DNA of 64,000 nucleotides from Amoebophrya sp. A120 (lineage: Eukaryota; Protista; Dinoflagellata), in the NCBI GenBank assembly GCA_905178155.1, contig CAJINV010000016.1, positions 310,001 to 374,000 on the forward strand, read 5' to 3'. Made by a program: the position numbers and the translations under genes. Positions 1 through 64,000 of this stretch are shown in pieces. Positions within the stretch are counted from its first letter, which is position 1, and every line of letters starts with the position of its first letter. The notes under the pieces were generated by a model. The model did no database searches. It saw only the letters and a list, made by a program, of their open reading frames with translations, and was not told where the DNA came from.

Positions 1-3000
1 ATTCGTTTCAATTTCATCCCGTACAAAGAGCCTCCGTTCTGCGGCTGAAGTAGATGCACCGTCACTCACTTCTGCATCTTCATCCTCCAGGGCAGGTTTT
101 GTTCCACCACTATTCCGCAGGAGAAGTCTCGACTTGCTCTTCAATTCCGATGAAATGCTGGGTGTAGCGGCCAACATGTGGAGTTCGTTGTGATTATCAG
201 CTTGTCCCACCTCCTGAATATGATCAATATTCGCAACTTCTTCTGCAGCTGCTGTTTTCTCCTGGTTCTCGTGCCCGGATAGGAACAAGGTGCGCGTGCT
301 GCTTGACGCGGTTCTTGCAGTGTCAGGCCCGAAAACAAGCAGTCGCTGTTTGGCACGAGAAGTTGTTTCCGCTGCGTTGCGATCAATTTCATCCTCCTCG
401 TAATTCTCGTGCGGGAAAGCTTCATCGTGTCCCAAAGGTGTTCGTAGTTGCTCTGAAGTAGCCGCGTAATTTTCCAAATTTTCCTTGCTCGTCACCCGTA
501 GCAGTCGCTTATTGAACTCTTCTTCCTTCAATTCTTCTGCCAGTAGCACCTTGTACCAATTCTGACACAAATAAGGACTCCCTTGCCGGTCCAGCTGTTC
601 CGCGATCTTTTCTAAGCTCGTCGGTCTTCTTGATGGTTGTACAGAAGAAAGAGCGACGACGCGCTCCTGTACCTTCCCATGCAACGACCCAGCACCACCA
701 CCGGAGCCCCAATTCAAAAAAACACTTTCCCGCAGCTTTTCATCCCGATTTCTCTCGTGTTCCAGCCAGGCTGGTAGAAAACAGTCGTGTAAACAACTCG
801 TGAGGTGTGACGTTCCAGCAGCCCCACTGTGCGGCTGTAGTGGGTCCTGCGTTAGCCATTCCGCAAGCCAGTGCGGAGCTGCAGAAGTAGACCACGATTG
901 ATGTTGTGTCGAATTCGAACCATTGCTCGAACAAGCACTTATGCTTTGGTAGTACAGTTCCACTACCTTCCGCTTTTGCGAATTCGTGAAATCAAACAAA
1001 TTCCTCGCTTCTTTCTGCCTGAGGAGCTGTACACCTGCTGTCGTGGTACTAGTCTTAGCGTTGGCCCCACCAACGCCGCTGCCCGAGATAGAAGTCCTCG
1101 TTCCTGCCAAAATCTGCCACTTCCGGTATATCAGCTGTAGCTTCGCCCACACGAGCTTCGTCGCAGTCACAGGGTACTGGTTCAGGGTAGTTGACAAGTA
1201 GTGCAGAATCTCTAACTGTTCGCAGAGTTTCAGAGTTTGAAACAACGACCTGAAAGTTGTAGACCTCGTGGCAGTTTTGTCAGCGGTGGTTTGACTAGAA
1301 GATGTTGGTCGGCGGTGTAGTTGTTCCACAGAAACGAAGAAATTCGCTATTTGCTCCGCTTCCTCATTCGCTTTCGCCCGGTAACCCAGTGTAAACAAGT
1401 CCCGGGCCAGCTGGGCGAGGGGGAAGTAAGTGTGAGGGTCAGGGTGGACTGGCTCCACGTTATTCTTCCGGCCACTGCTGTTTCCAGTCTGCGACTCAAA
1501 AGTTTGGTTTGTTCCAACATACAATTCTTGCTGGTGCTGTTTTTGCATCCTCGCCTTGGCTCGCCTCCTCGACGAACAGTGTGGTCGGTTGGCTTTTGTA
1601 ACTACGGCACAACCTGTTTTTGCAAGTCGAAGTCCTTCGTCTTGCTCGCGTTTGTTCTGCACAGGCTGACCACCCTGCTGCTGGGTGGTCGTCCTCTCGT
1701 TTATTGCACAACTAGTACTGCTCTGCGTTGAAGCAAAAATTTTTAGCAACATTCCCTCCAGCAGCTTGCTGTCGCAAACCCGGAGCCTTGCCATATGGTG
1801 AATAATATCACACATCTGCCTTCTCGCAAGAACATGATGCTTGTAGTCGTGTTCCTGATTCCTGTGGTCTGTTCCTGCAAACCGGTCCTCCTCGTCTCGC
1901 TGCTTCACATCCTGACCCGAAGAAAACACGAGTTTTCCCGTCCCGTCGAGTAACGCCTGCAACAAAAACCGCTTGTGCCAGTCCAAGCTCGCCGCAACTT
2001 CCCAGGCGTAGCAGATAGCATCAACAGAGCTCCTGAAACAAGTCGATGCGGTTTTCATTTTGATCTCTGCCGCCAGTTTCTGCTGCAGTTCGTGGTCCAC
2101 CTGAGCGGTGGGAGTAGGATCAGATGACCACCCATCGTGGTTATTTTCAGAAGAAATAGAAGACCGGCCCATCACCATCCTTTGTTTCAGCAACCCGTGA
2201 AAGGAGGTGGAATCCAAAGACTGGACGGTTTCCAGTGGGAGTTTGGAATAGAAATCCGCAAAGGAGAAACGAGTTCCACAGGGGCCACTACAACCAGGTG
2301 GATTATTTCCAACATCTCTTCCACTTCCCGCAACATCATATGTTCCACTTCCAGCTGCAGTGTTGGCTAACGCTAAGCTGCTTTCGTCAAGGCAGGAGAG
2401 AATTTTGAAAAAAGCCTCGAAGTCAAAGCTGTTTTTAGAAGCGGACGGCTCTAGTATGTGTTCTCTTGTTGCGGAAGCGGAACTACGATCGAAATCTGCA
2501 CGACTGCTGTCGTTTGTTCTGTTGCCGTTCAGCCTCGCTGTCGCGGCGTGGAGCACTGTAGATTTGAAGCCGGTCCAAGCGGATGCGAAGTCATTTGATG
2601 CAATTGTGGATTTTTCACCACCAGGGAGCGTGGCCGAGCGTGTTTCATCGTACTGCGCCTTGTCCTTGATAGCCACCGCATTTGGTTTTTGCTTGTCAAG
2701 CAGTATCTTCACGTTCGGGGCCAAGCGCGCTAGCGTCGCCAGGCTGAGGTTGTTCGCCAGTAAGCTCGCGTTTTGCTCCAAAATCGCCATTGTCGCGTCG
2801 CGTAGCCAATTCCTTGAATGGTTGGCCGAAAAGTGGTCTGTATAGGATGTTGTGTAGTTATGGATCATATCGTCGGTTAAAAAATCTGTGACCTCGTCCT
2901 TGTTTTGCTCGTTCTCAACACCACCAGCCCGAGAGTCCACCTTGCTCAAAACCTCCACCGCCTGGCACAGCTGGCTAGCGGAAAGTTGTACTATGTTATT

Positions 3001-6000
3001 TTTCTCTGCATCTACTCCCACGTGAAGATCCGGAACCGCCTTTATTCCCACTTCCTTCTTAAAGCTTTCGTCCAGATTTTGCAAAACCTTCTCAAAGTCT
3101 CTACTAGCGAGGAATGCTGAATCGACTGCAGCAGGGTCGACCGCTGGCGTAGCTGCAGAAATATTTCGCATGGCCGGAGAAAAGTCGTGATCCCAACTTC
3201 CCCGCCTCGACGGACATAACGCGGCCTTGAGGTCTTGTAGCAACAGCGCCAGCTCGGTGTTCAGGTAGGTTATACTGGTCGACTTACTTGGCGAGCTCAT
3301 CTTTCCGATCGCTTCTTTCACCTGCCACACAGCATTTTCCGGCCACGCTTTCACGATTAACTCCTGCACCGCTCGTCGGCCTTCTTCGCTCGAGTCGTGG
3401 AGCTGCAACAGGTATGGAAGCGTCAGGATTGAAATCGTCAAAGTTAAAAAAATAATTTCTCATGCATAAACTGCAAGGCATGAATTGCCTCTCTTGCAGG
3501 GACGGCAAGTGAGGCCGACTGTCAGCCTGTTTGGGGTCTGCGGTAGAGCTGCAGAGGTAGCATGACAAAATTAGATCAGAAAAACGGCCGAGGTACATGT
3601 TCTTTCGTGCAACCACTTGGCACGCGGGCCGCGGGCATAGCGACTAGAGGGGGCGCGATGGTGCGGCCGGACGATGGGGCAAGTCATCCGGCGGGTAGCC
3701 GCCTGCTGCTATGTGCTTCAATGACCGCAGGCGGGCGGCGCCCGCCCGGAAGAGGGAAGGGGCGGCAAGGTGGTCGCGCCTCGCTGGGCCCCCCCGGCCA
3801 TGGTTCTCACCGGGGGCGTGCGGCAGGCACGGCATGGTGGTGGAGCGCCAACCCCGGAGCCCGCACGATTATTTACAACTAGCAGCCCGGCCGCGAGATT
3901 GCCGGGGGGGCTTGACCTCTTCAGGGGGGGTGCGGCAGGGGCCGTGAAGAATCCCTCTTGGGGGCAACCTACCACCCCCCCTTCGGGGGGGGGGTAAAAA
4001 GGGGGCAAAAGTTGGGCCAATTCGGCCACTTTTTTAGGGGGGGGCAAAAAATGGCCTTCCCCCGCTGCTACAGGGGGGGGGGGGCAAAATGGCCCAGATT
4101 GAGCTTATTTTACCCCCCCCCAAGAAGGGGCCCGAATTGGGCCAACTCCGGGCCCCCATTTTGGCCCTCTCTCGCGGGGGGGGGGCCTCACCCCCGAAAG
4201 TGCCGAAGCCGGGCGCTCCTTTTTCTGCGCCCCCGCGACCATATTCGGCGCAGGGGCGCGCAAATGCATGCGCGGCTGCCGCACCCCATGCCGTCGCGGG
4301 GCCCCGCGCCGATAGCAGCCGGAAAGGGAAGACCCCGCGGACTATCGTTGCCTTCCCCCCGTGGGCGACATCCGGGCCGGGAAATCTATCCCGGGCCCTT
4401 GGCAACAAAGAACGCGCAGCCCGGCGCCTGGCGCGGCGAGGTCCCTGGGACGGGCATCTTAGTCGGGCCCCGGGCAGCCCCCAAAGCGAAACAAAAGCAA
4501 TGCCAGACAGTGGCGAAGCGCGACAAAACATGTACTTCGGCCGTTTTTCCGGTCTAACAAAAGACGCCTTCTGTCCCTAAACAGCATGACAAACTGGATT
4601 TAGACGGTGCCGAGATTTGTCATGCGCCGCTTGAGAATTGGGCTTCCAACTGGTATCGATTTCATGCGTTACAAGTTATTTCAACTTTGGCGATTTCAAA
4701 CCTGACACTTCCATAACAGGAGCGCGCTGCGGATAATCGAGATCTTGTTTGCGATTGAAGCGGTACTTTCGCCCACGCGCGACGACGTTGCAGTACCAGT
4801 AGGGCATACACTTGTTGACTTTAGTCCACCAAATTCGACCCGCTCCAAGAGCCACAGAGCGGCTGCCCGGACTTTGCGAAGTTGTGTAGCTGCTTCGTCG
4901 GCTCTGCTGCTTTTGGTCGCGCTGGTCACGATCAATTGAGGCGCTCGTGTCGAAAACAGGTCAAGCTTCGATAATTCTTCGATTTCCGCGTAATCCAACT
5001 TTTTTGCGGAGTCGACTCGCCCCGATGTTGGTAGAAGCCGAGTTCTTGTACTAGAAACTTGTACAACAACAGCGTTTGTTTCCTCGTTCGATGAACCACG
5101 TCGAACCGAACTGCTGTTGAGCAGTTCCGCCGCACCTACATCCAAAATTGATTCCCGGAGTTGCTTTTTCTCCGCGAGTGTGCTGCTGCTCTTGTCCAGT
5201 AGGGTGGAAGATACGGACTCGCTCTTTCCGCTGCAATTGTCCTTCTCGACCAGACCGACCCCGTCGACAGATCGACACAGGACATCATTTTTTCTTCCCA
5301 TAATTAACCTCGTGTCAGTTGTGGACTCTATAGAAAAGTTCCGATACCGCTCCACCAGTGCTCGCAACAGGACCGCCACGAGGGTTGAGTCCAAACTCGG
5401 TAGGTAGGACGCTCCCGCCCGCACAACAACCGGCCAGGCGGTTTGGAGCAGGGAGAATTTATGTTGCATAGAAGACAACATCATCGTACTTGTACTTGAG
5501 GAAGGACAAACATCTCCTGATGCGTCATCGCTTCCACGACTGCGAGTGGACGAAGATGATGACGATGGAGACGAGAAGAGCGATAGACCATCCACGGCTT
5601 TGCTTTCGACCGTCACGACCGGTTGGGCACGAAAATTGGTGCTGTCTGGGCAAGCCGACCGTGAAATTTTTGCTATCGTGAACACCGGCGTTCTTGTTGA
5701 GTCGTTGTAATCTTCTCCGCAAGATGAGAGTTCTCGACCCTGCTCTGCGCCTCCACGACGTCCCACCGCGTGCACGATGGCGGCGGCCTGGCCGAAGGTG
5801 AGTTGCATCAAATGCGCTTCCCCACTGGGATAAAGCTTCGACACGCCGTCTGGTCGTGCGGAACCAGAACGGAAAGTAGGCGCTGAAAAATCATTCGAAG
5901 AGCCGCAAATCTTCTGTGCCGCGTGTTCTAGAACAGCTGCGGAGCGACGTGTCGCTATTTCCGTCGAGGAAAAAACGTCCTGTAACTCGGATAACTCGGA

Positions 6001-7833
6001 AAGGATGTGAATCGCTTGCGGAAGTGACAAGAACACCTGTGGAACTACTTCTACGTTTTGAAGAGCATCATGCTGCTCTCGCGCTATGCGCGACGTTGCG
6101 GTCTCTTCTGCATCGACGTCCACTCCGGCGGCGTCAGACTCTAGTCCCTCCTGCTCGCTGTTTCCATTTAACAACCCGCCACGTGATCGCGGTAAATTGT
6201 TGTATGCTTGTTCATCTACCTCATACCTTAATCGGTAATGCTGCAGAGTGGAGAAAGAAGGAGCGACGGCCGCTCCAGAGTCGGCCGCTGATTGAAGCTT
6301 TCGGTAGATTTTCATGACAACTGCATCCAGTTTTTCAGCCAGCAGTGGTTTGTCTGCCAACAACTCCCGAGCGATCAAGGCACTTTGTGCAAGGGAAATG
6401 TCTAGCGGAGAAGTGGTTCTTTCGCTAGAGGTACAAGAACTCGCTCTTGAAGCTGTTGCTGCTCCTCCTACAACCCCTGCTGTTTTTATTACCCGCAGCG
6501 CGTGCTCCAGCCTGACAAGCAGAGTCCGGACGAAAAGTTGCGAAATATCAGTTGGAAAAGAAGTGGCTTTTGCGTGCCCTCTGTTTCTGGTTTCCATTTT
6601 GTCTCTACCATCACTACTGGAACTTTCTTCGCGAGCAACTACTGGTATCCGATAGCCAGATAACCCTGCTTCCCACCATATCAAATGTAAAAGTGTCTGG
6701 GTCTGGAAGATTGCCAGGTTTGTCATGCACATTTTGCATGACTGCTGGTGTCTGTGATGCATGCCCTAGCATCACAGATTTTGTGAGGGCTTCCTGATGC
6801 CTATACCGCATGACAAATGCTCTTTCCGTGTAGCAAAACTCGGACTCTCTTTGCTGCTCATGCAATACAGATTTTTTTAGAATCCAAAATCAGCATGACA
6901 AGTTGGATTCTTCCAGACCCAGACATTTTTACAGTTGATACACCGCAATCCCGCGAGTAGCTGCTCATTGGTCATTCGCAGGCCTTTCGGAAGGTGCAGC
7001 GGTGCATGATTCTGCTTGTTGTTTTTCGTATTGGCGGAAGACGAAGACGAGGAAAATAATGACGATGCTGCTAAAGAACCACCGACGGTTTTCTGCTGCT
7101 TCTCATGAAGTCGGACCACCTCTTGACACAGATTGGAGATTCTATTCGCGTACTGGTCTGCTTCGGGCACATCGATAGCTGCAACGGTAGTCCTACTTCT
7201 ACTTGAGTCGTCAACTTTTATTCCGGCGGGATCGACCACCTCCCCCTTATTTGCACTTTGAAAGAAGTAGCTCATCAATTCCAACACTTCGCACAGTTTC
7301 TCGCCCTTTTGCACTTCGAGGCTTCTTTCTTGTTGGCCTTCGCCCTCTTGATGCGCAAGAACGGGTGCCAGAGGATGCGGAAGATCATCTCGGTTCTTCA
7401 CAGAAACGTCTTCAGGCGTGGAACTACTGGACGAAGAGGTTTTCGAAACTTCACCTGCCGCTGGGGTTGTTGTTCCCGCGGCAGAGCAAAAGGCACGGCG
7501 TTCTTGCTGGTAGGTCGTTGGACTAACAGTATTCAGGCTGGTCGGCACCACGACGCTCTGGGCTCCTCGAACAAGCTGAAAAGCACAACTCGACGACGTG
7601 ATCCTGTTCCTGGAGATTTGTCGGGAAATAAGATTGCGGTGTTCTCGTGGTACTTGTGCCAATACCAACCCTCCTGGTTCTCTGGTCCCTTGAAGTAGAT
7701 GCTCCTCTGCAACTACGGAGCAAAGACGATGAGCATGGAGCGCCGACGTCACTTCCTTCCTGCGGGGTCCTCGAGGACGATTTTTGGCGCTGCACGAAGC
7801 AACCACAATACGCTTCCGAGACAACCCGCCCAT
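1..7833 (-). CDS. Very large (>2000 aa) uncharacterised low-complexity/helical protein with 3 exons; runs off the left edge of the window
   Basis: ORF 6877..8028 (likely ATG at 7833, MGGLSRKR...), ORF 4696..6762 and a frame open from 3412 towards position 1 join in frame (..LAGLRWEAGLS.., ..SALLLQLHDSS..) when elements 6679..6940 and 3413..4715 plus one TSD each are removed. Confidence 0.7.
3413..4715. mobile_element. Introner family B carrying a nested GC-rich element
   Basis: TIR tatggaagcgtcaggattgaaatcgtcaaagtt / aactttggcgatttcaaacctgacacttccata; perfect TSD acagg; homologous to the uninterrupted copy at 25039..25346. Confidence 0.9.
3571..4557. mobile_element. GC-rich MITE/foldback element nested inside an introner
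   Basis: 29-bp TIR ttagatcagaaaaacggccgaggtacatg vs ttagaccggaaaaacggccgaagtacatg (reverse complement); TSD caaaa; absent from the family-B copy at 25039. Confidence 0.85.
6679..6940. mobile_element. Introner family A (TIR tatcaaatg(t/c)aaaaatgtctgggtctggaa)
   Basis: ~30-bp TIR; TSD cacca/caccg; removal restores frame. Confidence 0.9.
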
Positions 7834-9100
7834 TTTGCGGGAGTGAAGCTGGAGATGAAAGTTGCGCGGCGGTGACAATGCTAATTGAAATTCACAAATT
7901 AATAGGCAATAAATACAAAAATAAAACAGAGAATAGATCGGTCGCGTCCTCCTCAAATCCGATTTTGGAGAAGAGCTGGCGTTCCTGATCCTCGTGATGT
8001 GTGAAAGAGACAAAAGTGAACGGATCAACCCTCCTTTTTCAAAACTTGAAAAAAAAAAAAACCACTCTCTTTAGCCACGTTCAGAAAAAAAAAACTTTCT
8101 TTCATCATGATCATCGCCGGCTCGACTCTTTGATAAAACAAAGCGACACGCCGTGCCCGACTTCTGCAAATCCAAATGGTGACATAGTGAATATAACGAT
8201 GACGATCAGATCAATTGAATTCGGCATAATTACTTTCCAAGCAGCGTCCAGGAACGTAAATTCGAACCGAAGCACCGACGAACGTGTCAAAAACACGCAA
8301 GCTGCTCCAGTCCACGACAAGCGCAAGCCATCACCATCACCAACTACGGAAGTTGTGTCCTCCGTGTCGATAAAAGTGAAGTAGGCGGCGCCTAATTCTG
8401 AAGGAGAGCAACGCCAACACGTTGGGGTTGCGAGCCTCAACCTTTGTGACAATAAACATTTTTATCGGAAATAACGGAATACTAGACTAGCACAGGTGCA
8501 TGCGGCACCATCCAAGAATTCAGGAAATGATAAAGTCTAGAAATCTTCCACGAAGAGAGACGAACTACTCAGTCGAGTCAGACTCAACAGTCATTAGATG
8601 TAATTTACTGTACCGTTCTATGAAGCGACAAGTAGTAGTTCCGACATTTTTTATACTGGAAACTACTAGAGTAGATCGACTAACTGTCCGCACAATGTGA
8701 ATAAATCTCATACTCGACTCTTTAGCTGTAAATCATCAGAAACCATCCTACAGATGTTGAATGCTGGTTGTCTCTTTTCCCTTGTTCGTAAAAAAAGCAC
8801 ACTTCTGCTGCTTCGCGGCTTCGAATTATTTCCGAAGTCAGAAACTCCTTTGCCTTGCTGAACTAAAGTACTGGACTACGCAGTTGTGATGTAATGTTTA
8901 TCATCGTGAGGACGCACTGCTAATCAACTTGATGCTCAGGAAGTCAAAATGATCAGCCCTTCGTCGAGAGACAGACATCTATCTTCGTGTGAGCAAGCTC
9001 CTTCATCTTCATTCGTAAAAAACGGCTTAATACATCTGATATAATTCTCGCTCCATTCATTTCTTTTTGCACCGCACAAAAGAAAAAACCTTGTTGACCC

Positions 9101-12100
9101 TCAGCTCAACCGTGCGAGTTTGTCGTAGAGTTGCTGCGCCATGTCTTTTCTCTCCCCCAGCACCGGCGTGCACTGCCGTACGCTCTTCCACTCGCCTTCC
9201 ACTTTTTTGATCCCCTCGGCCTTGGCGGTAAAAGGCCCCCCGTGCTGCCCAAGCAGCCGCCGGATCTCCCGGGGTCGGTTGTCTTTTTTCGTTGGTGGCG
9301 ACATTTGCTCCATCCTCGCCAACAGCTCCTCCGTGATCGGTTGACAGTCCAGACTTATCAAATGCAAATATCCCTGGATGTCTGGAAGAGTCGGGGTTTG
9401 TCATGCACATTTTGCATGACCCATGAGGTCACGTCAGTGATGCAGGTCCGTGCATCACAGATTTTTTGAGAGCTTCTTGATGCTTATCACGCATGAGAAA
9501 TGTTGCCCTCTCCGCGTGGTGCCAAGAGCTGGACTCTTCTTGCTGCTCATGCTGCAACACAGATATTTTTAGAATCCGCAGACAGCATTACAAGTTCCAC
9601 TCTTCCAGACCCAGACATTTTTGCAGTGAATAAGACTCGTTGCAGGCATGGTGGTCTTTTTTGCATACCAGATCGGCTCCAGCTGCGCCGCCCGGGGGTT
9701 GTATCCTGTGCAAAAGTATCGCACTCGTAGTAATCGCAATCATGCATTACAAATCTCCATCACAAGGCAAAACAAGACGACAAATTCCATTTGTCATGCT
9801 GAGCTAATTTGTTTTGCAATTACTACTAGTACGATACTTTTGCAGTTCATAGATTGCGTTTGGACACAAACCAGAAGGCCTGCTCCCGCCCGGCCTTCGG
9901 AGCGGAGAGGAAGGTGCGGCTCTCCTTGTCCACGGAAAGTAAAGTGGGGAGGGGCGCCTGAGGTGGGTGAAATCATAAGGGATGAAAAATCATGGGAAGT
10001 TTCAACATCTCACTTGTTTTCCTACATCATCTGCACAACACTAAAGAAAGAAGTGAAGTGCTCCTGCAGCTTGTTTTTCATAAGCAGGCACACTCGATAT
10101 TAAAATTGTGTTGATACAAAAATCACAACAAATCATACCCATACCGACAAGGCCTTCTCCATCGAGGGCGCACTTTCCTTGCTCAGCTCCCGAACGTCGG
10201 ACAACTTCGGGAATATCGCTGTGAAAAAATTCGCAACTCGCAACAGCGGGGCAGTAGAGTAAACTAGAAGCTACTTTTGGTCGTCAATGTCAATCCATCA
10301 TGCAGAGACTAGTGAACAATCATGAGAGCGAATACAAAACTTCTACGAATTATCCCATGTCAATCCACGATGCGCGCACTGGTTGTTCTGTTTCTGTTGT
10401 GCCTGTGCGGTTCTGGAATACGAAACAGACACAGTGAATAAATTCATCATGAGTGCGTAACACTTTTTCTGCCGCTCGTACTACTACACGAGTTGCGAAA
10501 GATTTCCGCTCCATAACACTCGGCCGACGACTGTGCTCCACTGTCACGATGCCGGACTAAATTTGGTTTTCCATTTTTTTCGATTTCTATTTCTATTGCG
10601 GTGGAACTTGCATCTACTTCACAAGAGAAATTTGTAATGGAGAACTGTGTGCAAGTGCATCTGCATGCTAACAATGGCCATATCGCATAACAACCTAACA
10701 GTAAGTACCGATCTGCCCCCTCCGCTAGTTGAAAAGCTCGGTCGCCTGGTGTCAATGTAGTCCGAAGATGAGTTGTAGCCTCCATTCCGTATTGTGCTCG
10801 TGTCGTCTATGCAATACAAAGTTGAAACCGCACAAGAAGCACAAAACGCATGAGAAGTTCGTCTCCGGAGGAGCTAAAAGCCGAGCAGGACACTTGTGAT
10901 GTTGCTAAACAGAATTGTGATTGTACGAGCGGATATTTCTTGATTTCCAGAATGCAATTTGTGTGTTATCGTGTACGGTATCAAATTTCCTGTACTTATC
11001 CTTCGAAGTGTCCCTTGTCGATCGTTCCTCTCGGGACCCGATTGCCGACCGGTCATTGTCGTAGGTATTTGCGTGCTTGCTAGAGTAGTTCTTGTGAGAT
11101 GACGCCTGGTTGAGCGAGTCAGCGTCGAAAAGAACACCTTCACCTTCTTCCGATGAAATCATTGTCCTCGTCCCGGGAGCACCTCCAGCAGCTGCATTTC
11201 TATGCTTGTTCTTACTCTTGTTTCTATAATTCCCCCCGCCACTCAACAGCAGTGCCTTTTTGTCTGCCGCCTGCTGCGCCGCCGCGGGGGTCACACCTGC
11301 AGCCAAAGCCGAGGTCGCTGACGTGCCAGGTTGATGTGTCGCTTTGTCGTAAAACGAGTAGCTTTTCACGTTCTTCGCTTTGCTATTACCCTGATGCTGT
11401 TGCGCCATCTTTTTCTGTCCAAGAAGCGGCGAAGAAGATCCAAGTTGCGGAGGTTGATGTTGCAGCACCAGCGAGGGGAGCAGCGCTGGTGGACCTGCAG
11501 AAAAAAAATTTTTCGCGGGAACGCGCACATGATCCTGATCCGACGTCCCGCCAGCTTCCTCTTTTTCGATCGGAGGTGGTAATCGGTAGGCTGCTGCGGT
11601 CCTTGGGTCGTACAGCTTTTCCTGGTATGGATTGCAAAAGTGTCTGGGTTTGTAAACTTGTGATGCTGGGAGGCGTATTTTCAGGAGGCCACAAGTGCTG
11701 GCTCAGCATGACAAGTTTTTGAGCTTCTAGGTGTTGATGCCTATTCTGCATGACAAACTGCGTTTCTACATGACAGAAAAATGGGGCTCGTGGGCAACGT
11801 GCATGACAGACTTAAGAGGCATGCCAGACTAGCATGACAATTCTCGCAATCTTCCAGACCCAGACATTTTTGCAATTCATACCTGGTCGACACGTAGCGA
11901 AGGGGAGGAAACGCAGCCAGAGAGGACCACAGCAGGCGGGTTTGTTTGCAGGAGACCTTTTTGCCCAACAGGCTGATGATGTTGCGCTTGCGTTCCTTTA
12001 TTCACCATGGCACCAGCACGACTTGACGATGCTATGCAAGAAAAAAACTGTGTGTGTTGCAGAACATCCAACAGAGTTGCGCCTGTCATGCCAGACAGCC

Positions 12101-13300
12101 ACGAAGTCCTCTTTTCAGGTGTGTTTTCCCCTACAAGCCACGCATGACAGGTTTTCTCTGTCATGTAGAGCAAATTTGTGATGCTGTTTCTCAAAGAAAG
12201 TTACACTTACACACTTTTTTTCTTGGATAGATGCACTGGTGTCAGTACCGCCCGGACGGGAAGATGAATTAGTACCATGCACCAATGTATCAAATGCAAA
12301 AATGTCTGGGTCTGGAAGGATTCGAATTTGTGATGCGAAGTCTACATCATGATAAAATTTGTCATGCATGGCTAGCAAAAAGCCCCATTTCTTGTTTCCG
12401 AGCGAGAGGATTTGTCATGCGGATTAGGCATTCGGATAAGTGCTCAAAATCTGTGATGCTAGAGCTTGCATGCCAGACGATCTGGGTCAGGCAAAAACTG
12501 CATGACAGATCTCGCAACATTCTTCCAGACCGAGACATATTTGCAATCCATACAAGGCGGGAAGCAGGGTCGTCGTCCCACCTGCTTTTTGATATCCAGC
12601 AGCAGATGACGTCGACGTGGCAGCATTTTTATTTGTACTCAGCATCGAGTAGTTGTTCATCATCTTCGTTTCTTGCGGATTAATACGATTACCAGCACCA
12701 GGATCATAATTGTTCACACCACCACGCCCCCCTCCTGCCGCTGCGGCTTTCACCTTCTGCATCTTCTGCTCGCTGATATGATTTTCGTCAAAAAACTGGA
12801 TTTCTTCGGCACAGAGGGGCAACAGTGAGCGCTGATTGTGACTCCCGCCGGTGGTGCCCCCGGCCGCGTGTTGGGCAAAATGCGTGGGACTGTTCTTCTG
12901 GCTAAAGCCGCCCCAGATGTCGCACGTCTCACAGGTGTCCACCGACGGGCGCCGCTCGCGGTCCGCCCGGATGTTATTGCACATGCCGGCGGCGGTGCCA
13001 TCCTCCAGTACTGTAGTTGGCGTTGGACCTCCATGATGTGGTCCTCCGTTATTTGTATGATTCTTCTGATGTTGTAGTGCCTGAGAATGAGATTGTGCGG
13101 TGACGATTACGGGCGGGGCGCGTGCTTTTGGCCTGCCGGAGGTACCAGTGGAACTGCTCGACGACGTTGTAGTTGTGTGGAAGAAGTTTCTGCCGCTGGT
13201 TCCTCCTCCTGCTACTCCTGTCGCCCGAACACGTGTCGTTCCACTTGCCTTGAACGCGCTCGCACCTCCGCCGGCGCGGGGAGTGGTCGTGACACCAGGA
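9101..13300 (-). CDS. Uncharacterised multi-exon protein (5' end uncertain)
   Basis: The 3' exons join in frame across one GT-AG intron and two introners: ..MEKALS|APLPTLLSVDKESRTFLSAPKAGREQAFWFVSKRN|PRAAQLEPIWYAKKTTMPATS|LDCQPITEELL...DKLARLS*. Upstream ORFs 10905..11528 and 12487..12984 probably belong to this gene but were not joined exon by exon. Confidence 0.5.
9356..9632. mobile_element. Introner family A
   Basis: TIR; perfect TSD agact; in-frame removal. Confidence 0.9.
9702..9851. mobile_element. Introner family D (TIR tat(cctg/gcac)tgcaaaagtatcg)
   Basis: TIR; TSD ggttg/gattg; in-frame removal. Confidence 0.88.
11626..11881. mobile_element. Introner family A
   Basis: TIR; perfect TSD cctgg. 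Confidence 0.9.
12033..12229. mobile_element. Introner family E (TIR tat(g/c)caagaaaaaaactgtgtaagtgtaacttt)
   Basis: TIR; perfect TSD gatgc. Confidence 0.9.
12288..12552. mobile_element. Introner family A
   Basis: TIR; TSD caatg/caagg. Confidence 0.88.
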
Positions 13301-15066
13301 GCGCCGCCGGCGTAGTGAGGCGGCTGTGAGGCGGAGAAAAGATAAGAAATTAGAATTTATTACATGGTTTGTTTCATGACAGAATCTCAAGTTCCCTGCG
13401 TGCTGTAAGTATAATTCGTTACACAAGAAAAAACAAAATCAATCAATCTCAATCGTATGTGGAGACTCCTCGTGGAAATTTACTTTTATTCAAAATTCAC
13501 AGAAAAAGCTTAAAAGACGTAAACAAACCTTTGCTCCATCTTGGTCCCCCGCCACAACTGCTTGGCTTGGTAATTTGGTCAAGGGCGCCGTGAGCAGATC
13601 TCGGACGTTGATCCGCATTTGTCACTGCCAAGTCGTGGTGCTGGACTTGATATAGAATTATCCACAACACCTGCACGTCGCTTAGTAGGTTCAGGACTCG
13701 GCAGCTGTCGCCCGTCGGCAGCGTCGACGAGGATGCGAAGTCCTTTAGCAGAAGGCTCCTCTTGGTCGCACCGAGGAGGTCGAGGTCCAAACCGCTTTCA
13801 GTAGCAGGAGCCGAAATGAAGAATCATCATGCCTGAGTAAGAGATGCACAACAATAGCATAGCAAAGTAAACAACTTCCAGACGGCGCGAAAAAGATGTT
13901 GTTGTAGCTCTTTGCTCATTACTCGGCGGCGATATTAAGCCTGTAATCTGCATGGAAAACGATAAATCCAGTTCCAGTTCCAGCATATAACCACTCAGAA
14001 ATAGAAATCATCTGCGTGACAACTGTCTTTGGCTTGTTCTACTTCTTGGGTGGAGCAATAAATAAATAAGACTACACGACTAGTAGCACTAGGTCCTATA
14101 AATTAGGTAGAAATAATCGTAAGTGGTTGGAAATTTACCAAATGCATACCGATGGCTGTCCTGGAACCCGACAGGGTGTAGCTCAAAGATTTCTCTCAAA
14201 TTTTTGCCACTCGTGATGCACAAAGAAGGGTTTTGCAGCTGAAGATGTTGAGCCTTCGAAAAAAGCTGGCCGGGCCGTTAATTTTTGTTTTGTTCATTCC
14301 ATGCAATCCCTCGTAGGACGACGCTAAAAAACAGGCCACGGAAAAAAAGACAATAAAGAAAAAACAAACAGATGAAATTCAAATTTTTGTGATGGAAAAT
14401 GCAACCAACTCAGCTAACACAAAGAACCAAAAGAAGTAGAACATAGAACATCACTCGTAGTCGACATTTGAGAACCAAACAAACACCCAAGTCACTTCTT
14501 GTTCCAGCGCAGGAAGCGAGGACGAACATAAACACTTACTAATGCCGTGCCGCGTACACGTCTTCGAGACTCTGCGACTTCTAATTCGGCCACTGCTACT
14601 CTTATCTATCACACCGAAGAACCTTTGTCGTTCGGCAGGGTGTATCCGTAAAAGTCTGAGCTGAAGGTAGAATGCTCCACTGAGAAGTACTAGAAGCAGG
14701 TGTCGCCTTTTCTCAAGGAGTTTCTCTTTCTCTTTGTCACAATCAAAGGTATCTATTTCCACCTACCGCAGCTAGTGGCAGGAGTTTAATAAGAAGGAAA
14801 GTAGTACCGATGATAACGTCGAATGATGTACTAGTTCACTCGTGCGAGAATTGTTCACAAAAAGAATCAAATATAGACGGTTTGCTTATTTTTACCCATC
14901 GACATCGAGTCCATTGTAGTGCCATTGTTGGTTTCTGTTTTTCTGCAAAGACCCAATTCAATCTGCATGTGATCCACCAAAACAAATCATTTACAGTTAC
15001 ACTTCGACCCCGTTGTTCCGGTGGAGTTTGCGTTTGCCGCTGCTTGTATGCAAGTGGAAGACGAAA

Positions 15067-15275
15067 TATGCAAGAAAAAAACTGTGTAAGTGTAACTTTG
15101 TAATGCAGAACATGCAACAGAGTTACGCCTGTCATGCCACACAGCCATGAGTTCTTCTTTTCGTGTGTGTTTTCCCTTACAAGCCACGCATGACAGATTT
15201 TCGCTGTCATGTAGAGCAAATTTGTGATGGTGTCAACCAAGGAAAGTTACACTAACACAGTTTTTTTCTTGGATA
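15067..15275. mobile_element. Family E element (UTR or intergenic)
   Basis: ~34-bp TIR; perfect TSD cgaaa; close match to the copy at 12033. Confidence 0.9.
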
Positions 15276-15525
15276 CGAAATTCATCAAATTCGGGCAACT
15301 ATACTGTGACGTAGTTCTGTTGATAATCCTTCAATCATGCAAGCATTTCTTTAGGTCTAGATGGACGATGATCCTCCCAGGTGTCATACGGCTACGCTTG
15401 AAGCCATGTATCTTCTATCAGGGCTTCCTTCCCCGCCCCCGCTGATTCAACAATGCATCTGCAGCCTGTCTATCTCATACTTCTTGTTCGAAACTACAGT
15501 CACTTTGTCCATCCATCTGCTTCCT

Positions 15526-18500
15526 CTACTCTCTGCGTTCTTGCATACTGAGCCCGATACCGCCACCGCCGCTGGTGCCCGCAGACGCTGCCGTCACGGC
15601 CGCCCGGGCCTTCCGCATTTCGACAAGATTGGTGGCGGCATATCAAATGCAAATATGTCTGGGTCTGGAAGAATGCGAGATTTGTCATGCTAGTCTGGAA
15701 TTTGGCTGTGCACTCTGTATTGCGTGGCCACCAAGAGGTCCTCTTGCCTGTCATGCAGAGAAAAACGCAGTTTCTCATGCGAAGTACGCAGCACAGAAGC
15801 TGGCTGATAGCCCCCAAAGCGGACGCGCGGCCGCAAACTTGCATCACAAGTTTCCAGGCCCAGACATATTTGCACTGGATACGGCAGAAAGAAACGCCAT
15901 GTCCACGTTGGCTGCCGTCTTGGCGCTCGTGCACATGAAAATCGCCCCCATTTTCGACGCCTTTTGCATGCCCTCCGACTCGGGCACTTGGATTTGGTCC
16001 TTCAGGTCGTGCTTGTTTCCCACCAAGATCTTCATGGTGTTCGGTCCACAGTCATGGTGTTGCTGAACCTGGAGTTTGTTTCCGGAAAAAAAGGTCGTTG
16101 CTGATCTTAACTATCTCTTGACTAGTATCCGATCTTCAGAAAACTAAAAACAAGGACGTGAATTCATGTGCAAACAGAAATAAAATTCCAATTCAAAATA
16201 TTTAAAACCGATCATAGCATTCAACCTGCTCCATCCACTGATCTACGTGATCAAAAGAGGTCCGGTTTGTTGCGTCGTAGACAAATATGAACCCGTCAGA
16301 ATTCCTGTAGTAGTTCCCCGTCACAACCGAAAACCGCTCCTGCCCTGCGGTATCCCAGAGCTGGAGTTTCACCAACTTCCCCTTCACCATGGTTACCACG
16401 GTCTTGAAGTCCACTCCGATGGTCGAGACGTGAAAATCCGCGTAAAAGTCCTGCACGAACCTGGTCAGCAGACAGGATTGGCTATCGCACAGAAATAAAC
16501 TGGCATAGCATTTGTCGTGTTTTTCAAAATGCAATTGCAAAAATTGAAATTCATACCTACAATAATAGGCAAAAAAATCTGTCATGGGCGTGCCTATACT
16601 AGCACGGGGCTACTTGGTCAATGCAATGCGTAAATTGTACTTAGTTCGTTTTTGCATTTTTTATTTTATAAACATCATATGCTAACAGCTTTTTCCGTTG
16701 GGATATTTGCCGACGCCGGAGTCGCCGACCGTGACGAGTTTAAATTTAAAGTCCCCGTCGTTCACTCCGGTCTCCTTGATGGCCAAAACGTTGAGGAAAC
16801 ATATGAAAAGAAAAAAAAACGCCACAGTCACTAAGTTCTTGCAGACTTTGCATGATCACAAATTTTTCTAGCACCGCAACTTTTTATTCTTCCTGTATTG
16901 CACAAACACAATGGAAATCGTCGTGTATGACCCGTTAAGATGCATTTCTACGAATGACAGACGGATTTGTATTGCAAAAATGCGCGTGACAAGTGATCAT
17001 CATGACGTCGCACTTTCTTTGTTTGATAAAAAACAACTTTTTGCTAATTTTCTCCTCGATGACCACCTCCCTTGCGTCCTTCTGTTCTATGAAAGTGGAC
17101 AACCCCTCCTTCTCCTTCGAAGTGAGTCATAAGGCCTCGTGCGCAACTACAGCAATAACAGCAGAGAATTCGGCTTAGCATAACAAATCTTTATTATATT
17201 CCAGGTACGCTGAAACAGAAACTCCAGTTGTACTTCTCTTTGGAGTTCTATTCTTTGTCATGCAAGGATCGGTTGAACGCCCGCGAGCTGGAATTGCGCT
17301 GTTGCATGACATAGCAGGGGACCTCCAAAATCTACTTCAACCCGGGGGACGAGAAGAAGTTGTCCACCGTCATATTGTCTCTTGCCCCACCAAAGACGAG
17401 CAGCTTGTCATGCAGAGTAGCTGCCGCGTGCCCTCGTACGTTGGTTTGACCCTCATACAGCGGTCGCTTCCATCGTTTCTCCTGTTCGGATTCAGGATCA
17501 GGTAGCAAGAGAGGTAGCAAGTGGACACAATTAGGATGAAGGAGCTTCATCGGTCTCCTCGCACTTGATGCTGAACGTAGAGTACTTAAAAATCTTGCAC
17601 GTGCAAAAAAATATACAGACTTTTTACGCGAAACGCTACAACATAGTACCTGCCAGTCGAGAATGTAGAGATCTGTCAGTCCGGATTCTGTCTATGGCGC
17701 TCTCAACTGTTACATTCTCAACTGTTACATGATTTGTCATGCAAAATTGCCTTGACTATCGACGCCATCAAGCTACTTCGCATGACAAATTCTCAGACGG
17801 CCAAACAGGCTGAGAGTCTGCGCCAAATCTGTCATGCAAGACGCGCAAGGTCCTTCCTTTCACTTTTGCCTTTCTAGCATCACCAATTCATGTAACAGTT
17901 GAGAACGCCATACTGTCCTGCCGCGGGGTATGAGGGCGGAAAGGCAACATCAGCACGGAATTTCTCTTCATGCCCTTGGCTCAACATTGTGAAATCCAAA
18001 TCGGATCCGGCTACTACAACTTCCTCGTGTGGAAATGCAAAAATGATTCTGCTACTGCTTCGTGAAGAACCCAGAACCGCATGTGGAGAAATGCCGGGTA
18101 CAATCCTGTTGCGCTTTTATGCATAACAAACACGAAGGCTCGGTTCCCGATCAAATCGAAGGAGTGAAATCTTCTGGGCAGCTATCGGAAGAAAAAGCTG
18201 CGCAAATGTTCCTACATCACACAAGTAAAGCTCAAGCTTTTTTCACTGAAAAAGCGTTGTTTTTCATGCGTTGAAAAAGCAAGACAACATCATGTGTGGC
18301 GTGCTGCGCAGATTTCTATTCAATTTAGGTTTAGCGCTTTTCTCATTCCGTAATAGTGGGCTGGTCCCTTGCGTTGCGAGTTTGCTTGTTTATGAAGAGG
18401 TAGAAAAAGATCGAGTCGCTTCTTGGTGATATAAAGAGCTTTTCTTCTCAGCAATGATGACAACAGCGTGTATTTCTTGTACTTTTTTTTCCGCTCCAGG

Positions 18501-20545
18501 AGATGATGATCACGCATTTTCTACATGAACATGATGAGTGGATAAAACTATACGCGGCCATGACTACATATTATAGCGCAAGAAACGATGCGGTCTATTC
18601 CTTTCCATATCCAAGCAAGGGTTTCCATATTCAGGGAATATAATTGGTTGTCTTCTAGCAGCCCGCCAAACACGACGAGCTGTGATGTTCTTGTTTCATC
18701 ATCTTCAATATCTATCATCAGTTCCTCACACGAACAACTCACACTCAGTACCACTGTGATAAAAATAAAGGAACTTCTCAACATGGGAGGTTGCGATTGA
18801 CAGAACCATCCTACATGCTCAAAAGACGGCACATCAAATCTACTACTGAAAACTAGACATACGTAAGTATCTATATACTACCTCCTCCCCGATCCCGATG
18901 CTTTTGTGCCCGTATCTTGGCGTGGGGCTCTGTCCGGAGGTTGTCACGGGCTCGGAGCGGAAGGACTTTGTGTCGAGACTAAACACCAGGACATCATTCA
19001 GTGCGTTGCTCGTCGACGCACTCGCCTCTGCGGGAAGGCCGCCAAAGATGACCACGTTTCCGCCGACAATCGAGCAGGAGTGGCAGTAGCGAGCGTAGGA
19101 GCTGTCGCCGGTAAATTTTGTCCAGAGTAGTGTCTGCGTTTCCATGGTATACACGCACCCCGTGTCGCCGACGCCCCTCGGAAGCCCCTGCTCGATGAGA
19201 CCCAGGTCTCGCTGATTGCCTCCAGTTTCTGCTCCACCGGAGAGAAGATCGTCCTGTCCGCCCTTTGTGTCGCTCGTGCAAAGACCACCAAAGCAGAACA
19301 GATGGTTGTTGTGGTGGCAAAGAGAATGCCCGTAGCGGGGTGCTGTTTTTCATCAATGGAATGGGTTTTACTTTTCTTCTTCAAACGCACATTTATTTTT
19401 CAAGTGACACGACTGGAGTTCTTGTGAAGACTTTCAATTATTTTTGAAGAGCACGGGGAAACAAGCATTGTGGTTCGCGTCATGTAGAACTCATCCAATT
19501 TCAAAATGTTTCTGTCAAATTCTGTACCTGGCTTTTGCCCGGACGCCGGAAGCTCGGACCATTTCATCTGCTCCAGTTCTAACAGATACGGTATGCAAGA
19601 AGCAAAATCCCTGAGCCATAAAGGTGAAACATCGTCATAACTTTTTAAGTACTTCTGCATAAGGACGTAGCAGTTGCAGTTTTTACATTCAACAGATACT
19701 AACCGCCCGAGGGCCTGAAGCACCAAATGCTGCATAAATTTCCACCCACGAGATAATCTTCAACTCTGGATGACTTCTTGAGATTTTCCTCGCATAGAGA
19801 CCTCGTCGAACGCTCTTCTTGAGGTGGCGGTATCCAGAGGAAACAGGTAGTACAGGGGGTCTCGGAAAAGTGATTGTTGTGCTTACGGTGTTGAGGAGCC
19901 AAAAAGAATGTAGTGAATGATGTGCCCACTTATATATGGCGCACTGATTTGTAGTTGCACGACGAGAGGTTGTCCATCAGAATTGATGAAAGCTTGCCGA
20001 GCATGCATTTATTTTGCACTGAACAATAAAATCGTTTCCTTTTCCAATTCTACCGCAAAAAAAGTTAAGTCACAGAACCACAACAAAAGAACCTCCTGCT
20101 CACAACCCCTGTTTATTCCTTGCATACCATCCCCCATGCAAGTACATGCGCGTCCCAACGGTCACGGCCTGGCCCAGCACCCGCTCCGTTGGGCACTCGC
20201 CATTCTGCTTCAGGTCGCAGACGGAGAGCACCAGATTATGGCGGCGCTCTCAAGCGTTACACTCTCCATGATTCTTACATGAATTTGCAATGCAAGAATG
20301 GCACAAGTGGAAGGGCGAAGGTTGCGCCTTTCGCATTACAGGAGGTTTGGAGCAGCTTATAGTGCTCTCTAGCGCGTCGAGACCGAGAGGTTGTCATGGG
20401 AAGCTGCAGCTCGATCATGTAAGTAGAGGTAGACGCTGGTGCCAGTTTTGCATGACAAATTCATCGAACAGTTGAGGGTGTAACGTTTGAGAGTCCCATA
20501 CAGATTGCGCACCGCGTGCTCCTGATCCGCTACGTCGTCCATCAT
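15526..20545 (-). CDS. Kelch-repeat beta-propeller fused to a C-terminal Rab1-like small GTPase
   Basis: Kelch blades (TRMYLHGG, RYCHSCSIVGGNVVIFGG, PTPRYGH, PRRFHSFDLIGNRAFVFGGR, RGHAAATLHDKLLVFGG) join in frame to GDSGVGKS, TIGVDF, WDTAGQERF, GNKHD and TSAK. Start MMDDVADQE at 20545; stop after GIGLSMQERRE. Confidence 0.8.
15641..15881. mobile_element. Introner family A in the Rab domain
   Basis: Perfect TSD cggca; removal gives MAFLSAATNLVEMR. Confidence 0.92.
16483..16705. mobile_element. Degenerate introner splitting the Rab P-loop
   Basis: TATC...GATA ends; TSD ttggc/tttgc; removal gives GDSGVGK|SCLL. Confidence 0.85.
16802..17028. mobile_element. Degenerate introner at the Kelch-Rab junction
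   Basis: TATG...GATA ends; TSD aaaca/aaaaa; removal gives KKLFFLNVLAIK. Confidence 0.75.
17088..17374. mobile_element. Introner (TIR tatga(aa/cg)gtggacaac)
   Basis: 16-bp TIR; TSD tgttc/ttgtc; removal gives FGGARDKKDAREVV. Confidence 0.8.
17693..17912. mobile_element. Introner family C (TIR tatggcg(c/t)tctcaa(c/a)(t/c)gttaca)
   Basis: TIR; perfect TSD ctgtc; removal gives GRTESGLTDLYILDW. Confidence 0.9.
17929..18125. mobile_element. Old introner with a fully decayed TSD
   Basis: TATG...CATA ends; the 4+1 rule yields Kelch AFVFGGR. Confidence 0.75.
18183..18355. mobile_element. Old introner
   Basis: TATC...AATA ends; the rule yields QGTSPPRRFHS. Confidence 0.7.
18391..18609. mobile_element. 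Old introner
   Basis: TATG...CATA ends; the rule yields ETLAWSKLATQG. Confidence 0.7.
20237..20500. mobile_element. Introner family C
   Basis: Perfect TSD cagat; removal gives AVRNLVLSVCDL. Confidence 0.9.
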
Positions 20546-20949
20546 CTTGTTGCCTGGACCGGTGAAAATGCGCAGGAGACTTTTGCCGGTGGTGTGCTCT
20601 TTTCACAGCTGTAGCTGTACTCGCCTCCGCCCTGTGCCGCGGTCGTGTTGCACTTCTTCCGACGTCGCCTCTAGTCTCCTGCACACGAGATGAAACCACG
20701 AGAACAACTGCGGTGGCCAACTCCTGGCTCCTGTGACGCGCGGGGGCCTCGGCCGGGTAAACCGATAAGCACTCTGCTTGTTCCCTTGGGGTTCAGCTCT
20801 GATCGTGGGAAAACTCGTCCTCTGGGTGGATGAATGTATATTGTTCGCCAAGAACGACCTGCCAGCAGCGCAGCCCGGTTTATTGTGGAGCGGACCTCCA
20901 AACGTGGACAATACTTGTTGGCGCTCCTTAGTTCTTCGTGCCACAAGTG

Positions 20950-23520
20950 CTTTTGTTTGCGCCGAGCGTCTTCATGATAGATTACCCAACAGTTGCAGAG
21001 GAGGCATGGACGAGAAAAACCGGCGATAATGTAGAAACAGAGGGGCGGCTTCCTCTGCTCGCTAGTTGTTGAGGGCGAAGAATGAAGATGTTGTAAGTAC
21101 CGCTTTTCCAGCCAGGCCAGGTCGCGCACGCAAGGAGCCAAAGAGTCGCACTAGATATAATTCAACTACCGGAGCTGGCAATTCCAATTCATCATTGTTG
21201 TAGGTGTTCTGTCTCCTAATAAGGCCACTATAACATCGTCGAGTTCTGTTTCAGGACGAAAGAATCGATCTTCGGGCGGGTTTGTAGATGCAAGTGCTCG
21301 GGTGATTGTGGCGAAAATGAAAAAATAAAAATTGAGGGGATATTATTACGCCCACCACCAAAAAGACGACCTACGAGCAGGATCTTCGCCGTCGTGTCAC
21401 ATTCGCTAAAAATCGGCTCAGAACCTACATCTCAAGCCTTCCGCTTCAGAACAGCAACAGATACAGAAAAATCTCCATTTGCATCAAGCCGCTATAGATT
21501 ATTCTTGTGACTGAAAAAATCGTATGAAGGATCCATCACATTTTTGCGGTCTTTTCCTTGCTTACAACTTGCGCCGTCCACTTTGCGTCCTTCTGTTTAG
21601 CATCCTTGGCCAGCCAAACCCAAACGCAAACTTCGGCACGAGTTTAGTGTAAGCCTTCTTTTTGTCCACCTTTGCACGAAAAGGTAAGCACTTCGAGGGA
21701 CCACTGCGGAACACACCACACCTTAACAAGAGTTTCTTTTCTTTCCACGGCTACCTGTCGTGATCTTCGTGGTTGTAGTTGTCATTTTTCACATAGTACA
21801 TCATCTTTTTGAAAGATTTGGAAAACGAAGCTGTAGCTTGTTGCGCACCAACCGTCAAAACTACAAGCCACAGGATTTGAGTAAATTGACAGCCTCGCCA
21901 GGTCGTCTTCCTTTCAAAAAAAATAGGAACCTGGTCCTGCTGTACTACGGTTGTGTAGTACAGGTGTGCCAGATTTTGACAAAAACGCAGATTTTTTCCT
22001 CTTTGACAAAAGCTATTGCTATTCTTTTTCGTACAGAAACAAACGAGTGCTGGTGAGGACCAAAGCTTTTTGTTTGCTGGCGGAAACAAACGAGTGCTGG
22101 TGGTTTTGTTTGCGCCGAGCGTCTTCATGATAGATTACCCAACAGTTGCAGAGGAGGCAGGGAGAAAAACCGGCGATAATCAATCTTGAAACAGGAGGAC
22201 TTCCTCTGCTCCCGAATTACAGAGGGCGGAGATGAATGTACCGCTTTTTCAGACAGGCCAGGTCGCGCGCTGGTCCGCTGTTTCACGCACGCCGGGGGCC
22301 AAAGATTTGTCGCACTAGAGACGGAGGCAACTCATTGTCGTTCTGATTCTGTCTTCTATTTAAATCAAGCCACGACTATATTGAGTTCTGTTGCAGGACG
22401 GAAAAGTCCTCGATGTATGAAAATGCAAGTGCCCCGGTGGTGGCGAAAATGCAAAAGGAAAAATAGCATCAACTGAATAAGACCACAGCCGCCAGCAACG
22501 AAAAGAAAAATAGCGACCTACGAGCAGGATCTTTACACCAGTTTCACTTTTACTAGTTGGTCAAAAGCAGCTTCCTCAAGATTTTGCCCACGCGTAGAAG
22601 TTGTTTCAGAACAGAAACAGATTGAGACCAGCCCTTTTGCATAAGCGAGCCATGACACCTCGCGTGATTTGTGTGCGGGAGCGCAATGAAACAAACGCAT
22701 AAAAGGATCAGTCGATGCGGTTTTTTGCGTGTAGCTTTTGTACTTTTTGCATAATCTTCAGATTTGCTTCTTTTCATCAGGGGCCAACAAGAACAAGCAG
22801 CGTTATGCTAATGTGAGACTCCTTACCGTGCAGCTTCACACGAATGATATGCGATCGTTTCCGGAACGGGAACACATCACACATTCAACACGAGAGCTTC
22901 TTTTCTTTCCACTACCTGTCGTGAAGATCATCGTGGTGCAATTTTCTACATAGTACAACATCTTTTTGAAAGATTTGAAAAACAAAACTGTAGCTTGTTG
23001 CGCTCCAAGTACTAGCTTCTCCCCAGAAGCCACGGTCTCGCCAACTCTTCCTGAGACAGCCGTGGAAACTACAGTGTAGTTTCCTGTGGTGTGTAACACG
23101 CCACAGGATTTAATATTCACAAATGCATGCACCAGGGTGCTATTCTTTCAAAAAAATAGGAACCTGTTCCTGTACGGGTGTATACATCTTGACAAAAACG
23201 CAATGCACGGTCTTTTCTCTTTGACAAAAGCTATTCTTTTTCGTACGGAAACAAACGAGTGCTGGTGAGGACCAAATATGGCGCTCTCAACTTTTACATT
23301 CCCAACTGTTACATGAGTTTGTGATGCAAGGAGGGCAAAAGTGAAAGGGGTGACCTTGCACGTCTCACATCACAGATTTGCCACAGATTCTCACCCTATT
23401 TGGCTTTCCTAGAATTTGCCATGCGAAGCAGCTTGATCGCGTCGACTCTGCTTGTAATTTTGCATCACAAATTCATGTAACAGCTGAGAATGTAACATTT
23501 GAGAAGGCCATACCAAAGCA
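20950..23520. repeat. Degenerate tandem duplication of a ~1.15-kb unit
   Basis: gtttgcgccgagcgtcttcatgatagattacccaacagttgcagaggaggca at ~20955 and ~22108; gaaacaaacgagtgctggtgaggaccaaa at ~22036 and ~23248. Confidence 0.8.
23277..23512. mobile_element. Family C element in the second copy of the duplication
   Basis: Perfect TSD ccaaa; the paralogous site at ~22060 is empty. Confidence 0.92.
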
Positions 23521-23819
23521 GAAACCCTTATAGGCTCATGGCAAGGACATCAACCAAGCATCGTCTTTTCACTTTTTGTTGTTGCAAAATCATAAAAAGA
23601 AACGAGTCACTTTGCAAAACGGATTTTTGGTGTGTGTGTTCCGATTTTTTAGCGAGATAGTGTAATATTGATATTATATTGTTCTAGTTCTTGGAATTTT
23701 ATATAGTGTGAAATGAGTAAAATGTGGCCATCGTGTTTTATTTTCCTTTTCAGCGTCCCCTGAAAAATGGAAGGAATCTGTTTGTCCAGCACGAGAAGCT
23801 GCAAGACGAAGCCTGTTCG

Positions 23820-26800
23820 TCACCAATCGCCCATGCCCTCGGTTCTTCGGGCCCTTGGCACATTTCTTGGCGGCGTGGGCGGTCGATTCATCGTGACATT
23901 AGAATCCCAGTTTTTGTCAGCAGGTGAGTTTTTGGCGTCGGCGGGGTAGATCAATTTCTATCGTGTGCAAAAACGCCCCCGCCCCAGAGTCAAGATGTTG
24001 GCGACACTCTTGCTACGTACACGACAAATCAACTAGTTTTGGCTGTTGCGCATGAGAAGTTCTTTGGGCTCGTAGTGTAGTAGTGGTGTTTGAGGTATTG
24101 AAACCGCATCACAAATTGACTATCTTATCCTGACTCCTGATATCACCATCAAAAACGCCCTGGCATCGATATAAAATAGTCCTCATCGGGGTGCGCAGGT
24201 AAAATATTCAACACTGGGCTTCTTGCAGGCTTGCATGACACTGGGGGAGTGGGGATTGCAGTAAAATATTCAACACTGGGGGAGTGGGGCTTCTTGCTTC
24301 TTGCAGTAAAATATTCAACACTGGGGGTTATTTGCATGACACCTCTGGAGTGGGGACGCTTTTGCACAGCATAATTTTGGCACAATGGTCAAGTCACGTC
24401 GCACGAACAAGAGCGCGCCAGCATTTTTGTGATGCCCGCAATAGTCCGTGGCGCTGTGATGGTTTTTTTTTGTTGTAAACGTCAAAGTTTCTTTTCTTTT
24501 CATCTGCAGTACTGTTGCAACGAGTGCGTCTGCGTCCTTTACCTTTATACTAATTTCAGCATGATCTGTCATGCAGATGCATTTGATTTGTAGGTGTAGC
24601 TCATGCTCAAGGTTGTCACGCATGAAATAAAGTCAAAATTTATACAATCATTTTCTACCTGAACAACGTGATCAGCTTGCCGCCGGCGAATCGCTCGAAT
24701 CCGTCCATGACACACTCGTGCGCCCGCACTATCAGAGAACACGGTGCTATGAAATGCAAAAATGTCTGGGTCTGGAAACTTGTGACGCTGAGTGGCGTAT
24801 CATGAGGAGGCCACAAGTGCTGGCTCAGCATGAAAAAATTCTGAACTTGTAGGTGTTGCCTATTCTGCATGACAAATTGCGTCTCCGCATGACAGAAAAA
24901 TGCGGCTCTTGGGCAACGTGCGTGACATATTTAAGATTCATGCCAGACAAGCATGACAAACATGCATTCTTCCAGACCCAGACATTTTTACAATCCGTAG
25001 GCGCATTTTTCTGACAAAACTCGTTCACCCGGTCGGGGTATGGGACTGTCAGGATTGAAATCGTCAAAGTTGAAAATAGTTTGTCATGCATAAAGTGCAG
25101 CCCACAGAGTGCCTCTCTTGCAGAGTAGGCAAGTGAGGCAGATTGTAAGCCTGCTGAGGGGTAGAAGCTGAGCTGCTAAAGTAGCACGACAGAAGGCGCC
25201 CTCCTTACCCAAACAGCATGACAAACTGGATTTCGGCTCTACCCAAATTTGTCATGCGCCACTTGAAAACTGGGCTACAACTTTCATCCATTTTGTGCAT
25301 TACAAGTAATCTCAACTTTGTCGATTTCAATCCCGACACATCCATACGGGCCCGAATTTGAATATTCTCCCCGTTCCGTCCGGGTCCCTGGTTTCATTGG
25401 TGGGAATATCACACAGAAAAAAGCTGGCACATCAAATTTGTCTATGCAGACAAAATACACAAATGAAACATCTGCGCTGCATACCTGCAGCAGAGTGCTA
25501 TGGGCGTGCTATGTGATTGCTTTAACATTCAATCTATGCATACAAGTGTGAAGTGCTAGCACTTTTCTGTGGGATAGGTTACGCCCTTGACTGCATCCGA
25601 ATCCGACGGGTCTGACCAAAGCAGGTCGGTCACTCGCTGCTCGGATTCCGTCTGAGGATTGCGGTTTTTTTTGAATCAAGAGAGACAGCTCGGAAGGAAC
25701 AACACGCTTGTTATGCAGGGGAATTCGCATTGCACATGCACAAAAATCAATAGCATCTTCATGTCTAACCCTACCGCAGCAACTGCTATAAAAATCCCAG
25801 TTGTAAATAAAACTGTACCTGTGGTATTTGTGCGACCTGCAGCGGTCGCTTGAGCCCTTCAACATCGCGGAAAGTTTGAATACTTCCGCCGATACCGCCG
25901 TGGTGGGTATGCAAGGATGGAGAAGTGGTTCAGGGTCAATTTATCGATACTGGTTGCAAAAAATAAAACGTCGAAGCGCATCTTCATCCTGTTCAAGGCA
26001 GCGGTTAGCGCATTTCGCTTCGTTCCTATCGTCCTATCAATCTGAACCATCAACCCGACGCGCCCTATGGCGTGATCGGAGGAGAGAGGGCAAGGGCGTC
26101 TCGGTCCCTCACCGTAGAGACAGCCTGCAAGGATGCCTCAAGGCCCCTCCCCACACGCCGCAACGCAGGCGGCCCGAAGAACCCAGGGAAGGGAACTGAC
26201 AAGATGAATTCGGGCAAACCAAAGAGGGACCGGAGGACCGACCTACGAGCCCTCGACCACCGCCAATCGCCGCGCAGAGGCGGGCAACATCCCTAAAACC
26301 CATGGACATAACCGTCTAGGCCCAAGAGCACCCCCCAGGGACCAAGTGGCCTCACACAGAATGTAGCACGAGAAAGCCCAGCGATAAAGTACGCGACCTC
26401 CGCCATAAAATTCATATCCCCGACTCCTAGTAAGAGTAACCTCGAAGGCAATCAGAGAGCACCCTTGCCGCGGACAGGAGACCCTGCACCTGTGACCGTG
26501 TGAGCAGCCATGCCTAGTCCCTGAACCCTGACGCCCTGCTCCGCGAAGTTGAGCCGCCTAGACTTTCCATCAGAGAATTTGAGCGAACCCGACCCCCAGT
26601 CCCCCCACCGGGACCAGGTCCAGTCGTCGCACCACCATCCATGACCATAGCTGTGCCTATCCCTACACCAATGCCAGCGCCCTCCCCGTCCCGGGCTAGT
26701 GAAGATAAAAAGTAGAAGGAAAATAAGTGAAAACTGATAATCGTGTGCCAGCCTCCGAGACCTTCCGCGCATACGGTCCTTGCCTTGCCCCACGGGCCCT

Positions 26801-29800
26801 GATGTCCTGCTCCGGGAAGCAGAGCTGCCTAGCCTAACCCTAACTTCAAGAGAGTTTCCGCGATCCCGGCCCCTGGTCATCTCATCACGACCAGGTCCAG
26901 CCGTCGCCCTGCCGCCTACGGCCGTTACCATGCCAAACCTACATCGGCCCCACAGTCAAACTAGACTGGGTCCAGCCAATCGGTTCATCTTCTCCTGGGT
27001 CCAGCCAATCGGACGCCGTCGGCGTCGAAGCGCATCTTCATCCTGTTCCAGCCAGCGGTTAATGCAACTAACTTCTACTAGATTCTGATTTGTATGTAAA
27101 GATGCATGTCAAAAAATCCCAGTCGATAGCTTATGCTCATCCTGTAATATCATGAGATAGAGGTTCCACCTCAACATTTTTTGACAAAAAAAAATCAACG
27201 ATAGCTGATGCCAACCACCTTCTCCCCAGCATAAATGCAGAATATTCTCTTTTCAATCAGTGCGCCCATGGGAAGAAACTCGAAGACGGAGTTGAACTTC
27301 ATCCAGCAGCTCGAAGGCGAGTCCGGGTCTTCCCGCAATCTTCTCTTGCACTCTTCTCGAAAACCATAGATGGCGTTGATGGTTGGGTCCTCGTGGTTGC
27401 CGCGGATCATGTGTACCTGCCCCGGGTATTTCACTTTCAACGCGAAGAGCAGAACCACGACTTCCAGAGAATAGCTTCCTCTGTCGACAAAGTCGCCGAG
27501 GAAAAGGTAATCCACCGCGTCTATGTCGCCCAGATCCCCGTCCATTGGACCTTTGTACCTGACAAGCGAAAGCGATCATTCGTCCAGGCATAAACCTCCT
27601 ATGCGTTTCGTGCAATATTAGAAATGATGTCCTCTGCCATGCATGCGCCACAAGTACGACAAAATATCAAAGTTAAACTACGTGGAAGATATTAACACTT
27701 TGGTACCTTGCGAACAGGCGCATCAGGTCTCCAAATTGACCGTGCACGTCGCCGTAGATTTTTATCGGCGTTCTATCCATGCGAAAAGTAATATCAACAT
27801 ACTGGTGGTAATAAATTGCGTCGCAGATCTTTTTCAACTACGAAGAAAACATGGAATAGCATGTTGTCAAAATGTAAATTATAGAATCACGCAACAGAGA
27901 AGATCTGTCTACTTCATGCAGGATTGCAATTTTTTTTTGTATGAGATCAACTATAAACCATAAGCAAAGAGAAGTAGTGCAGATCCTAGTGTTCAAGGAG
28001 GATTAAGATAGGTCTCTGCTCATCTCCTCCTCCACCGCGGTTCAATGTGATCAGCATGCGTCTTCGGGACTTGTCCGACATCAATGCGGGGCCATCCGCA
28101 ATGATGTTTTAGCAAGCCGAGGCTCCTCATCCTCGTAGGTACGTAATCGCTCCACCCCGTCACGCTTGGGAAGACACAGCCAGGGTGCGCACGATCTTGC
28201 TACGCGAAGAAAGCGGGCACCCAAGAGACTGATTTTGTCTTCGACTCCATTAGCCTCTGCTATGTCTTGGCGGCTGTGTCACTGTACCTGTCTCCTTGTG
28301 CCCTGTCGCCCAAGCTGACTAGCCCAAAACAAAGCTTTTCGTTGAATAAAAAAAGGGGATTGGAAGGCATGATCATCAGCAAGGAACGACAGTGGCGGAC
28401 ATTTTTGGAAAGAGCAATCATGACGAGTTAGGATCTCTCGTCAGCGTAGCTAGTCTTCTTTCTGCCCTCTTCAGAGACAAAATCTGATTAGAGGAGACGG
28501 AAATTATCTCTAGAGGTCGCGCGCAAGGCACCTGCAAATTGAAGACACGTGACTGCTTTTCAACAAATAATGTCCATGGTAGCGGAATTATCGGAACTAG
28601 GGGTCATCCTCTGCTTTCTTATCAAAGTGCGACATCTATATCTTCCGAAGAGAAGGGGCATAAGATGTTTCTTCTCTTCACCCTTGACATTGAAATTCTC
28701 AAGGTTCGTCCGTCACTTTCCACCCCCTTGAAGCCCCTCGCTACCAATTGCAAAGAAGAGGAAAAATCTTATGAATTCAAAAACATGCCAACGGCAGAGC
28801 CGGAATCCCCAACCTTCCGCCGATATAGCACTCACTATGAAGTACTTACAGAGGGATATACGAAACTACTGCTCTTAGAAAGAAAATACAGAAAAGTGAC
28901 TGCTATCGTATACGGGGGGAAAAAATCGAAGCAGGGTGCTATTTTTTGATTGAGAAATGAATTGAGTCATCCAGGGGCATCCGGGGAGGTATTTTATCAA
29001 TGCGTCGAGAAACTGCTATACCACATCCCTTCATTTGCCCCTGGATGTTAATATCTGTTGTGTTCAGTTTTTGTTGTCCTTAGCCAATCGAACCACAGGC
29101 GCTAACGCAGGTAACCACGATACGCCAACATGAATCGACGAAGTTTCATCATCCTCCTACAACTCTATCGAACCTCATCGATCGAACCTCAAACATTTGA
29201 TATTCTTTAGAATTTTACATTTGCAGGATTGCAATTTGTTTTTGTACTTACCACTATGATCATATTACTTTTGCACAGGATACGTTCGTAGTTCTAACAG
29301 CATGGACTCCGATTTAAACACCTTAAAAACTTCGTCGCATAACTGCAGACACTATGCACTGCAAAAGTATCGTACTCGTAGTATTGCTATTGCAATACAA
29401 ATTGGCTCAGCATGAGAAATGGAATTCGTCATGCTGATGTAGCTTGGAAAAAAAATTTGTGATGCAAAACTGTAATTGGTACGAATACGATACTTTTGCA
29501 GTGCATATACACTCCCCCGGCGCGATGGCAAAGTTGTCCCCGGCTGGAGGCTGCCACGTCATAGGTTGCATATCAAATGTAAAAATGTCTGGGTCTGGAA
29601 GAATGCAACTTGTCATGCTAAATCTGAAGCATGCAAAAATCTGTGTTGCATGACTACCAAAAGTCGTCCAGTTTTGACCAAGTCGGGAGGGAGTTTCTCA
29701 TGCAGGATAGGCATGAGAGAGATCGCGCAGAATCTGTCATGCTAGGTCCTGCATTCCAGACCTCATGGGTCATGGAAAAGCTGCATGGCAAGTCGCGCAC

Positions 29801-32800
29801 TCTTCTAGACCCAGACATTTTTGCATTTCATATTGCAGAAGTCGGTCCAATATGGAGTCAGTTATACAGGAGGATGGCTGTTCCGCACACATAGATGATG
29901 AAAAAGAAAAACAAAAACTACGGTCTCTGCATGACACAACTTGCATCGCACAATCCTGTTCAGCTTCCGAATCGCAAGCGGCATACTTCAACAAGAAATT
30001 GTTCTTGGGAGCAAAATTTGTGATGCATGCATGTAGTACTTCATTGTGTATAGAACAAAATTTGTAAATTGCATATCAGCGAGGGGCGTGCTACTCTTCC
30101 CGGTGTCTATCATCCCGCGCCTGCTGTTGTTGTGCAGCTTCCGTGCTTCTATGAAAACAAAAAAATCATGCTATCACTCTTCATGCTATCACTTCGGATC
30201 ACAGACAGGATTAAATTGAGGAGGAGACGCATAAAACAATTCGAAAAGGTTCTTCTTCTACTCCCTCTGCACCCATGCACAGATTGGAATTTCATCTTCA
30301 TTCAAGCAGCCAGATAAAAAATTGGCTTCTACAGTCGGTGGTGATAGTACTAGCGTTTTTCGTTTGGATAGCTTCTTCCTCTAATGCATCAATCGCGACA
30401 CGCTTTACCATGGACGTGAAATCGCGATCAGAGGCAACCAGTACCTGATAATCAAGGACGAGGGTTTGATTTATTTCATTAAAAGCCCAGAAAACGTAAG
30501 TGCGATCGCTATTGTTTGCGCATGAGAGTGTCTGCGAAGCGGGAGGTGCCCGACAGCTGTCTCGTATGCCAACAAGTGCATCGGCTTTTTACGCACGAAG
30601 CTTCCTATATCACGAACTAGAACTACTGGTGGAGGACACGACATGTATGAGTAACTTCTAAGTGGTGGAGGATACGACATGAACTTCTAAGTATGGTTTT
30701 CTACTTGGGAGCAGGTTTACTTCGATCACACTCAAACGACATCATGAACAACCCTGTAGGAGGTCATTCCAGCAAGAAGTTGTCCAGTCATCATGATATT
30801 ACCTGGTTCGCGATGACAACGCCTTGCTTCGGCCCGGGTTTGCTTTTATTGTCTGGCGCGGGTTTGGGGCTTGGACCGGGCCGGTCTTCCTTGTTGCTAT
30901 CCGGATCCTTGATTAATTTTTCCCACCCGATATCAACTGTAAAAATGTCTGGGTCTGCAAGAATGCAAGTTTGTCATGGGTGTCTGGCATGACTCGAGAA
31001 TCTGTGTTGCATAGGCACGAAAAGGCCCTCTTACCTGTCATGCAAAAACGCAGTTTGTCATGCGGAATACGTAAGACATGGGAGCCAAAAAATTTGTCAT
31101 GCATAGCTGCGTATTGCAGTCCGTCTGCCATTCACTTTTAGCATCACAAGTTTCCAGACCCAGACATTTTTACATTTGATACCCGACCTCCTTGAAAGCT
31201 TTGTCCAAATCCAGCGCCATCAGCTCCTGGGTGGGCAGTATGGAGTTCGCAAGCGTTACACTCTCAAGCGTTGCATGAGCTTGTCATGCAGAATTCCCAC
31301 CAGTAAGTACTTATCTACATGATCAGGCTGCCTCGCATGACAAGCTGTCGACGCGGTAGGTAGCATTAGAAATCGTTCCCCTCGACGCACTTTTGCCATT
31401 CTTGCATTGCAAATTCGTGCAACAGTTGAGAGTGTAACGTTTGAGAATCGTCCCATAAGCAGACTTGGGTCCTTGTGATCGAACCCGCCGAAAGAGTAGA
31501 TTTGCCGGTCGTACACCCAAGCACTCGTCCGGAACCGATCGTTTGCGCCACTCAGGGTCTTCCACTCGCATTGGGCCGTGTCGTAGATGCAGGTGGGAAG
31601 GGCCTTGTTCACATCTGCGCCCCGACCGCCGATGATCAGCATAAACTTCTTGAAGCATATTCCAATGTGCTGGAAACGGGCTTCGGGGGAGGCTGTTGTT
31701 GATATGATTGTTGTTGGAAAAACGATATTATCTAAAGATCTGGATATCGAAACAATTTATGTTCTGTAGCACGACATGCTGCTGCTACACCTCGTTAAGT
31801 ACTCCACATTCTCACACAGCTCTGAAACCACATTTTCGTTACACAGAAACCAATCCTGCTTCGCCTCACAAATTGCAATTGTGCGTGTAGTTACCACAGA
31901 ATTGTGCGTGAAGGCTGCAAAGATGCAATAAATACCAATTTTTGTTTGCCAGTCTCTAGCATCCTCCACCATGCTACCAGAACTACACCAAAAAATTATT
32001 CTATCGCAGATCAATTCAGATTCATCATGTAAAAAAGGAAACCACCTCCCTTCTTTGGTTCAACCCAGTCCCAACTCCGATCCCGGTGTTGCCTCAAGCC
32101 CCAAATGTCCTTCAGCGAGCGCTGCGTTCTTCCCTCGCCCGTTCGCTATGAATTGCAAATATGTCTGGGTCTGGAAGGATGCGAACTTGTGATGCTGCAG
32201 CTGGATTCTATAAAAATCAGTATTGCAGGAACAGCAAAAGAGGTTCTTTTTTTTCCATTGCGAGAGGGCATTTCTCATGCGGTATAGGCATCAGAAAGCC
32301 CTCACAAAATCTGTGATGCTAGGGCATGCATCACAGACATCAGGACTCATGCAAAATGTGCATGACAAACCTTGCATCCTTCCAGAGCCAGACATTTTTG
32401 CGTCTCATATTCGCCCGCCAAAAACGATCATCATCCCGGAAGCAGGTCCCTCACGGCACACTTCCGCGGTGTGGTAGACGCGTGACAGCTATCAAAAGGA
32501 AAAATCCCCCCTCCCCATATCAAAACGAAATTCCTGATGCTGGATTTGCGTACACAAATTTGGTCTGTCTTGCTGCAAAGAATTGTGGCCAGATACTTAA
32601 GCTGTTTAGGAGCGCACGGGTCTAGCTGTATAGCATGGGAAACGCGTGCCCTGTAGGCCAACCAGCATGACACATCGCGCCCATAATGCGGCTCATCTCC
32701 CAGCGCTTGCCTTCTTGCAAGACCAAAATGATTTGTGACCACAAATCTGCATCACAAATTTTCCGAAGGGTGCCTTTTCAATATGGGGAAGGGTGATTTT

Positions 32801-33924
32801 TCGTTGCAATAACAGCGGGGGACTGCCCTTGCACGTTGGGTTCACTTCGGACCACATAAACGGAGAGTTCTCGACGTGCAGTATAGACAGGGAGAAAACT
32901 TCTACACCCATGGTATGCAGCTTTTTGAACAACAGCGTGGTCGTTTTTTATCTCCAAGAAGAACGCAGTTTTGCCATATTCCATCCGGCATTACAAATTG
33001 TTGTAAACATGGCAATCGTATTAGTATGCAAGAGCAAGGTGCAGTGGTAGCTTTTTCTAGCATATCCAGGATCCAAATGTCGGAATCTAATTTGTTGTTG
33101 ACCGAGCCGCCGCAAACGATCAGGAGCGGCTTGTTGAAAACCATCGTATGACCTGATAGAAGGTGGATTTTTTTTCTAGTCATGCAGCTTAGGTAAGTAC
33201 TTCTTACTTACCAGGGGCGGGATGAAGATTTTTATGTGCGTTATTTCTCATGCTGGGTATCTCCATCTCTTGGTGGTGTTCAGGATGACGAACCGTAAGA
33301 ACCGCGACATTTTGTAAAACAAACACGTGAAAAATTCTACTACCGTATCTCCTCCCCGGCGTCTGCCCCTTTACCGGCACGGTGAGCCACATCGACTTCC
33401 CTTCATTCCTAAAGTCGAGCACGTGCAGCTCGTCTGAAACCAAACTTCCTCCACCGGTCGCGCCGCCGTAAACGACCAACTGCGCTAACTCGACGCAGGC
33501 GGCAGAGTGTGCCGCTCGCGCGGACGGAGCAGGGCCGCCTGTCGTGTTGATTATGTTTCATCGTGTGCTTTCGCTTTCCATTCTCACTGCACGAATTTTA
33601 CGAGCGACGTGCCCCAAGGTGTATCTGTTTCGTTCCAAATCATGATTCTCCTCTCTAGTCTCTACAAGACAGCACATAAAAAATCTTTATCCACAGTAGG
33701 TACTACGTCTTACCCTCTGGGTCCGGTATGACTTTGCTCCACTCTTTTTTCGTAACGTCCAAAGAGTACGCGTCTGCCGTGATCGTGTATTCTTTCATGT
33801 CGCCCAAACAGCCACCAAACACCACCACCCTGGTGTCCCCAACAAGGGTCGCCGTGTGGCCGAACCGGGGGGCGGGCCGCTGCCCCCGCTCGCCCGAAAT
33901 CACCACGGAACGAGTTTTCGACAT
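23820..33924 (-). CDS. PPKL: Protein phosphatase with Kelch-like repeats (PPKL/BSU1-like), copy A
   Basis: Kelch motifs APRFGHT, PSARAAH, PGRRYGHTM, RVYHTA. PPP motifs [45 protein letters not shown]-terminus RPPTPPR...GDW*. Confidence 0.93.
23959..24373. mobile_element. Introner family J with an internal minisatellite
   Basis: TIR tat..tgtgcaaaa.cg.cccc; TSD atttc/atttt; removal gives VPKLIYP; internal repeats of gcagtaaaatattcaacactggg. Confidence 0.85.
24748..24999. mobile_element. Introner family A
   Basis: TSD ggtgc/ggcgc; removal gives [13 protein letters not shown]. Confidence 0.9.
25039..25346. mobile_element. Introner family B
   Basis: TSD cgggg/cgggc; removal gives KFGPDRV. Confidence 0.9.
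25908..27233. mobile_element. Old introner enlarged by a ~1-kb direct-repeat-flanked insert
   Basis: TIR tatgcaaggatggagaagtggtt / tatgctggggagaaggtggtt; removal restores catalytic IFCIHGGIG. Confidence 0.8.
27774..29282. mobile_element. Family D-like introner enlarged by a ~1.3-kb insert
   Basis: TIR tatcc.tg..aaaagtaatat; perfect TSD cgttc; removal gives [16 protein letters not shown]. Confidence 0.88.
29353..29507. mobile_element. Introner family D
   Basis: TIR tatgcactgcaaaagtatcgta; TSD gacac/tacac. Confidence 0.9.
29571..29832. mobile_element. Introner family A
   Basis: Perfect TSD ttgca. Confidence 0.9.
30931..31181. mobile_element. Introner family A
   Basis: Perfect TSD cccga. Confidence 0.9.
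31239..31457. mobile_element. Introner family C
   Basis: TSD ggcag/agcag; the rule yields DPSLPTQEL. Confidence 0.88.
32147..32409. mobile_element. Introner family A
   Basis: Perfect TSD ttcgc; removal gives FGGRTGEG. Confidence 0.9.
32490..32811. mobile_element. Introner family I (TIR tatcaaaaggaaaaatcccccctccccatat)
   Basis: Perfect TSD acagc. Confidence 0.88.
32882..33064. mobile_element. Degenerate introner
   Basis: TSD tgcag/tccag; the rule yields IWILDVENSPF. Confidence 0.8.
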
Positions 33925-34768
33925 GACGATGCTGCTCTACAAAAACTTCTTGATGTATTAAAGGAGGTGGATATTGTGGATGTAGTGCTCTACCTGGTGG
34001 TGCGTGTTGTACGTTTCTTGGTTCGTCGTGCTCCCGACGTCCAGCAATCGCTGCAGTCACTTGTTTCTCCACAGGTGGTCTTCGAAGATGTGGTCCTTGT
34101 TCTCGTCGTCCGGCACCGTTGTCTTCGGATTCACACGACGGCCTCTGGTCTACTTGTTCGGAGTCCTCGTCGTTTCTGGGCGGAGGAATACGACTGCTCG
34201 ATGAACTGGACGAGGAAGAACTTTTTGGCCTGAACAAGCACCCGAAAGATTTATTTTTGAAGACGGGCTGAGGTTGAACGAGCGCTCCGTCTTCAGTCGG
34301 GCCCTCGCGGAGAGACGAACTAGTACGTGCGGTCGTCGTCGTCGTGGTGCTAGAGGTCGTGCAGCTGGCAGGAGTTGTACTAGAACTAGTAGATGCTCCT
34401 GGTTTATTGTACCTTTGAAGTAGATGCTGAGCAAGAGCCGATGCGGTCGATTTTTGTCCTCCACCTCCGGACAAGATGAACTCGCTCGCTGGCAATACTT
34501 CTTCCGGACGACGGCGAAGTGAGCAGGGTTCACCAAGTGCTGTCAGCAGCGTGGTGGAAGAAAATGAGGTTCTTGATCTTGATGAACAAGTGTTACTACG
34601 GGACGAGGTGGAAGGCGAATCTTGTGGTCGCGCTGCACGTTCAAAAGCAAGACAAGTTCGTCGATGTGGAAAGTTGGTGGTTTGTTTTGCGTTTTGATGT
34701 GAAATAAATGCACCGTCGTGTAGTAGTTTCTCCAACATGGTCCGGCGGCCGAGCGCGAACCGGCGCAA
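33710..34768 (-). CDS. Possible low-complexity Ser/Thr-rich protein or long 5' leader ORF upstream of PPKL-A
   Basis: 352-aa ORF with poly-S/T tracts; overlaps the PPKL-A start in another frame; no recognisable domain. Confidence 0.25.
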   Translation of the reverse strand: MRRFALGRRTMLEKLLHDGAFISHQNAKQTTNFPHRRTCLAFERAARPQDSPSTSSRSNTCSSRSRTSFSSTTLLTALGEPCSLRRRPEEVLPASEFILSGGGGQKSTASALAQHLLQRYNKPGASTSSSTTPASCTTSSTTTTTTARTSSSLREGPTEDGALVQPQPVFKNKSFGCLFRPKSSSSSSSSSSRIPPPRNDEDSEQVDQRPSCESEDNGAGRREQGPHLRRPPVEKQVTAAIAGRREHDEPRNVQHAPPGRALHPQYPPPLIHQEVFVEQHRHVENSFRGDFGRAGAAARPPVRPHGDPCWGHQGGGVWWLFGRHERIHDHGRRVLFGRYEKRVEQSHTGPRG

Positions 34769-37700
34769 ACTCGAAAAAAACCATTCAATAGCGCAAGGGG
34801 CGAGTTTTTGTTTGGATGTGTCTGGAATGAAATTGTACTTGTTCTAGGTCCTCTAGCAGGCCGCGACTTGACTTTAATATTGTTCGGAGCGGTGTTCATC
34901 AGAGCAAGGTTTTTGTTGTTGATGCAGCCTTGATTGACATTCATCTCCATGTTCAATAGTCGATTTTTTCAACTTTTCCTCTCAACATTAAACATTTATG
35001 TCGCTGCTCCTCGTCCCACCTCCAAGCCTATACAGTTCGCTCACGACGAGGAAACGAAATTGTCAAGTACTTCTACTCGCTCAAACAACGCACTGCAGAT
35101 GCAACAAGCTTCTACCGTAACAAACGAGCACAAAATGGTCGATGAAGAACAAGACCACAAGGAACTTGCGCCGGCCCGGAGGTCCAAGGAAATCAAAATT
35201 ACAGCCCCCGTGGTCGCGCGAGCAGACCGAGAATAAAGCGAGGGGGGCGTCTTGTTTATTCTTGCACACGCAGCTGACAACTAGATCAACACCAACTGCA
35301 ACCTGATGCTTTTTATAAAAACGTCAACTTTTGTCAAGAGATTTGTCGTCCTCAAAGGTCACAAAAATTCATTCCTTTCATACTGATCTTCACTCTACAG
35401 AGGATGTCTCGAACAGGCCTCTTCCATACTTCTCTTCATAAACGAATAATACAGTCACTGACTAAATTTTCGAATGTTGTTTATATTTTAGCTGCACCAT
35501 CTTTACGTGTAGTAGATATTCCCTACGTATCATCCAAATAAAGTGAAAGTGAGTCGACGGTACAATTAGTTCCAAGACTGCTGTGTAAAGACCAATTTGA
35601 TGCCTCCGGCCCTGGCGCGGGGGCGCCAAAGTGAGAGAAATAAAAACCGTGTCATATCCTGCGCTTGCCCTCCTCTTTTACCTCTACCTGTCATCTTCAG
35701 TCAAATTCATCAGCATATAATGCGGCGGCCAGTAGTACAGGCCGTGCTGCAGCTACAACACACTTACACTTACAGTTGTAGTGCCTGGAGTTGCGTCGTT
35801 CGGTCCACTCACGCTGAACAAAGTGTGCTGCTACTGCTTCGATGATTTCTATAATCGCGCTTGTATCCAACGGCGCATGACCCTCCGAATTCAGTAGTCA
35901 TAGAGGAACAGAGGTCCATCTCCATTGTGCCAGCTTGTGTAGTGTGTCCTCTAAGATGAGAGTGACACTGCTTAAATCTTCATACCCACCTAGTGCTAGA
36001 AAGGAAATGAATCAGCTTGGGCAAGCATCACGGCGAAGGTAATCTGTAAGGGCGGTCGTAGGCATAGGCTTCATATTTCATCTCGATTGGTGCTTGAGAG
36101 TCACATCGTGATCACACACACACGCTCTGATGTCACGTTTGTGTGGCTGACGTTTATTCAGTGGATATTTGTGTACAAAACATTTTCGACACTAAAGCTT
36201 CGACTTGTACAACGTCAACAGCGGTGCATTATGCAGCTCGTAAATTATTTTTTCACGGTGTAATCCAACACACTTTCGTGCTAAGTACTACCGCAAGCTC
36301 TTCGCCACCTATGTCGGGTCCGATAAAAAAAGTAATGGGTTGGAGGACGCCGAGTCGTCGTGGGCGCAGCTAGTACAAATCATGTGTGAAGATGAAAAAC
36401 GTGATGCATCGTCCTTCCGTTTTTGTAGTTTCATATTTATGTTGAATGAGGGTATCTATGAATAAAATTTTTCTCGAACTACAAAGTATTTCTCCTTCTT
36501 GTCCTTTGATCAAAAAGGGTAAGAAGCCATAAAGCATTGCGATAGACACCTCAAAGAAGTGAGTTTTCTTTATAGGAGAAGATATCATCTTCGGATTTTC
36601 ATTTTACCAGTGAGGACAAAGAGTATTTTCGACACGAGACACAAACCGCCTTCGCTGAGAAGGGTCGTGAGTCTGTTGCAGAAAAATTTTTCCTTGCCCA
36701 CAAAGGTATAAAATCTTCTTCTTCCCCTAGCTGCTTGACAAAAAACCGATTTATAATTCATTTTATTAGCTACAAATGACTCTGCTGTAAACAATATCAA
36801 CTCACACCAGCCGGTATTAAGTTGTAAACAAGTTAGTAAGATAAAGAATACCTGTTTATCTATATTTCCAGCATCGTCGCACTTTTCCTACACAGGTCTA
36901 ATGGACATACCGCCGCCTCTCCAAATTTCCACCGCTTGCAGCTTGTTTATTCGTGGTTTTCTTGTCGTATTAAAACAATTCAATGTAGTCGCGGAAAATT
37001 ATGCCTTGTATCAAGATCGATGCGTGCGTGCGTAAAAGTTCTAAGTAAAACGGTAGTACAACCATTATCCGAGAGTAGACGAGCATTATCTCTTGCGCAT
37101 TAGCTTCGATAGAGTTTATGCGATTGCCGGGCCCTGGCCATGAGAAAGAACTAGAACGAAATGACACACGCCCTTCTTGCAAGAAGTCCTCGTTTGATTC
37201 TGGGTCGTCCCCGCTATAGTCCTGTCGATCAATGTCGCTGATTATAGTTGAAGTGAAAAAGTAAAAACTAGATTCGGATGGATAATCAGGCCGCCCGAGT
37301 GGTGCCCATAAGCAATTCCTGTAGTCGCTGCAACATGGGTCTCTTCAGATATGGTCGACGGTGCCATAATCCGTAATCTTGTTCATGCTAGTAGCTCCCG
37401 CGCTGATACTTATAGTCATTGTTCCCCTGTACTATCGTAGCAACTCTACAACTGCCCCCAACTATCATACCCTTGATTTCTGTAGTCGCCATTTTGTGAA
37501 AACTGCAATATAATATCCGTGCTTCATTCTAGAAGTTTCGTGACTGTTTGAGCCAGTGCACCAAATCAGGCGTGAATCACCTTTTTCAGAGTTTGATCCT
37601 TGTTTTGAAAAGAAATTCGCTTTTGTTCTTCCGTGAAAGAGAAAGTGAAAGGACGCAACATACTACAACTAATTTCTGCTTTACTTGAACTTGTTAAAAA

Positions 37701-37942
37701 TCATCGGGATATTTGTACTTTTTTCCCCCCCGAAGTACAACTTTGTTCCCCTGTAGTTTAATTGAAATCCCGCTTGTAGTTCTTTTGGCATAAGAAATAC
37801 TCTATCAAAATTTCGTTCCTGCTATCAAAGTAGACAAAGTCAATTTATTTCAATAATCAAATTCTTGAACAGGCCACAGCACAGCCCGCCTCTGCATCTT
37901 CTGTGATCCATGCTGAAGAACGACCCGGTAAAAAATGCTCCA

Positions 37943-40900
37943 TCACCAGTCCCCTCCCGTTCCACTTTCGTTCCTGCGCGCTCGCGGTACTGGGCGGGGT
38001 GGTGTTGGTGGCCGCGCGGTGGTAATCCGCTGATCCCACTGCGACGATTTCTTTTCATCCGTATCCTGTGCAAAAGTATCGCACTCGTATTGCAATCATG
38101 CATTACAAATCTTGTTCTTGTGCTAAATCCGCATTACAAATTTTACTTCTCATGCTGAGGAAATTTGTGATGCATTTATACGAGTACGATACTTTTGCAG
38201 TGCATAATCCGCCGGATAGATCAACTTCGGGACAATCGTCAGGTCGCGTCGCACGAACAGCAAAGCGCCGGCGTTTTTGTGGTGCCCGCAGTAGTCCGTG
38301 GCGGAGAAGAGAGTGATCAATTTCCCGGACGCAAACCGCTCAAATATGACAGTGCACAACTCCCCCTCGTTCTCATTTCTCATGCAAAATCCACAATTCC
38401 AGTTGAAGTTGCTCCCTTCTTGTCGTGTCACTATTATGCATGACAACTCAAACAGTACTACACTAGGCACAAAAATTTGTCATGTATAGACTCCACGTGG
38501 GGTGGTGTTTGTATTGCTCTAGCCAATAAACAAATGAGGGGGAGCAGGTGGAGTTGTGTACTCTGATATCAAACCCGTCCATCACACACTCGTGCGCGCG
38601 GATGATCATCGAGAGTGGGGGGTTCTTCTCGAGAAACTGCAACACCCGGTCGGGCCCGAACTTCACTATTCTGCCTGTGCCGTCTGGGTCGCGAGTCTCG
38701 TTCGTGGTGACCCCGCGCAGGGTGTCGCTGTCACTGGGATCGGACCAGAGGAGGTCTGTCACCTTCTGCTCTTCGTGGTTGGACGGGATCCGCTATCAGA
38801 GTGCACAACTCCCCCTCCCACTCATTTGTCATGCAAATTTCCAAGTCTGCCTTTTGCCTGTTAGCACTTTTTGCATGACAGATTCCGAAAGTAGCCAAAA
38901 CAGTACTGCAATCCCCTAGGAATTTGTCATGGAAAAGCTGCATCTTTGCCAGCGCTTGCGTTGCTGATCATGCAACACAAATGAGGGGGAAGGGGACGTC
39001 GAGTTGTGCACTCTCATATCTGCGCGACTTTCAGCGGCCGCGGCATACTGCGGATGTCGTCGGGAGAGTTGATGTATCAAATGTAGATAGGTCTGGGTCT
39101 GGAAGAATGGAAGGTTTGTCATGCATCTTTTGAATAGTCCGCGATGTCTGTGATGCATGCCCTAGCATATAGAGATTCTCTGTGTGCAACCTTCTCAATG
39201 CGTATCCTGCATGAGAAATAATGCCGCGTCTCCGCGCAGGAGCAAAAACTGGACTGCTCTTGCGGTTCATGCAATGGAGATTCTTTTTAGCATCCGAAGG
39301 CAGCATGACAAGCTTGCGCTCCTCCAGACCCAGACATATTTGGAATGCATATGATGGCACCACCGATGCCGCCGTGAATGCAGAGGATCTTGTTTTCGAT
39401 CACCGCCCCAGCGGGGAGGAACTCAAACACGGTGTTAAACATGGCCCAAACGGAATTCGGCGAGTCGACATCTAAATTTTAGTATTGATTTTTTCGAGTG
39501 GACAACAATTTATCATTAATTATGGTTGACTCTGTACTAGAAACTAAATACCAAACAAAGGCTACTACAACTTCGGCTTCGCAATAGAAATGGAAATCGT
39601 ACAAACATAAGAGTACTACTATACCGTCCCTCAGCCTCCTTCTGCACTCTTCCCTAAAGCCATAGATCCCATTGATGGTTGGGTCTTCGTGGTTGCCTCG
39701 TATCATGTGTATCTGGTAGGGGTGCTTGATTTTCAGCGCGAAGAGCAGGCAGATCACTTCGAGTGAGAACGACCCCCGGTCGACGTAGTCGCCGAGAAAC
39801 AGGTAGTCCATCGCATCTAGGTCTCCCCCAGCTGTGGAGTCGTCGTGCGGACAGTTGTAGCGGGCAAAAAGCCGCATCAAGTCCAAAAACTGCCCGTGAA
39901 TGTCCCATCACAGGAAAAAAACTGTAGCTTCTTCACGGTGAATACTTTTGATCATGCGAGGACTTAAGATGACTTTGTCCTGTTTCAGAATCGTGGTAAG
40001 GCATCGGACTCTTGTTTTCAGCCGTGTGTTCTTCGATATAGTACGAAGAACCGCGCGTGACGCCGCGTCATGGCACCAGATCTACATTTTCATTCTACTT
40101 CGCCGTCATGCGAAACACTTACACTACATCGCCGTCATGTGTCATGCAGATCCTTCCTCAGAATCATCTTCACCACAGTGAACTCGCCACTTTTTTCGTG
40201 CGATATGTCGCCGTACACCTTGATCGGGGCGCGGCACTGCAGCAGCATCGGCTCGCGCTATTACAATGAAAAATGCCCCCCACCCCCAGCTTGGCAGAAT
40301 TTGTATTGCAAACCTTTCCAACAGAAACATTCCGCGTCTTGCATATCTCAGCATCACAAATTTTCCATGCTGAATAGGGCAAATTTGTGTTGCGAAGTAG
40401 GTCAACAGCAGCCAGATCGGTTATGATGCACAATGCACCTTGCGAAACTAGATTCTGCATCAGAGTTGCTGGCAATCCTTTTATGCAAGACAAAAAGCTT
40501 TCATTTGGAAACTTTGCATGACAAACTTCTGCAAATTTCGGGGTGGGGGCATTTTTCATTGTAAATACGCGCTTGAAGATCTCCAGAGCTTCCTGGCAAA
40601 GGCGGTAGCACTCTTGTATGGACAAGACAAACGGTTGATCGTCACCGGGTGGGGGCTGCCACGTGGCGGGTTGGAGCAGCAGGTTCAGGACCTGGAAACA
40701 AATAATTACGAGGCTATTTCTTACACCATCAAAAAGAATAAAAGTGTTCATAAATCCCGTTACATATTTATATCAATTCTCATGTGGTAGACGAGATGCG
40801 TAACCAAAGCAAGCAACAGCCAGATTATAGAGGTACATGATCCACGAGCGCCGCCTTGTCACCGCCTCCGAGGTCTACGTGGACGTTTGCCATCTTGCCC

Positions 40901-43900
40901 TGGTATCGAAAGGAAAAATCCCACGTCCCCACATCATACATCAAAGCGGAATTTGTGTAAGTACACCTACACAAATACGCTTTGCATTGCAGCAAGGCAC
41001 TGCGGCCAGATCGTCCCCAGCCTAGGTAGAAGAGGCGTCTGGGTCTAGTTGCTCAGCATTGCAAACGGCTGCCCTCTAGGCCCAACAGCATGCCAAATCG
41101 CTTCCATAATGGGGCGAAAGCTTCTGCCCTTGTCTTCTTGCAAGACAAATGTGATTTTTTGTGAACACAAATCAGCAACACAAATTCATCTCCGGGGGGA
41201 GCTCTTCCTTTCCATACCTGGCCAGTCATCTTTCGACTTTCGTCCTCCAACTCCGAAATCGCGACCTGTCGCACAATATCCTGTGCAAAAGCATCGTACT
41301 CGGATCGCAGTCATGCATTACAAATCTTTTTGTTAAGGTAGATCCGCATTACAAATTTTCTTTCTCATGCTGAGGAAATTTGTAATGCAATTTATACTAG
41401 TACGATACCTTTGCAATCCATACACCAAGTGCGTGAAGTCCCGCTCGTGCGAGATAAACACTTGGTATCCACAGTAAAGTTCCCGTACACGTACAAAAAC
41501 AAATGCAGCCGCTGCATGACAAAACTTGCCTTCAATCGTAGTCCAGCATGACAACTTGGACACACGCTGCAAGTTAGCGAAATTTTTTTTTGTCATGCAT
41601 TTTGTACATGTACAGGAAATTTGTAGTGCATACTTGGTTGGAAATGCGGATGTCGCTGCCCCGCGCGTTCGCGTCGTCGAGCGGCTGTTGCACCATGCCG
41701 TACGAGGACCGCAGCGGATTTAGCGCTGCACTCGGGTGGTTGTTTGCCAGGGAATCCAGGTGCTGGGGCTGCGCCGCAGCTGGGGCGGAACCACCGGGGG
41801 CGGGGACGCCTAGAGGTTTTAAAAAGTACGTACACAGAAGATCACAATTTGAATTTGGCTTCTTCCTCAAACAGGTAAAGGGGATGATCAGGAGCGCCAT
41901 GCATGATGCGCGTCAGCACTTGTCCATGATAATGCCATGGATGCCTTTATGCAAGAAAGATGTCAACAGCAGACTCGAATCTTCAAAGTGAATTTCGAAG
42001 TGAGGCTGCAGAAAACCCGTACAATTTGTAAGTACCCAGCTCCGCAAAGGCCTGATCCAGGTCCACCACTTGCAGATCGTTTGTCGGCGCGGAGGGCGAT
42101 TTGTGGTCAAACCCGCCGTAGCTATACAGCTGGTTCTGCAGCAAGTAGCAGAAATGTCGAAACCGATTGATGGACGCGATGTTTTCCCAGTTACACGTTT
42201 CCGTGTCGTACACCGCAGTTGGCAGCGCCTTGTTGACGTCGTTCCCTCTGCCACCGACGATGAGCAGTCGCGAGTTATGACAGTGCACAACTCCCCCTCC
42301 CTCTCATTTGTGATGCGAAATGCCATATCCAAGTTCTGCCTTGTGGTACCGTTATTTTCATGACAGATTCTGAAAACCTAAACAATACGACGCTACGCGC
42401 ATGGACTTGTCATGGGCACCAGGCTCCATGTGCGCTGGTGTTTCTATTGCTGCTCATGCAACACAAATAAGGGGAAGGAGGAGTTGTGCTTGTGCGCTCG
42501 CATACGAGTTGTAGAAAATGCACGAGTGCTGAAATCGCGCCTCGGGGACGACTGCATAATTTTTGTTTTTTCGTGAAGACGACAAACAGGATCATGATCT
42601 GCTGTCTGTACACATCTTGTCATTCCGCGTAGCAACGCAAACGGGGCTTGGTGGAGGAATTACTATCAAAGCACAGGCAAGAAGAAAAAATAAAAAACCT
42701 GTTCTGTCGCTGTCCCAACGAGTTGTATTAAGAAGTGTGAGATGATTCTACTTGAAATATATACCTCCCTTTTTTGTCGGAGCCTCGACCCAGTCCCACC
42801 TGCCGTCCCGATGCTGTCGCAGCCCCCAGGTATGCACTGCAAAAGTCTACTTATCGTATTCCTACTAAAATTGCAGATATGGATGACAAATCTTCCGCAG
42901 AATGGGAATCAGCATGACAAACTTGATTTTTCATCATGCTAAAAAAAATGTGTAATGCAATTCGTACATGTACCAGCACGAATAAAATTTTGCAGAGCAT
43001 ACCAGATGTCCTTTAGCGACCGGTTTTCCGCCGTTCTGCCGCCAAAAATCACCATCATGCCGGCGGCCGGGCCCTCGCTATTCTGAGGAAAAATCCCCCC
43101 TCCCCATATCGACAAGGTGTGTTTCCGAAAATTTGTGTTGCTGATTTGAGGTCACAAATCGCGTCTCCTGTCTTGCAAGAAGACAAGCGCAGAGGCTTCC
43201 GCACCATTATGGAAGCGATTTGGCATGCTGTTGCGGCTAGGGGACACCCGTTTGCAATGCTAAGCAACTAGACCTATACGCCCCTACCTAGGCCGAGGAT
43301 CTGGCTGCGATGCCTTACTGCAAGACAGATCCGATTTGTGTAGCCAAATCCTGCATCACAGATTTCCATTTCGATATGGGGAGGGAGGATTTTTCCTTTT
43401 GATACTCGCGGCACACCTCCGCGGAATGGTACACGCGGGCTACCGGGGCTTTCGAATTCTCCTTCATTTCATCACAAGAAAAAAACTGCGTAAGTGTAAC
43501 TTTGTCTTGCAGATGTTGCAATACAGTTACACTTGTCATGCCGGATATGCGTCAGAGGCTATTTTAGTACGTGTTTTAGCGTACTAGCTACGCATGACAA
43601 GTTTTCTGTCGTGCAAAACAAATCTGTAATGCTGTTCCTGCAAAAAAGTTACACTTACACAGTTTTTTTCTTGGATACATTTGCACAAGACTCCACTGAA
43701 ACGGGGCGTGCTCCACGTCGAGAATCCAAATGTCGTTTTCTATCCTGCACAAAAATCTTACGCGTACTACTACTAGTTGCGATCTTCCTGCATGACAGAT
43801 CCAATTGTCGACCTGAGTCTACATGACAAATCGCAGTTTTATTGTTTTTCCTCGCGGTCAGAAGTTGTTCCTATACTTGCGAGGACGACAAAGTGGAACT

Positions 43901-45710
43901 GGATCCCCGCATGCAACTAGTAGTACTAGTACGATAGTACAACTTTTGCAACGTCGATAGTTTCCGCTTGTTGACCGTTGTTGCCGCCACACACAATCTA
44001 TGAACTGCAAAAGTATCGTGCTCGTATAAATGCATTCAGCATGAGAAATGAAATTTGTAATGCGAATTTACCTTGAGAACAAAATTTGTAATGCGTCATT
44101 ACTACGAGTACGATACTTTTGCACAGGATACAATCAACAGGGGCTTGTTGAAAACCATGGTGTGACCTTAGTTTGTAAGTGTAGTTCTCCTTTGTCATGC
44201 TGTCTTGTGCAATGCAGAATGAACGCTTGTCATGCATGATGCGAATAAACAGTTGTAGCAAGAACTTCGTGTGTAGTACTTTTATGTGTTCAGCATTATA
44301 CCGCAATATAGTACCATATCTCCTCCCCGGAGTGTCTCCCAAGACGGGAACGCTCATCCAGGACGACTTCTGTTCGTTTCTGAAATCCAGTAAATAAAGC
44401 TTATCAAATGCAAAAATGTCTGGGTCTGGAAGAGTGCATGTTTGTCATGCTTGTCTGACATGACTCTTAAATCTCTCATGCACGTTAAGTACCCAAGAGC
44501 CCCATTAATTTTGCTGCCAGTTGCAGAAACGCAGTTTGTCGTGCAGAATAGGCAACACCCAGAAGCTCAAAAGCTCGTCATGCTACGCCAGCACTTGTGG
44601 CCTCTTCATGATACATACGCCACCCAGCATCACAAGTTTCCAGACCCAGACATTTTTACAATCCATAAAGCTCGTCCGAAGACAAAGACCCGCCTCCTGT
44701 CGCTCCTCCATAGATGACCAGCTGGCTTGTGTCCACACAGGCGGCCGCGTGCGCCGCGCGGGCAAACATCGCGTTGAAAAGCACCCCCGCCCCAGAAGCA
44801 GAACTTGGCAGTATTCGCATTATGAAACATCACCCGTTTTACTCTTACATGTGACAGCACCATCGCAGATCATATTGCGTTCTGAAAGAATAAGGTAAAC
44901 TTTGTGCTGCGAAAGCGCCCAGCAGCAGCCGCATTTGTACAAGATGCCCTGATGCACCGTGCCTAGATTCCGCATTAGAAAAACTCCTAGTGCTCAGTGT
45001 CCTTACATTAATAATAACCTTCTCAGGCGGAGGGGGCACCTTTCATTGTAGTAACGGACGGCGGTGGCACATCCCCTGGTGTGGGGCGGATCTGGCTCCA
45101 AGTGAAGGTGGTGGTGTCCAGGGAGTAAGTGTCCGCAGTAATCGTGTAACGACCTTATTATTCAATGTCTCGTAAAAGTGAATCAACAAGAATAAGAACT
45201 GTATCTGGTTCACCTGGATGAAGAGCCAAGAACAACAACCACATCCATGTCAGTCACGCTTGCAGTTGCAATAAATGTTCCAAACAAGAACGAACAAAAT
45301 AGAGCACTCTAAAAATAACAAGTACCGCTGTCTCCCGTGGCTCCGCCAAACAAGACTACGCGGTTTTGGCCAACTAGCGTCGCGGTGTGCCCGAACCGTG
45401 GGGCGGGGATGTCCCCACTTTTATGACTTGCTCAAACGTTACACTCTCAAACGTTACGTATAGAGTCTGGAATTTGTGTTGCATGATGAGCATGACAGAC
45501 TCGCACAGCGTTCCACCTTTTGCAATACAAATTTCGCCAGATTGTAGTGGGGTTTGGGGCTTCGGAACTTGTCATGCGCAATCCTATGAGAGTTGGCTTG
45601 ACCAATTAGTCTTGCATCACAGATTTCCATATTCTATTGTAACGTTTGAGATTGTAACACCTGAGCGGGTTATAACTTTCGGTTAAAACTTTTTGCGGTT
45701 CGACGGACAT
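37943..45710 (-). CDS. PPKL: Protein phosphatase with Kelch-like repeats (PPKL/BSU1-like), copy B (alternative ATG at 46005)
   Basis: [23 protein letters not shown]; [51 protein letters not shown]; C-terminus RPPTPPR...GDW*. Confidence 0.93.
38062..38206. mobile_element. Introner family D
   Basis: Perfect TSD atccg. Confidence 0.9.
38345..38568. mobile_element. Introner family G (TIR tat(g/c)a.agtgcacaactc)
   Basis: Perfect TSD tcaaa; removal gives [10 protein letters not shown]. Confidence 0.92.
38794..39018. mobile_element. Introner family G
   Basis: TSD tccgc/tctgc; the rule yields VAQIP. Confidence 0.9.
39075..39351. mobile_element. Introner family A
   Basis: Perfect TSD tgatg; removal gives [11 protein letters not shown]. 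Confidence 0.9.
39906..40205. mobile_element. Degenerate introner splitting the GDIHGQ motif
   Basis: catc...gata ends; TSD tgtcc/tgtcg. Confidence 0.82.
40259..40567. mobile_element. Introner family H (TIR tattacaatgaaaaatgcccccacccc)
   Basis: Perfect TSD cgcgc; removal gives IFKREPML. Confidence 0.9.
40904..41216. mobile_element. Introner family I
   Basis: Perfect TSD cctgg. Confidence 0.88.
41277..41422. mobile_element. Introner family D
   Basis: TSD cacaa/cacca; removal gives THLVRQVAI. Confidence 0.88.
42276..42504. mobile_element. Introner family G
   Basis: Perfect TSD cgagt; removal gives [11 protein letters not shown]. Confidence 0.9.
42831..43001. mobile_element. Introner family D-like
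   Basis: TSD ccagg/ccaga; removal gives [10 protein letters not shown]. Confidence 0.85.
43079..43404. mobile_element. Introner family I
   Basis: Perfect TSD ctcgc; removal gives VCREGPAAGM. Confidence 0.9.
43470..43677. mobile_element. Introner family E
   Basis: Perfect TSD cattt. Confidence 0.88.
43741..43959. mobile_element. Degenerate family D-like introner
   Basis: TSD ttttc/gtttc; the rule yields AENDIWILD. Confidence 0.82.
43999..44130. mobile_element. Introner family D
   Basis: Perfect TSD caatc; removal gives KPLLIVCGG. Confidence 0.9.
44402..44667. mobile_element. Introner family A
   Basis: Perfect TSD aagct; removal gives SDELYLLDF. Confidence 0.92.
44767..45053. mobile_element. 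Degenerate family H introner
   Basis: TSD gcaaa/acgga; the rule yields PPPSARAAH. Confidence 0.8.
45422..45674. mobile_element. Introner family C
   Basis: Perfect TSD acttt; removal gives [10 protein letters not shown]. Confidence 0.88.
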
Positions 45711-45730
45711 TCTGCGGGAGCTGCTAGCCA

Positions 45731-45999
45731 TATCAAATGTAAAAGTCTCTGGGTCTGGAAGATTTCTAGATAGATTTGTCATGCATATTTTCCACGGCCC
45801 ATGAAGTCTGTGATGGATGCCGTAGTATCACAGATTTTTAGAGCGCTTCCTCATGCCTATTCCGCATGACAAATGCAATCTCCGCGGAGGAGCACAAAAT
45901 CTACTCCTCTTACTAGTCATGCAATACAACTCTTTTTCGAATCCAGAGACAGCATCACAAGTTGCAATTTTCCAGACCCAGACATTTTTACATTTGATA
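45731..45999. mobile_element. Family A element at the 5' end of PPKL-B
   Basis: Perfect TSD agcca. Confidence 0.9.
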
Positions 46000-48796
46000 A
46001 GCCATCACCGATGAGAACGATCAGGCTACAAGAAGAAAATGGCTTCTATCTCCGGCAGCAGCTGCAACTTGAACTTCTGGGTCGTGGTGGTCCGGAAGAT
46101 GACTGGTACTACACACCAGGTCCTCGCTATTGAAAATCGATGGGTCCTCTAAAGACGAGTCCGCCTCTACTCGTGGTCCTGTCGTCGATTGATGATAGCG
46201 GTCGTGGGTACTAGCTGTTGTACTTTGAGCACCAGCTGCGATGTAATTCTCGTTAGGGTCAGCACAAAAACTCGGCACCTGCCTCGAAGTAGATGACGGC
46301 TGCTGCTCGAAAGCTGAACAAGAAGGTGACGAAATATCAAAAGCCGATTGTTCTACTAGTCGTGTTGTAGTCCCAACGCAGGAAGGAAAATTATGTTCAA
46401 GACAATCGCTTTCGCTTTTGCTCAGCTCGTCTGGAACAGTAAACCACAGGTTGTCTTCCGGCACTCCGGTGTGGTCTGGTAAAGATGTCTCGCTGGTGTT
46501 TTTTACATGGCCCAGTTGTTGCTCCTCGTTGATGTCAAGTAGAGTCCCGGAAGTAGAATTATTTGCTGTCGTATTTATTGTCTTTTTCTTGTGCAGTATG
46601 TTGAAACAAGTTGGATTTATTTTGTGTTGAAAGATCCTGTCGATAAGATGAAGGCCGGAACCAAATCTTGGGTCAACGTCAAAGTCAGTTCGGAGGTCGT
46701 TTCGTGAACCTTATGGAAGGGGTGAAACAACAGTACAACGGAGGAATAGTCCGTCGTAAATGACAGAATCAACCGATGGATCTAATTGTTCGATGAGGAT
46801 GATTTGCTGATATGCGGCTCATCTGCTGCAGAAAGCGTTGTTGCCATGCATAAAGCGCATCATCCGGTGCTCCTACTTACTTACAACAATCTCCTGGTCG
46901 CATTGGCATTCATCATCCTGTGTCTCAATGTCAATTTCTAGTTTTGCTTTTGCATGCAGGTCCTGCATGACAAAGACGGTCTATCATGCTATTCCCCACT
47001 TCTCGCGTACTTTTTCTTTTCATAAGCGCCGCATCCTTGGATCGGGAGCTAGACATCGACGTGGAGGTGGTAGTTTCGACAAGAAATTTGTAATGCAAAA
47101 CTACCTTCTGGCAAGAAATTTGTAATGCGGCAACTTCCTTCTGTAGCGCAAAAAACCTACTACTACCTTTTGGCAAGAATAAGTCTATCAGATTGCAAAA
47201 CGTCGTCCCAAACTAATTTCTTCTTATTGTGTTGTTGAATTCGATGCAAAGCAAAGGAACAAGACTTTCGGAAAAACGAAAAAAGTAGATCTATACTCAC
47301 ATCTTGTATGTACAACCACTTAGATAGCGTTGCTCGCGAGGATACTGCGGCCGAACAAAGTCTACTAGTACTACTGCTTCACTCCAACTAGAACTACGAA
47401 CTACGATGCCGTCGCTTATAACAAGAACTGATCTAGTACTCAGAAGGGCGTCGAGCGTTTTAATTTATCAGGTGTAGTAACAAAAATTTAGGTAATGCAG
47501 TACAACTCGTAATTGGAAACGTCACGCGGTCATCAATCAAGAAGGTAATTTTACTATCTCTGTTCGCATGATCTTCAAGTTCTTGACGCAACACCTACTT
47601 CCTCTGTTGGCGAAGCATCATTCACGACAGGATGTTGACCTGAGGTGCAAGAGGAGGGTACTTCTAGTACAACAAGTGATAGAAGAAAAGATGAAGTGCG
47701 CAGTATTATAGTCATGTGGGCGTGACTAGGCTCACCTGCTGCTATCGTGCAGTCTCTTGATGATCGCGATCAACATAGTACAGCTCGCAAATCTTCGCTG
47801 GCCTTTCTACTTCGGTCGCAATGAGTAGAGTAGCCTTATGTCTTTTTATTCGTTGGGAAAAAACAAATATGATGCGAGCCATCCCGAGTACTACTAGCTG
47901 TTCTCGCACGACTTGGAGCCTCGAGGCAGTAATTCCATCTTAGTGTCAGCTCTTCTAGCCGCATTGCTGATATTTTGACTCAACCTTTCATCTCCAAAGG
48001 AGTACTCCTCCTGGCTGCAGCGTGGTAACAACTTTATTTTTAATATTCTGTCCTCGTCCATTCAAAACTGGTGCAAACATAGATGTTGTCTCGTCCAAAT
48101 CCTGGAAATTACAGTACAAGCCAGCAGACAAATGCGAGCTGGATCTCGCGACTTTCAATTCGCTATCTCCCGGATAATGCCCGTTTGTTCTACCAAGGTG
48201 CGTAACTTCCAGTTTATATACTTGATTCACAAGATAGACCAGGCGAACAAAAGTTGGCATATTCAGTTGCGTTGGAGGTGTGCAGTTTGCGAACACAGTT
48301 TTGTATGAGTTTGACTGTGAAAAATCACAGCTGAAGTAGGCACGTTTGCACTTGCTTTTGTTCGTCGCAGCTACTTTCCGCAGCGTTTCTCACATGCACC
48401 ACAAGCAACTGCTCGTGTTCGCGAGAGTTGAACAAGTTGTAGTCTGAGCATGTTTTCATCATCATTGAAATTGCTTGCTGCGAAAGCACACAGACCACAT
48501 TTGCGAGAGCACAGCACATCAACAGTTTGCCTCTTCCGAAGGAGCAGATGAGGATCGACGTATGTATAGCGGCAGGGGAACAAAACAGGAAAGGCTCCCA
48601 ATTTTTCCCACACGAACCAGCTGCAGTACTAGCAGCAAGATCCGGAAGAATATGGCAAGAAGTCGTCGAGTTTGTGTTTCCCTTTCCTCGTTGTCGTCTG
48701 ACGCAAAATGAGCTGCACGACCTCCACGGCAGACCACAGCCAGGGCGGCCGTCGAACCGTCACTGCACTCCAAGATCGGCTAGCTTCCACCGGTCT

Positions 48797-51497
48797 TCAC
48801 TCCAGCGAATCCAAAAAGCCCCGGATTTTGGTGAAAAACGTGGCTCTGATAGAATTTTCCAGGCGGTGTATCACGATACAGAAAATGAATAAGTTCATCT
48901 TGCCTGTCGTAGTGGTAGTTGTGACGCCGGCATGAACGAAAATTAATTGAATTTGAAACACATTCTAACTACAACGTAGATAGAGATACACAGAGAAAAT
49001 TTTTTATACGTACACATATTTCATCTTGATCATCTCTTTTTTACCGCCAAATGACTTCGATGTCGTTGTGTCCGCCCTCGTGCACCCACCAGGGAGGAAA
49101 GGGCCGCAGACTATGCATTGCAAAAGTATTGTATCGCACTAGTATGATTTGCATTACAAATCTCCACAGCATGAGAAATGAAATTTGTGATGCTGAATGA
49201 CCTTAGGAAAAAGATTTGTAATGCATAACTGCAATTACTACGAGTACGATACTTTTGCACAGGATACAGACACGCTTCGTACAAAGCTTTCCCGTGGTCA
49301 ATCGGCACTTCCAAGTCGGCCGTGCCGTGGATCAGAAATACGGGGGCGTCCACTTCCTATGCATTGCAAAAGTGTGCTCGTATAAATGCATTACAAATTT
49401 CCTCAGCGTGAGAACAATGCGGATTTACCTCAAGAATACGATTTGTAACGCATGACTGCAATACGAGTACGATACTTTTGCACAGGATACTTCCTTTATC
49501 TTGTGCACGTTTTGGAAGACGTCGTACCAGGGGCTGTGCTGAATTTTGCTGTATACCACCGCCAGGCCGGATTTCAGCGCGGAGTGGAGAATGAGCCCCC
49601 CGAGGCCGTGCTGCAGCTCGTTTGCCAGGTGGATGCTCGGCGCGGAGCCGACGGACTGTCCGTAAAGAATTATCTGCGACATCGGGATGTTGCACTCCTC
49701 GTTCAGTTATGCATTGCAAAATTATCGTACCACTAGTTCGATCGTTCGAAAAAACAAAAATGTATGCAGTTTGTCATGCTGAATCAGGTAGAAAGTTAGA
49801 TTTGTAATGCTAGATGACTGCAATGATCTTTACGAGTGCGATAATTTTGCCATGCGTATGAGATACAGGAATGCGGCCTGGATGTCCGCATACAGGTTGC
49901 GCTCCGACGGCTCGCCCGTGCTGCACCCGTAACTGTGATGTTGAAGAAGCAGGTGTTTGGTCTTTGTTGAATACCCTAAATGCTGGTGTCGTGTCACAGT
50001 TTACTATTCTGCCCTTTACTGCAAAACATCGATTTTTCCGACACTAGTTTTGTACTAGTACGCTGATTGACGATGTTGATGTGTTTTATCTGTCGTCGAC
50101 AAATAGTTCTGATACGTACCCTGAGTAGTCATACGCCAGCACACTGACGTCGCACTTCGCGGCGATATCTCGGAGATGAGGAAACATCAAGCCTATGTCA
50201 GTGCTATTGCCGTGGGAGAAGATTATGGTCTGCGATCAACCGAAAAAACTGTTTTACTGTGATGATTTTCCTTTTTTCAATGAATCAATTACGGGCACGA
50301 CAAACATACCGGGAACATTTTTCATGCGTGGTAGATGGATACGTGGGGAAAAGACGGGCAACGTAACAAACAATGCCGTTTTGTCTTGTATTTGATGTAG
50401 AAGGAAGACATCAAATTACGACTGTGCTCTCGTGCTCGTCCATCCCCTGCATCACAAGTTCATTATAATGAAACAGTTTTTTCTTGCGATATCTTTCCTT
50501 TCCTTGCCAGAGAGCTGCTTGACGATGATCCTGCCACTTTGGCATGATCTCCTCCGGCGCCCCCAGCTGCTGTTTTTTTGAAGTGAAACGCCCTGAGTTC
50601 GTTTCCGACTACCGTGTGCAGCGTGACCGTTTCTACCGTAATATCCTGTGTAAAAACGTCCGCGCGGCCCCAGGTTTGTTTTATGGAGATCTGCATGGTC
50701 AATAAACTATTCTCTCATGCGAAGCCCCATGATGTTGAGAAGAATTGTCTAGCGTTGCTTTGGATTTTGTGATGCTCGAATCAGCGGAAACTGCTGGATC
50801 TTTGAAACTACTGCCCTAGCTGAACGCCACTACATTGCGCACCAAAACGAAAAATTGTGATGCGCAATAGCCAAAGCTTGCTTATTTGTGTAGCAGCTTC
50901 CCGATGTTGACTCTGTGGAGGTGGGGACGTTTTCACTCAGGATACGTTATCCCCAAAGCCGTGGACAGGTCCGGAATCGGTTCGGGAAACGGAGATGAGC
51001 TCCTAGAACACAGCAACGCTTTCCCCGTGTCGCTCAGGTAATACCCCGGCGGACAGGGGGGGAAAAGCTATCCTATGTAAAAACGCCCCCACCCCATGGC
51101 TGTCATGCGAATCCGGAGCCCCATGAGAAGCATTTGTCCTCGTGCGTTTGGCATCTGTAAGGCTCCCTCCCATCAGCGTAATAGGTTAGGGCTGCGATGC
51201 TGCTGAAAGAGCGAAACAGGACTGCACCAGAGGGCCAGACTTGTCATGCGCAACAGCCAATGCTTGTTGATTTGTCTAAGCAAATTTCCCATCTTGAACA
51301 TGGGGTGGGAACGTTTTTACTTAGGATAAAAACGCCACCGAATTCACGATCCGTTTCTTCACCCCCGGCACCGCCATGAGGCACCCCAGGAGGCAGACCA
51401 CGCCATCGCACCCGCCCTGGGGGGGTCGTCTGTCCGTCGCGAGATCCGTCGTCGAGGATGAGGAACTACTGGAGGACTGGCCGAAAGATTCCGGCAT
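48797..51497 (-). CDS. ABHD17: ABHD17-like alpha/beta hydrolase (protein depalmitoylase family); start uncertain
   Basis: N-terminal Cys residues (GCDGVVCLLGC), AFFPP, FSHGNSTDIG, YDYSGY, YADIQAA, nucleophile GQSVG, LIHGTADLEV, GGHNDIE; ends ...KIRGFLDSLE*. Confidence 0.88.
49112..49266. mobile_element. Introner family D
   Basis: Perfect TSD cagac. Confidence 0.9.
49358..49489. mobile_element. Introner family D
   Basis: Perfect TSD cttcc; removal gives IKEVDAPVFLIHG. Confidence 0.9.
49708..49858. mobile_element. Degenerate family D introner
   Basis: TSD tcagt/tgaga; the rule yields FLYLNEECNIP. Confidence 0.8.
50642..50944. mobile_element. Introner family J (TIR tatcctg.gtaaaaacgtcc)
   Basis: TSD cgtaa/cgtta. 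Confidence 0.88.
51069..51328. mobile_element. Introner family J
   Basis: TSD aaagc/aaaac; the rule yields VAFFPPCPPGY. Confidence 0.88.
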
Positions 51498-52785
51498 GTT
51501 GGTCGTGCAGGAGTTATTTGATCCTATCGATGTCGTGTCCAACGAACTAGGTACTTCTATTTCATCTCTCGCAGCTGCACGACAGACACCACGACAACAG
51601 GAACTTGGTTCTACTTTGCAAACTCTTACTCTAGTACTAAGTTGTACATCTTTAGTCCACATCAGCAGCGGCGTTGTGAATATATCATCGAAGCAACAGC
51701 GAAAAAAGCACACCCGGAGATGCTCTTGCTCTTGAAGAAGCTCTAGTGCTGTAACTACTAGAAATTCTTCGTTTATTGTCGCTTGACCACCACACGGTCT
51801 GAAGGTTACAGCGAGTAGCACAGCCTAGTACAGCGCCGCGTTCCAAGTTGCAGCGACAAGATCGCTGATGAACAGGCACAAATGTTGGTGACTTAGTAGA
51901 TGTTGACAATGGAGACGATGTGGGCTCGTCATGTCAGCACCAACAGCTCGACTTACAATATTTTTTTACCAGATCGGTTCTTGTGCTTGTTCGGCTGGTT
52001 ATTTGCCTTGTACTCGTTTCCACAGGGGGGCACTATTCTTGCACAAGTTGCTTCTGGCCGAGGCCGTATTTCCGGTTCATATGTACAGTTCATTTTTCCC
52101 AATGTTGTTGTAGCAGAAGCGCTACAATATGTACAGTTGTATTTGTAATGTGGTAATACTTTTTCTGAAGGTATTAAAGGCGACCGATATTGCTTGTAGG
52201 AGTTGTGTTCTCGTGAAAGTTAAAGTTTTTTGGATTTTTGTACAGACAACCTAATCGAAAATTGAAATTGAACAAATAGGTGTGCTGTGTGAGATTCATT
52301 TACAAAAGGAAAAAGCGGTTTTTGCAATACTCGGTAAATTTTATTCTGTCCAAGATAGTACATGGCAAACTGTCGTGGTTGGTCTCGATTGCTTGTTTCA
52401 TCTTCTAGGTGAAGCTGCTGCTGAAGATAAGACTGAATCATCTGTAGGGTTCCTCGTTGTAGCAGGAAACTACGGTAGATGACAAAGGAAATCATAATAT
52501 ATCACTGTGAATGAAATGCGAATCTAAAAAAAGAGGTACTAGAGGAAAAGTGCGCATAAGGCACTTGCTGTGCTGGTGTCCTCACGTCTCCAAGAAAACT
52601 CAAACTGCGTGTGCAACTGCAATAACAAATCCTGTCGATTTCATTTTCAACCAACTTCCTAGTTGTATACTCAACCACGATCTCTGTACTTTTGGTTTCG
52701 CCTTCATCGTGATTATCGTTGTCATAATGTTCCGGCTGATGTAGTACAAGAACCGGTCCACCTTCACCTGTCGCTTCTTGCTTCA

Positions 52786-55700
52786 CTACACCAACTGCCC
52801 CTTCGACAGTTTCCGATCATCCTTGTTTCCCTTCTGTATGACACCGCTCCCGAGCGTCAGGCTGATAGCTGTTGCGTGTTCCTCATTCGCGTTGGTTTAA
52901 TTTCACTCAGAGCCTGTGTCACATTCTGCAGGATCGGATCAAGCTACTTCGCATGACAAGTTTCCAATGCGCCGACCTGCGATGGAATGCGTGCGGAGTT
53001 ACTCATGATCGAGGCGCAATTTGTAGCTTCGTCCTCGTCGTTTATTTGGATTTCTTTGCCTTATCATGCTATAATCTTGCATGCACCACCACAAATCATT
53101 CAAGCGAAATTAATCACGCCCCAGCGACCAACGTAACGCTTGAGAACTACGCCATACTGTGCCCCGTTGCACTCGTCTTGGAACCCGTTTTCTTGCTCCC
53201 AGCTTGTTTCACACCGACGGCCTCCCCTTCCTCCGTCGACGCAGCGGTTTTCTTCTTCCCGCCTCCACTGCCGCTCAACCCCGCCGCGTCGTCACCGCGC
53301 GAAAAAAACGTCCAGCGGGAGGTGGAGCTCCAGAACTTCCTGAAGAACACATCGCCCCCGGTGGTCGCCTGGTGCGATTGCGGTTGGAAGTGGTGTGCCC
53401 CAATGCAAAAAACCGCGAGGATCAGCAGAGGCACGAAAATATCATTTGTAAAAACGTCCCCACCCCATAGTCGTCTCATGCAAATCTGCATGCCAAAAAA
53501 GTTTCTCATGCGGAGCCACATGAGAGGCATTTTCTAGCCGTGTTTTGGAATTTGTGATGCTATAACCAGCACGATACTCGAGATCTGCGATGCTGGTGAA
53601 CTACCCAAAGAGGATTTTTACGCTACGGGGCCAAACTTGTCATGCGAAACAAGCAAAGCTGGTTGATTTGTCTAGCAGATTTCCCATCTTGACTCTGGGG
53701 TGGGGACGTTTTTGCTCAGGATAGAAAAGCATCATCCACAGGGAATCCAGGAAGAACACGCCCGATTTCTTCTCTTGCTCCTCCTCCTCGACGTTTATCA
53801 AATGCAAAAATGTCTCGGTCTGGAAGAATGCAGACTTGTCATGCATATTTCTCATGAACCCTGATGCCCGTAATGCATGACCTAGCATCACAGACTTTTA
53901 GAGGGCTTCCTGATCATGCGCCTTCCATATGAGAAATGCCCTCTCCGCGTAGCACAAACTGGACCTTTCTTGCTGGTCATGCAACACTAATTTTTTTAGA
54001 ATCCAAAAACAGCATGACAAGTTGCATTCTTCCAGACCCAGACATTTTTACATTTGATAACGTTGCCGGACCCGCGTAGTTCCGAGACCGCCGCGCCGTG
54101 GTTATGGCGTTCTCAAACGTTACATTCTCAACTGTTACACGAATTTATAATGCAAGAAGGGCAAAAGTGAAACGAGGAAGATTGCGCCTTTTGCATTACA
54201 GATTTGGGATGGATTGTAGTGCTATTCCTATTTAGCGCGTCGAGAAGTTGTCATGCGAAGAAGGCTTGATCGTGTGAATTGTGCTAGTGTTTGTGCATGA
54301 CAAATCATGTAACAGTTGAGAATGTAACGATTGAGAACGTCATAGTGGTCCCTCTTTCCGTGCAGGGTCGTCGCAGCAGAGGTCGAACCTTGTTGCGTAG
54401 CTCCAAGGACTGCCTGCTTCGTTTTCTGCTTCTGCACTTTCTTGGTCATGAGCATTTTCTCCCCCTGCTTGTTCTCGGCTCCAAGTTGCACGAAGGAAGA
54501 AAAAGAGCCAGCTGCACCGCCCAAGAATTGCTCAGCTGCTTCACCAAGCTTGACTTCGCCCTCCATCGCTGCACCACCCGCACCCACTTCGCCAGAAACG
54601 GAAGCAACTGCTCCTGTCGGGGTCGCAGTGGTGGTCTGGTTTTTCGCCGAATTGGTCGTGTCGATTTTTTTCTTGAGCAGCTCCTGAATCTCCTCCGCCG
54701 TGGTCGTTTTCGAGAGGCGGGGCAGCTTTTCCTCATGGCTCTCCTGCTGGATCGTGTTGTACAGGTCCAGCAGGTAGGCCTTTTTGCCCGCATCGTTCCC
54801 CGCTTGAATCACACACCTGTGGTTTTTCATGGCAAAAATATTGAAGCGCAGCTGCAAGAAGAAATGCACTCATGTTGCTCTTGTTGCGGTGCGTCCTGTG
54901 TGCATCAATGGTTGACAAAACAAGTGGTCGTCCTGCGAAATATTAGGAATTATGCGCAGCATAGGCATACCACAGGCACAGGAGTACCAAATATAGCCGC
55001 CGGGGCGGGGGTAGTGAGGTCGTGGGCGTTTTTTTTCCGACAGCCGCCTTGGCCGCGGCTTTGCTTTTTCTGGGCTCGCCATACCGCCGTGAGTAACGTT
55101 ATGCCGCACGGTATGGCGGTCACTTGAGAAACGTCGCGAATTTTGGCACATTTCCAAAATTCCTTTCCGAAAGCGAGCCCCCATGCTATGGGGCCGATCC
55201 GGGCGCCACGGGGGGCGCCCAAAAAGCGAAGAAAAATCGGGCCCGTAGCATGCGGGTTGGCTTTGCGCGTCTGGCGCGCTTTTTCTCTTTTGCGTTTTTA
55301 TTTTTCACGCCGGCGCTTTTTGCAAAGCTCCCCAGGCTCTGAAACCGGCGAAAAGGCGGCCGCTTTCGCGGCCGCCCAAAATGCTTCGAAATCGCGGCCG
55401 TGCCATGCTGTTCCGCTGTTCTGATTTTGGGCGCGTTTTCTGCGCGCCTCTTTTTGGGCGCCCCAAATCGCCAGAAACTAAGGCGGTGGGCTCCTCAGAA
55501 GGGCGCCCCTTTTGCCGGCTCCCCTGCGTCGTTTTATCAAGTGTGAATCGATAGTTTTCGACCTGGCTTTTTTGTTTTCAAAGCTCCGTCCGCTTGATAA
55601 TTGAAAATTTTTTTTGTCAAAAAACTCTTTCGTCCGCTTGAAAACTGCCGGTCGTTTTGCTGGCTGGGTGTCAAAAAAACTCCCCGGTTAGAACCGTTCG

Positions 55701-58051
55701 GTGACCTCACTACATACAAAGCCCCAAAATAAGTAAGTACTTATCATCACGAATAGTATCTATCAATTATGAAGTTGTCAAAATATTACGTGTGCATGAG
55801 CGACAAAATGCCCGTGTAGACTTCGCCTGGCAGCGAACCAACTCCCGCCTTCTCGTATCAAGTGCAAAAATGTCTGGGTCTGGAAGAGTGTACACTTGTC
55901 ATGCAGATTCGATTGTCCATGACCCATGAGGTCTGAAATGCGGGACTTAGCATGACAGCCTCTGCGAGGTCTCTGCCATGCCTATCCTGCATGAGAACCT
56001 CCTCCCTTCCAACTTGGTCGAAAGTGCGCAGCTTTTGGCACTCATGCAACACAGATTTTTGTATGCTTCAGGTTTACCATGACAAGTTACCACCTTCCAG
56101 ACCCAGACATATTTGCAATTCATATCTCGTCCCAGTGGCCGAGATACTCGGGCTTCAGGGTGCTCTCCGGGATCGCGTCGCACTTGATTTCGTATCCTGT
56201 GCAAAAGTATCGCACTCGTATAAATGCAGGTCTTGCATTACAAATTTCTTTATCAAGGCAAATCAGCATTACAAATTTTCTTTCTCATGCTGGGAAAATT
56301 TGCAATGCATTTATACGATTACGATACTTTTGCAGTTCATACTTCGATGGTGGGGTCGATTTTCAGCACGTACCCCGAATACGCCCAGACGCAGATGCAC
56401 CAGGGCTGCCCGGTGAACTCGTTACTCCAGGCCCCCTGCTTGGTGTTTGTAGAGAAGTTGTTCGGCAGCTTGGCGGTGCAAATCTGGTGCAACCCGGCGT
56501 CCCCCTGTTCCGGGCCGCCACCGTCGCAGTATATGGAGTTCGCAACCGTTACATTCATTGCCGGCTGTTACATGAACAATTGGGCTCGCCCGAACAGCAG
56601 TAGTGCTGGGCGGGACCGCGAGCGCGACCAGTTTGCTATACACCGATAGTGATCAGAATGAATTGCCATCTCAGAATCATCGAGGTTCTAGTTTGCGCGT
56701 CTTGCATTACAGATTGGGAACAACGGATTTCCATGCTATTGAGTGCGTCGAAAACTTGTCATCCAAAGGAGCCGTAGAATGTGAAGGCTCACAGGGGATT
56801 TGTATGGCAAATCATGCAAGTAGAAGTACAGCATATGAATGTCACGTTCTTTGAGAAAGCCATACAATAACCGCTCCGGGTCGGACCAACATTTTCTCCG
56901 CACTTCCTATGCATTGCAAAAGCATCGCGCTCGTGGTAATCGCTATCATGCGTGACATCAGCTTCTTCTTTTCAAGTTAACCGTAACTCGCATTAGCATT
57001 AAAAATTTCATCATTTCTCATGCTGGTGAGGGAATTTGTCATGAGATTTCTACTAGAATGATGCTTTTGGTTTTGCAATGAATACTTCCGTATCCTGAGC
57101 AAAAGCAGCCCCAACCAAGAACCGATCAACCCCCTGAGAACTTGTCACTTAAACTTTTATGCAGCCCCGACTGCGTTGTAAGTAGTCTCACGCACAAGAA
57201 CCCCAAGCCCAACATGCTGAGGATCATAATCACGACAGGAACAAAAAAATTTGCCATGCAACTGCACTAGCTAGTAAGTACCTAACGACTGCAGGAGAGA
57301 CCGAAGCTTGTCATGCCCAATAGACAAGAAAGTTCTCACTTTAGCTGGAGGGTGGGGGCATAATTTTTACACGACAGGATATTCTCGTTTGGTTCCCCAT
57401 ACAGGTTCTTCGGCAGCGCTTCGTATTCTGTGCAAAAGTATCGCACTCGTACTAATACTTGAATTGGAATCATGCAAAACAAAGATGCTTCATCGGCTTC
57501 CTCACTTGAATTATCGGCATCACAACTTCTACTTCTAAGAAGTAATTGTCACGCATTTCGTACTAGTACGATAATTTTGCAATGCCTACCTCTTTTGCCC
57601 CTTGGTGATCCGCGGAAGCCTCTTGCTCGTGGACGGGACTGGTGGCACCGGCAGAAGCGCCCGGCGTACTAGAGGTTTCTCAAATGCAAATATGTCTGGG
57701 TCTGGAAAGTTGTGATGCAGGTCACTGAATAATAAGCACACTGTAATGCGCAGCCAAGCATAACAAGTTTTTTCATGCTTCTGCGTTGCGTATTCCGCAT
57801 GAGAAACTGCGTGTTTGCATGACAGGCAAGAGGAGCTTTTGGTTGCCACGCAATGCAGATCCCAGAGTCGTGCCAGACTAGCATGACAAGTCTCGCAATC
57901 TCCCAGACGCAGACCCAGACATATTTGCAATCCATAAGGTTCCCGCCTTCGCAAGCGCTTGCTTGGCTAACCGCCGCATCTTTCCGCTCGCGGGAGTAAC
58001 AAGCCCGGTCAGGAGGCCGGTAGGAAAAAGAGAAAACGAAAAGACCCGCAT
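52786..58051 (-). CDS. DUF2237-like Cys-rich protein with signal peptide and C-terminal TM helix, copy B (11 introners)
   Basis: MRVFSFSLFPTGLLTGLV; NLYGEPNEKCG..SGYCDGG..GLHQICTAKLP..WCICVWAYSGY; TM WMMLFVPLLILAVFCIGA; paralogue of 60906..62192. The 3' end is less certain. Confidence 0.75.
52837..53156. mobile_element. Degenerate family C introner
   Basis: Right end gtaacgcttgagaactacgccata; left end tatgac; TSD decayed. Confidence 0.55.
53440..53723. mobile_element. Introner family J
   Basis: Perfect TSD gaaaa; removal restores the TM helix. Confidence 0.9.
53796..54059. mobile_element. Introner family A
   Basis: Perfect TSD acgtt. Confidence 0.92.
54103..54344. mobile_element. Introner family C
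   Basis: Perfect TSD gtggt. Confidence 0.92.
55011..55713. mobile_element. GC-rich insertion with an 11-bp inverted terminal repeat inside a GT-AG intron
   Basis: gtagtgaggtc ... gacctcactac; abrupt GC shift; no clear TSD. Confidence 0.5.
55856..56124. mobile_element. Introner family A
   Basis: Perfect TSD tctcg. Confidence 0.92.
56193..56341. mobile_element. Introner family D
   Basis: TSD tttcg/cttcg. Confidence 0.9.
56532..56864. mobile_element. Introner family C
   Basis: TSD cagta/caata; removal gives TRSGYCDGG. Confidence 0.85.
56908..57084. mobile_element. Introner family D
   Basis: Perfect TSD cttcc, overlapping the TSD of the next element. Confidence 0.85.
57091..57381. mobile_element. 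Degenerate family J introner
   Basis: tatcctg...caggata ends; TSD ttccg/ttctc. Confidence 0.8.
57424..57588. mobile_element. Introner family D (degenerate)
   Basis: tattctgtgcaaaagtatcg ... cgataattttgcaatgccta; TSD cttcg/cctct. Confidence 0.75.
57678..57936. mobile_element. Introner family A
   Basis: Perfect TSD aggtt. Confidence 0.9.
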
Positions 58052-58759
58052 TTTCCTTGTGAGTTCGCCCAATGTTGAGGCAGGTGGTGTCAATTATATT
58101 GACGAATGTTTATTTGTTTAACTTTAACGCCGCGCGAGCGAAAAAAAAAAATCGAATCCCGTCTGCAGCTACTTGCTAAATCATATTCGAGCTTCGTGCT
58201 ACTTCTGTATACAATGGGCAGCCTGTTGGACTGCTTTATTCTGCTGTCTGTAACATCTTTATGTCGTGCAAAGCACGCGCAAAAGTAACCGCGCCGAGAC
58301 GCACGTGATTTGGTCATGGTGGTGCAGCTTTACGACCCATTTGGACTTTTGATGCTCGTTCTACTTTTCAAGAACTGTACGACCCTGCGAGTAGCAAAAA
58401 TCCATACAACTTGTACATTGTGGAGCCCTCCGACAAGGACTGTGTGGCACGACAAGTACCATCTTCAAGACAGCGAGCGGGAAGACACTATCTATACATC
58501 GTTTCGATCACTACGCAAAATAAAACCACAGGGCACGGCCAATGACGATCACTATCTTTACGGTCGAACTTTTATTTGTCGTGGGTGAACGTAGGGTAGT
58601 TATCATGCGGACCACCATGAGACAGCAACCAAAATTTTTCTGCCGTGAGGCATGTTCCTAAGTAGTGCAAAAGTTGCTCGATTGACGAATCAACATGCGA
58701 GTTCTACTTGTACGCAACGACCCGACTTCAGTCTCCACGACGTTGTTTTTCGTTTTCCG

Positions 58760-60377
58760 AAGTTCATATCAAATTAAAATCACACACGATCGGATGAGTC
58801 TGCCGGAAGAGTTTAGCTCTGCCCCGGATAGATTTTAGCTGCAAGCGCTGTTATTTCTATTTGGGATAAAGGTGCAGCCACCATGGCCGGCAGATCGACG
58901 CCCTTTTCCCTGTGCCCGCTGGCTGTGCCGGAGCGGATTGATTCGGCGCCCACCCAGGCGCAACCCCGCCGGGGAGAGGGAGGGTCCTCCAGCTGAGTCC
59001 TCATATGCGCGTGGGGCAAAATAAAGGCGCACACGACCCCGCGCGCCTTTTTGCTCAGGAAAAAAAATGCGAAGCACCCACCAAGCCCGCCGCGTCCAAC
59101 AAACAGGCCGCCCGCAACGGTGCCAGCTGTTTTGTATAGGCTGGCCGGTTGCGTAGGCGACTTCCTTGCTTCGACCCGCTGTTGGAAGGCTTCGGAGAGT
59201 TCCGGAAGCAGTGCGATCGGGTTCGTGAGTGTGACAGGGGCCCCGGCGAATGAAATCTGCAAAGAAGGCCAAAAAATAAGTGGTCGCAAATCAAAACGCT
59301 AGCCAAAAGTTAGCCAGAGCAGAGCAAAACAAGTTAGCCAGGAGTTGCAAAAAACGTTATCCAGCGGCCGGAAACAGGTGCGGCCATAGCATCGGCCTTT
59401 GCCGAAAAGCAAAAGTCTGCGTCTTTTGCTTCCCTTCTTTGGCTAACGTTTTGGCTAACGTTTTGGCTAACTTTTGGCTAACTTTTGGCTAACTTCTGGC
59501 TCACTTCTGGCTAACTTTTGGCTAGCCTTTTCTTCTAGAAAATGAAAAATGCAGGAAAGGGTGGCCCCCCTTAACGCAATCAAAAGCGCGGACAGGAAAG
59601 GGCGACAGATGTCCCAAAATGCGGACAGGAAAGGGCGACAGACCCTTAACGCAATCAAAATGCAGGAAAGGGCGACAGATGTCACAAACGGCCACCGCTG
59701 TTAATGCAACCCACCGGAAAGCTGGCCCAAATTAGGCCGGACGTTGGCCAAAGAACCCAGGAGCAGCTATGGCAACCCAGACCGGCCGCCCCCTTCATGC
59801 AAGAACCTCAGTGGGCTCAAATTTTGAGCCGCACGAGGTTCCGCGCCCCCTCTTTGGTGCCCTTTCCTTGTCCAACCCGTCCTCCCGCGGCAGCGCAGGC
59901 GCCTGGCCACTGATGGAAAGCAAGGGTTGGTTGCCAGTGTGCCCGAAAGGCTCAGCGCGCAAAGCTTTCGGTCTGCAGTAGGCGGGCGGGGTGACGCCCT
60001 CAGTTTTGGACCCCCCCCTTGCGGCCCTAGATGTTCGTGGAAGGCGCCGGCGCCGATTGTGCCTCCCTGCCGGTGAGAATCCCCCCCGGCCCCAGCATTA
60101 CAGGGCCCCTCGTCCTGGGAGCCCGTGTTTTGCGCGTTCCTTTTGTGGCGCGCCCCAGGAGTGGGTGGTCGCATTTTCACATATTCACGCGCAGCGCTCG
60201 CGACCTACAGCGCCCCCTTCAGCTGAAAGCCAAGGCGAATGGCTGGCCTCGCCCTGCTTGGCTAACTTCTGGCCTATTTCAGGCCAACTTTCCGGCCCCC
60301 AGCCTTAACGGGCGCGCCGTTTGTAAGTTCATATCAAATTAAAATCACACACGATCGGATGAGTCTGCCGGAAGAGT
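58760..60377. mobile_element. 1.5-kb GC-rich island flanked by a perfect 53-bp direct repeat
   Basis: aagttcatatcaaattaaaatcacacacgatcggatgagtctgccggaagagt at 58760..58812 and 60325..60377. Confidence 0.75.
59438..59525 (+). repeat. Tandem 11-12-bp repeat (ttttggctaac) x ~8
   Basis: Seen directly; inverted copies (gttagcca) at ~59298..59340. Confidence 0.9.
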
Positions 60378-60905
60378 GCGAGACAACGCCACGACGAATG
60401 ACAGGGAATAGAAGACACAAGAAGTAGTGTGTTTCTGATTCCGAAAAAGTAGTAGGACCACCACCACCACCACCACCCTACTGCAGTTTTCCTTTTGGTG
60501 CTTACGCAAACACGACCGGCCACACAGGAGCAGCCTGGTCGTGAAGGAAACAAGACAAAGACGAATTTATTTTTTCGGCATAGCAATTAGGATTTGGGTG
60601 TCCCTCCTCGTTTGGTACAAGCAGAATTCGTAAATCTGGTTCGTGCAGGTCTCCATACAGGTTCTCGACGTAGTGGAAGTGCTTTGAATTTTGTACAGGA
60701 GCATGATGAAACGAGATGAAACCGAAACGCATGATAAGGAAGGAAGCCAAGCGAAAATGGATGTCGTAAGTAGAAGTTGTAAACTGCTGGCTGTGCCCCA
60801 CTCAGCTATCATGTATGAAAGGGCAGCTTTGAGGGTCTCGGGCTCGGTAGAAGTCGTGTAAAAGTCATCTAATATTTATCAGTCGCCCAACAACAAGAAG
60901 TTAAT

Positions 60906-62192
60906 CTACACCGCGCCCCCAGAGGCGTCATTCTTCGCTTTTTCAAGCAGCAAGGAAGCTTCCTCATCTTCATCTTGCAAGGTGGCATTGCCACGACCAG
61001 CAAACGAAGCACTTCTCGCAGCAGCCGTTCCACTCGTCGCGTTAGCACCATTAGCAGCAGCAGCGCTCGTCCTCCCAGATGAAATACTAGCAACGCCCCC
61101 CGCGCAGTTGATGTAGAGAAGAAACACGAAGGAGATCACCAATAGAGAGCCCACCCCTCCGATGATGTAAATCTGCATGTTCTTTGCTGCAGCGCCCGAT
61201 GAAAAAGGAGCCTCCTCTCGTCCAGGTTCATTTTGCAGTTCGTCCTTTGTAGTAGAAGATGCTCCGCCTAGCGCTCCACGCATCTGCCGCTCGAGATGCT
61301 CCGTTTTTTTAGCCTGGAGGTCTGGTAGTTCCTGATTCATTTGACTGCTCAACAACATCTGCTGCTGCTCTTGTTTCATCTGCTTTTCCTCGTCTGTTTC
61401 CTGCCGCTGCCGTTTCGACACTGCTTGTCGGGCTTTTTCACCTTCTTCATCTTGTCGTACAGCAATGTCCCTAGTACTTCTTGTTCCGGTACTACCCGCA
61501 ACATCTTCATCACCGTGCGGTGCTAGTCGTAGTCCTTGCAGTCCTACCCCGAGCTCCTGCGGCTTCGCAAGCTGCGACTCCCGCTGTTGCAATTTCGTGT
61601 ACAGCGTGACCAGATGTTGTTTTTGCTCCTCATCCGAGGCTTGGACGAGGCATGTTTTCATCAGGCTTTCGACGCCCTTTTTCACTTCCCCCGGCAAAGA
61701 CCCCGACTTCCAATTCGCGAGGTAATTTTCGGACAGAGCCGACTCCGGAATCCCGCTACATTGTAGTGAGATAGTCGGGTCGATGTGCGAGACATATCCC
61801 GAATACGCCCAGATGCAGATGCACCAGTGTTTTCCGCTCTGTTCTTCCGACCAATTGGAGCCCTGGTTGGTTTTCGTAGAGAAGTCGCCCGGGAGTTTGC
61901 TCGCACAAATTTGGTGCAGTCCCGGATCTGAGCTGGCGTCCCCGCCGTCGCAGTAGCCAGTGGAAGCCGGTCCCGGAGCCGTTCCGCACTTCTCGACGGG
62001 TTGGCCGAAGAGGTTCAGCTTCTGTTCTTGCCGGGCCGATACGAAATGGAACAGGGGCGGGGTGACCTCCTGGTGGTTCTTCTGGAGGAGCAGGATTGTT
62101 TCAGCAAGCAGGTTCAGAAGGAAGAAATTCTTGTTGTACATCTTTAGACCCACGCGGCCGGGGAGCAACGAATCTTTTCTACGATCAAACAT
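60906..62192 (-). CDS. DUF2237-like Cys-rich protein with C-terminal TM helix, copy A (uninterrupted ORF; ATG may be the internal MYNKNFF)
   Basis: 428-aa ORF; NLFGQPVEKC..TGYCDG..GLHQIC..WCICIWAY matches my recollection of the DUF2237 pattern; TM IYIIGGVGSLLVISFVFLLYI. Confidence 0.8.
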   Translation of the reverse strand: MFDRRKDSLLPGRVGLKMYNKNFFLLNLLAETILLLQKNHQEVTPPLFHFVSARQEQKLNLFGQPVEKCGTAPGPASTGYCDGGDASSDPGLHQICASKLPGDFSTKTNQGSNWSEEQSGKHWCICIWAYSGYVSHIDPTISLQCSGIPESALSENYLANWKSGSLPGEVKKGVESLMKTCLVQASDEEQKQHLVTLYTKLQQRESQLAKPQELGVGLQGLRLAPHGDEDVAGSTGTRSTRDIAVRQDEEGEKARQAVSKRQRQETDEEKQMKQEQQQMLLSSQMNQELPDLQAKKTEHLERQMRGALGGASSTTKDELQNEPGREEAPFSSGAAAKNMQIYIIGGVGSLLVISFVFLLYINCAGGVASISSGRTSAAAANGANATSGTAAARSASFAGRGNATLQDEDEEASLLLEKAKNDASGGAV

Positions 62193-63392
62193 AGAGCAGA
62201 GGATAAATGAAAATGGCGCGACTAGTTGTAGATAAAGATGACGAAACTAAATACATAAAAACTGGCGTGAGATTGTGCGCAACCGCTACCTCAATAATCG
62301 ACGATGGATATAGATACTTACCTCGTCCACCACAAATGAATATAGATACCCGGCAATGTCAAACATCAACAGATACGATTTATCGTCCCACTAGATCATG
62401 AGCAATCGATATTATCGGGGCGAGGTAGATACCAACGACAAGATTGAGCAGATCGGTGTTTGGATTCGAGGGAGTGTGCTATGGTGCGACGAAAACGAAT
62501 GTACGGAGGTGCAAGGACTGACTTTCCCTTTCACCTCCAAAATCGGAGTGAGGAGAGACTCCTTAACCTTATCTTCATGTCCCAATCTTTATGAAACGAC
62601 GATGATCTTCTACAACGAGAGCGACCACAAGTTCCATGAACCCCATCTAGATCTACTCAACCACCAAATCAATATTTAGCGAGATCTATTGCAGTAGCAA
62701 ACGAGTGGTCACGGATACGATTGGGTATAACATTTTGCACCCGAAAGAGCTATTTTAAGACGAATTACCCACGACGAGGAACAAAAACCGGGCAGCTCTG
62801 TACGGCGTGTCATCATCTCTCCTCTGGCTTCTACTGGAGCAGAGGCAGCTCATGTGGTATTGTAAGTACCCACAACTGACATTCATGTAGTTTCTTGCTT
62901 TCATCCTTTATTTCCTGTTGTTCGTTCGAAGTTGCAATGTTGTTCGATGTTCTAAAAGCCACTGGTTTGCAAGTTGTTCTTTGTTCGCTGCTGTCACCAA
63001 TTGTCGAGTTGTCACATGATGATTTCCTGTCGACGAGTTGTCATGCTCTTATCTGCCTAGCACGAAACATTACCTGCTTTGATGCGCCCCCATCGCGCAT
63101 AATGTTGTAGAAGCGGGCGTAACTACTACACTCTTGGTCATTCATGATCTCTGTTCTTTCCCCAGTAGCATCAATCATCATGCGCGCAATTCAGTAAAAT
63201 AAAATGAAAATCACTTCGTTCGTTGCTTTCAAGAAGAGGGAGGTGGCTATCCGGAAAATTGATGTGCAATTAGATGAAAAAATAGCTTCCACGTCGGCGG
63301 GACGAAATGTTATATGTAGCTAGCATCATTTTCATCGCCCGGTGTAAATTCACCAGAAGAGTAGACGAGAATATTAGACTTCACTCAGTGCG

Positions 63393-63654
63393 TATCAACT
63401 CCAAAAATGTCTGGGTCTGGAAGATTGCCACGTTTGTCATGCAGGTTTTCTATGGCCCATAAAGTTTAGAATGCAGCACCTAGCATGACAAATTCTGTGA
63501 GATCTCTATCATGCCTATCATGCATGAGAAATTGCCTCTCAACTTGGTAAAAAAGGGCGGCTGTTGGTAATCACGCAACACAGATTTTTTGCACGATTCA
63601 GATTTAGCATGACAAGTTGCAACCTTCCAGACCCAGACATATTTGCATTTCATA
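63393..63654. mobile_element. Family A element
   Basis: Perfect TSD gtgcg. Confidence 0.9.
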
Positions 63655-64000
63655 GTGCGTCACGTTTTCCACCGTTAAGCTCCCCTTTCCGTCCACACTG
63701 AACATGAGGTCAATGTGGTGGTGCGATGTTTCTTCGATAGAGACGGTGGTGAGAGGCGTCCCGTCGGCGGCCACCACTTCAATGTTGAAGGAACCTGATA
63801 TACAATATTTTCTAGGTAGGTGAGGTTCACCATAGTCTCGATCCACGCAACATCACACCAGTGAAGACCTTGTGATGGGCCGCCGTCGTCCATGCAAAAA
63901 TTCAACGATTCGGAATAAGTATAATCAGGTGATGTTCTTTGTCATGCAACAAACATGAAATGCAGCTATGGTACCTGGTGCGCATGCGAAGCTCTCCTTC

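Follow-up and report, generated by a model that had tools for sequence, protein, structure and literature searches.

TAT...ATA transposon-like introners of Amoebophrya sp. A120 and the register of their removal from RNA

The closest described counterparts of the elements studied here are the introner elements of the algal parasite Amoebophrya sp. A120 (Farhat et al. 2021, PMC7789003). They are described as RNA-supported non-canonical introns of ~240 nt with short direct repeats (3-5 nt; 5 bp in the Fig. S19 legend) and an inverted repeat made up of TAT, seven variable bases and a run of A; no transposase is given there, the splice sites are called 'variable' and the border is one that 'remains unknown'. 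U2, U4, U5 and U6 snRNAs, SF1, U2AF and Prp8 are reported in A120, whereas a search for U1 snRNA there gave nothing. The elements of the window (the whole 64,000-nucleotide stretch analysed here) share the published length, repeats, RNA support and lack of a transposase, and position counts at both of their ends give TAT, seven variable bases and three or more A. The DNA belongs to A120 or a near-identical strain, as judged by the identity of two host proteins (P0001 and P0122) to annotated ones.

Elements and host genes of the window

In the window we count 69 inverted-repeat elements of the form TAT...ATA (Table 1). They make up 19,927 bp or 31% of the DNA, and 68 of them lie in gene spans; as the list rests on scans and reading by eye, additional decayed elements may remain. 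TAT and ATA are both present in 61 of the 69 and TAT(C/G)...(C/G)ATA in 53, and the 5-bp direct repeat is perfect in 37, with one mismatch in 21, two in seven and three or more in four. Short elements combining a strong inverted repeat, TAT/ATA and a perfect 5-bp repeat number 32, against none in each of 20 dinucleotide shuffles. At the BLAST threshold chosen, which sets the split between families and singletons, 48 elements fall into eight multi-copy families (the largest with 16 and 12 members) and 21 are singletons. An earlier note on this DNA had claimed about 65 elements, about nine families, TAT(C/G)...(G/C)ATA ends and 5-bp target-site duplications. Families A and B have copies in either orientation, and two elements (23277 and 15067) have a non-coding placement.

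In a second genome, where elements were called without using the repeat, a perfect 5-bp repeat flanks 214 of 280, with 4 bp in two cases and 6 bp in none. Three elements private to that genome correspond to single 5-mers in the window, and a fourth such empty site was also observed; insertion is accompanied by a 5-bp duplication at these sites. Terminal inverted repeats (TIRs), a target duplication of fixed length, empty orthologous sites and several copies are traits of MITEs, and the elements are best read as non-autonomous, MITE-like TIR transposons. A transposase was not found: 12 frames from the long inserts of the window had no Pfam match, and for three distinct long copies in the loci the comparison was by BLAST only.

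Among the host genes, PPKL-a carries 15 elements in its coding sequence and one in a UTR, besides seven GT-AG introns, and once the elements are removed its 787-aa model is identical to the annotated A120 protein P0001; P0122 is matched with 100% identity over the exon searched. The conserved motifs that the note had seen interrupted (Rab GK/S, PPP GD/IHGQ, I/HGG and DGF/ERF, the slash marking the insertion) are all restored by removing the element and 5 nt, and its view that insertion into exons leaves the genes active is supported by the intact host proteins.

Table 1. Host genes and elements. Element coordinates span TAT through ATA; the corresponding intron reaches, on the + strand, from start-4 to end+1. 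Frame, restored reading frame; length sum, transcript length sum.
Feature	Position	Strand	Basis
PPKL-a, kelch + PPP phosphatase, 787 aa	23820..33924	-	Pfam; model 3892 nt = contig 3892 nt
PPKL-b, 814 aa, 19 elements, 6 GT-AG introns	37943..46005	-	model 5375 nt = contig part 5375 nt
kelch-Rab, P0122, 634 aa	14985..20545 (left end approximate)	-	
family H, ~1 kb GC-rich insert, ACAGG/ACAGG	3413..4715	-	removal gives 2165-codon frame
family A	6679..6940	-	scan; frame
family A	9356..9632	-	scan
family B	9702..9851	-	scan
family A; target CCAGG, GT-AG at fixed register	11626..11881	-	scan
family E	12033..12229	-	scan
family A	12288..12552	-	scan
family E, within canonical intron of kelch-Rab	15067..15275	-	scan; intron placed by sequence vs P0122
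family A	15641..15881	-	scan
in Rab GK/S; also in second genome	16483..16705	-	
also in second genome	16802..17028	-	
also in second genome	17088..17374	-	scan
family C	17693..17912	-	scan
decayed repeat (4 mismatches)	19592..19796	-	length sum; P0122
decayed repeat GATGG/CCGCC (transcript sense)	19831..20126	-	annotated Cys fits 4+1 register only
family C	20237..20500	-	scan
family C, PPKL-a 3' UTR, spliced	23277..23512	-	RNA joint skips 241
family D	23959..24373	-	RNA joint skips 420
family A; 5' end TAC	24748..24999	-	RNA joint skips 257
family H	25039..25346	-	RNA joint skips 313
two repeat mismatches	25407..25576	-	RNA joint skips 175
nested insert, decayed repeat GCATT/CCCAC	25908..27233	-	RNA joint 25903-27235 skips 1331, slide 0
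nested 1.3-kb insert	27774..29282	-	RNA joint skips 1514
family B; register <=4	29353..29507	-	RNA joint skips 160
family A	29571..29832	-	RNA joint skips 267
singleton	29863..30075	-	RNA joint skips 218
singleton	30150..30370	-	RNA joint skips 226
family A; fold z -3.3	30931..31181	-	RNA joint skips 256
family C; register <=4	31239..31457	-	RNA joint skips 224
family A	32147..32409	-	RNA joint skips 268
family F	32490..32811	-	RNA joint skips 327
decayed, weak hairpin, fold z +0.4; register >=4	32882..33064	-	RNA joint skips 188
family B	38062..38206	-	length sum
family G, in DGF/ERF	38345..38568	-	length sum
family G	38794..39018	-	length sum; homologs
family A	39075..39351	-	length sum
in GD/IHGQ; 3' end ATG	39906..40205	-	length sum
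singleton	40259..40567	-	length sum
family F; target CCAGG, GT-AG at fixed register	40904..41216	-	
family B	41277..41422	-	length sum
singleton	41466..41632	-	length sum
family G	42276..42504	-	length sum
family B	42831..43001	-	length sum
family F	43079..43404	-	length sum
family E; 3' end ATG	43470..43677	-	length sum
singleton	43741..43959	-	length sum; homologs
family B	43999..44130	-	length sum
family A	44402..44667	-	length sum
decayed: 5' TAC, 3' ATG, three repeat mismatches	44767..45053	-	
singleton	45422..45674	-	length sum
family A	45731..45999	-	length sum
family B	49112..49266	-	frame
family B	49358..49489	-	frame
family B; 5' end TAC	49708..49858	-	frame
3' end ATC	50234..50491	-	frame
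family D	50642..50944	-	frame
family D	51069..51328	-	frame
singleton	52837..53156	-	frame
family D	53440..53723	-	frame
family A	53796..54059	-	frame
family C	54103..54344	-	frame
family A	55856..56124	-	frame
family B	56193..56341	-	frame
singleton	56532..56864	-	frame
family B; 1-nt exon separates next element	56908..57084	-	frame
singleton	57091..57381	-	frame
family B; 5' end TAG	57424..57588	-	frame
family A; 3' end AGA	57678..57936	-	frame
family A, likely at coding sequence end	63393..63654	-	scan; short frame only

Removal from RNA and position of the cut

The elements are removed from RNA together with 5 nt. Contigs X3 and X6 skip an element and 5 nt at 16 of the 16 element junctions listed, each dropping exactly one repeat copy as the note had proposed, and they also skip five CT..AC introns (GT-AG on the minus strand), by which we recognize them as spliced RNA. 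For three models the predicted length is exactly that of the contig (3892, 5375 and 1439 nt), so that 38 of the 69 elements are covered and the removal of 22 beyond those with a listed junction agrees with transcript length. This evidence comes from assembled contigs of two samples of one study, with the run type presumed to be RNA; neither a lariat nor a splicing intermediate appeared in them. The RNA contigs are also rich in element sequence, seen as depth peaks, and removal may therefore be incomplete. Elimination at the DNA level, as with the internal eliminated sequences of ciliates, or an origin of the spliced contigs from element-free gene copies, would suit the TA-bounded ends, the exact restoration of the target and the presumed run type of X3 and X6, but it appears very improbable: the same contigs skip canonical introns, run X1 has a depth of 0 at six element joints (among the 15 of 151 joint rows listed), and long X1 pieces, possibly the source of the assembly, cross seven elements without a gap.

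Decayed duplications locate the cut. Nine of the 16 listed joints have mismatched repeats and are informative, and the only register common to all nine is 4+1, in which the intron is N-TAT...ATA-NNNN, with one base before the element and four after it. Higher registers are excluded by 29353 and 31239 and lower ones by 32882, and element 25908 is the single RNA junction able to pin 4+1 by itself, being non-slidable, located in CI/HGG and bounded by TT...CA. The same register keeps the residues of homologs, namely P at 31239 (76/76), D at 32882 (65/76), A at 44767 (59/76) and Q at 38794 (73/76), and no other single register retains all four; LHGGC of P0122 at 19831 is likewise obtained by register 4 only. 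The intron is N-TAT...ATA-NNNN wherever the junction can be pinned, and the remaining copies probably use the same register.

At this register six of the 69 introns end in AG and two (11626 and 40904) are fully GT-AG, so the earlier statement that no AG acceptor is available holds for most copies and fails for these. We consider it improbable that the spliceosome instead chooses the best GT/GC/GA...AG register for each duplication, with cuts differing by copy as in the Polarella introner classes and in the account of PMC7789003. Such a choice would suit seven of the 16 listed joints, whose perfect repeats leave the cut free to slide, a second-genome copy that becomes canonical when shifted to a different register, and the mixed mechanisms of published family tables; nevertheless, all informative joints share one register, the pinned junction lacks the GT/GC donor and AG acceptor of U2-type introns, only two of 69 elements offer GT/GC-AG in any register, and at three elements common to both genomes all repeat differences are confined to the predicted intronic bases.

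Conservation of the ends and a possible mechanism

The conservation of the ends is polarised. U+2, A+3 and A-7 are kept in 69 of 69 elements of the window, and variation falls on +1, +4 and the six final bases. In both genomes together, nine of ten changes at the 5' end fall at +4 and ten of 11 at the 3' end at -5 or -6 (Fisher p 0.00035); the second genome by itself gives p 0.08, which is not significant, after three rows were dropped as probable miscalls, two of which would weigh against polarity. Two changes fall elsewhere: one gives a GC donor, the one found among the oriented second-genome copies, and the other lies in a copy with target AGGTG that is GT-AG in another register. Canonical host introns start with GTA in 13 of 14 cases and have A at -7 in only six of 14. 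Spliceosomes normally require G+1 and a final AG. Neither is favoured here: G+1 occurs in 29 of 69 window elements versus 21 at the mirror site (p 0.21 on an earlier set of 67) and in 64 of 190 second-genome copies, equal to other positions, and 16 of these 190 end in AG. In Table S4 of the A120 study, T stands at +2 in each of the nine non-canonical motifs predominant in A120 and likewise in all nine A25 motifs (PMC7789003).

On balance, and with modest confidence, we favour non-autonomous TIR transposons spliced by a relaxed spliceosome: their ends would provide it with the core of a donor and a probable branch A, from which the 3' cut lies at a set distance. A transposase-less TAT...ATA element duplicates 5 bp on insertion and leaves the RNA together with a single copy of the duplicate, probably at the same register in every case. 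A relaxed U2-type spliceosome, to which we tentatively attribute catalysis, would recognise the 5' end by U+2 and A+3 of the host GUA donor, leaving +1 free, and the 3' end by A-7, the putative branch point, from which the cut would be measured with no need of AG; the terminal hairpin may help to join both ends. The single base before the element and the four after it add up to the 5-bp duplication, and the two ends are symmetric, so that the mRNA would stay unchanged wherever an element landed and whichever way round. The proposal that the transposon ends serve as the splice signal thus stands insofar as they carry conserved splice information, but the cuts lie outside them, by 1 nt on the 5' side and 4 nt on the 3' side. 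That one transposase mobilises the elements in trans can be presumed at most, because no transposase was found.

A possible but doubtful alternative keeps the same elements and register and assigns removal to distinct machinery guided by the hairpin, as with the nonconventional introns of Euglena, where a short inverted motif at the termini is read at set spacers. The geometry resembles the Euglena code N3-CDG...CHG-N5-6 (PMC12501133), the ends are predicted to pair in 64 of 66 short elements, G+1 and AG are without selection and no U1 snRNA was found for A120. Pairing of the ends would, moreover, mask both the donor and the branch A if the hairpin were not unwound. However, conservation follows polarity and not pairing, U+4 varying while its partner A-7 is kept and A-5 varying while U+2 is kept; weakly paired copies are removed exactly too (32882, with 6/20 paired in register), whereas pairing is essential in Euglena (PMC12501133); and the kept bases are those of the host GUA donor, with both exceptions to polarity gaining spliceosomal signals. 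The relaxed spliceosome remains our preferred reading.

Comparison with known systems

Euglena nonconventional introns, which are thought to be non-spliceosomal and form circles, resemble the window elements in their MITE-like origin, the inverted motif at the termini, set at constant distances from the two cuts, the absence of GT-AG and slidable junctions that mask the code (PMC12501133). Their motif is CAG/CTG with spacers of 3 and 5-6, and they need pairing and an exon purine (PMC12501133); the Euglena code N3-CDG...CHG-N5-6 followed by R does not describe the window, where the motif is TAT/ATA, the spacers are 1 and 4 and donor U+2 and A+3 are kept. Introner class 12 of Polarella glacialis also has a 5-nt duplication, and at its NNAGG targets the donor is formed by the last target base and the first element base, the geometry being that of the window (bioRxiv 10.1101/2020.10.14.339549); class 12 needs G+1 and AG from the target, so that only some targets work, whereas neither is favoured in the window. 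In Fritillaria borealis, TIR- and duplication-derived introns are likewise described, spliced via a modified U2 spliceosome, but they are mostly AG-AC and AG-AT, prefer exonic TAC and accompany a conserved U1 (PMC11282704, PMC13326754). IS3EU/GingerRoot DNA transposons share the TA..TA termini, although their duplications are usually 6 bp (PMC10045372) versus 5 bp here, and a 6-bp duplication was seen in none of the 280 second-genome elements.

The comparison confirms that the elements are the already published A120 introners, and the earlier note was right to liken them to those of Amoebophrya: the repeats fall within 3-5 nt, the repeated sequence is removed from RNA, and the borders are non-GT-AG. 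The finding is thus largely known. Unlike the bulk of it, the fixing of the register via decayed duplications was not found in print, and relative to the published A120 description the window adds a uniform 5-bp duplication, one register and polarised conservation.

Elements of the window and their host genes

A strict scan requiring TAT...ATA ends, strong inverted repeats and flanking 5-bp direct repeats without mismatch recovered 32 short elements in the window and none in each of 20 dinucleotide shuffles. The element array claimed in the earlier note is thus real, and looser scans together with the reading of gene frames bring it to 69 elements, which occupy 31% of the window (19,927 bp). 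TAT and ATA are both present in 61 of the 69. Of the direct repeats, 37 are perfect, 21 carry a single mismatch, seven carry two and four carry at least three. The array is multi-family as had been claimed; BLAST grouping places 48 elements in eight families and leaves 21 singletons. A motif resembling TGTCATGC/GCATGACA is found in 63 of the 69 elements, whatever their family and in either orientation, at 11 per kb in short elements versus 0.6 per kb outside, and may be a common transposase or RNA-protein site.

The modelled host genes are all on the minus strand. Gene spans, which make up 55% of element-free DNA, contain 68 of the 69 elements, versus a single element, in a 3' UTR, in the approximately 19.6 kb outside coding spans (p about 1e-16); this excess could reflect exon targeting or quicker loss elsewhere. 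If retained in RNA, 67 elements would bring a stop into the tested frame, one a frameshift and one neither, the tested frame being meaningless for the two non-coding copies among the 69. A search with a single exon returned P0001, a 787-aa Amoebophrya sp. A120 protein, with which the model of the host gene PPKL-a (coding span minus 15 elements and minus 7 GT-AG introns) agrees at 787 of 787 residues, and a second host gene, kelch-Rab, matches the annotated A120 protein P0122. Pfam supports the host genes with kelch, phosphatase and Ras domains, PPKL being the name that we assume for the kelch-phosphatase genes; no annotated A120 PPKL-b was present among the 24 matches of the protein search. 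P0002, a 1249-aa model, has phosphatase and Rab domains in one protein, a joining that suggests the same gene neighborhood in a relative.

Three inserts of 1.0-1.6 kb, two of them nested in elements, are bounded by long direct repeats; they have no Pfam match and are possibly a second mobile element class. The GC-rich fold-back stretches had zero copies in the fetched loci of the second genome.

Coordinates of features in the window and at L054, the second-genome orthologue of kelch-Rab (the non-coding gaps are among others)
Position	Sequence	Feature	Details
3413-4715	window	element	
3570-4560	window	GC-rich stretch	poly-G/poly-C fold-backs; own 40-nt inverted arms; within element 3413-4715
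8071-9103	window	non-coding gap	
9851-12288	window	X1 short contig	element end joined to element start
9851-15641	window	X1 short contig	element end joined to element start
11881-12288	window	X1 short contig	element end joined to element start
13357-14984	window	non-coding gap	
14985-20545	window	kelch-Rab	minus strand
14985-46005	window	adjoining genes, one strand	two kelch-phosphatase paralogues and kelch-Rab fusion gene
17480-17640	window	stretch starting GTAC	P0122 annotation runs through; poorly conserved in L054; probably a canonical intron missed by annotation
19831	window	Cys of P0122	
23820-33924	window	PPKL-a	minus strand
25908-27233	window	element in PPKL-a	
25969-27075	window	long insert	flanking direct repeats about 39-53 bp
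27917-29246	window	long insert	flanking direct repeats about 25 bp
28254-29312	window	similar to a 1068-nt X3 contig	29 differences
33925-37942	window	non-coding gap	
37943-46005	window	PPKL-b	minus strand
46006-48989	window	non-coding gap	
48990-51830	window	host gene of six elements	50-aa piece without Pfam match; presumably ABHD17-type alpha/beta hydrolase-like, from motifs
54900-55760	window	GC-rich stretch	poly-G/poly-C fold-backs
55794-57980	window	gene related to 60909-62246	eight elements in one of the pair, zero in the other
57085-57090	window	overlapping target sites of two elements	predicted 1-nt exon at fixed register; frame stays open
57981-60908	window	non-coding gap	
58760-60377	window	long insert	flanking direct repeats about 53 bp
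60909-62246	window	gene related to 55794-57980	weak DUF2237 match, below cut-off
641-785	L054	lodged element	
1778-2046	L054	lodged element	

The 5-bp repeats are true target-site duplications, and insertions vary between close relatives. An end-pattern scan of a metagenome collection gave at least 149 loci, 147 of which were stored, and the 80 loci listed are all on contigs named JACKZZ01. Calling by inverted repeats only yielded 280 elements there, with a perfect repeat of 5 bp in 214, of 4 bp in two and of 6 bp in none. L054 has four elements that are absent from the window, where each of their empty sites is a single 5-mer (three checked, one read off), and in the three elements common to L054 and the window the repeat differences are confined to bases predicted to be intronic. 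Introners are common to these close relatives, with differing positions. The families are the same, the best copies are up to 96.6% identical, and exons of the sole orthologous locus show 89-100% identity. Of the two lodged elements at L054, one occupies the final bases of a canonical intron and the other the end of an older element, and both require ordered, nested splicing.

Removal from RNA and the splice register

Five minus-strand GT-AG introns are absent from contigs of the sequencing runs X3 and X6, and the contigs are therefore spliced transcripts, despite the tool label 'RNA?'. At 16 of the 16 element joints listed, these contigs, which come from two samples of one study and show the main form rather than efficiency, skip the element plus 5 nt; as proposed before, the elements leave transcripts with one repeat copy and without GT-AG. 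The joints listed are 15 of 96 and 15 of 151, the other junctions resting mostly on length sums or frames. Models and contigs have identical lengths in PPKL-a (3892 nt) and in PPKL-b (5375 nt), as well as in part of kelch-Rab (1439 nt); the length-matched models cover 38 of the 69 elements and the other 31 rest on frames or an annotated protein. Removal is exact also for poorly end-paired copies and for copies of 1.3-1.5 kb. Element sequence is plentiful in the X3 and X6 RNA contigs, and raw RNA of the runs X9 and X10 matched element pieces only (176 and 4 reads, none whole), which are uninformative on junctions. Removal at the DNA level is argued against by the run X1, in which the six joined forms listed alongside are all absent and seven elements are traversed without a break. 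In some short X1 contigs an element end is followed directly by an element start, at a depth of 130-470 versus about 30 for single-copy sequence. Such joins could be artefacts of the assembly graph, or else tandem copies or circle junctions; assembled loci showed no abutting element ends, the smallest of 162 gaps being 13 nt.

A junction can slide because its 5-bp repeat is perfect, and a decayed repeat blocks this sliding. With k denoting how many bases of the upstream repeat stay in the exon, all nine listed joints with mismatched repeats permit k = 4, which is their only common value, and the junction of element 25908-27233 is non-slidable and takes k = 4 alone, giving an intron that starts with TT and ends with CA. 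Residues conserved in 76 homologs fit k = 4, and every other single k loses some of them. By sequence reading, the Cys of P0122, whose annotation is not independent of RNA mapping, is obtained with k = 4 only, k = 3 giving Ser and k = 5 giving Trp. At the pinnable junctions the intron is N-TAT...ATA-NNNN, and we infer that this 4+1 register applies to all copies. Whichever machinery acts, the offsets of one and four bases cancel this duplication of 5 bp, and both orientations are seen in families A and B, so that insertions would be silent at any target.

Kept end bases and the splicing machinery

Strand orientation was assigned by a codon model (16 of 16 cross-validated window chunks correct), which oriented 203 of the 280 second-genome elements, 77 being not orientable. 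Counting from the 5' and 3' cuts, T at +2, A at +3 and A at -7 are kept in 69 of 69 window elements, and end changes fall at +4 in four cases and at -5 or -6 in five. In the second genome, ten of the 12 end changes at elements whose repeat is intact fit the window pattern, and the polarity has p = 0.00035 combined (window alone 0.008, second genome alone 0.08). Three of the 15 variant rows were left out of the count for having at least three repeat mismatches; two of these spoke against the pattern and one for it. The two counted exceptions are both at the second-genome locus L002, where in one copy a G at +1 gives a GC donor and in the other the target AGGTG gives GT-AG at k = 2; mis-orientation of L002, which would erase both, was rejected, as it is a true minus-strand gene. 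Strand-biased mutation would presumably not explain the polarity, because T-to-C is seen at +4 and hardly at +2, and A-to-G at -5 and hardly at -7 or +3. In Table S4 of PMC7789003, T is at +2 in all nine predominant A120 non-canonical motifs and in all nine of the strain A25, a table shaped by aligner placement and with a CT-AC row that may be GT-AG on the other strand. Enrichment of G at +1 was rejected (28 of 67, p 0.002 versus background, but p 0.21 versus the mirror site, and absent in the second genome), as was that of a terminal AG, which is not favored in the window or the second genome. Host canonical introns start with GTA in 13 of 14 cases.

We lean slightly towards removal of the elements by a relaxed U2-type spliceosome, because the kept bases are donor- and branch-like, poorly paired copies are removed and A120 has kept its spliceosome parts (U2, U4, U5, U6, SF1, U2AF and Prp8 are reported present; PMC7789003). 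The kept bases resemble a donor core (N-U-A) plus a branch adenosine set at a constant distance from the 3' cut; they do not resemble a stem, whose pairs would be conserved in couples. Spliceosomes as a rule require G at +1 and AG, which counts against the spliceosome here, as do the end pairing predicted in 64 of 66 short elements and the lack of any lariat among the assembled RNA contigs. Removal by a Euglena-like splicing machinery would be in keeping with the Euglena code N3-CDG...CHG-N5-6, which is of the same design as the A120 element ends (PMC12501133); however, poorly end-paired copies are still removed exactly and the conserved bases are not coupled as stem pairs, and we regard such a machinery, although it is the main rival, as rather unlikely.

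Returning to the relaxed spliceosome, we tentatively propose, as a quite possible full reading, that the A120 spliceosome does without G at +1 and AG for most introns, reading only N-U-A at the donor and the A at -7, both within the transposon's inverted end, and measuring the 3' cut from that A. A transposon would then become a clean intron wherever and whichever way round it lands, and A25 (TTA at +1) would follow the same N-U-A rule via a different transposon. Element anatomy suggests mobilization by a transposase acting in trans; none was found, the 12 frames from the long inserts having no Pfam match. An Rfam search gave zero matches at gathering scores, and the element end pattern was absent from viral contigs.

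Relation to published systems

The elements, and their removal, were already on record for A120 in Farhat et al. 2021 (PMC7789003), and with them the original finding. For A120 that paper reports 1,954 families, with inverted repeats running from TAT into a stretch of A and with direct repeats 3-5 nt long; it found neither a transposase nor U1 snRNA. Its Fig. 3 legend describes the splice sites as variable and the border as unknown, and its S23 legend places the A120 repeats 1-5 nt from splice sites. Among 22 of the 58 A120 rows of Dataset S2 of PMC12130899, most are 'TIR DNA, unknown'; their duplications are 2-5 nt long or absent, and the mechanisms given are mixed. The addition to published work is the fixed splice register and the three conserved bases. 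A full-text literature search did not find the register, on which figures 3 and S19-S25 of PMC7789003 may bear.

Splicing of the A120 elements has been left open in print because their borders looked variable. A fixed register would reduce tens of thousands of seemingly signal-free introns to one simple code, names single bases for testing (U+2, A+3 and A-7) and provides a rule by which gene models of A120 can be corrected. The fixed register also explains how exons can be filled by a transposon at about one copy per kb with proteins unchanged. If genome-wide, it would either show the limit of spliceosome relaxation or provide a second example of Euglena-like splicing. With respect to known systems, IS3EU has TA..TA ends like the A120 elements but usually 6-bp duplications (PMC10045372), and the nonconventional introns of Euglena share the design of their code with the A120 elements (PMC12501133).

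Follow-up and report, generated by a model that had tools for sequence, protein, structure and literature searches.

The window analysed here is a stretch of 64,000 nucleotides from Amoebophrya sp. A120, dense with TAT...ATA inverted-repeat elements that are flanked by 5-nt direct repeats. Three genes on its minus strand were modelled, in which introns made of such elements (introners) stand beside 17 ordinary GT–AG introns:

15560..21247, minus strand: Kelch-repeat plus Rab-like GTPase gene, 11 introners and 4 GT–AG introns; 575-codon frame matching the protein P0002
23820..33924, minus strand: Kelch-domain protein phosphatase gene A, 15 introners and 7 GT–AG introns
37943..45710, minus strand: Kelch-domain protein phosphatase gene B, a paralogue, 18 introners and 6 GT–AG introns

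The Kelch phosphatase and Rab-like designations are those that we take to follow from Pfam accessions and the names of protein matches. Every non-GT–AG intron in the models was removed with k = 4, where k is the number of bases retained from the upstream copy of the flanking 5-mer; this geometry is called 4+1. Inside the three modelled spans, introners and GT–AG introns suffice, and a third kind of intron is unneeded. The 4+1 model of gene A is identical to the annotated A120 protein P0001 at 787/787 residues, an annotation that may derive from the same transcripts as the contigs described below. Gene B, modelled from sequence alone (the read evidence reaches to 33.4 kb), gives an 807-codon open frame that aligns to P0001; its own annotated protein is not among the protein matches listed. 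Genes A and B are tandem paralogues with introners at different positions, and each thereby serves as the empty-site control of the other. For the kelch–Rab gene, record 6 of the X3 contigs (2799 nt) covers 14630–21247, and a single open frame in it holds both the kelch repeats and the Rab-like GTPase domain. P0002, the orthologue from a relative, has the same kelch–Rab join with a phosphatase before it, indicating a gene order common with the relative. Non-introner repeats of 72–79% identity (20947–21127 with 22100–22268, and 21863–22064 with 23096–23276) also lie in the transcribed stretch that separates gene A from the kelch–Rab gene.

Elements with a 5/5 repeat and an inverted match of at least 13/20 number 32 in the window and 0 in each of five shuffles. 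The end profile of these confident elements shows a TAT start and A at positions 11–15, and many elements group into families of 68–85% identity in the self-comparison of the window. They are the introner elements of A120 described in PMC7789003, which lists an inverted repeat starting with TAT, a later run of A, and boundary direct repeats of 3–5 nt. The paper reports that introners lack a clear boundary signature, that their splice sites vary in position with respect to the hairpin, and that the border is unknown; how some 65% of A120 introns are spliced is left there as an open question. It also mentions four-base repeats upstream of the 5′ end, which partly anticipate the 4+1 offset. A fixed offset is stated in no text found by a search that had most subscription papers outside it, and Figs 3, S19, S21, and S23 of PMC7789003 may show it.

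In the contigs, the elements are spliced out, and the introns have ends other than GT–AG. The junction is exactly defined at a decayed introner in the kelch–Rab gene, with the following features:

17929..18125, minus strand: decayed introner TATG...CATA, with a relic inverted repeat 3–4 nt out of register (gapped end alignment)
17925..18126, minus strand: intron of 202 nt, TT...CC, composed of N + element + NNNN (X1 and X3 contig joints)
18126..18130, minus strand: upstream 5-mer TTTGT, bases 1–4 exonic, base 5 being intron position +1 (contigs)
17924..17928, minus strand: downstream 5-mer CCCCG, bases 1–4 being intron positions −4 to −1, base 5 opening the exon (contigs)
17914..17924, minus strand: exon of 11 nt with an introner on either side (contig path equal to the model)
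17689..17913, minus strand: neighbouring introner intron with a GT donor, a perfect 5-nt repeat, and an unused AG at −5/−4
17931..17931, minus strand: A at intron position −7, a predicted branch point (A in 45/45 elements)

The initial annotation had placed TTTGT and CCCCG at these positions on either side of TAT...ATA, correctly, and had proposed that only a 4+1 split restores the residues FGGR. The intron 17925–18126 was predicted in this way before the contigs were compared with the locus, and the contigs agree with it. In spliced contigs from X1 (depth 26 and 11.7) and X3 (27), 17924 is joined to 18127; the letters run from 17692 through CTGCCGC to 18127, and since CTGCCGC corresponds to genomic letters 17918–17924, the intron is fixed and a slide is impossible. 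Only k = 4 yields FVFGGR, the same residues as in P0002; at the remaining five values of k the product reads PRGR, SRGR, FRGR, FRGR, or FVGR. TTTGT and CCCCG agree at 0/5 positions, and with only a relic of the inverted repeat left, the target-site duplication named in the initial annotation is deduced for this locus from the family. The element is absent among the 70 longest self-matches listed for the window. RNA editing at junctions was set aside, the contig path being equal to the genomic letters.

X1 and X3 are two samples of one study, and their status as RNA is our guess; since their records skip four GT–AG introns, they are treated as spliced transcripts. The contigs display only the major forms, and the annotation from which P0001 comes may draw on the same data. 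Fifteen of the 54 joints were examined, comprising nine at introners, four at GT–AG introns, and two (25075/25170 and 31066/31136) that lie inside elements, resemble other copies, and were dropped; the junction at 17929 came separately, from the between-letters table. The raw-read runs X8 and X9 contributed 99 and 3 aligned reads, mostly on a repeat. Each of the ten tabulated introner junctions is compatible with k = 4, which at two of them (17929 and 25908) is the sole possibility, and three further contig junctions are limited to k = 3–5 or 3–6. The introner introns that bear most directly on the offset are as follows:

16479..16706, minus strand: introner intron at GKS, contig joint 16476/16705, k = 3–6
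18179..18353, minus strand: introner intron with a T-TAC donor instead of C-TAT 3 nt upstream (in frame), contig record 6
18387..18610, minus strand: introner intron, copies 1/5 identical, k = 3 leading to a stop
19827..20127, minus strand: introner intron, copies 0/5 identical, only k = 4 giving HGGCTS (P0002 residues; 193-nt sum equal to the contig gap)
25904..27234, minus strand: introner intron of 1331 nt, TT...CA, second exact k = 4 junction (X1 and X3 joints, both = 0)
31235..31458, minus strand: introner intron at SLPT, k ≤ 4 (P0001 model, homologues)
32878..33065, minus strand: introner intron at ILDV, k ≥ 4 (P0001 model, homologues)
38790..39019, minus strand: introner intron at VAQIP, k ≥ 3 (homologues)
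43737..43960, minus strand: introner intron at AEND, k ≤ 4 weakly favoured (homologues)
44763..45054, minus strand: introner intron at SARAAH, starting with TAC and ending with ATG (homologues)

In the kelch–Rab gene, the exons unseen in the joints add up to 457 and 193 nt, exactly the lengths of the gaps in X3 contig record 6. The variant donor at 18179..18353 contributes to this agreement, as the TAC model gives 457 nt and the TAT model 454, and the TAC model reads SPLPRRF as in P0002. The conserved motifs that the initial annotation had used to assign individual bases to one copy or the other were consistent with the new evidence, weakly so at one site. The CI-HGG site (25908) is exactly k = 4 by contig, and the GK-S site (16483) lies within k = 3–6 by contig, with GKS also in P0002. 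In the homologues (116 aligned rows, fewer in individual columns), D occupies 72/85 rows at ILD-V (32882), P 90/91 at LPT (31239), and Q 111/115 at VAQIP (38794), and the column at SARAAH (44767) is A60/P17/S1 with V in 0/78. The weak case is the END site (43741), N being supported weakly by a column with C33, N31, S11, and A6 as the top residues among 85 rows.

For a general count we used 45 elements, namely the 44 in the three gene models and one supported by contig. Identical copies in 22/45 cannot reveal the offset; among the 23 with mismatched copies, 19 could be scored by contig or homologue residues, and k = 4 is excluded at none of them, with k = 0 excluded at 17, k = 1 at 14, k = 2 at 10, k = 3 at 6, and k = 5 at 7. 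The seven contig-informative sites all allow k = 4 (p = 0.0024 if k were uniform over 0–5 at each site). One of the 19, at 42831, is weak, being scored on the paralogue alone with homologues that favour the k = 0 residue (T50 and I19 of 85); the remaining 18 exclude k = 4 at none, with a chance product, calculated by hand, of about 6e-7, from which the weak sites 43741, 29353, and 29863 were kept out. Altogether, introners almost certainly leave by a fixed 4+1 geometry, in which the cuts fall one base before and four bases after the element, an offset that is constant across many element families. This accords with the geometry proposed at the outset, a donor N+T that lies one base ahead of the element and an acceptor that lies four bases beyond it, as judged by the contigs, the annotated protein, and the homologues, and two contig joints (17924/18127 and 25903/27235) are exactly 4+1.

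Could the junctions instead slide within the repeat, 4+1 being the major form, or the survivor of decay or selection at diverged copies? The elements with identical copies are silent on this, rare variants would be dropped by contigs, and PMC7789003 calls the sites variable, at 1–5 nt from the inverted repeat. Repeats can, however, make mapped positions appear variable, and sliding is difficult to reconcile with the scored sites, where every k other than 4 is excluded at 6–17 of them. In-frame alternatives that decay would have spared, namely the AG at −5/−4 and the C-TAT donor 3 nt upstream, are also unused. We therefore regard sliding as very improbable.

Aligned on this junction, the 45 elements conform to the code N-TA(T/C)...AT(A/G)-NNNN. 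T at +2, A at +3, A at −7, and T at −6 are invariant in 45/45; at +4, 42 elements carry T and the other 3 carry C, at −5 there are 42 with A and 3 with G, and +5 is mostly G or C (G28/C13). The invariant TAT...ATA ends of the initial annotation had thus to be relaxed, with three of the 45 donors reading N-TAC and three ends reading ATG-NNNN. Its suggestion that AG is not recognised was borne out: only 3/45 introners end in AG, position +1 and positions −1 to −4 carry 0.00–0.13 bits, and an AG three bases upstream of the junction (−5/−4) is passed over in 16/45. Such skipped AGs occur at the contig-seen junctions 16483, 17693, 23959, 24748, and 27774, two of which have a GT donor and could have been GT–AG introns. 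With G at +1 in 17/45, the introners depart from U2-type introns at the donor as well as at the acceptor; enrichment of G at +1 was sought and not found (p = 0.16), and TAYG donors did not differ significantly in number from TAYC donors (11 vs 4, p = 0.12). The intron phases of 44 elements are 16:12:16, as expected if the target supplies no recruited base (an argument made in 10.1101/2020.10.14.339549). One introner, at 40900–41217, reads GT...AG by chance of its target 5-mer, and such cases would be counted as canonical in annotation. On the genome-wide scale the code is matched by Table S4 of PMC7789003, which gives nine predominant A120 boundary pairs that all begin with NT and end variously, and nine A25 pairs that all begin with TT.

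The initial annotation had attributed the fixed offset to a ruler measured from the paired termini. The count does run from the end motifs, and not from the stem, and the motifs may be read either paired or single. At the 17929 locus, both end triplets are predicted to be unpaired in the RNA fold (z 0.08; terminal-pair probability 0.02–0.03), which weakens the part of the proposal that concerns pairing. The predicted terminal-pair probability exceeds 0.5 in 29/43 elements and is below 0.1 in 11/43, and end pairing is predicted to be small in most of the 17 GT–AG control introns. The inner stem lies 1–4 nt off the end triplets at 17929, 18183, 20237, 31239, 40259, and 43470, and the junction or frame is unchanged. 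Positions +3 and −6 are complementary in 45/45, and +2 and −5 in 42 with three wobbles; none of the six end variants is compensated (0/6), and the pair +4:−7 is a C:A mismatch in 3/45. The tolerated changes are asymmetric (+4 and −5 vary, three each, with +2, +3, −7, and −6 fixed) though the inverted repeat is symmetric, an asymmetry that is not significant in the validated genes (Fisher p = 0.1) and reaches 0.008 on adding variants backed only by local open frames. All −5 variants are G, which wobbles with T at +2, and both kinds of variant are transitions, so either pairing or a mutation bias could account for them. The elements with predicted end pairing include three old ones with diverged 5-mers (19831, 19592, and 18391), a possible sign that the stem is under selection; in that case A at −7 would need to be melted out.

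These observations bear on a spliceosomal chemistry in which the branch lies away from −7 and the terminal hairpin positions the acceptor. The stem is retained in most elements, the match to YUNAY at −7 is poor, and the U2 spliceosome is reported to remove MITE-derived non-canonical introns in Fritillaria (review PMC11282704). A register variation of 1–4 nt nevertheless leaves the junction in place, and the invariance of A at −7 is unexplained by this route where +4 is C. A hairpin-positioned acceptor thus appears improbable.

A second possibility, which we hold to be doubtful but clearly more plausible than the hairpin, is a dedicated machinery akin to that of Euglena, reading paired UAU:AUA and cutting 1 nt before and 4 nt after, which is the ruler of the initial annotation, with the spliceosome serving the GT–AG introns only. 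The nonconventional introns of Euglena follow the code N3-CDG...CH′G-N5–6, with complementary triplets, fixed spacers, and a required stem, and this precedent, which is genetically dissected, has the same layout (PMC12501133). Both systems have free boundary dinucleotides, complementary triplets, fixed spacers, a terminal stem (in A120 predicted for 29/43 elements), direct repeats that blur the junctions, and a suspected MITE origin (PMC12501133). The predominance of predicted end pairing in the introners over the GT–AG controls and the complementarity of +3:−6 and +2:−5 favour such a machinery, as does the report of U1 snRNA as undetected in A120 (PMC7789003). Against it stand the uncompensated C:A mismatches, the low terminal pairing in 11/43 elements, with the read-verified 17929 locus among them, and the donor itself, where U+2 and A+3 are shared with the GT–AG donors of the host; the predominant A25 donors carry T at +2 as well (PMC7789003 Table S4). 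The introners also lack the euglenid CDG/CH′G triplets with spacers of 3 and 5–6 nt: Euglena has CAG/CTG, spacers of 3 and 5–6 nt, and a purine at the exon start, whereas A120 has TAT/ATA and spacers of 1 and 4. Complementary middle-base changes are tolerated in Euglena, whereas none is seen in the 45 A120 elements, and the lineages are unrelated (PMC12501133).

The explanation that we favour, with moderate confidence and at about an even chance, is that the U2/U6 spliceosome reads U+2/A+3 together with an A at −7, predicted to be the branch point, the acceptor being set by a fixed count. In this mechanism, MITE-like introners would insert with a 5-nt target-site repeat, and their removal would leave a single composite (4+1) copy; the distance from A at −7 would fix the acceptor in place of AG. 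Both cuts lie inside the duplicated 5-mer and one copy's worth is removed, so the coding sequence would be restored wherever, and in whichever phase, an element inserts; this might explain the spread of the elements. In the yeast P complex, according to 10.1101/212811, G−1 pairs with G+1, A−2 pairs with the branch A, and U+2 contacts U6 A51. By analogy, U+2 may be held by U6 A51 in A120, and G+1 and G−1 would be recognised through their mutual pairing; their joint loss with U+2 kept fits a relaxed exon-ligation site. The inverted-repeat stem would join the ends in substitution for U1/U2AF bridging, and would not be the ruler. PMC7789003 lists U2, U4, U5, U6, Prp8, SF1, and U2AF in A120, with U1 snRNA undetected.

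Kinship of the donors is consistent with the spliceosome as the reader of U+2/A+3: +3 is A in 15 and +4 is C in 8 of the 17 GT–AG introns, and C at +4 is the sole variant of the introner donor. A fixed distance to the branch is also reported, at −8 in Entamoeba invadens and with constraint in other lineages (10.1101/2022.06.08.495308). That system resembles A120 in that an invariant A lies close to the 3′ end at a fixed distance, and differs in retaining GU, AG, and a full branch motif, the branch at −7 in A120 being predicted only. Evidence against a branch at −7 comes from the −9 base of the YUNAY motif, which is T in only 22/45. Moreover, the GT–AG introns of the three genes use AG and have A at −7 in 8/17, not fixed, so that one spliceosome would need two acceptor modes. 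That a spliceosome dispenses with G+1 and AG for most introns of the genome, by means of U+2/A+3, the branch at −7, and the fixed count, we consider slightly less probable still, a little short of even. If it does, a TAT...ATA transposon with a 5-nt target repeat would make a perfect intron wherever it lands, whatever the phase or orientation, and exons could shrink to a single base, with GT–AG introns still spliced in the same transcripts.

Introners of Polarella, Symbiodinium, Micromonas, and Aureococcus are likewise elements with terminal inverted repeats whose splice sites lie in or across the target repeat and whose removal restores the coding sequence, but they recruit G(T/C/A) and AG out of the repeat or the element, so that a target motif is needed and several frames are possible (10.1101/2020.10.14.339549 and PMC11282704). 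The A120 introners, in contrast, recruit no fixed target base and have a single frame. The introns of Fritillaria borealis are also MITE-derived, non-GT–AG, and species-specific in position, beside conserved GT–AG introns, but prefer the pairs AG-AC and AG-AT, whereas +1 and −1 to −4 are unconstrained in A120 (review PMC11282704). What we describe is a read-confirmed rule on a published element class, for which we infer the mechanism. The fixed code turns the splicing question of PMC7789003 into single-base tests, permits unambiguous re-annotation of tens of thousands of junctions, and would explain the harmless spread through coding DNA of elements without a target motif. If splicing is spliceosomal, it would be a naturally occurring example of exons ligated without the G+1/G−1 and branch-A/A−2 contacts thought to underlie GU–AG conservation; if not, a splicing code of the Euglena type would have arisen a second time.

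Several further elements were noted in the window. Long elements of 1.3–1.5 kb whose ends are those of the family but whose interiors are foreign, one of them very GC-rich, lie at 3413–4715, 25908–27233, and 27774–29282; an X1 contig over 28254–29312 with 29 other letters and 9 gaps indicates the presence of a diverged copy or allele. On the minus strand, a candidate TAT start lies at 53156, and 10214–10515 is a candidate element with a repeat match of 0/5. End variants with a TAG start, an AGA end, a TAC start, and an ATC end occur at 57424–57588, 57678–57936, 49708–49858, and 50234–50491 (minus strand), respectively, and all four keep +2 T, +3 A, and −7 A, as judged by local open frames. The gene near 49.9–50.1 kb, which also has a GT–AG intron, is presumably ABHD17-like by its motif. 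The introners at 57091–57381 and 56908–57084 are 6 nt apart and would leave, under 4+1, a one-base exon at 57086 (minus strand) in a 173-codon open frame, which we take to contain a DUF2237-like motif; the message could also arise from one long intron with other offsets.
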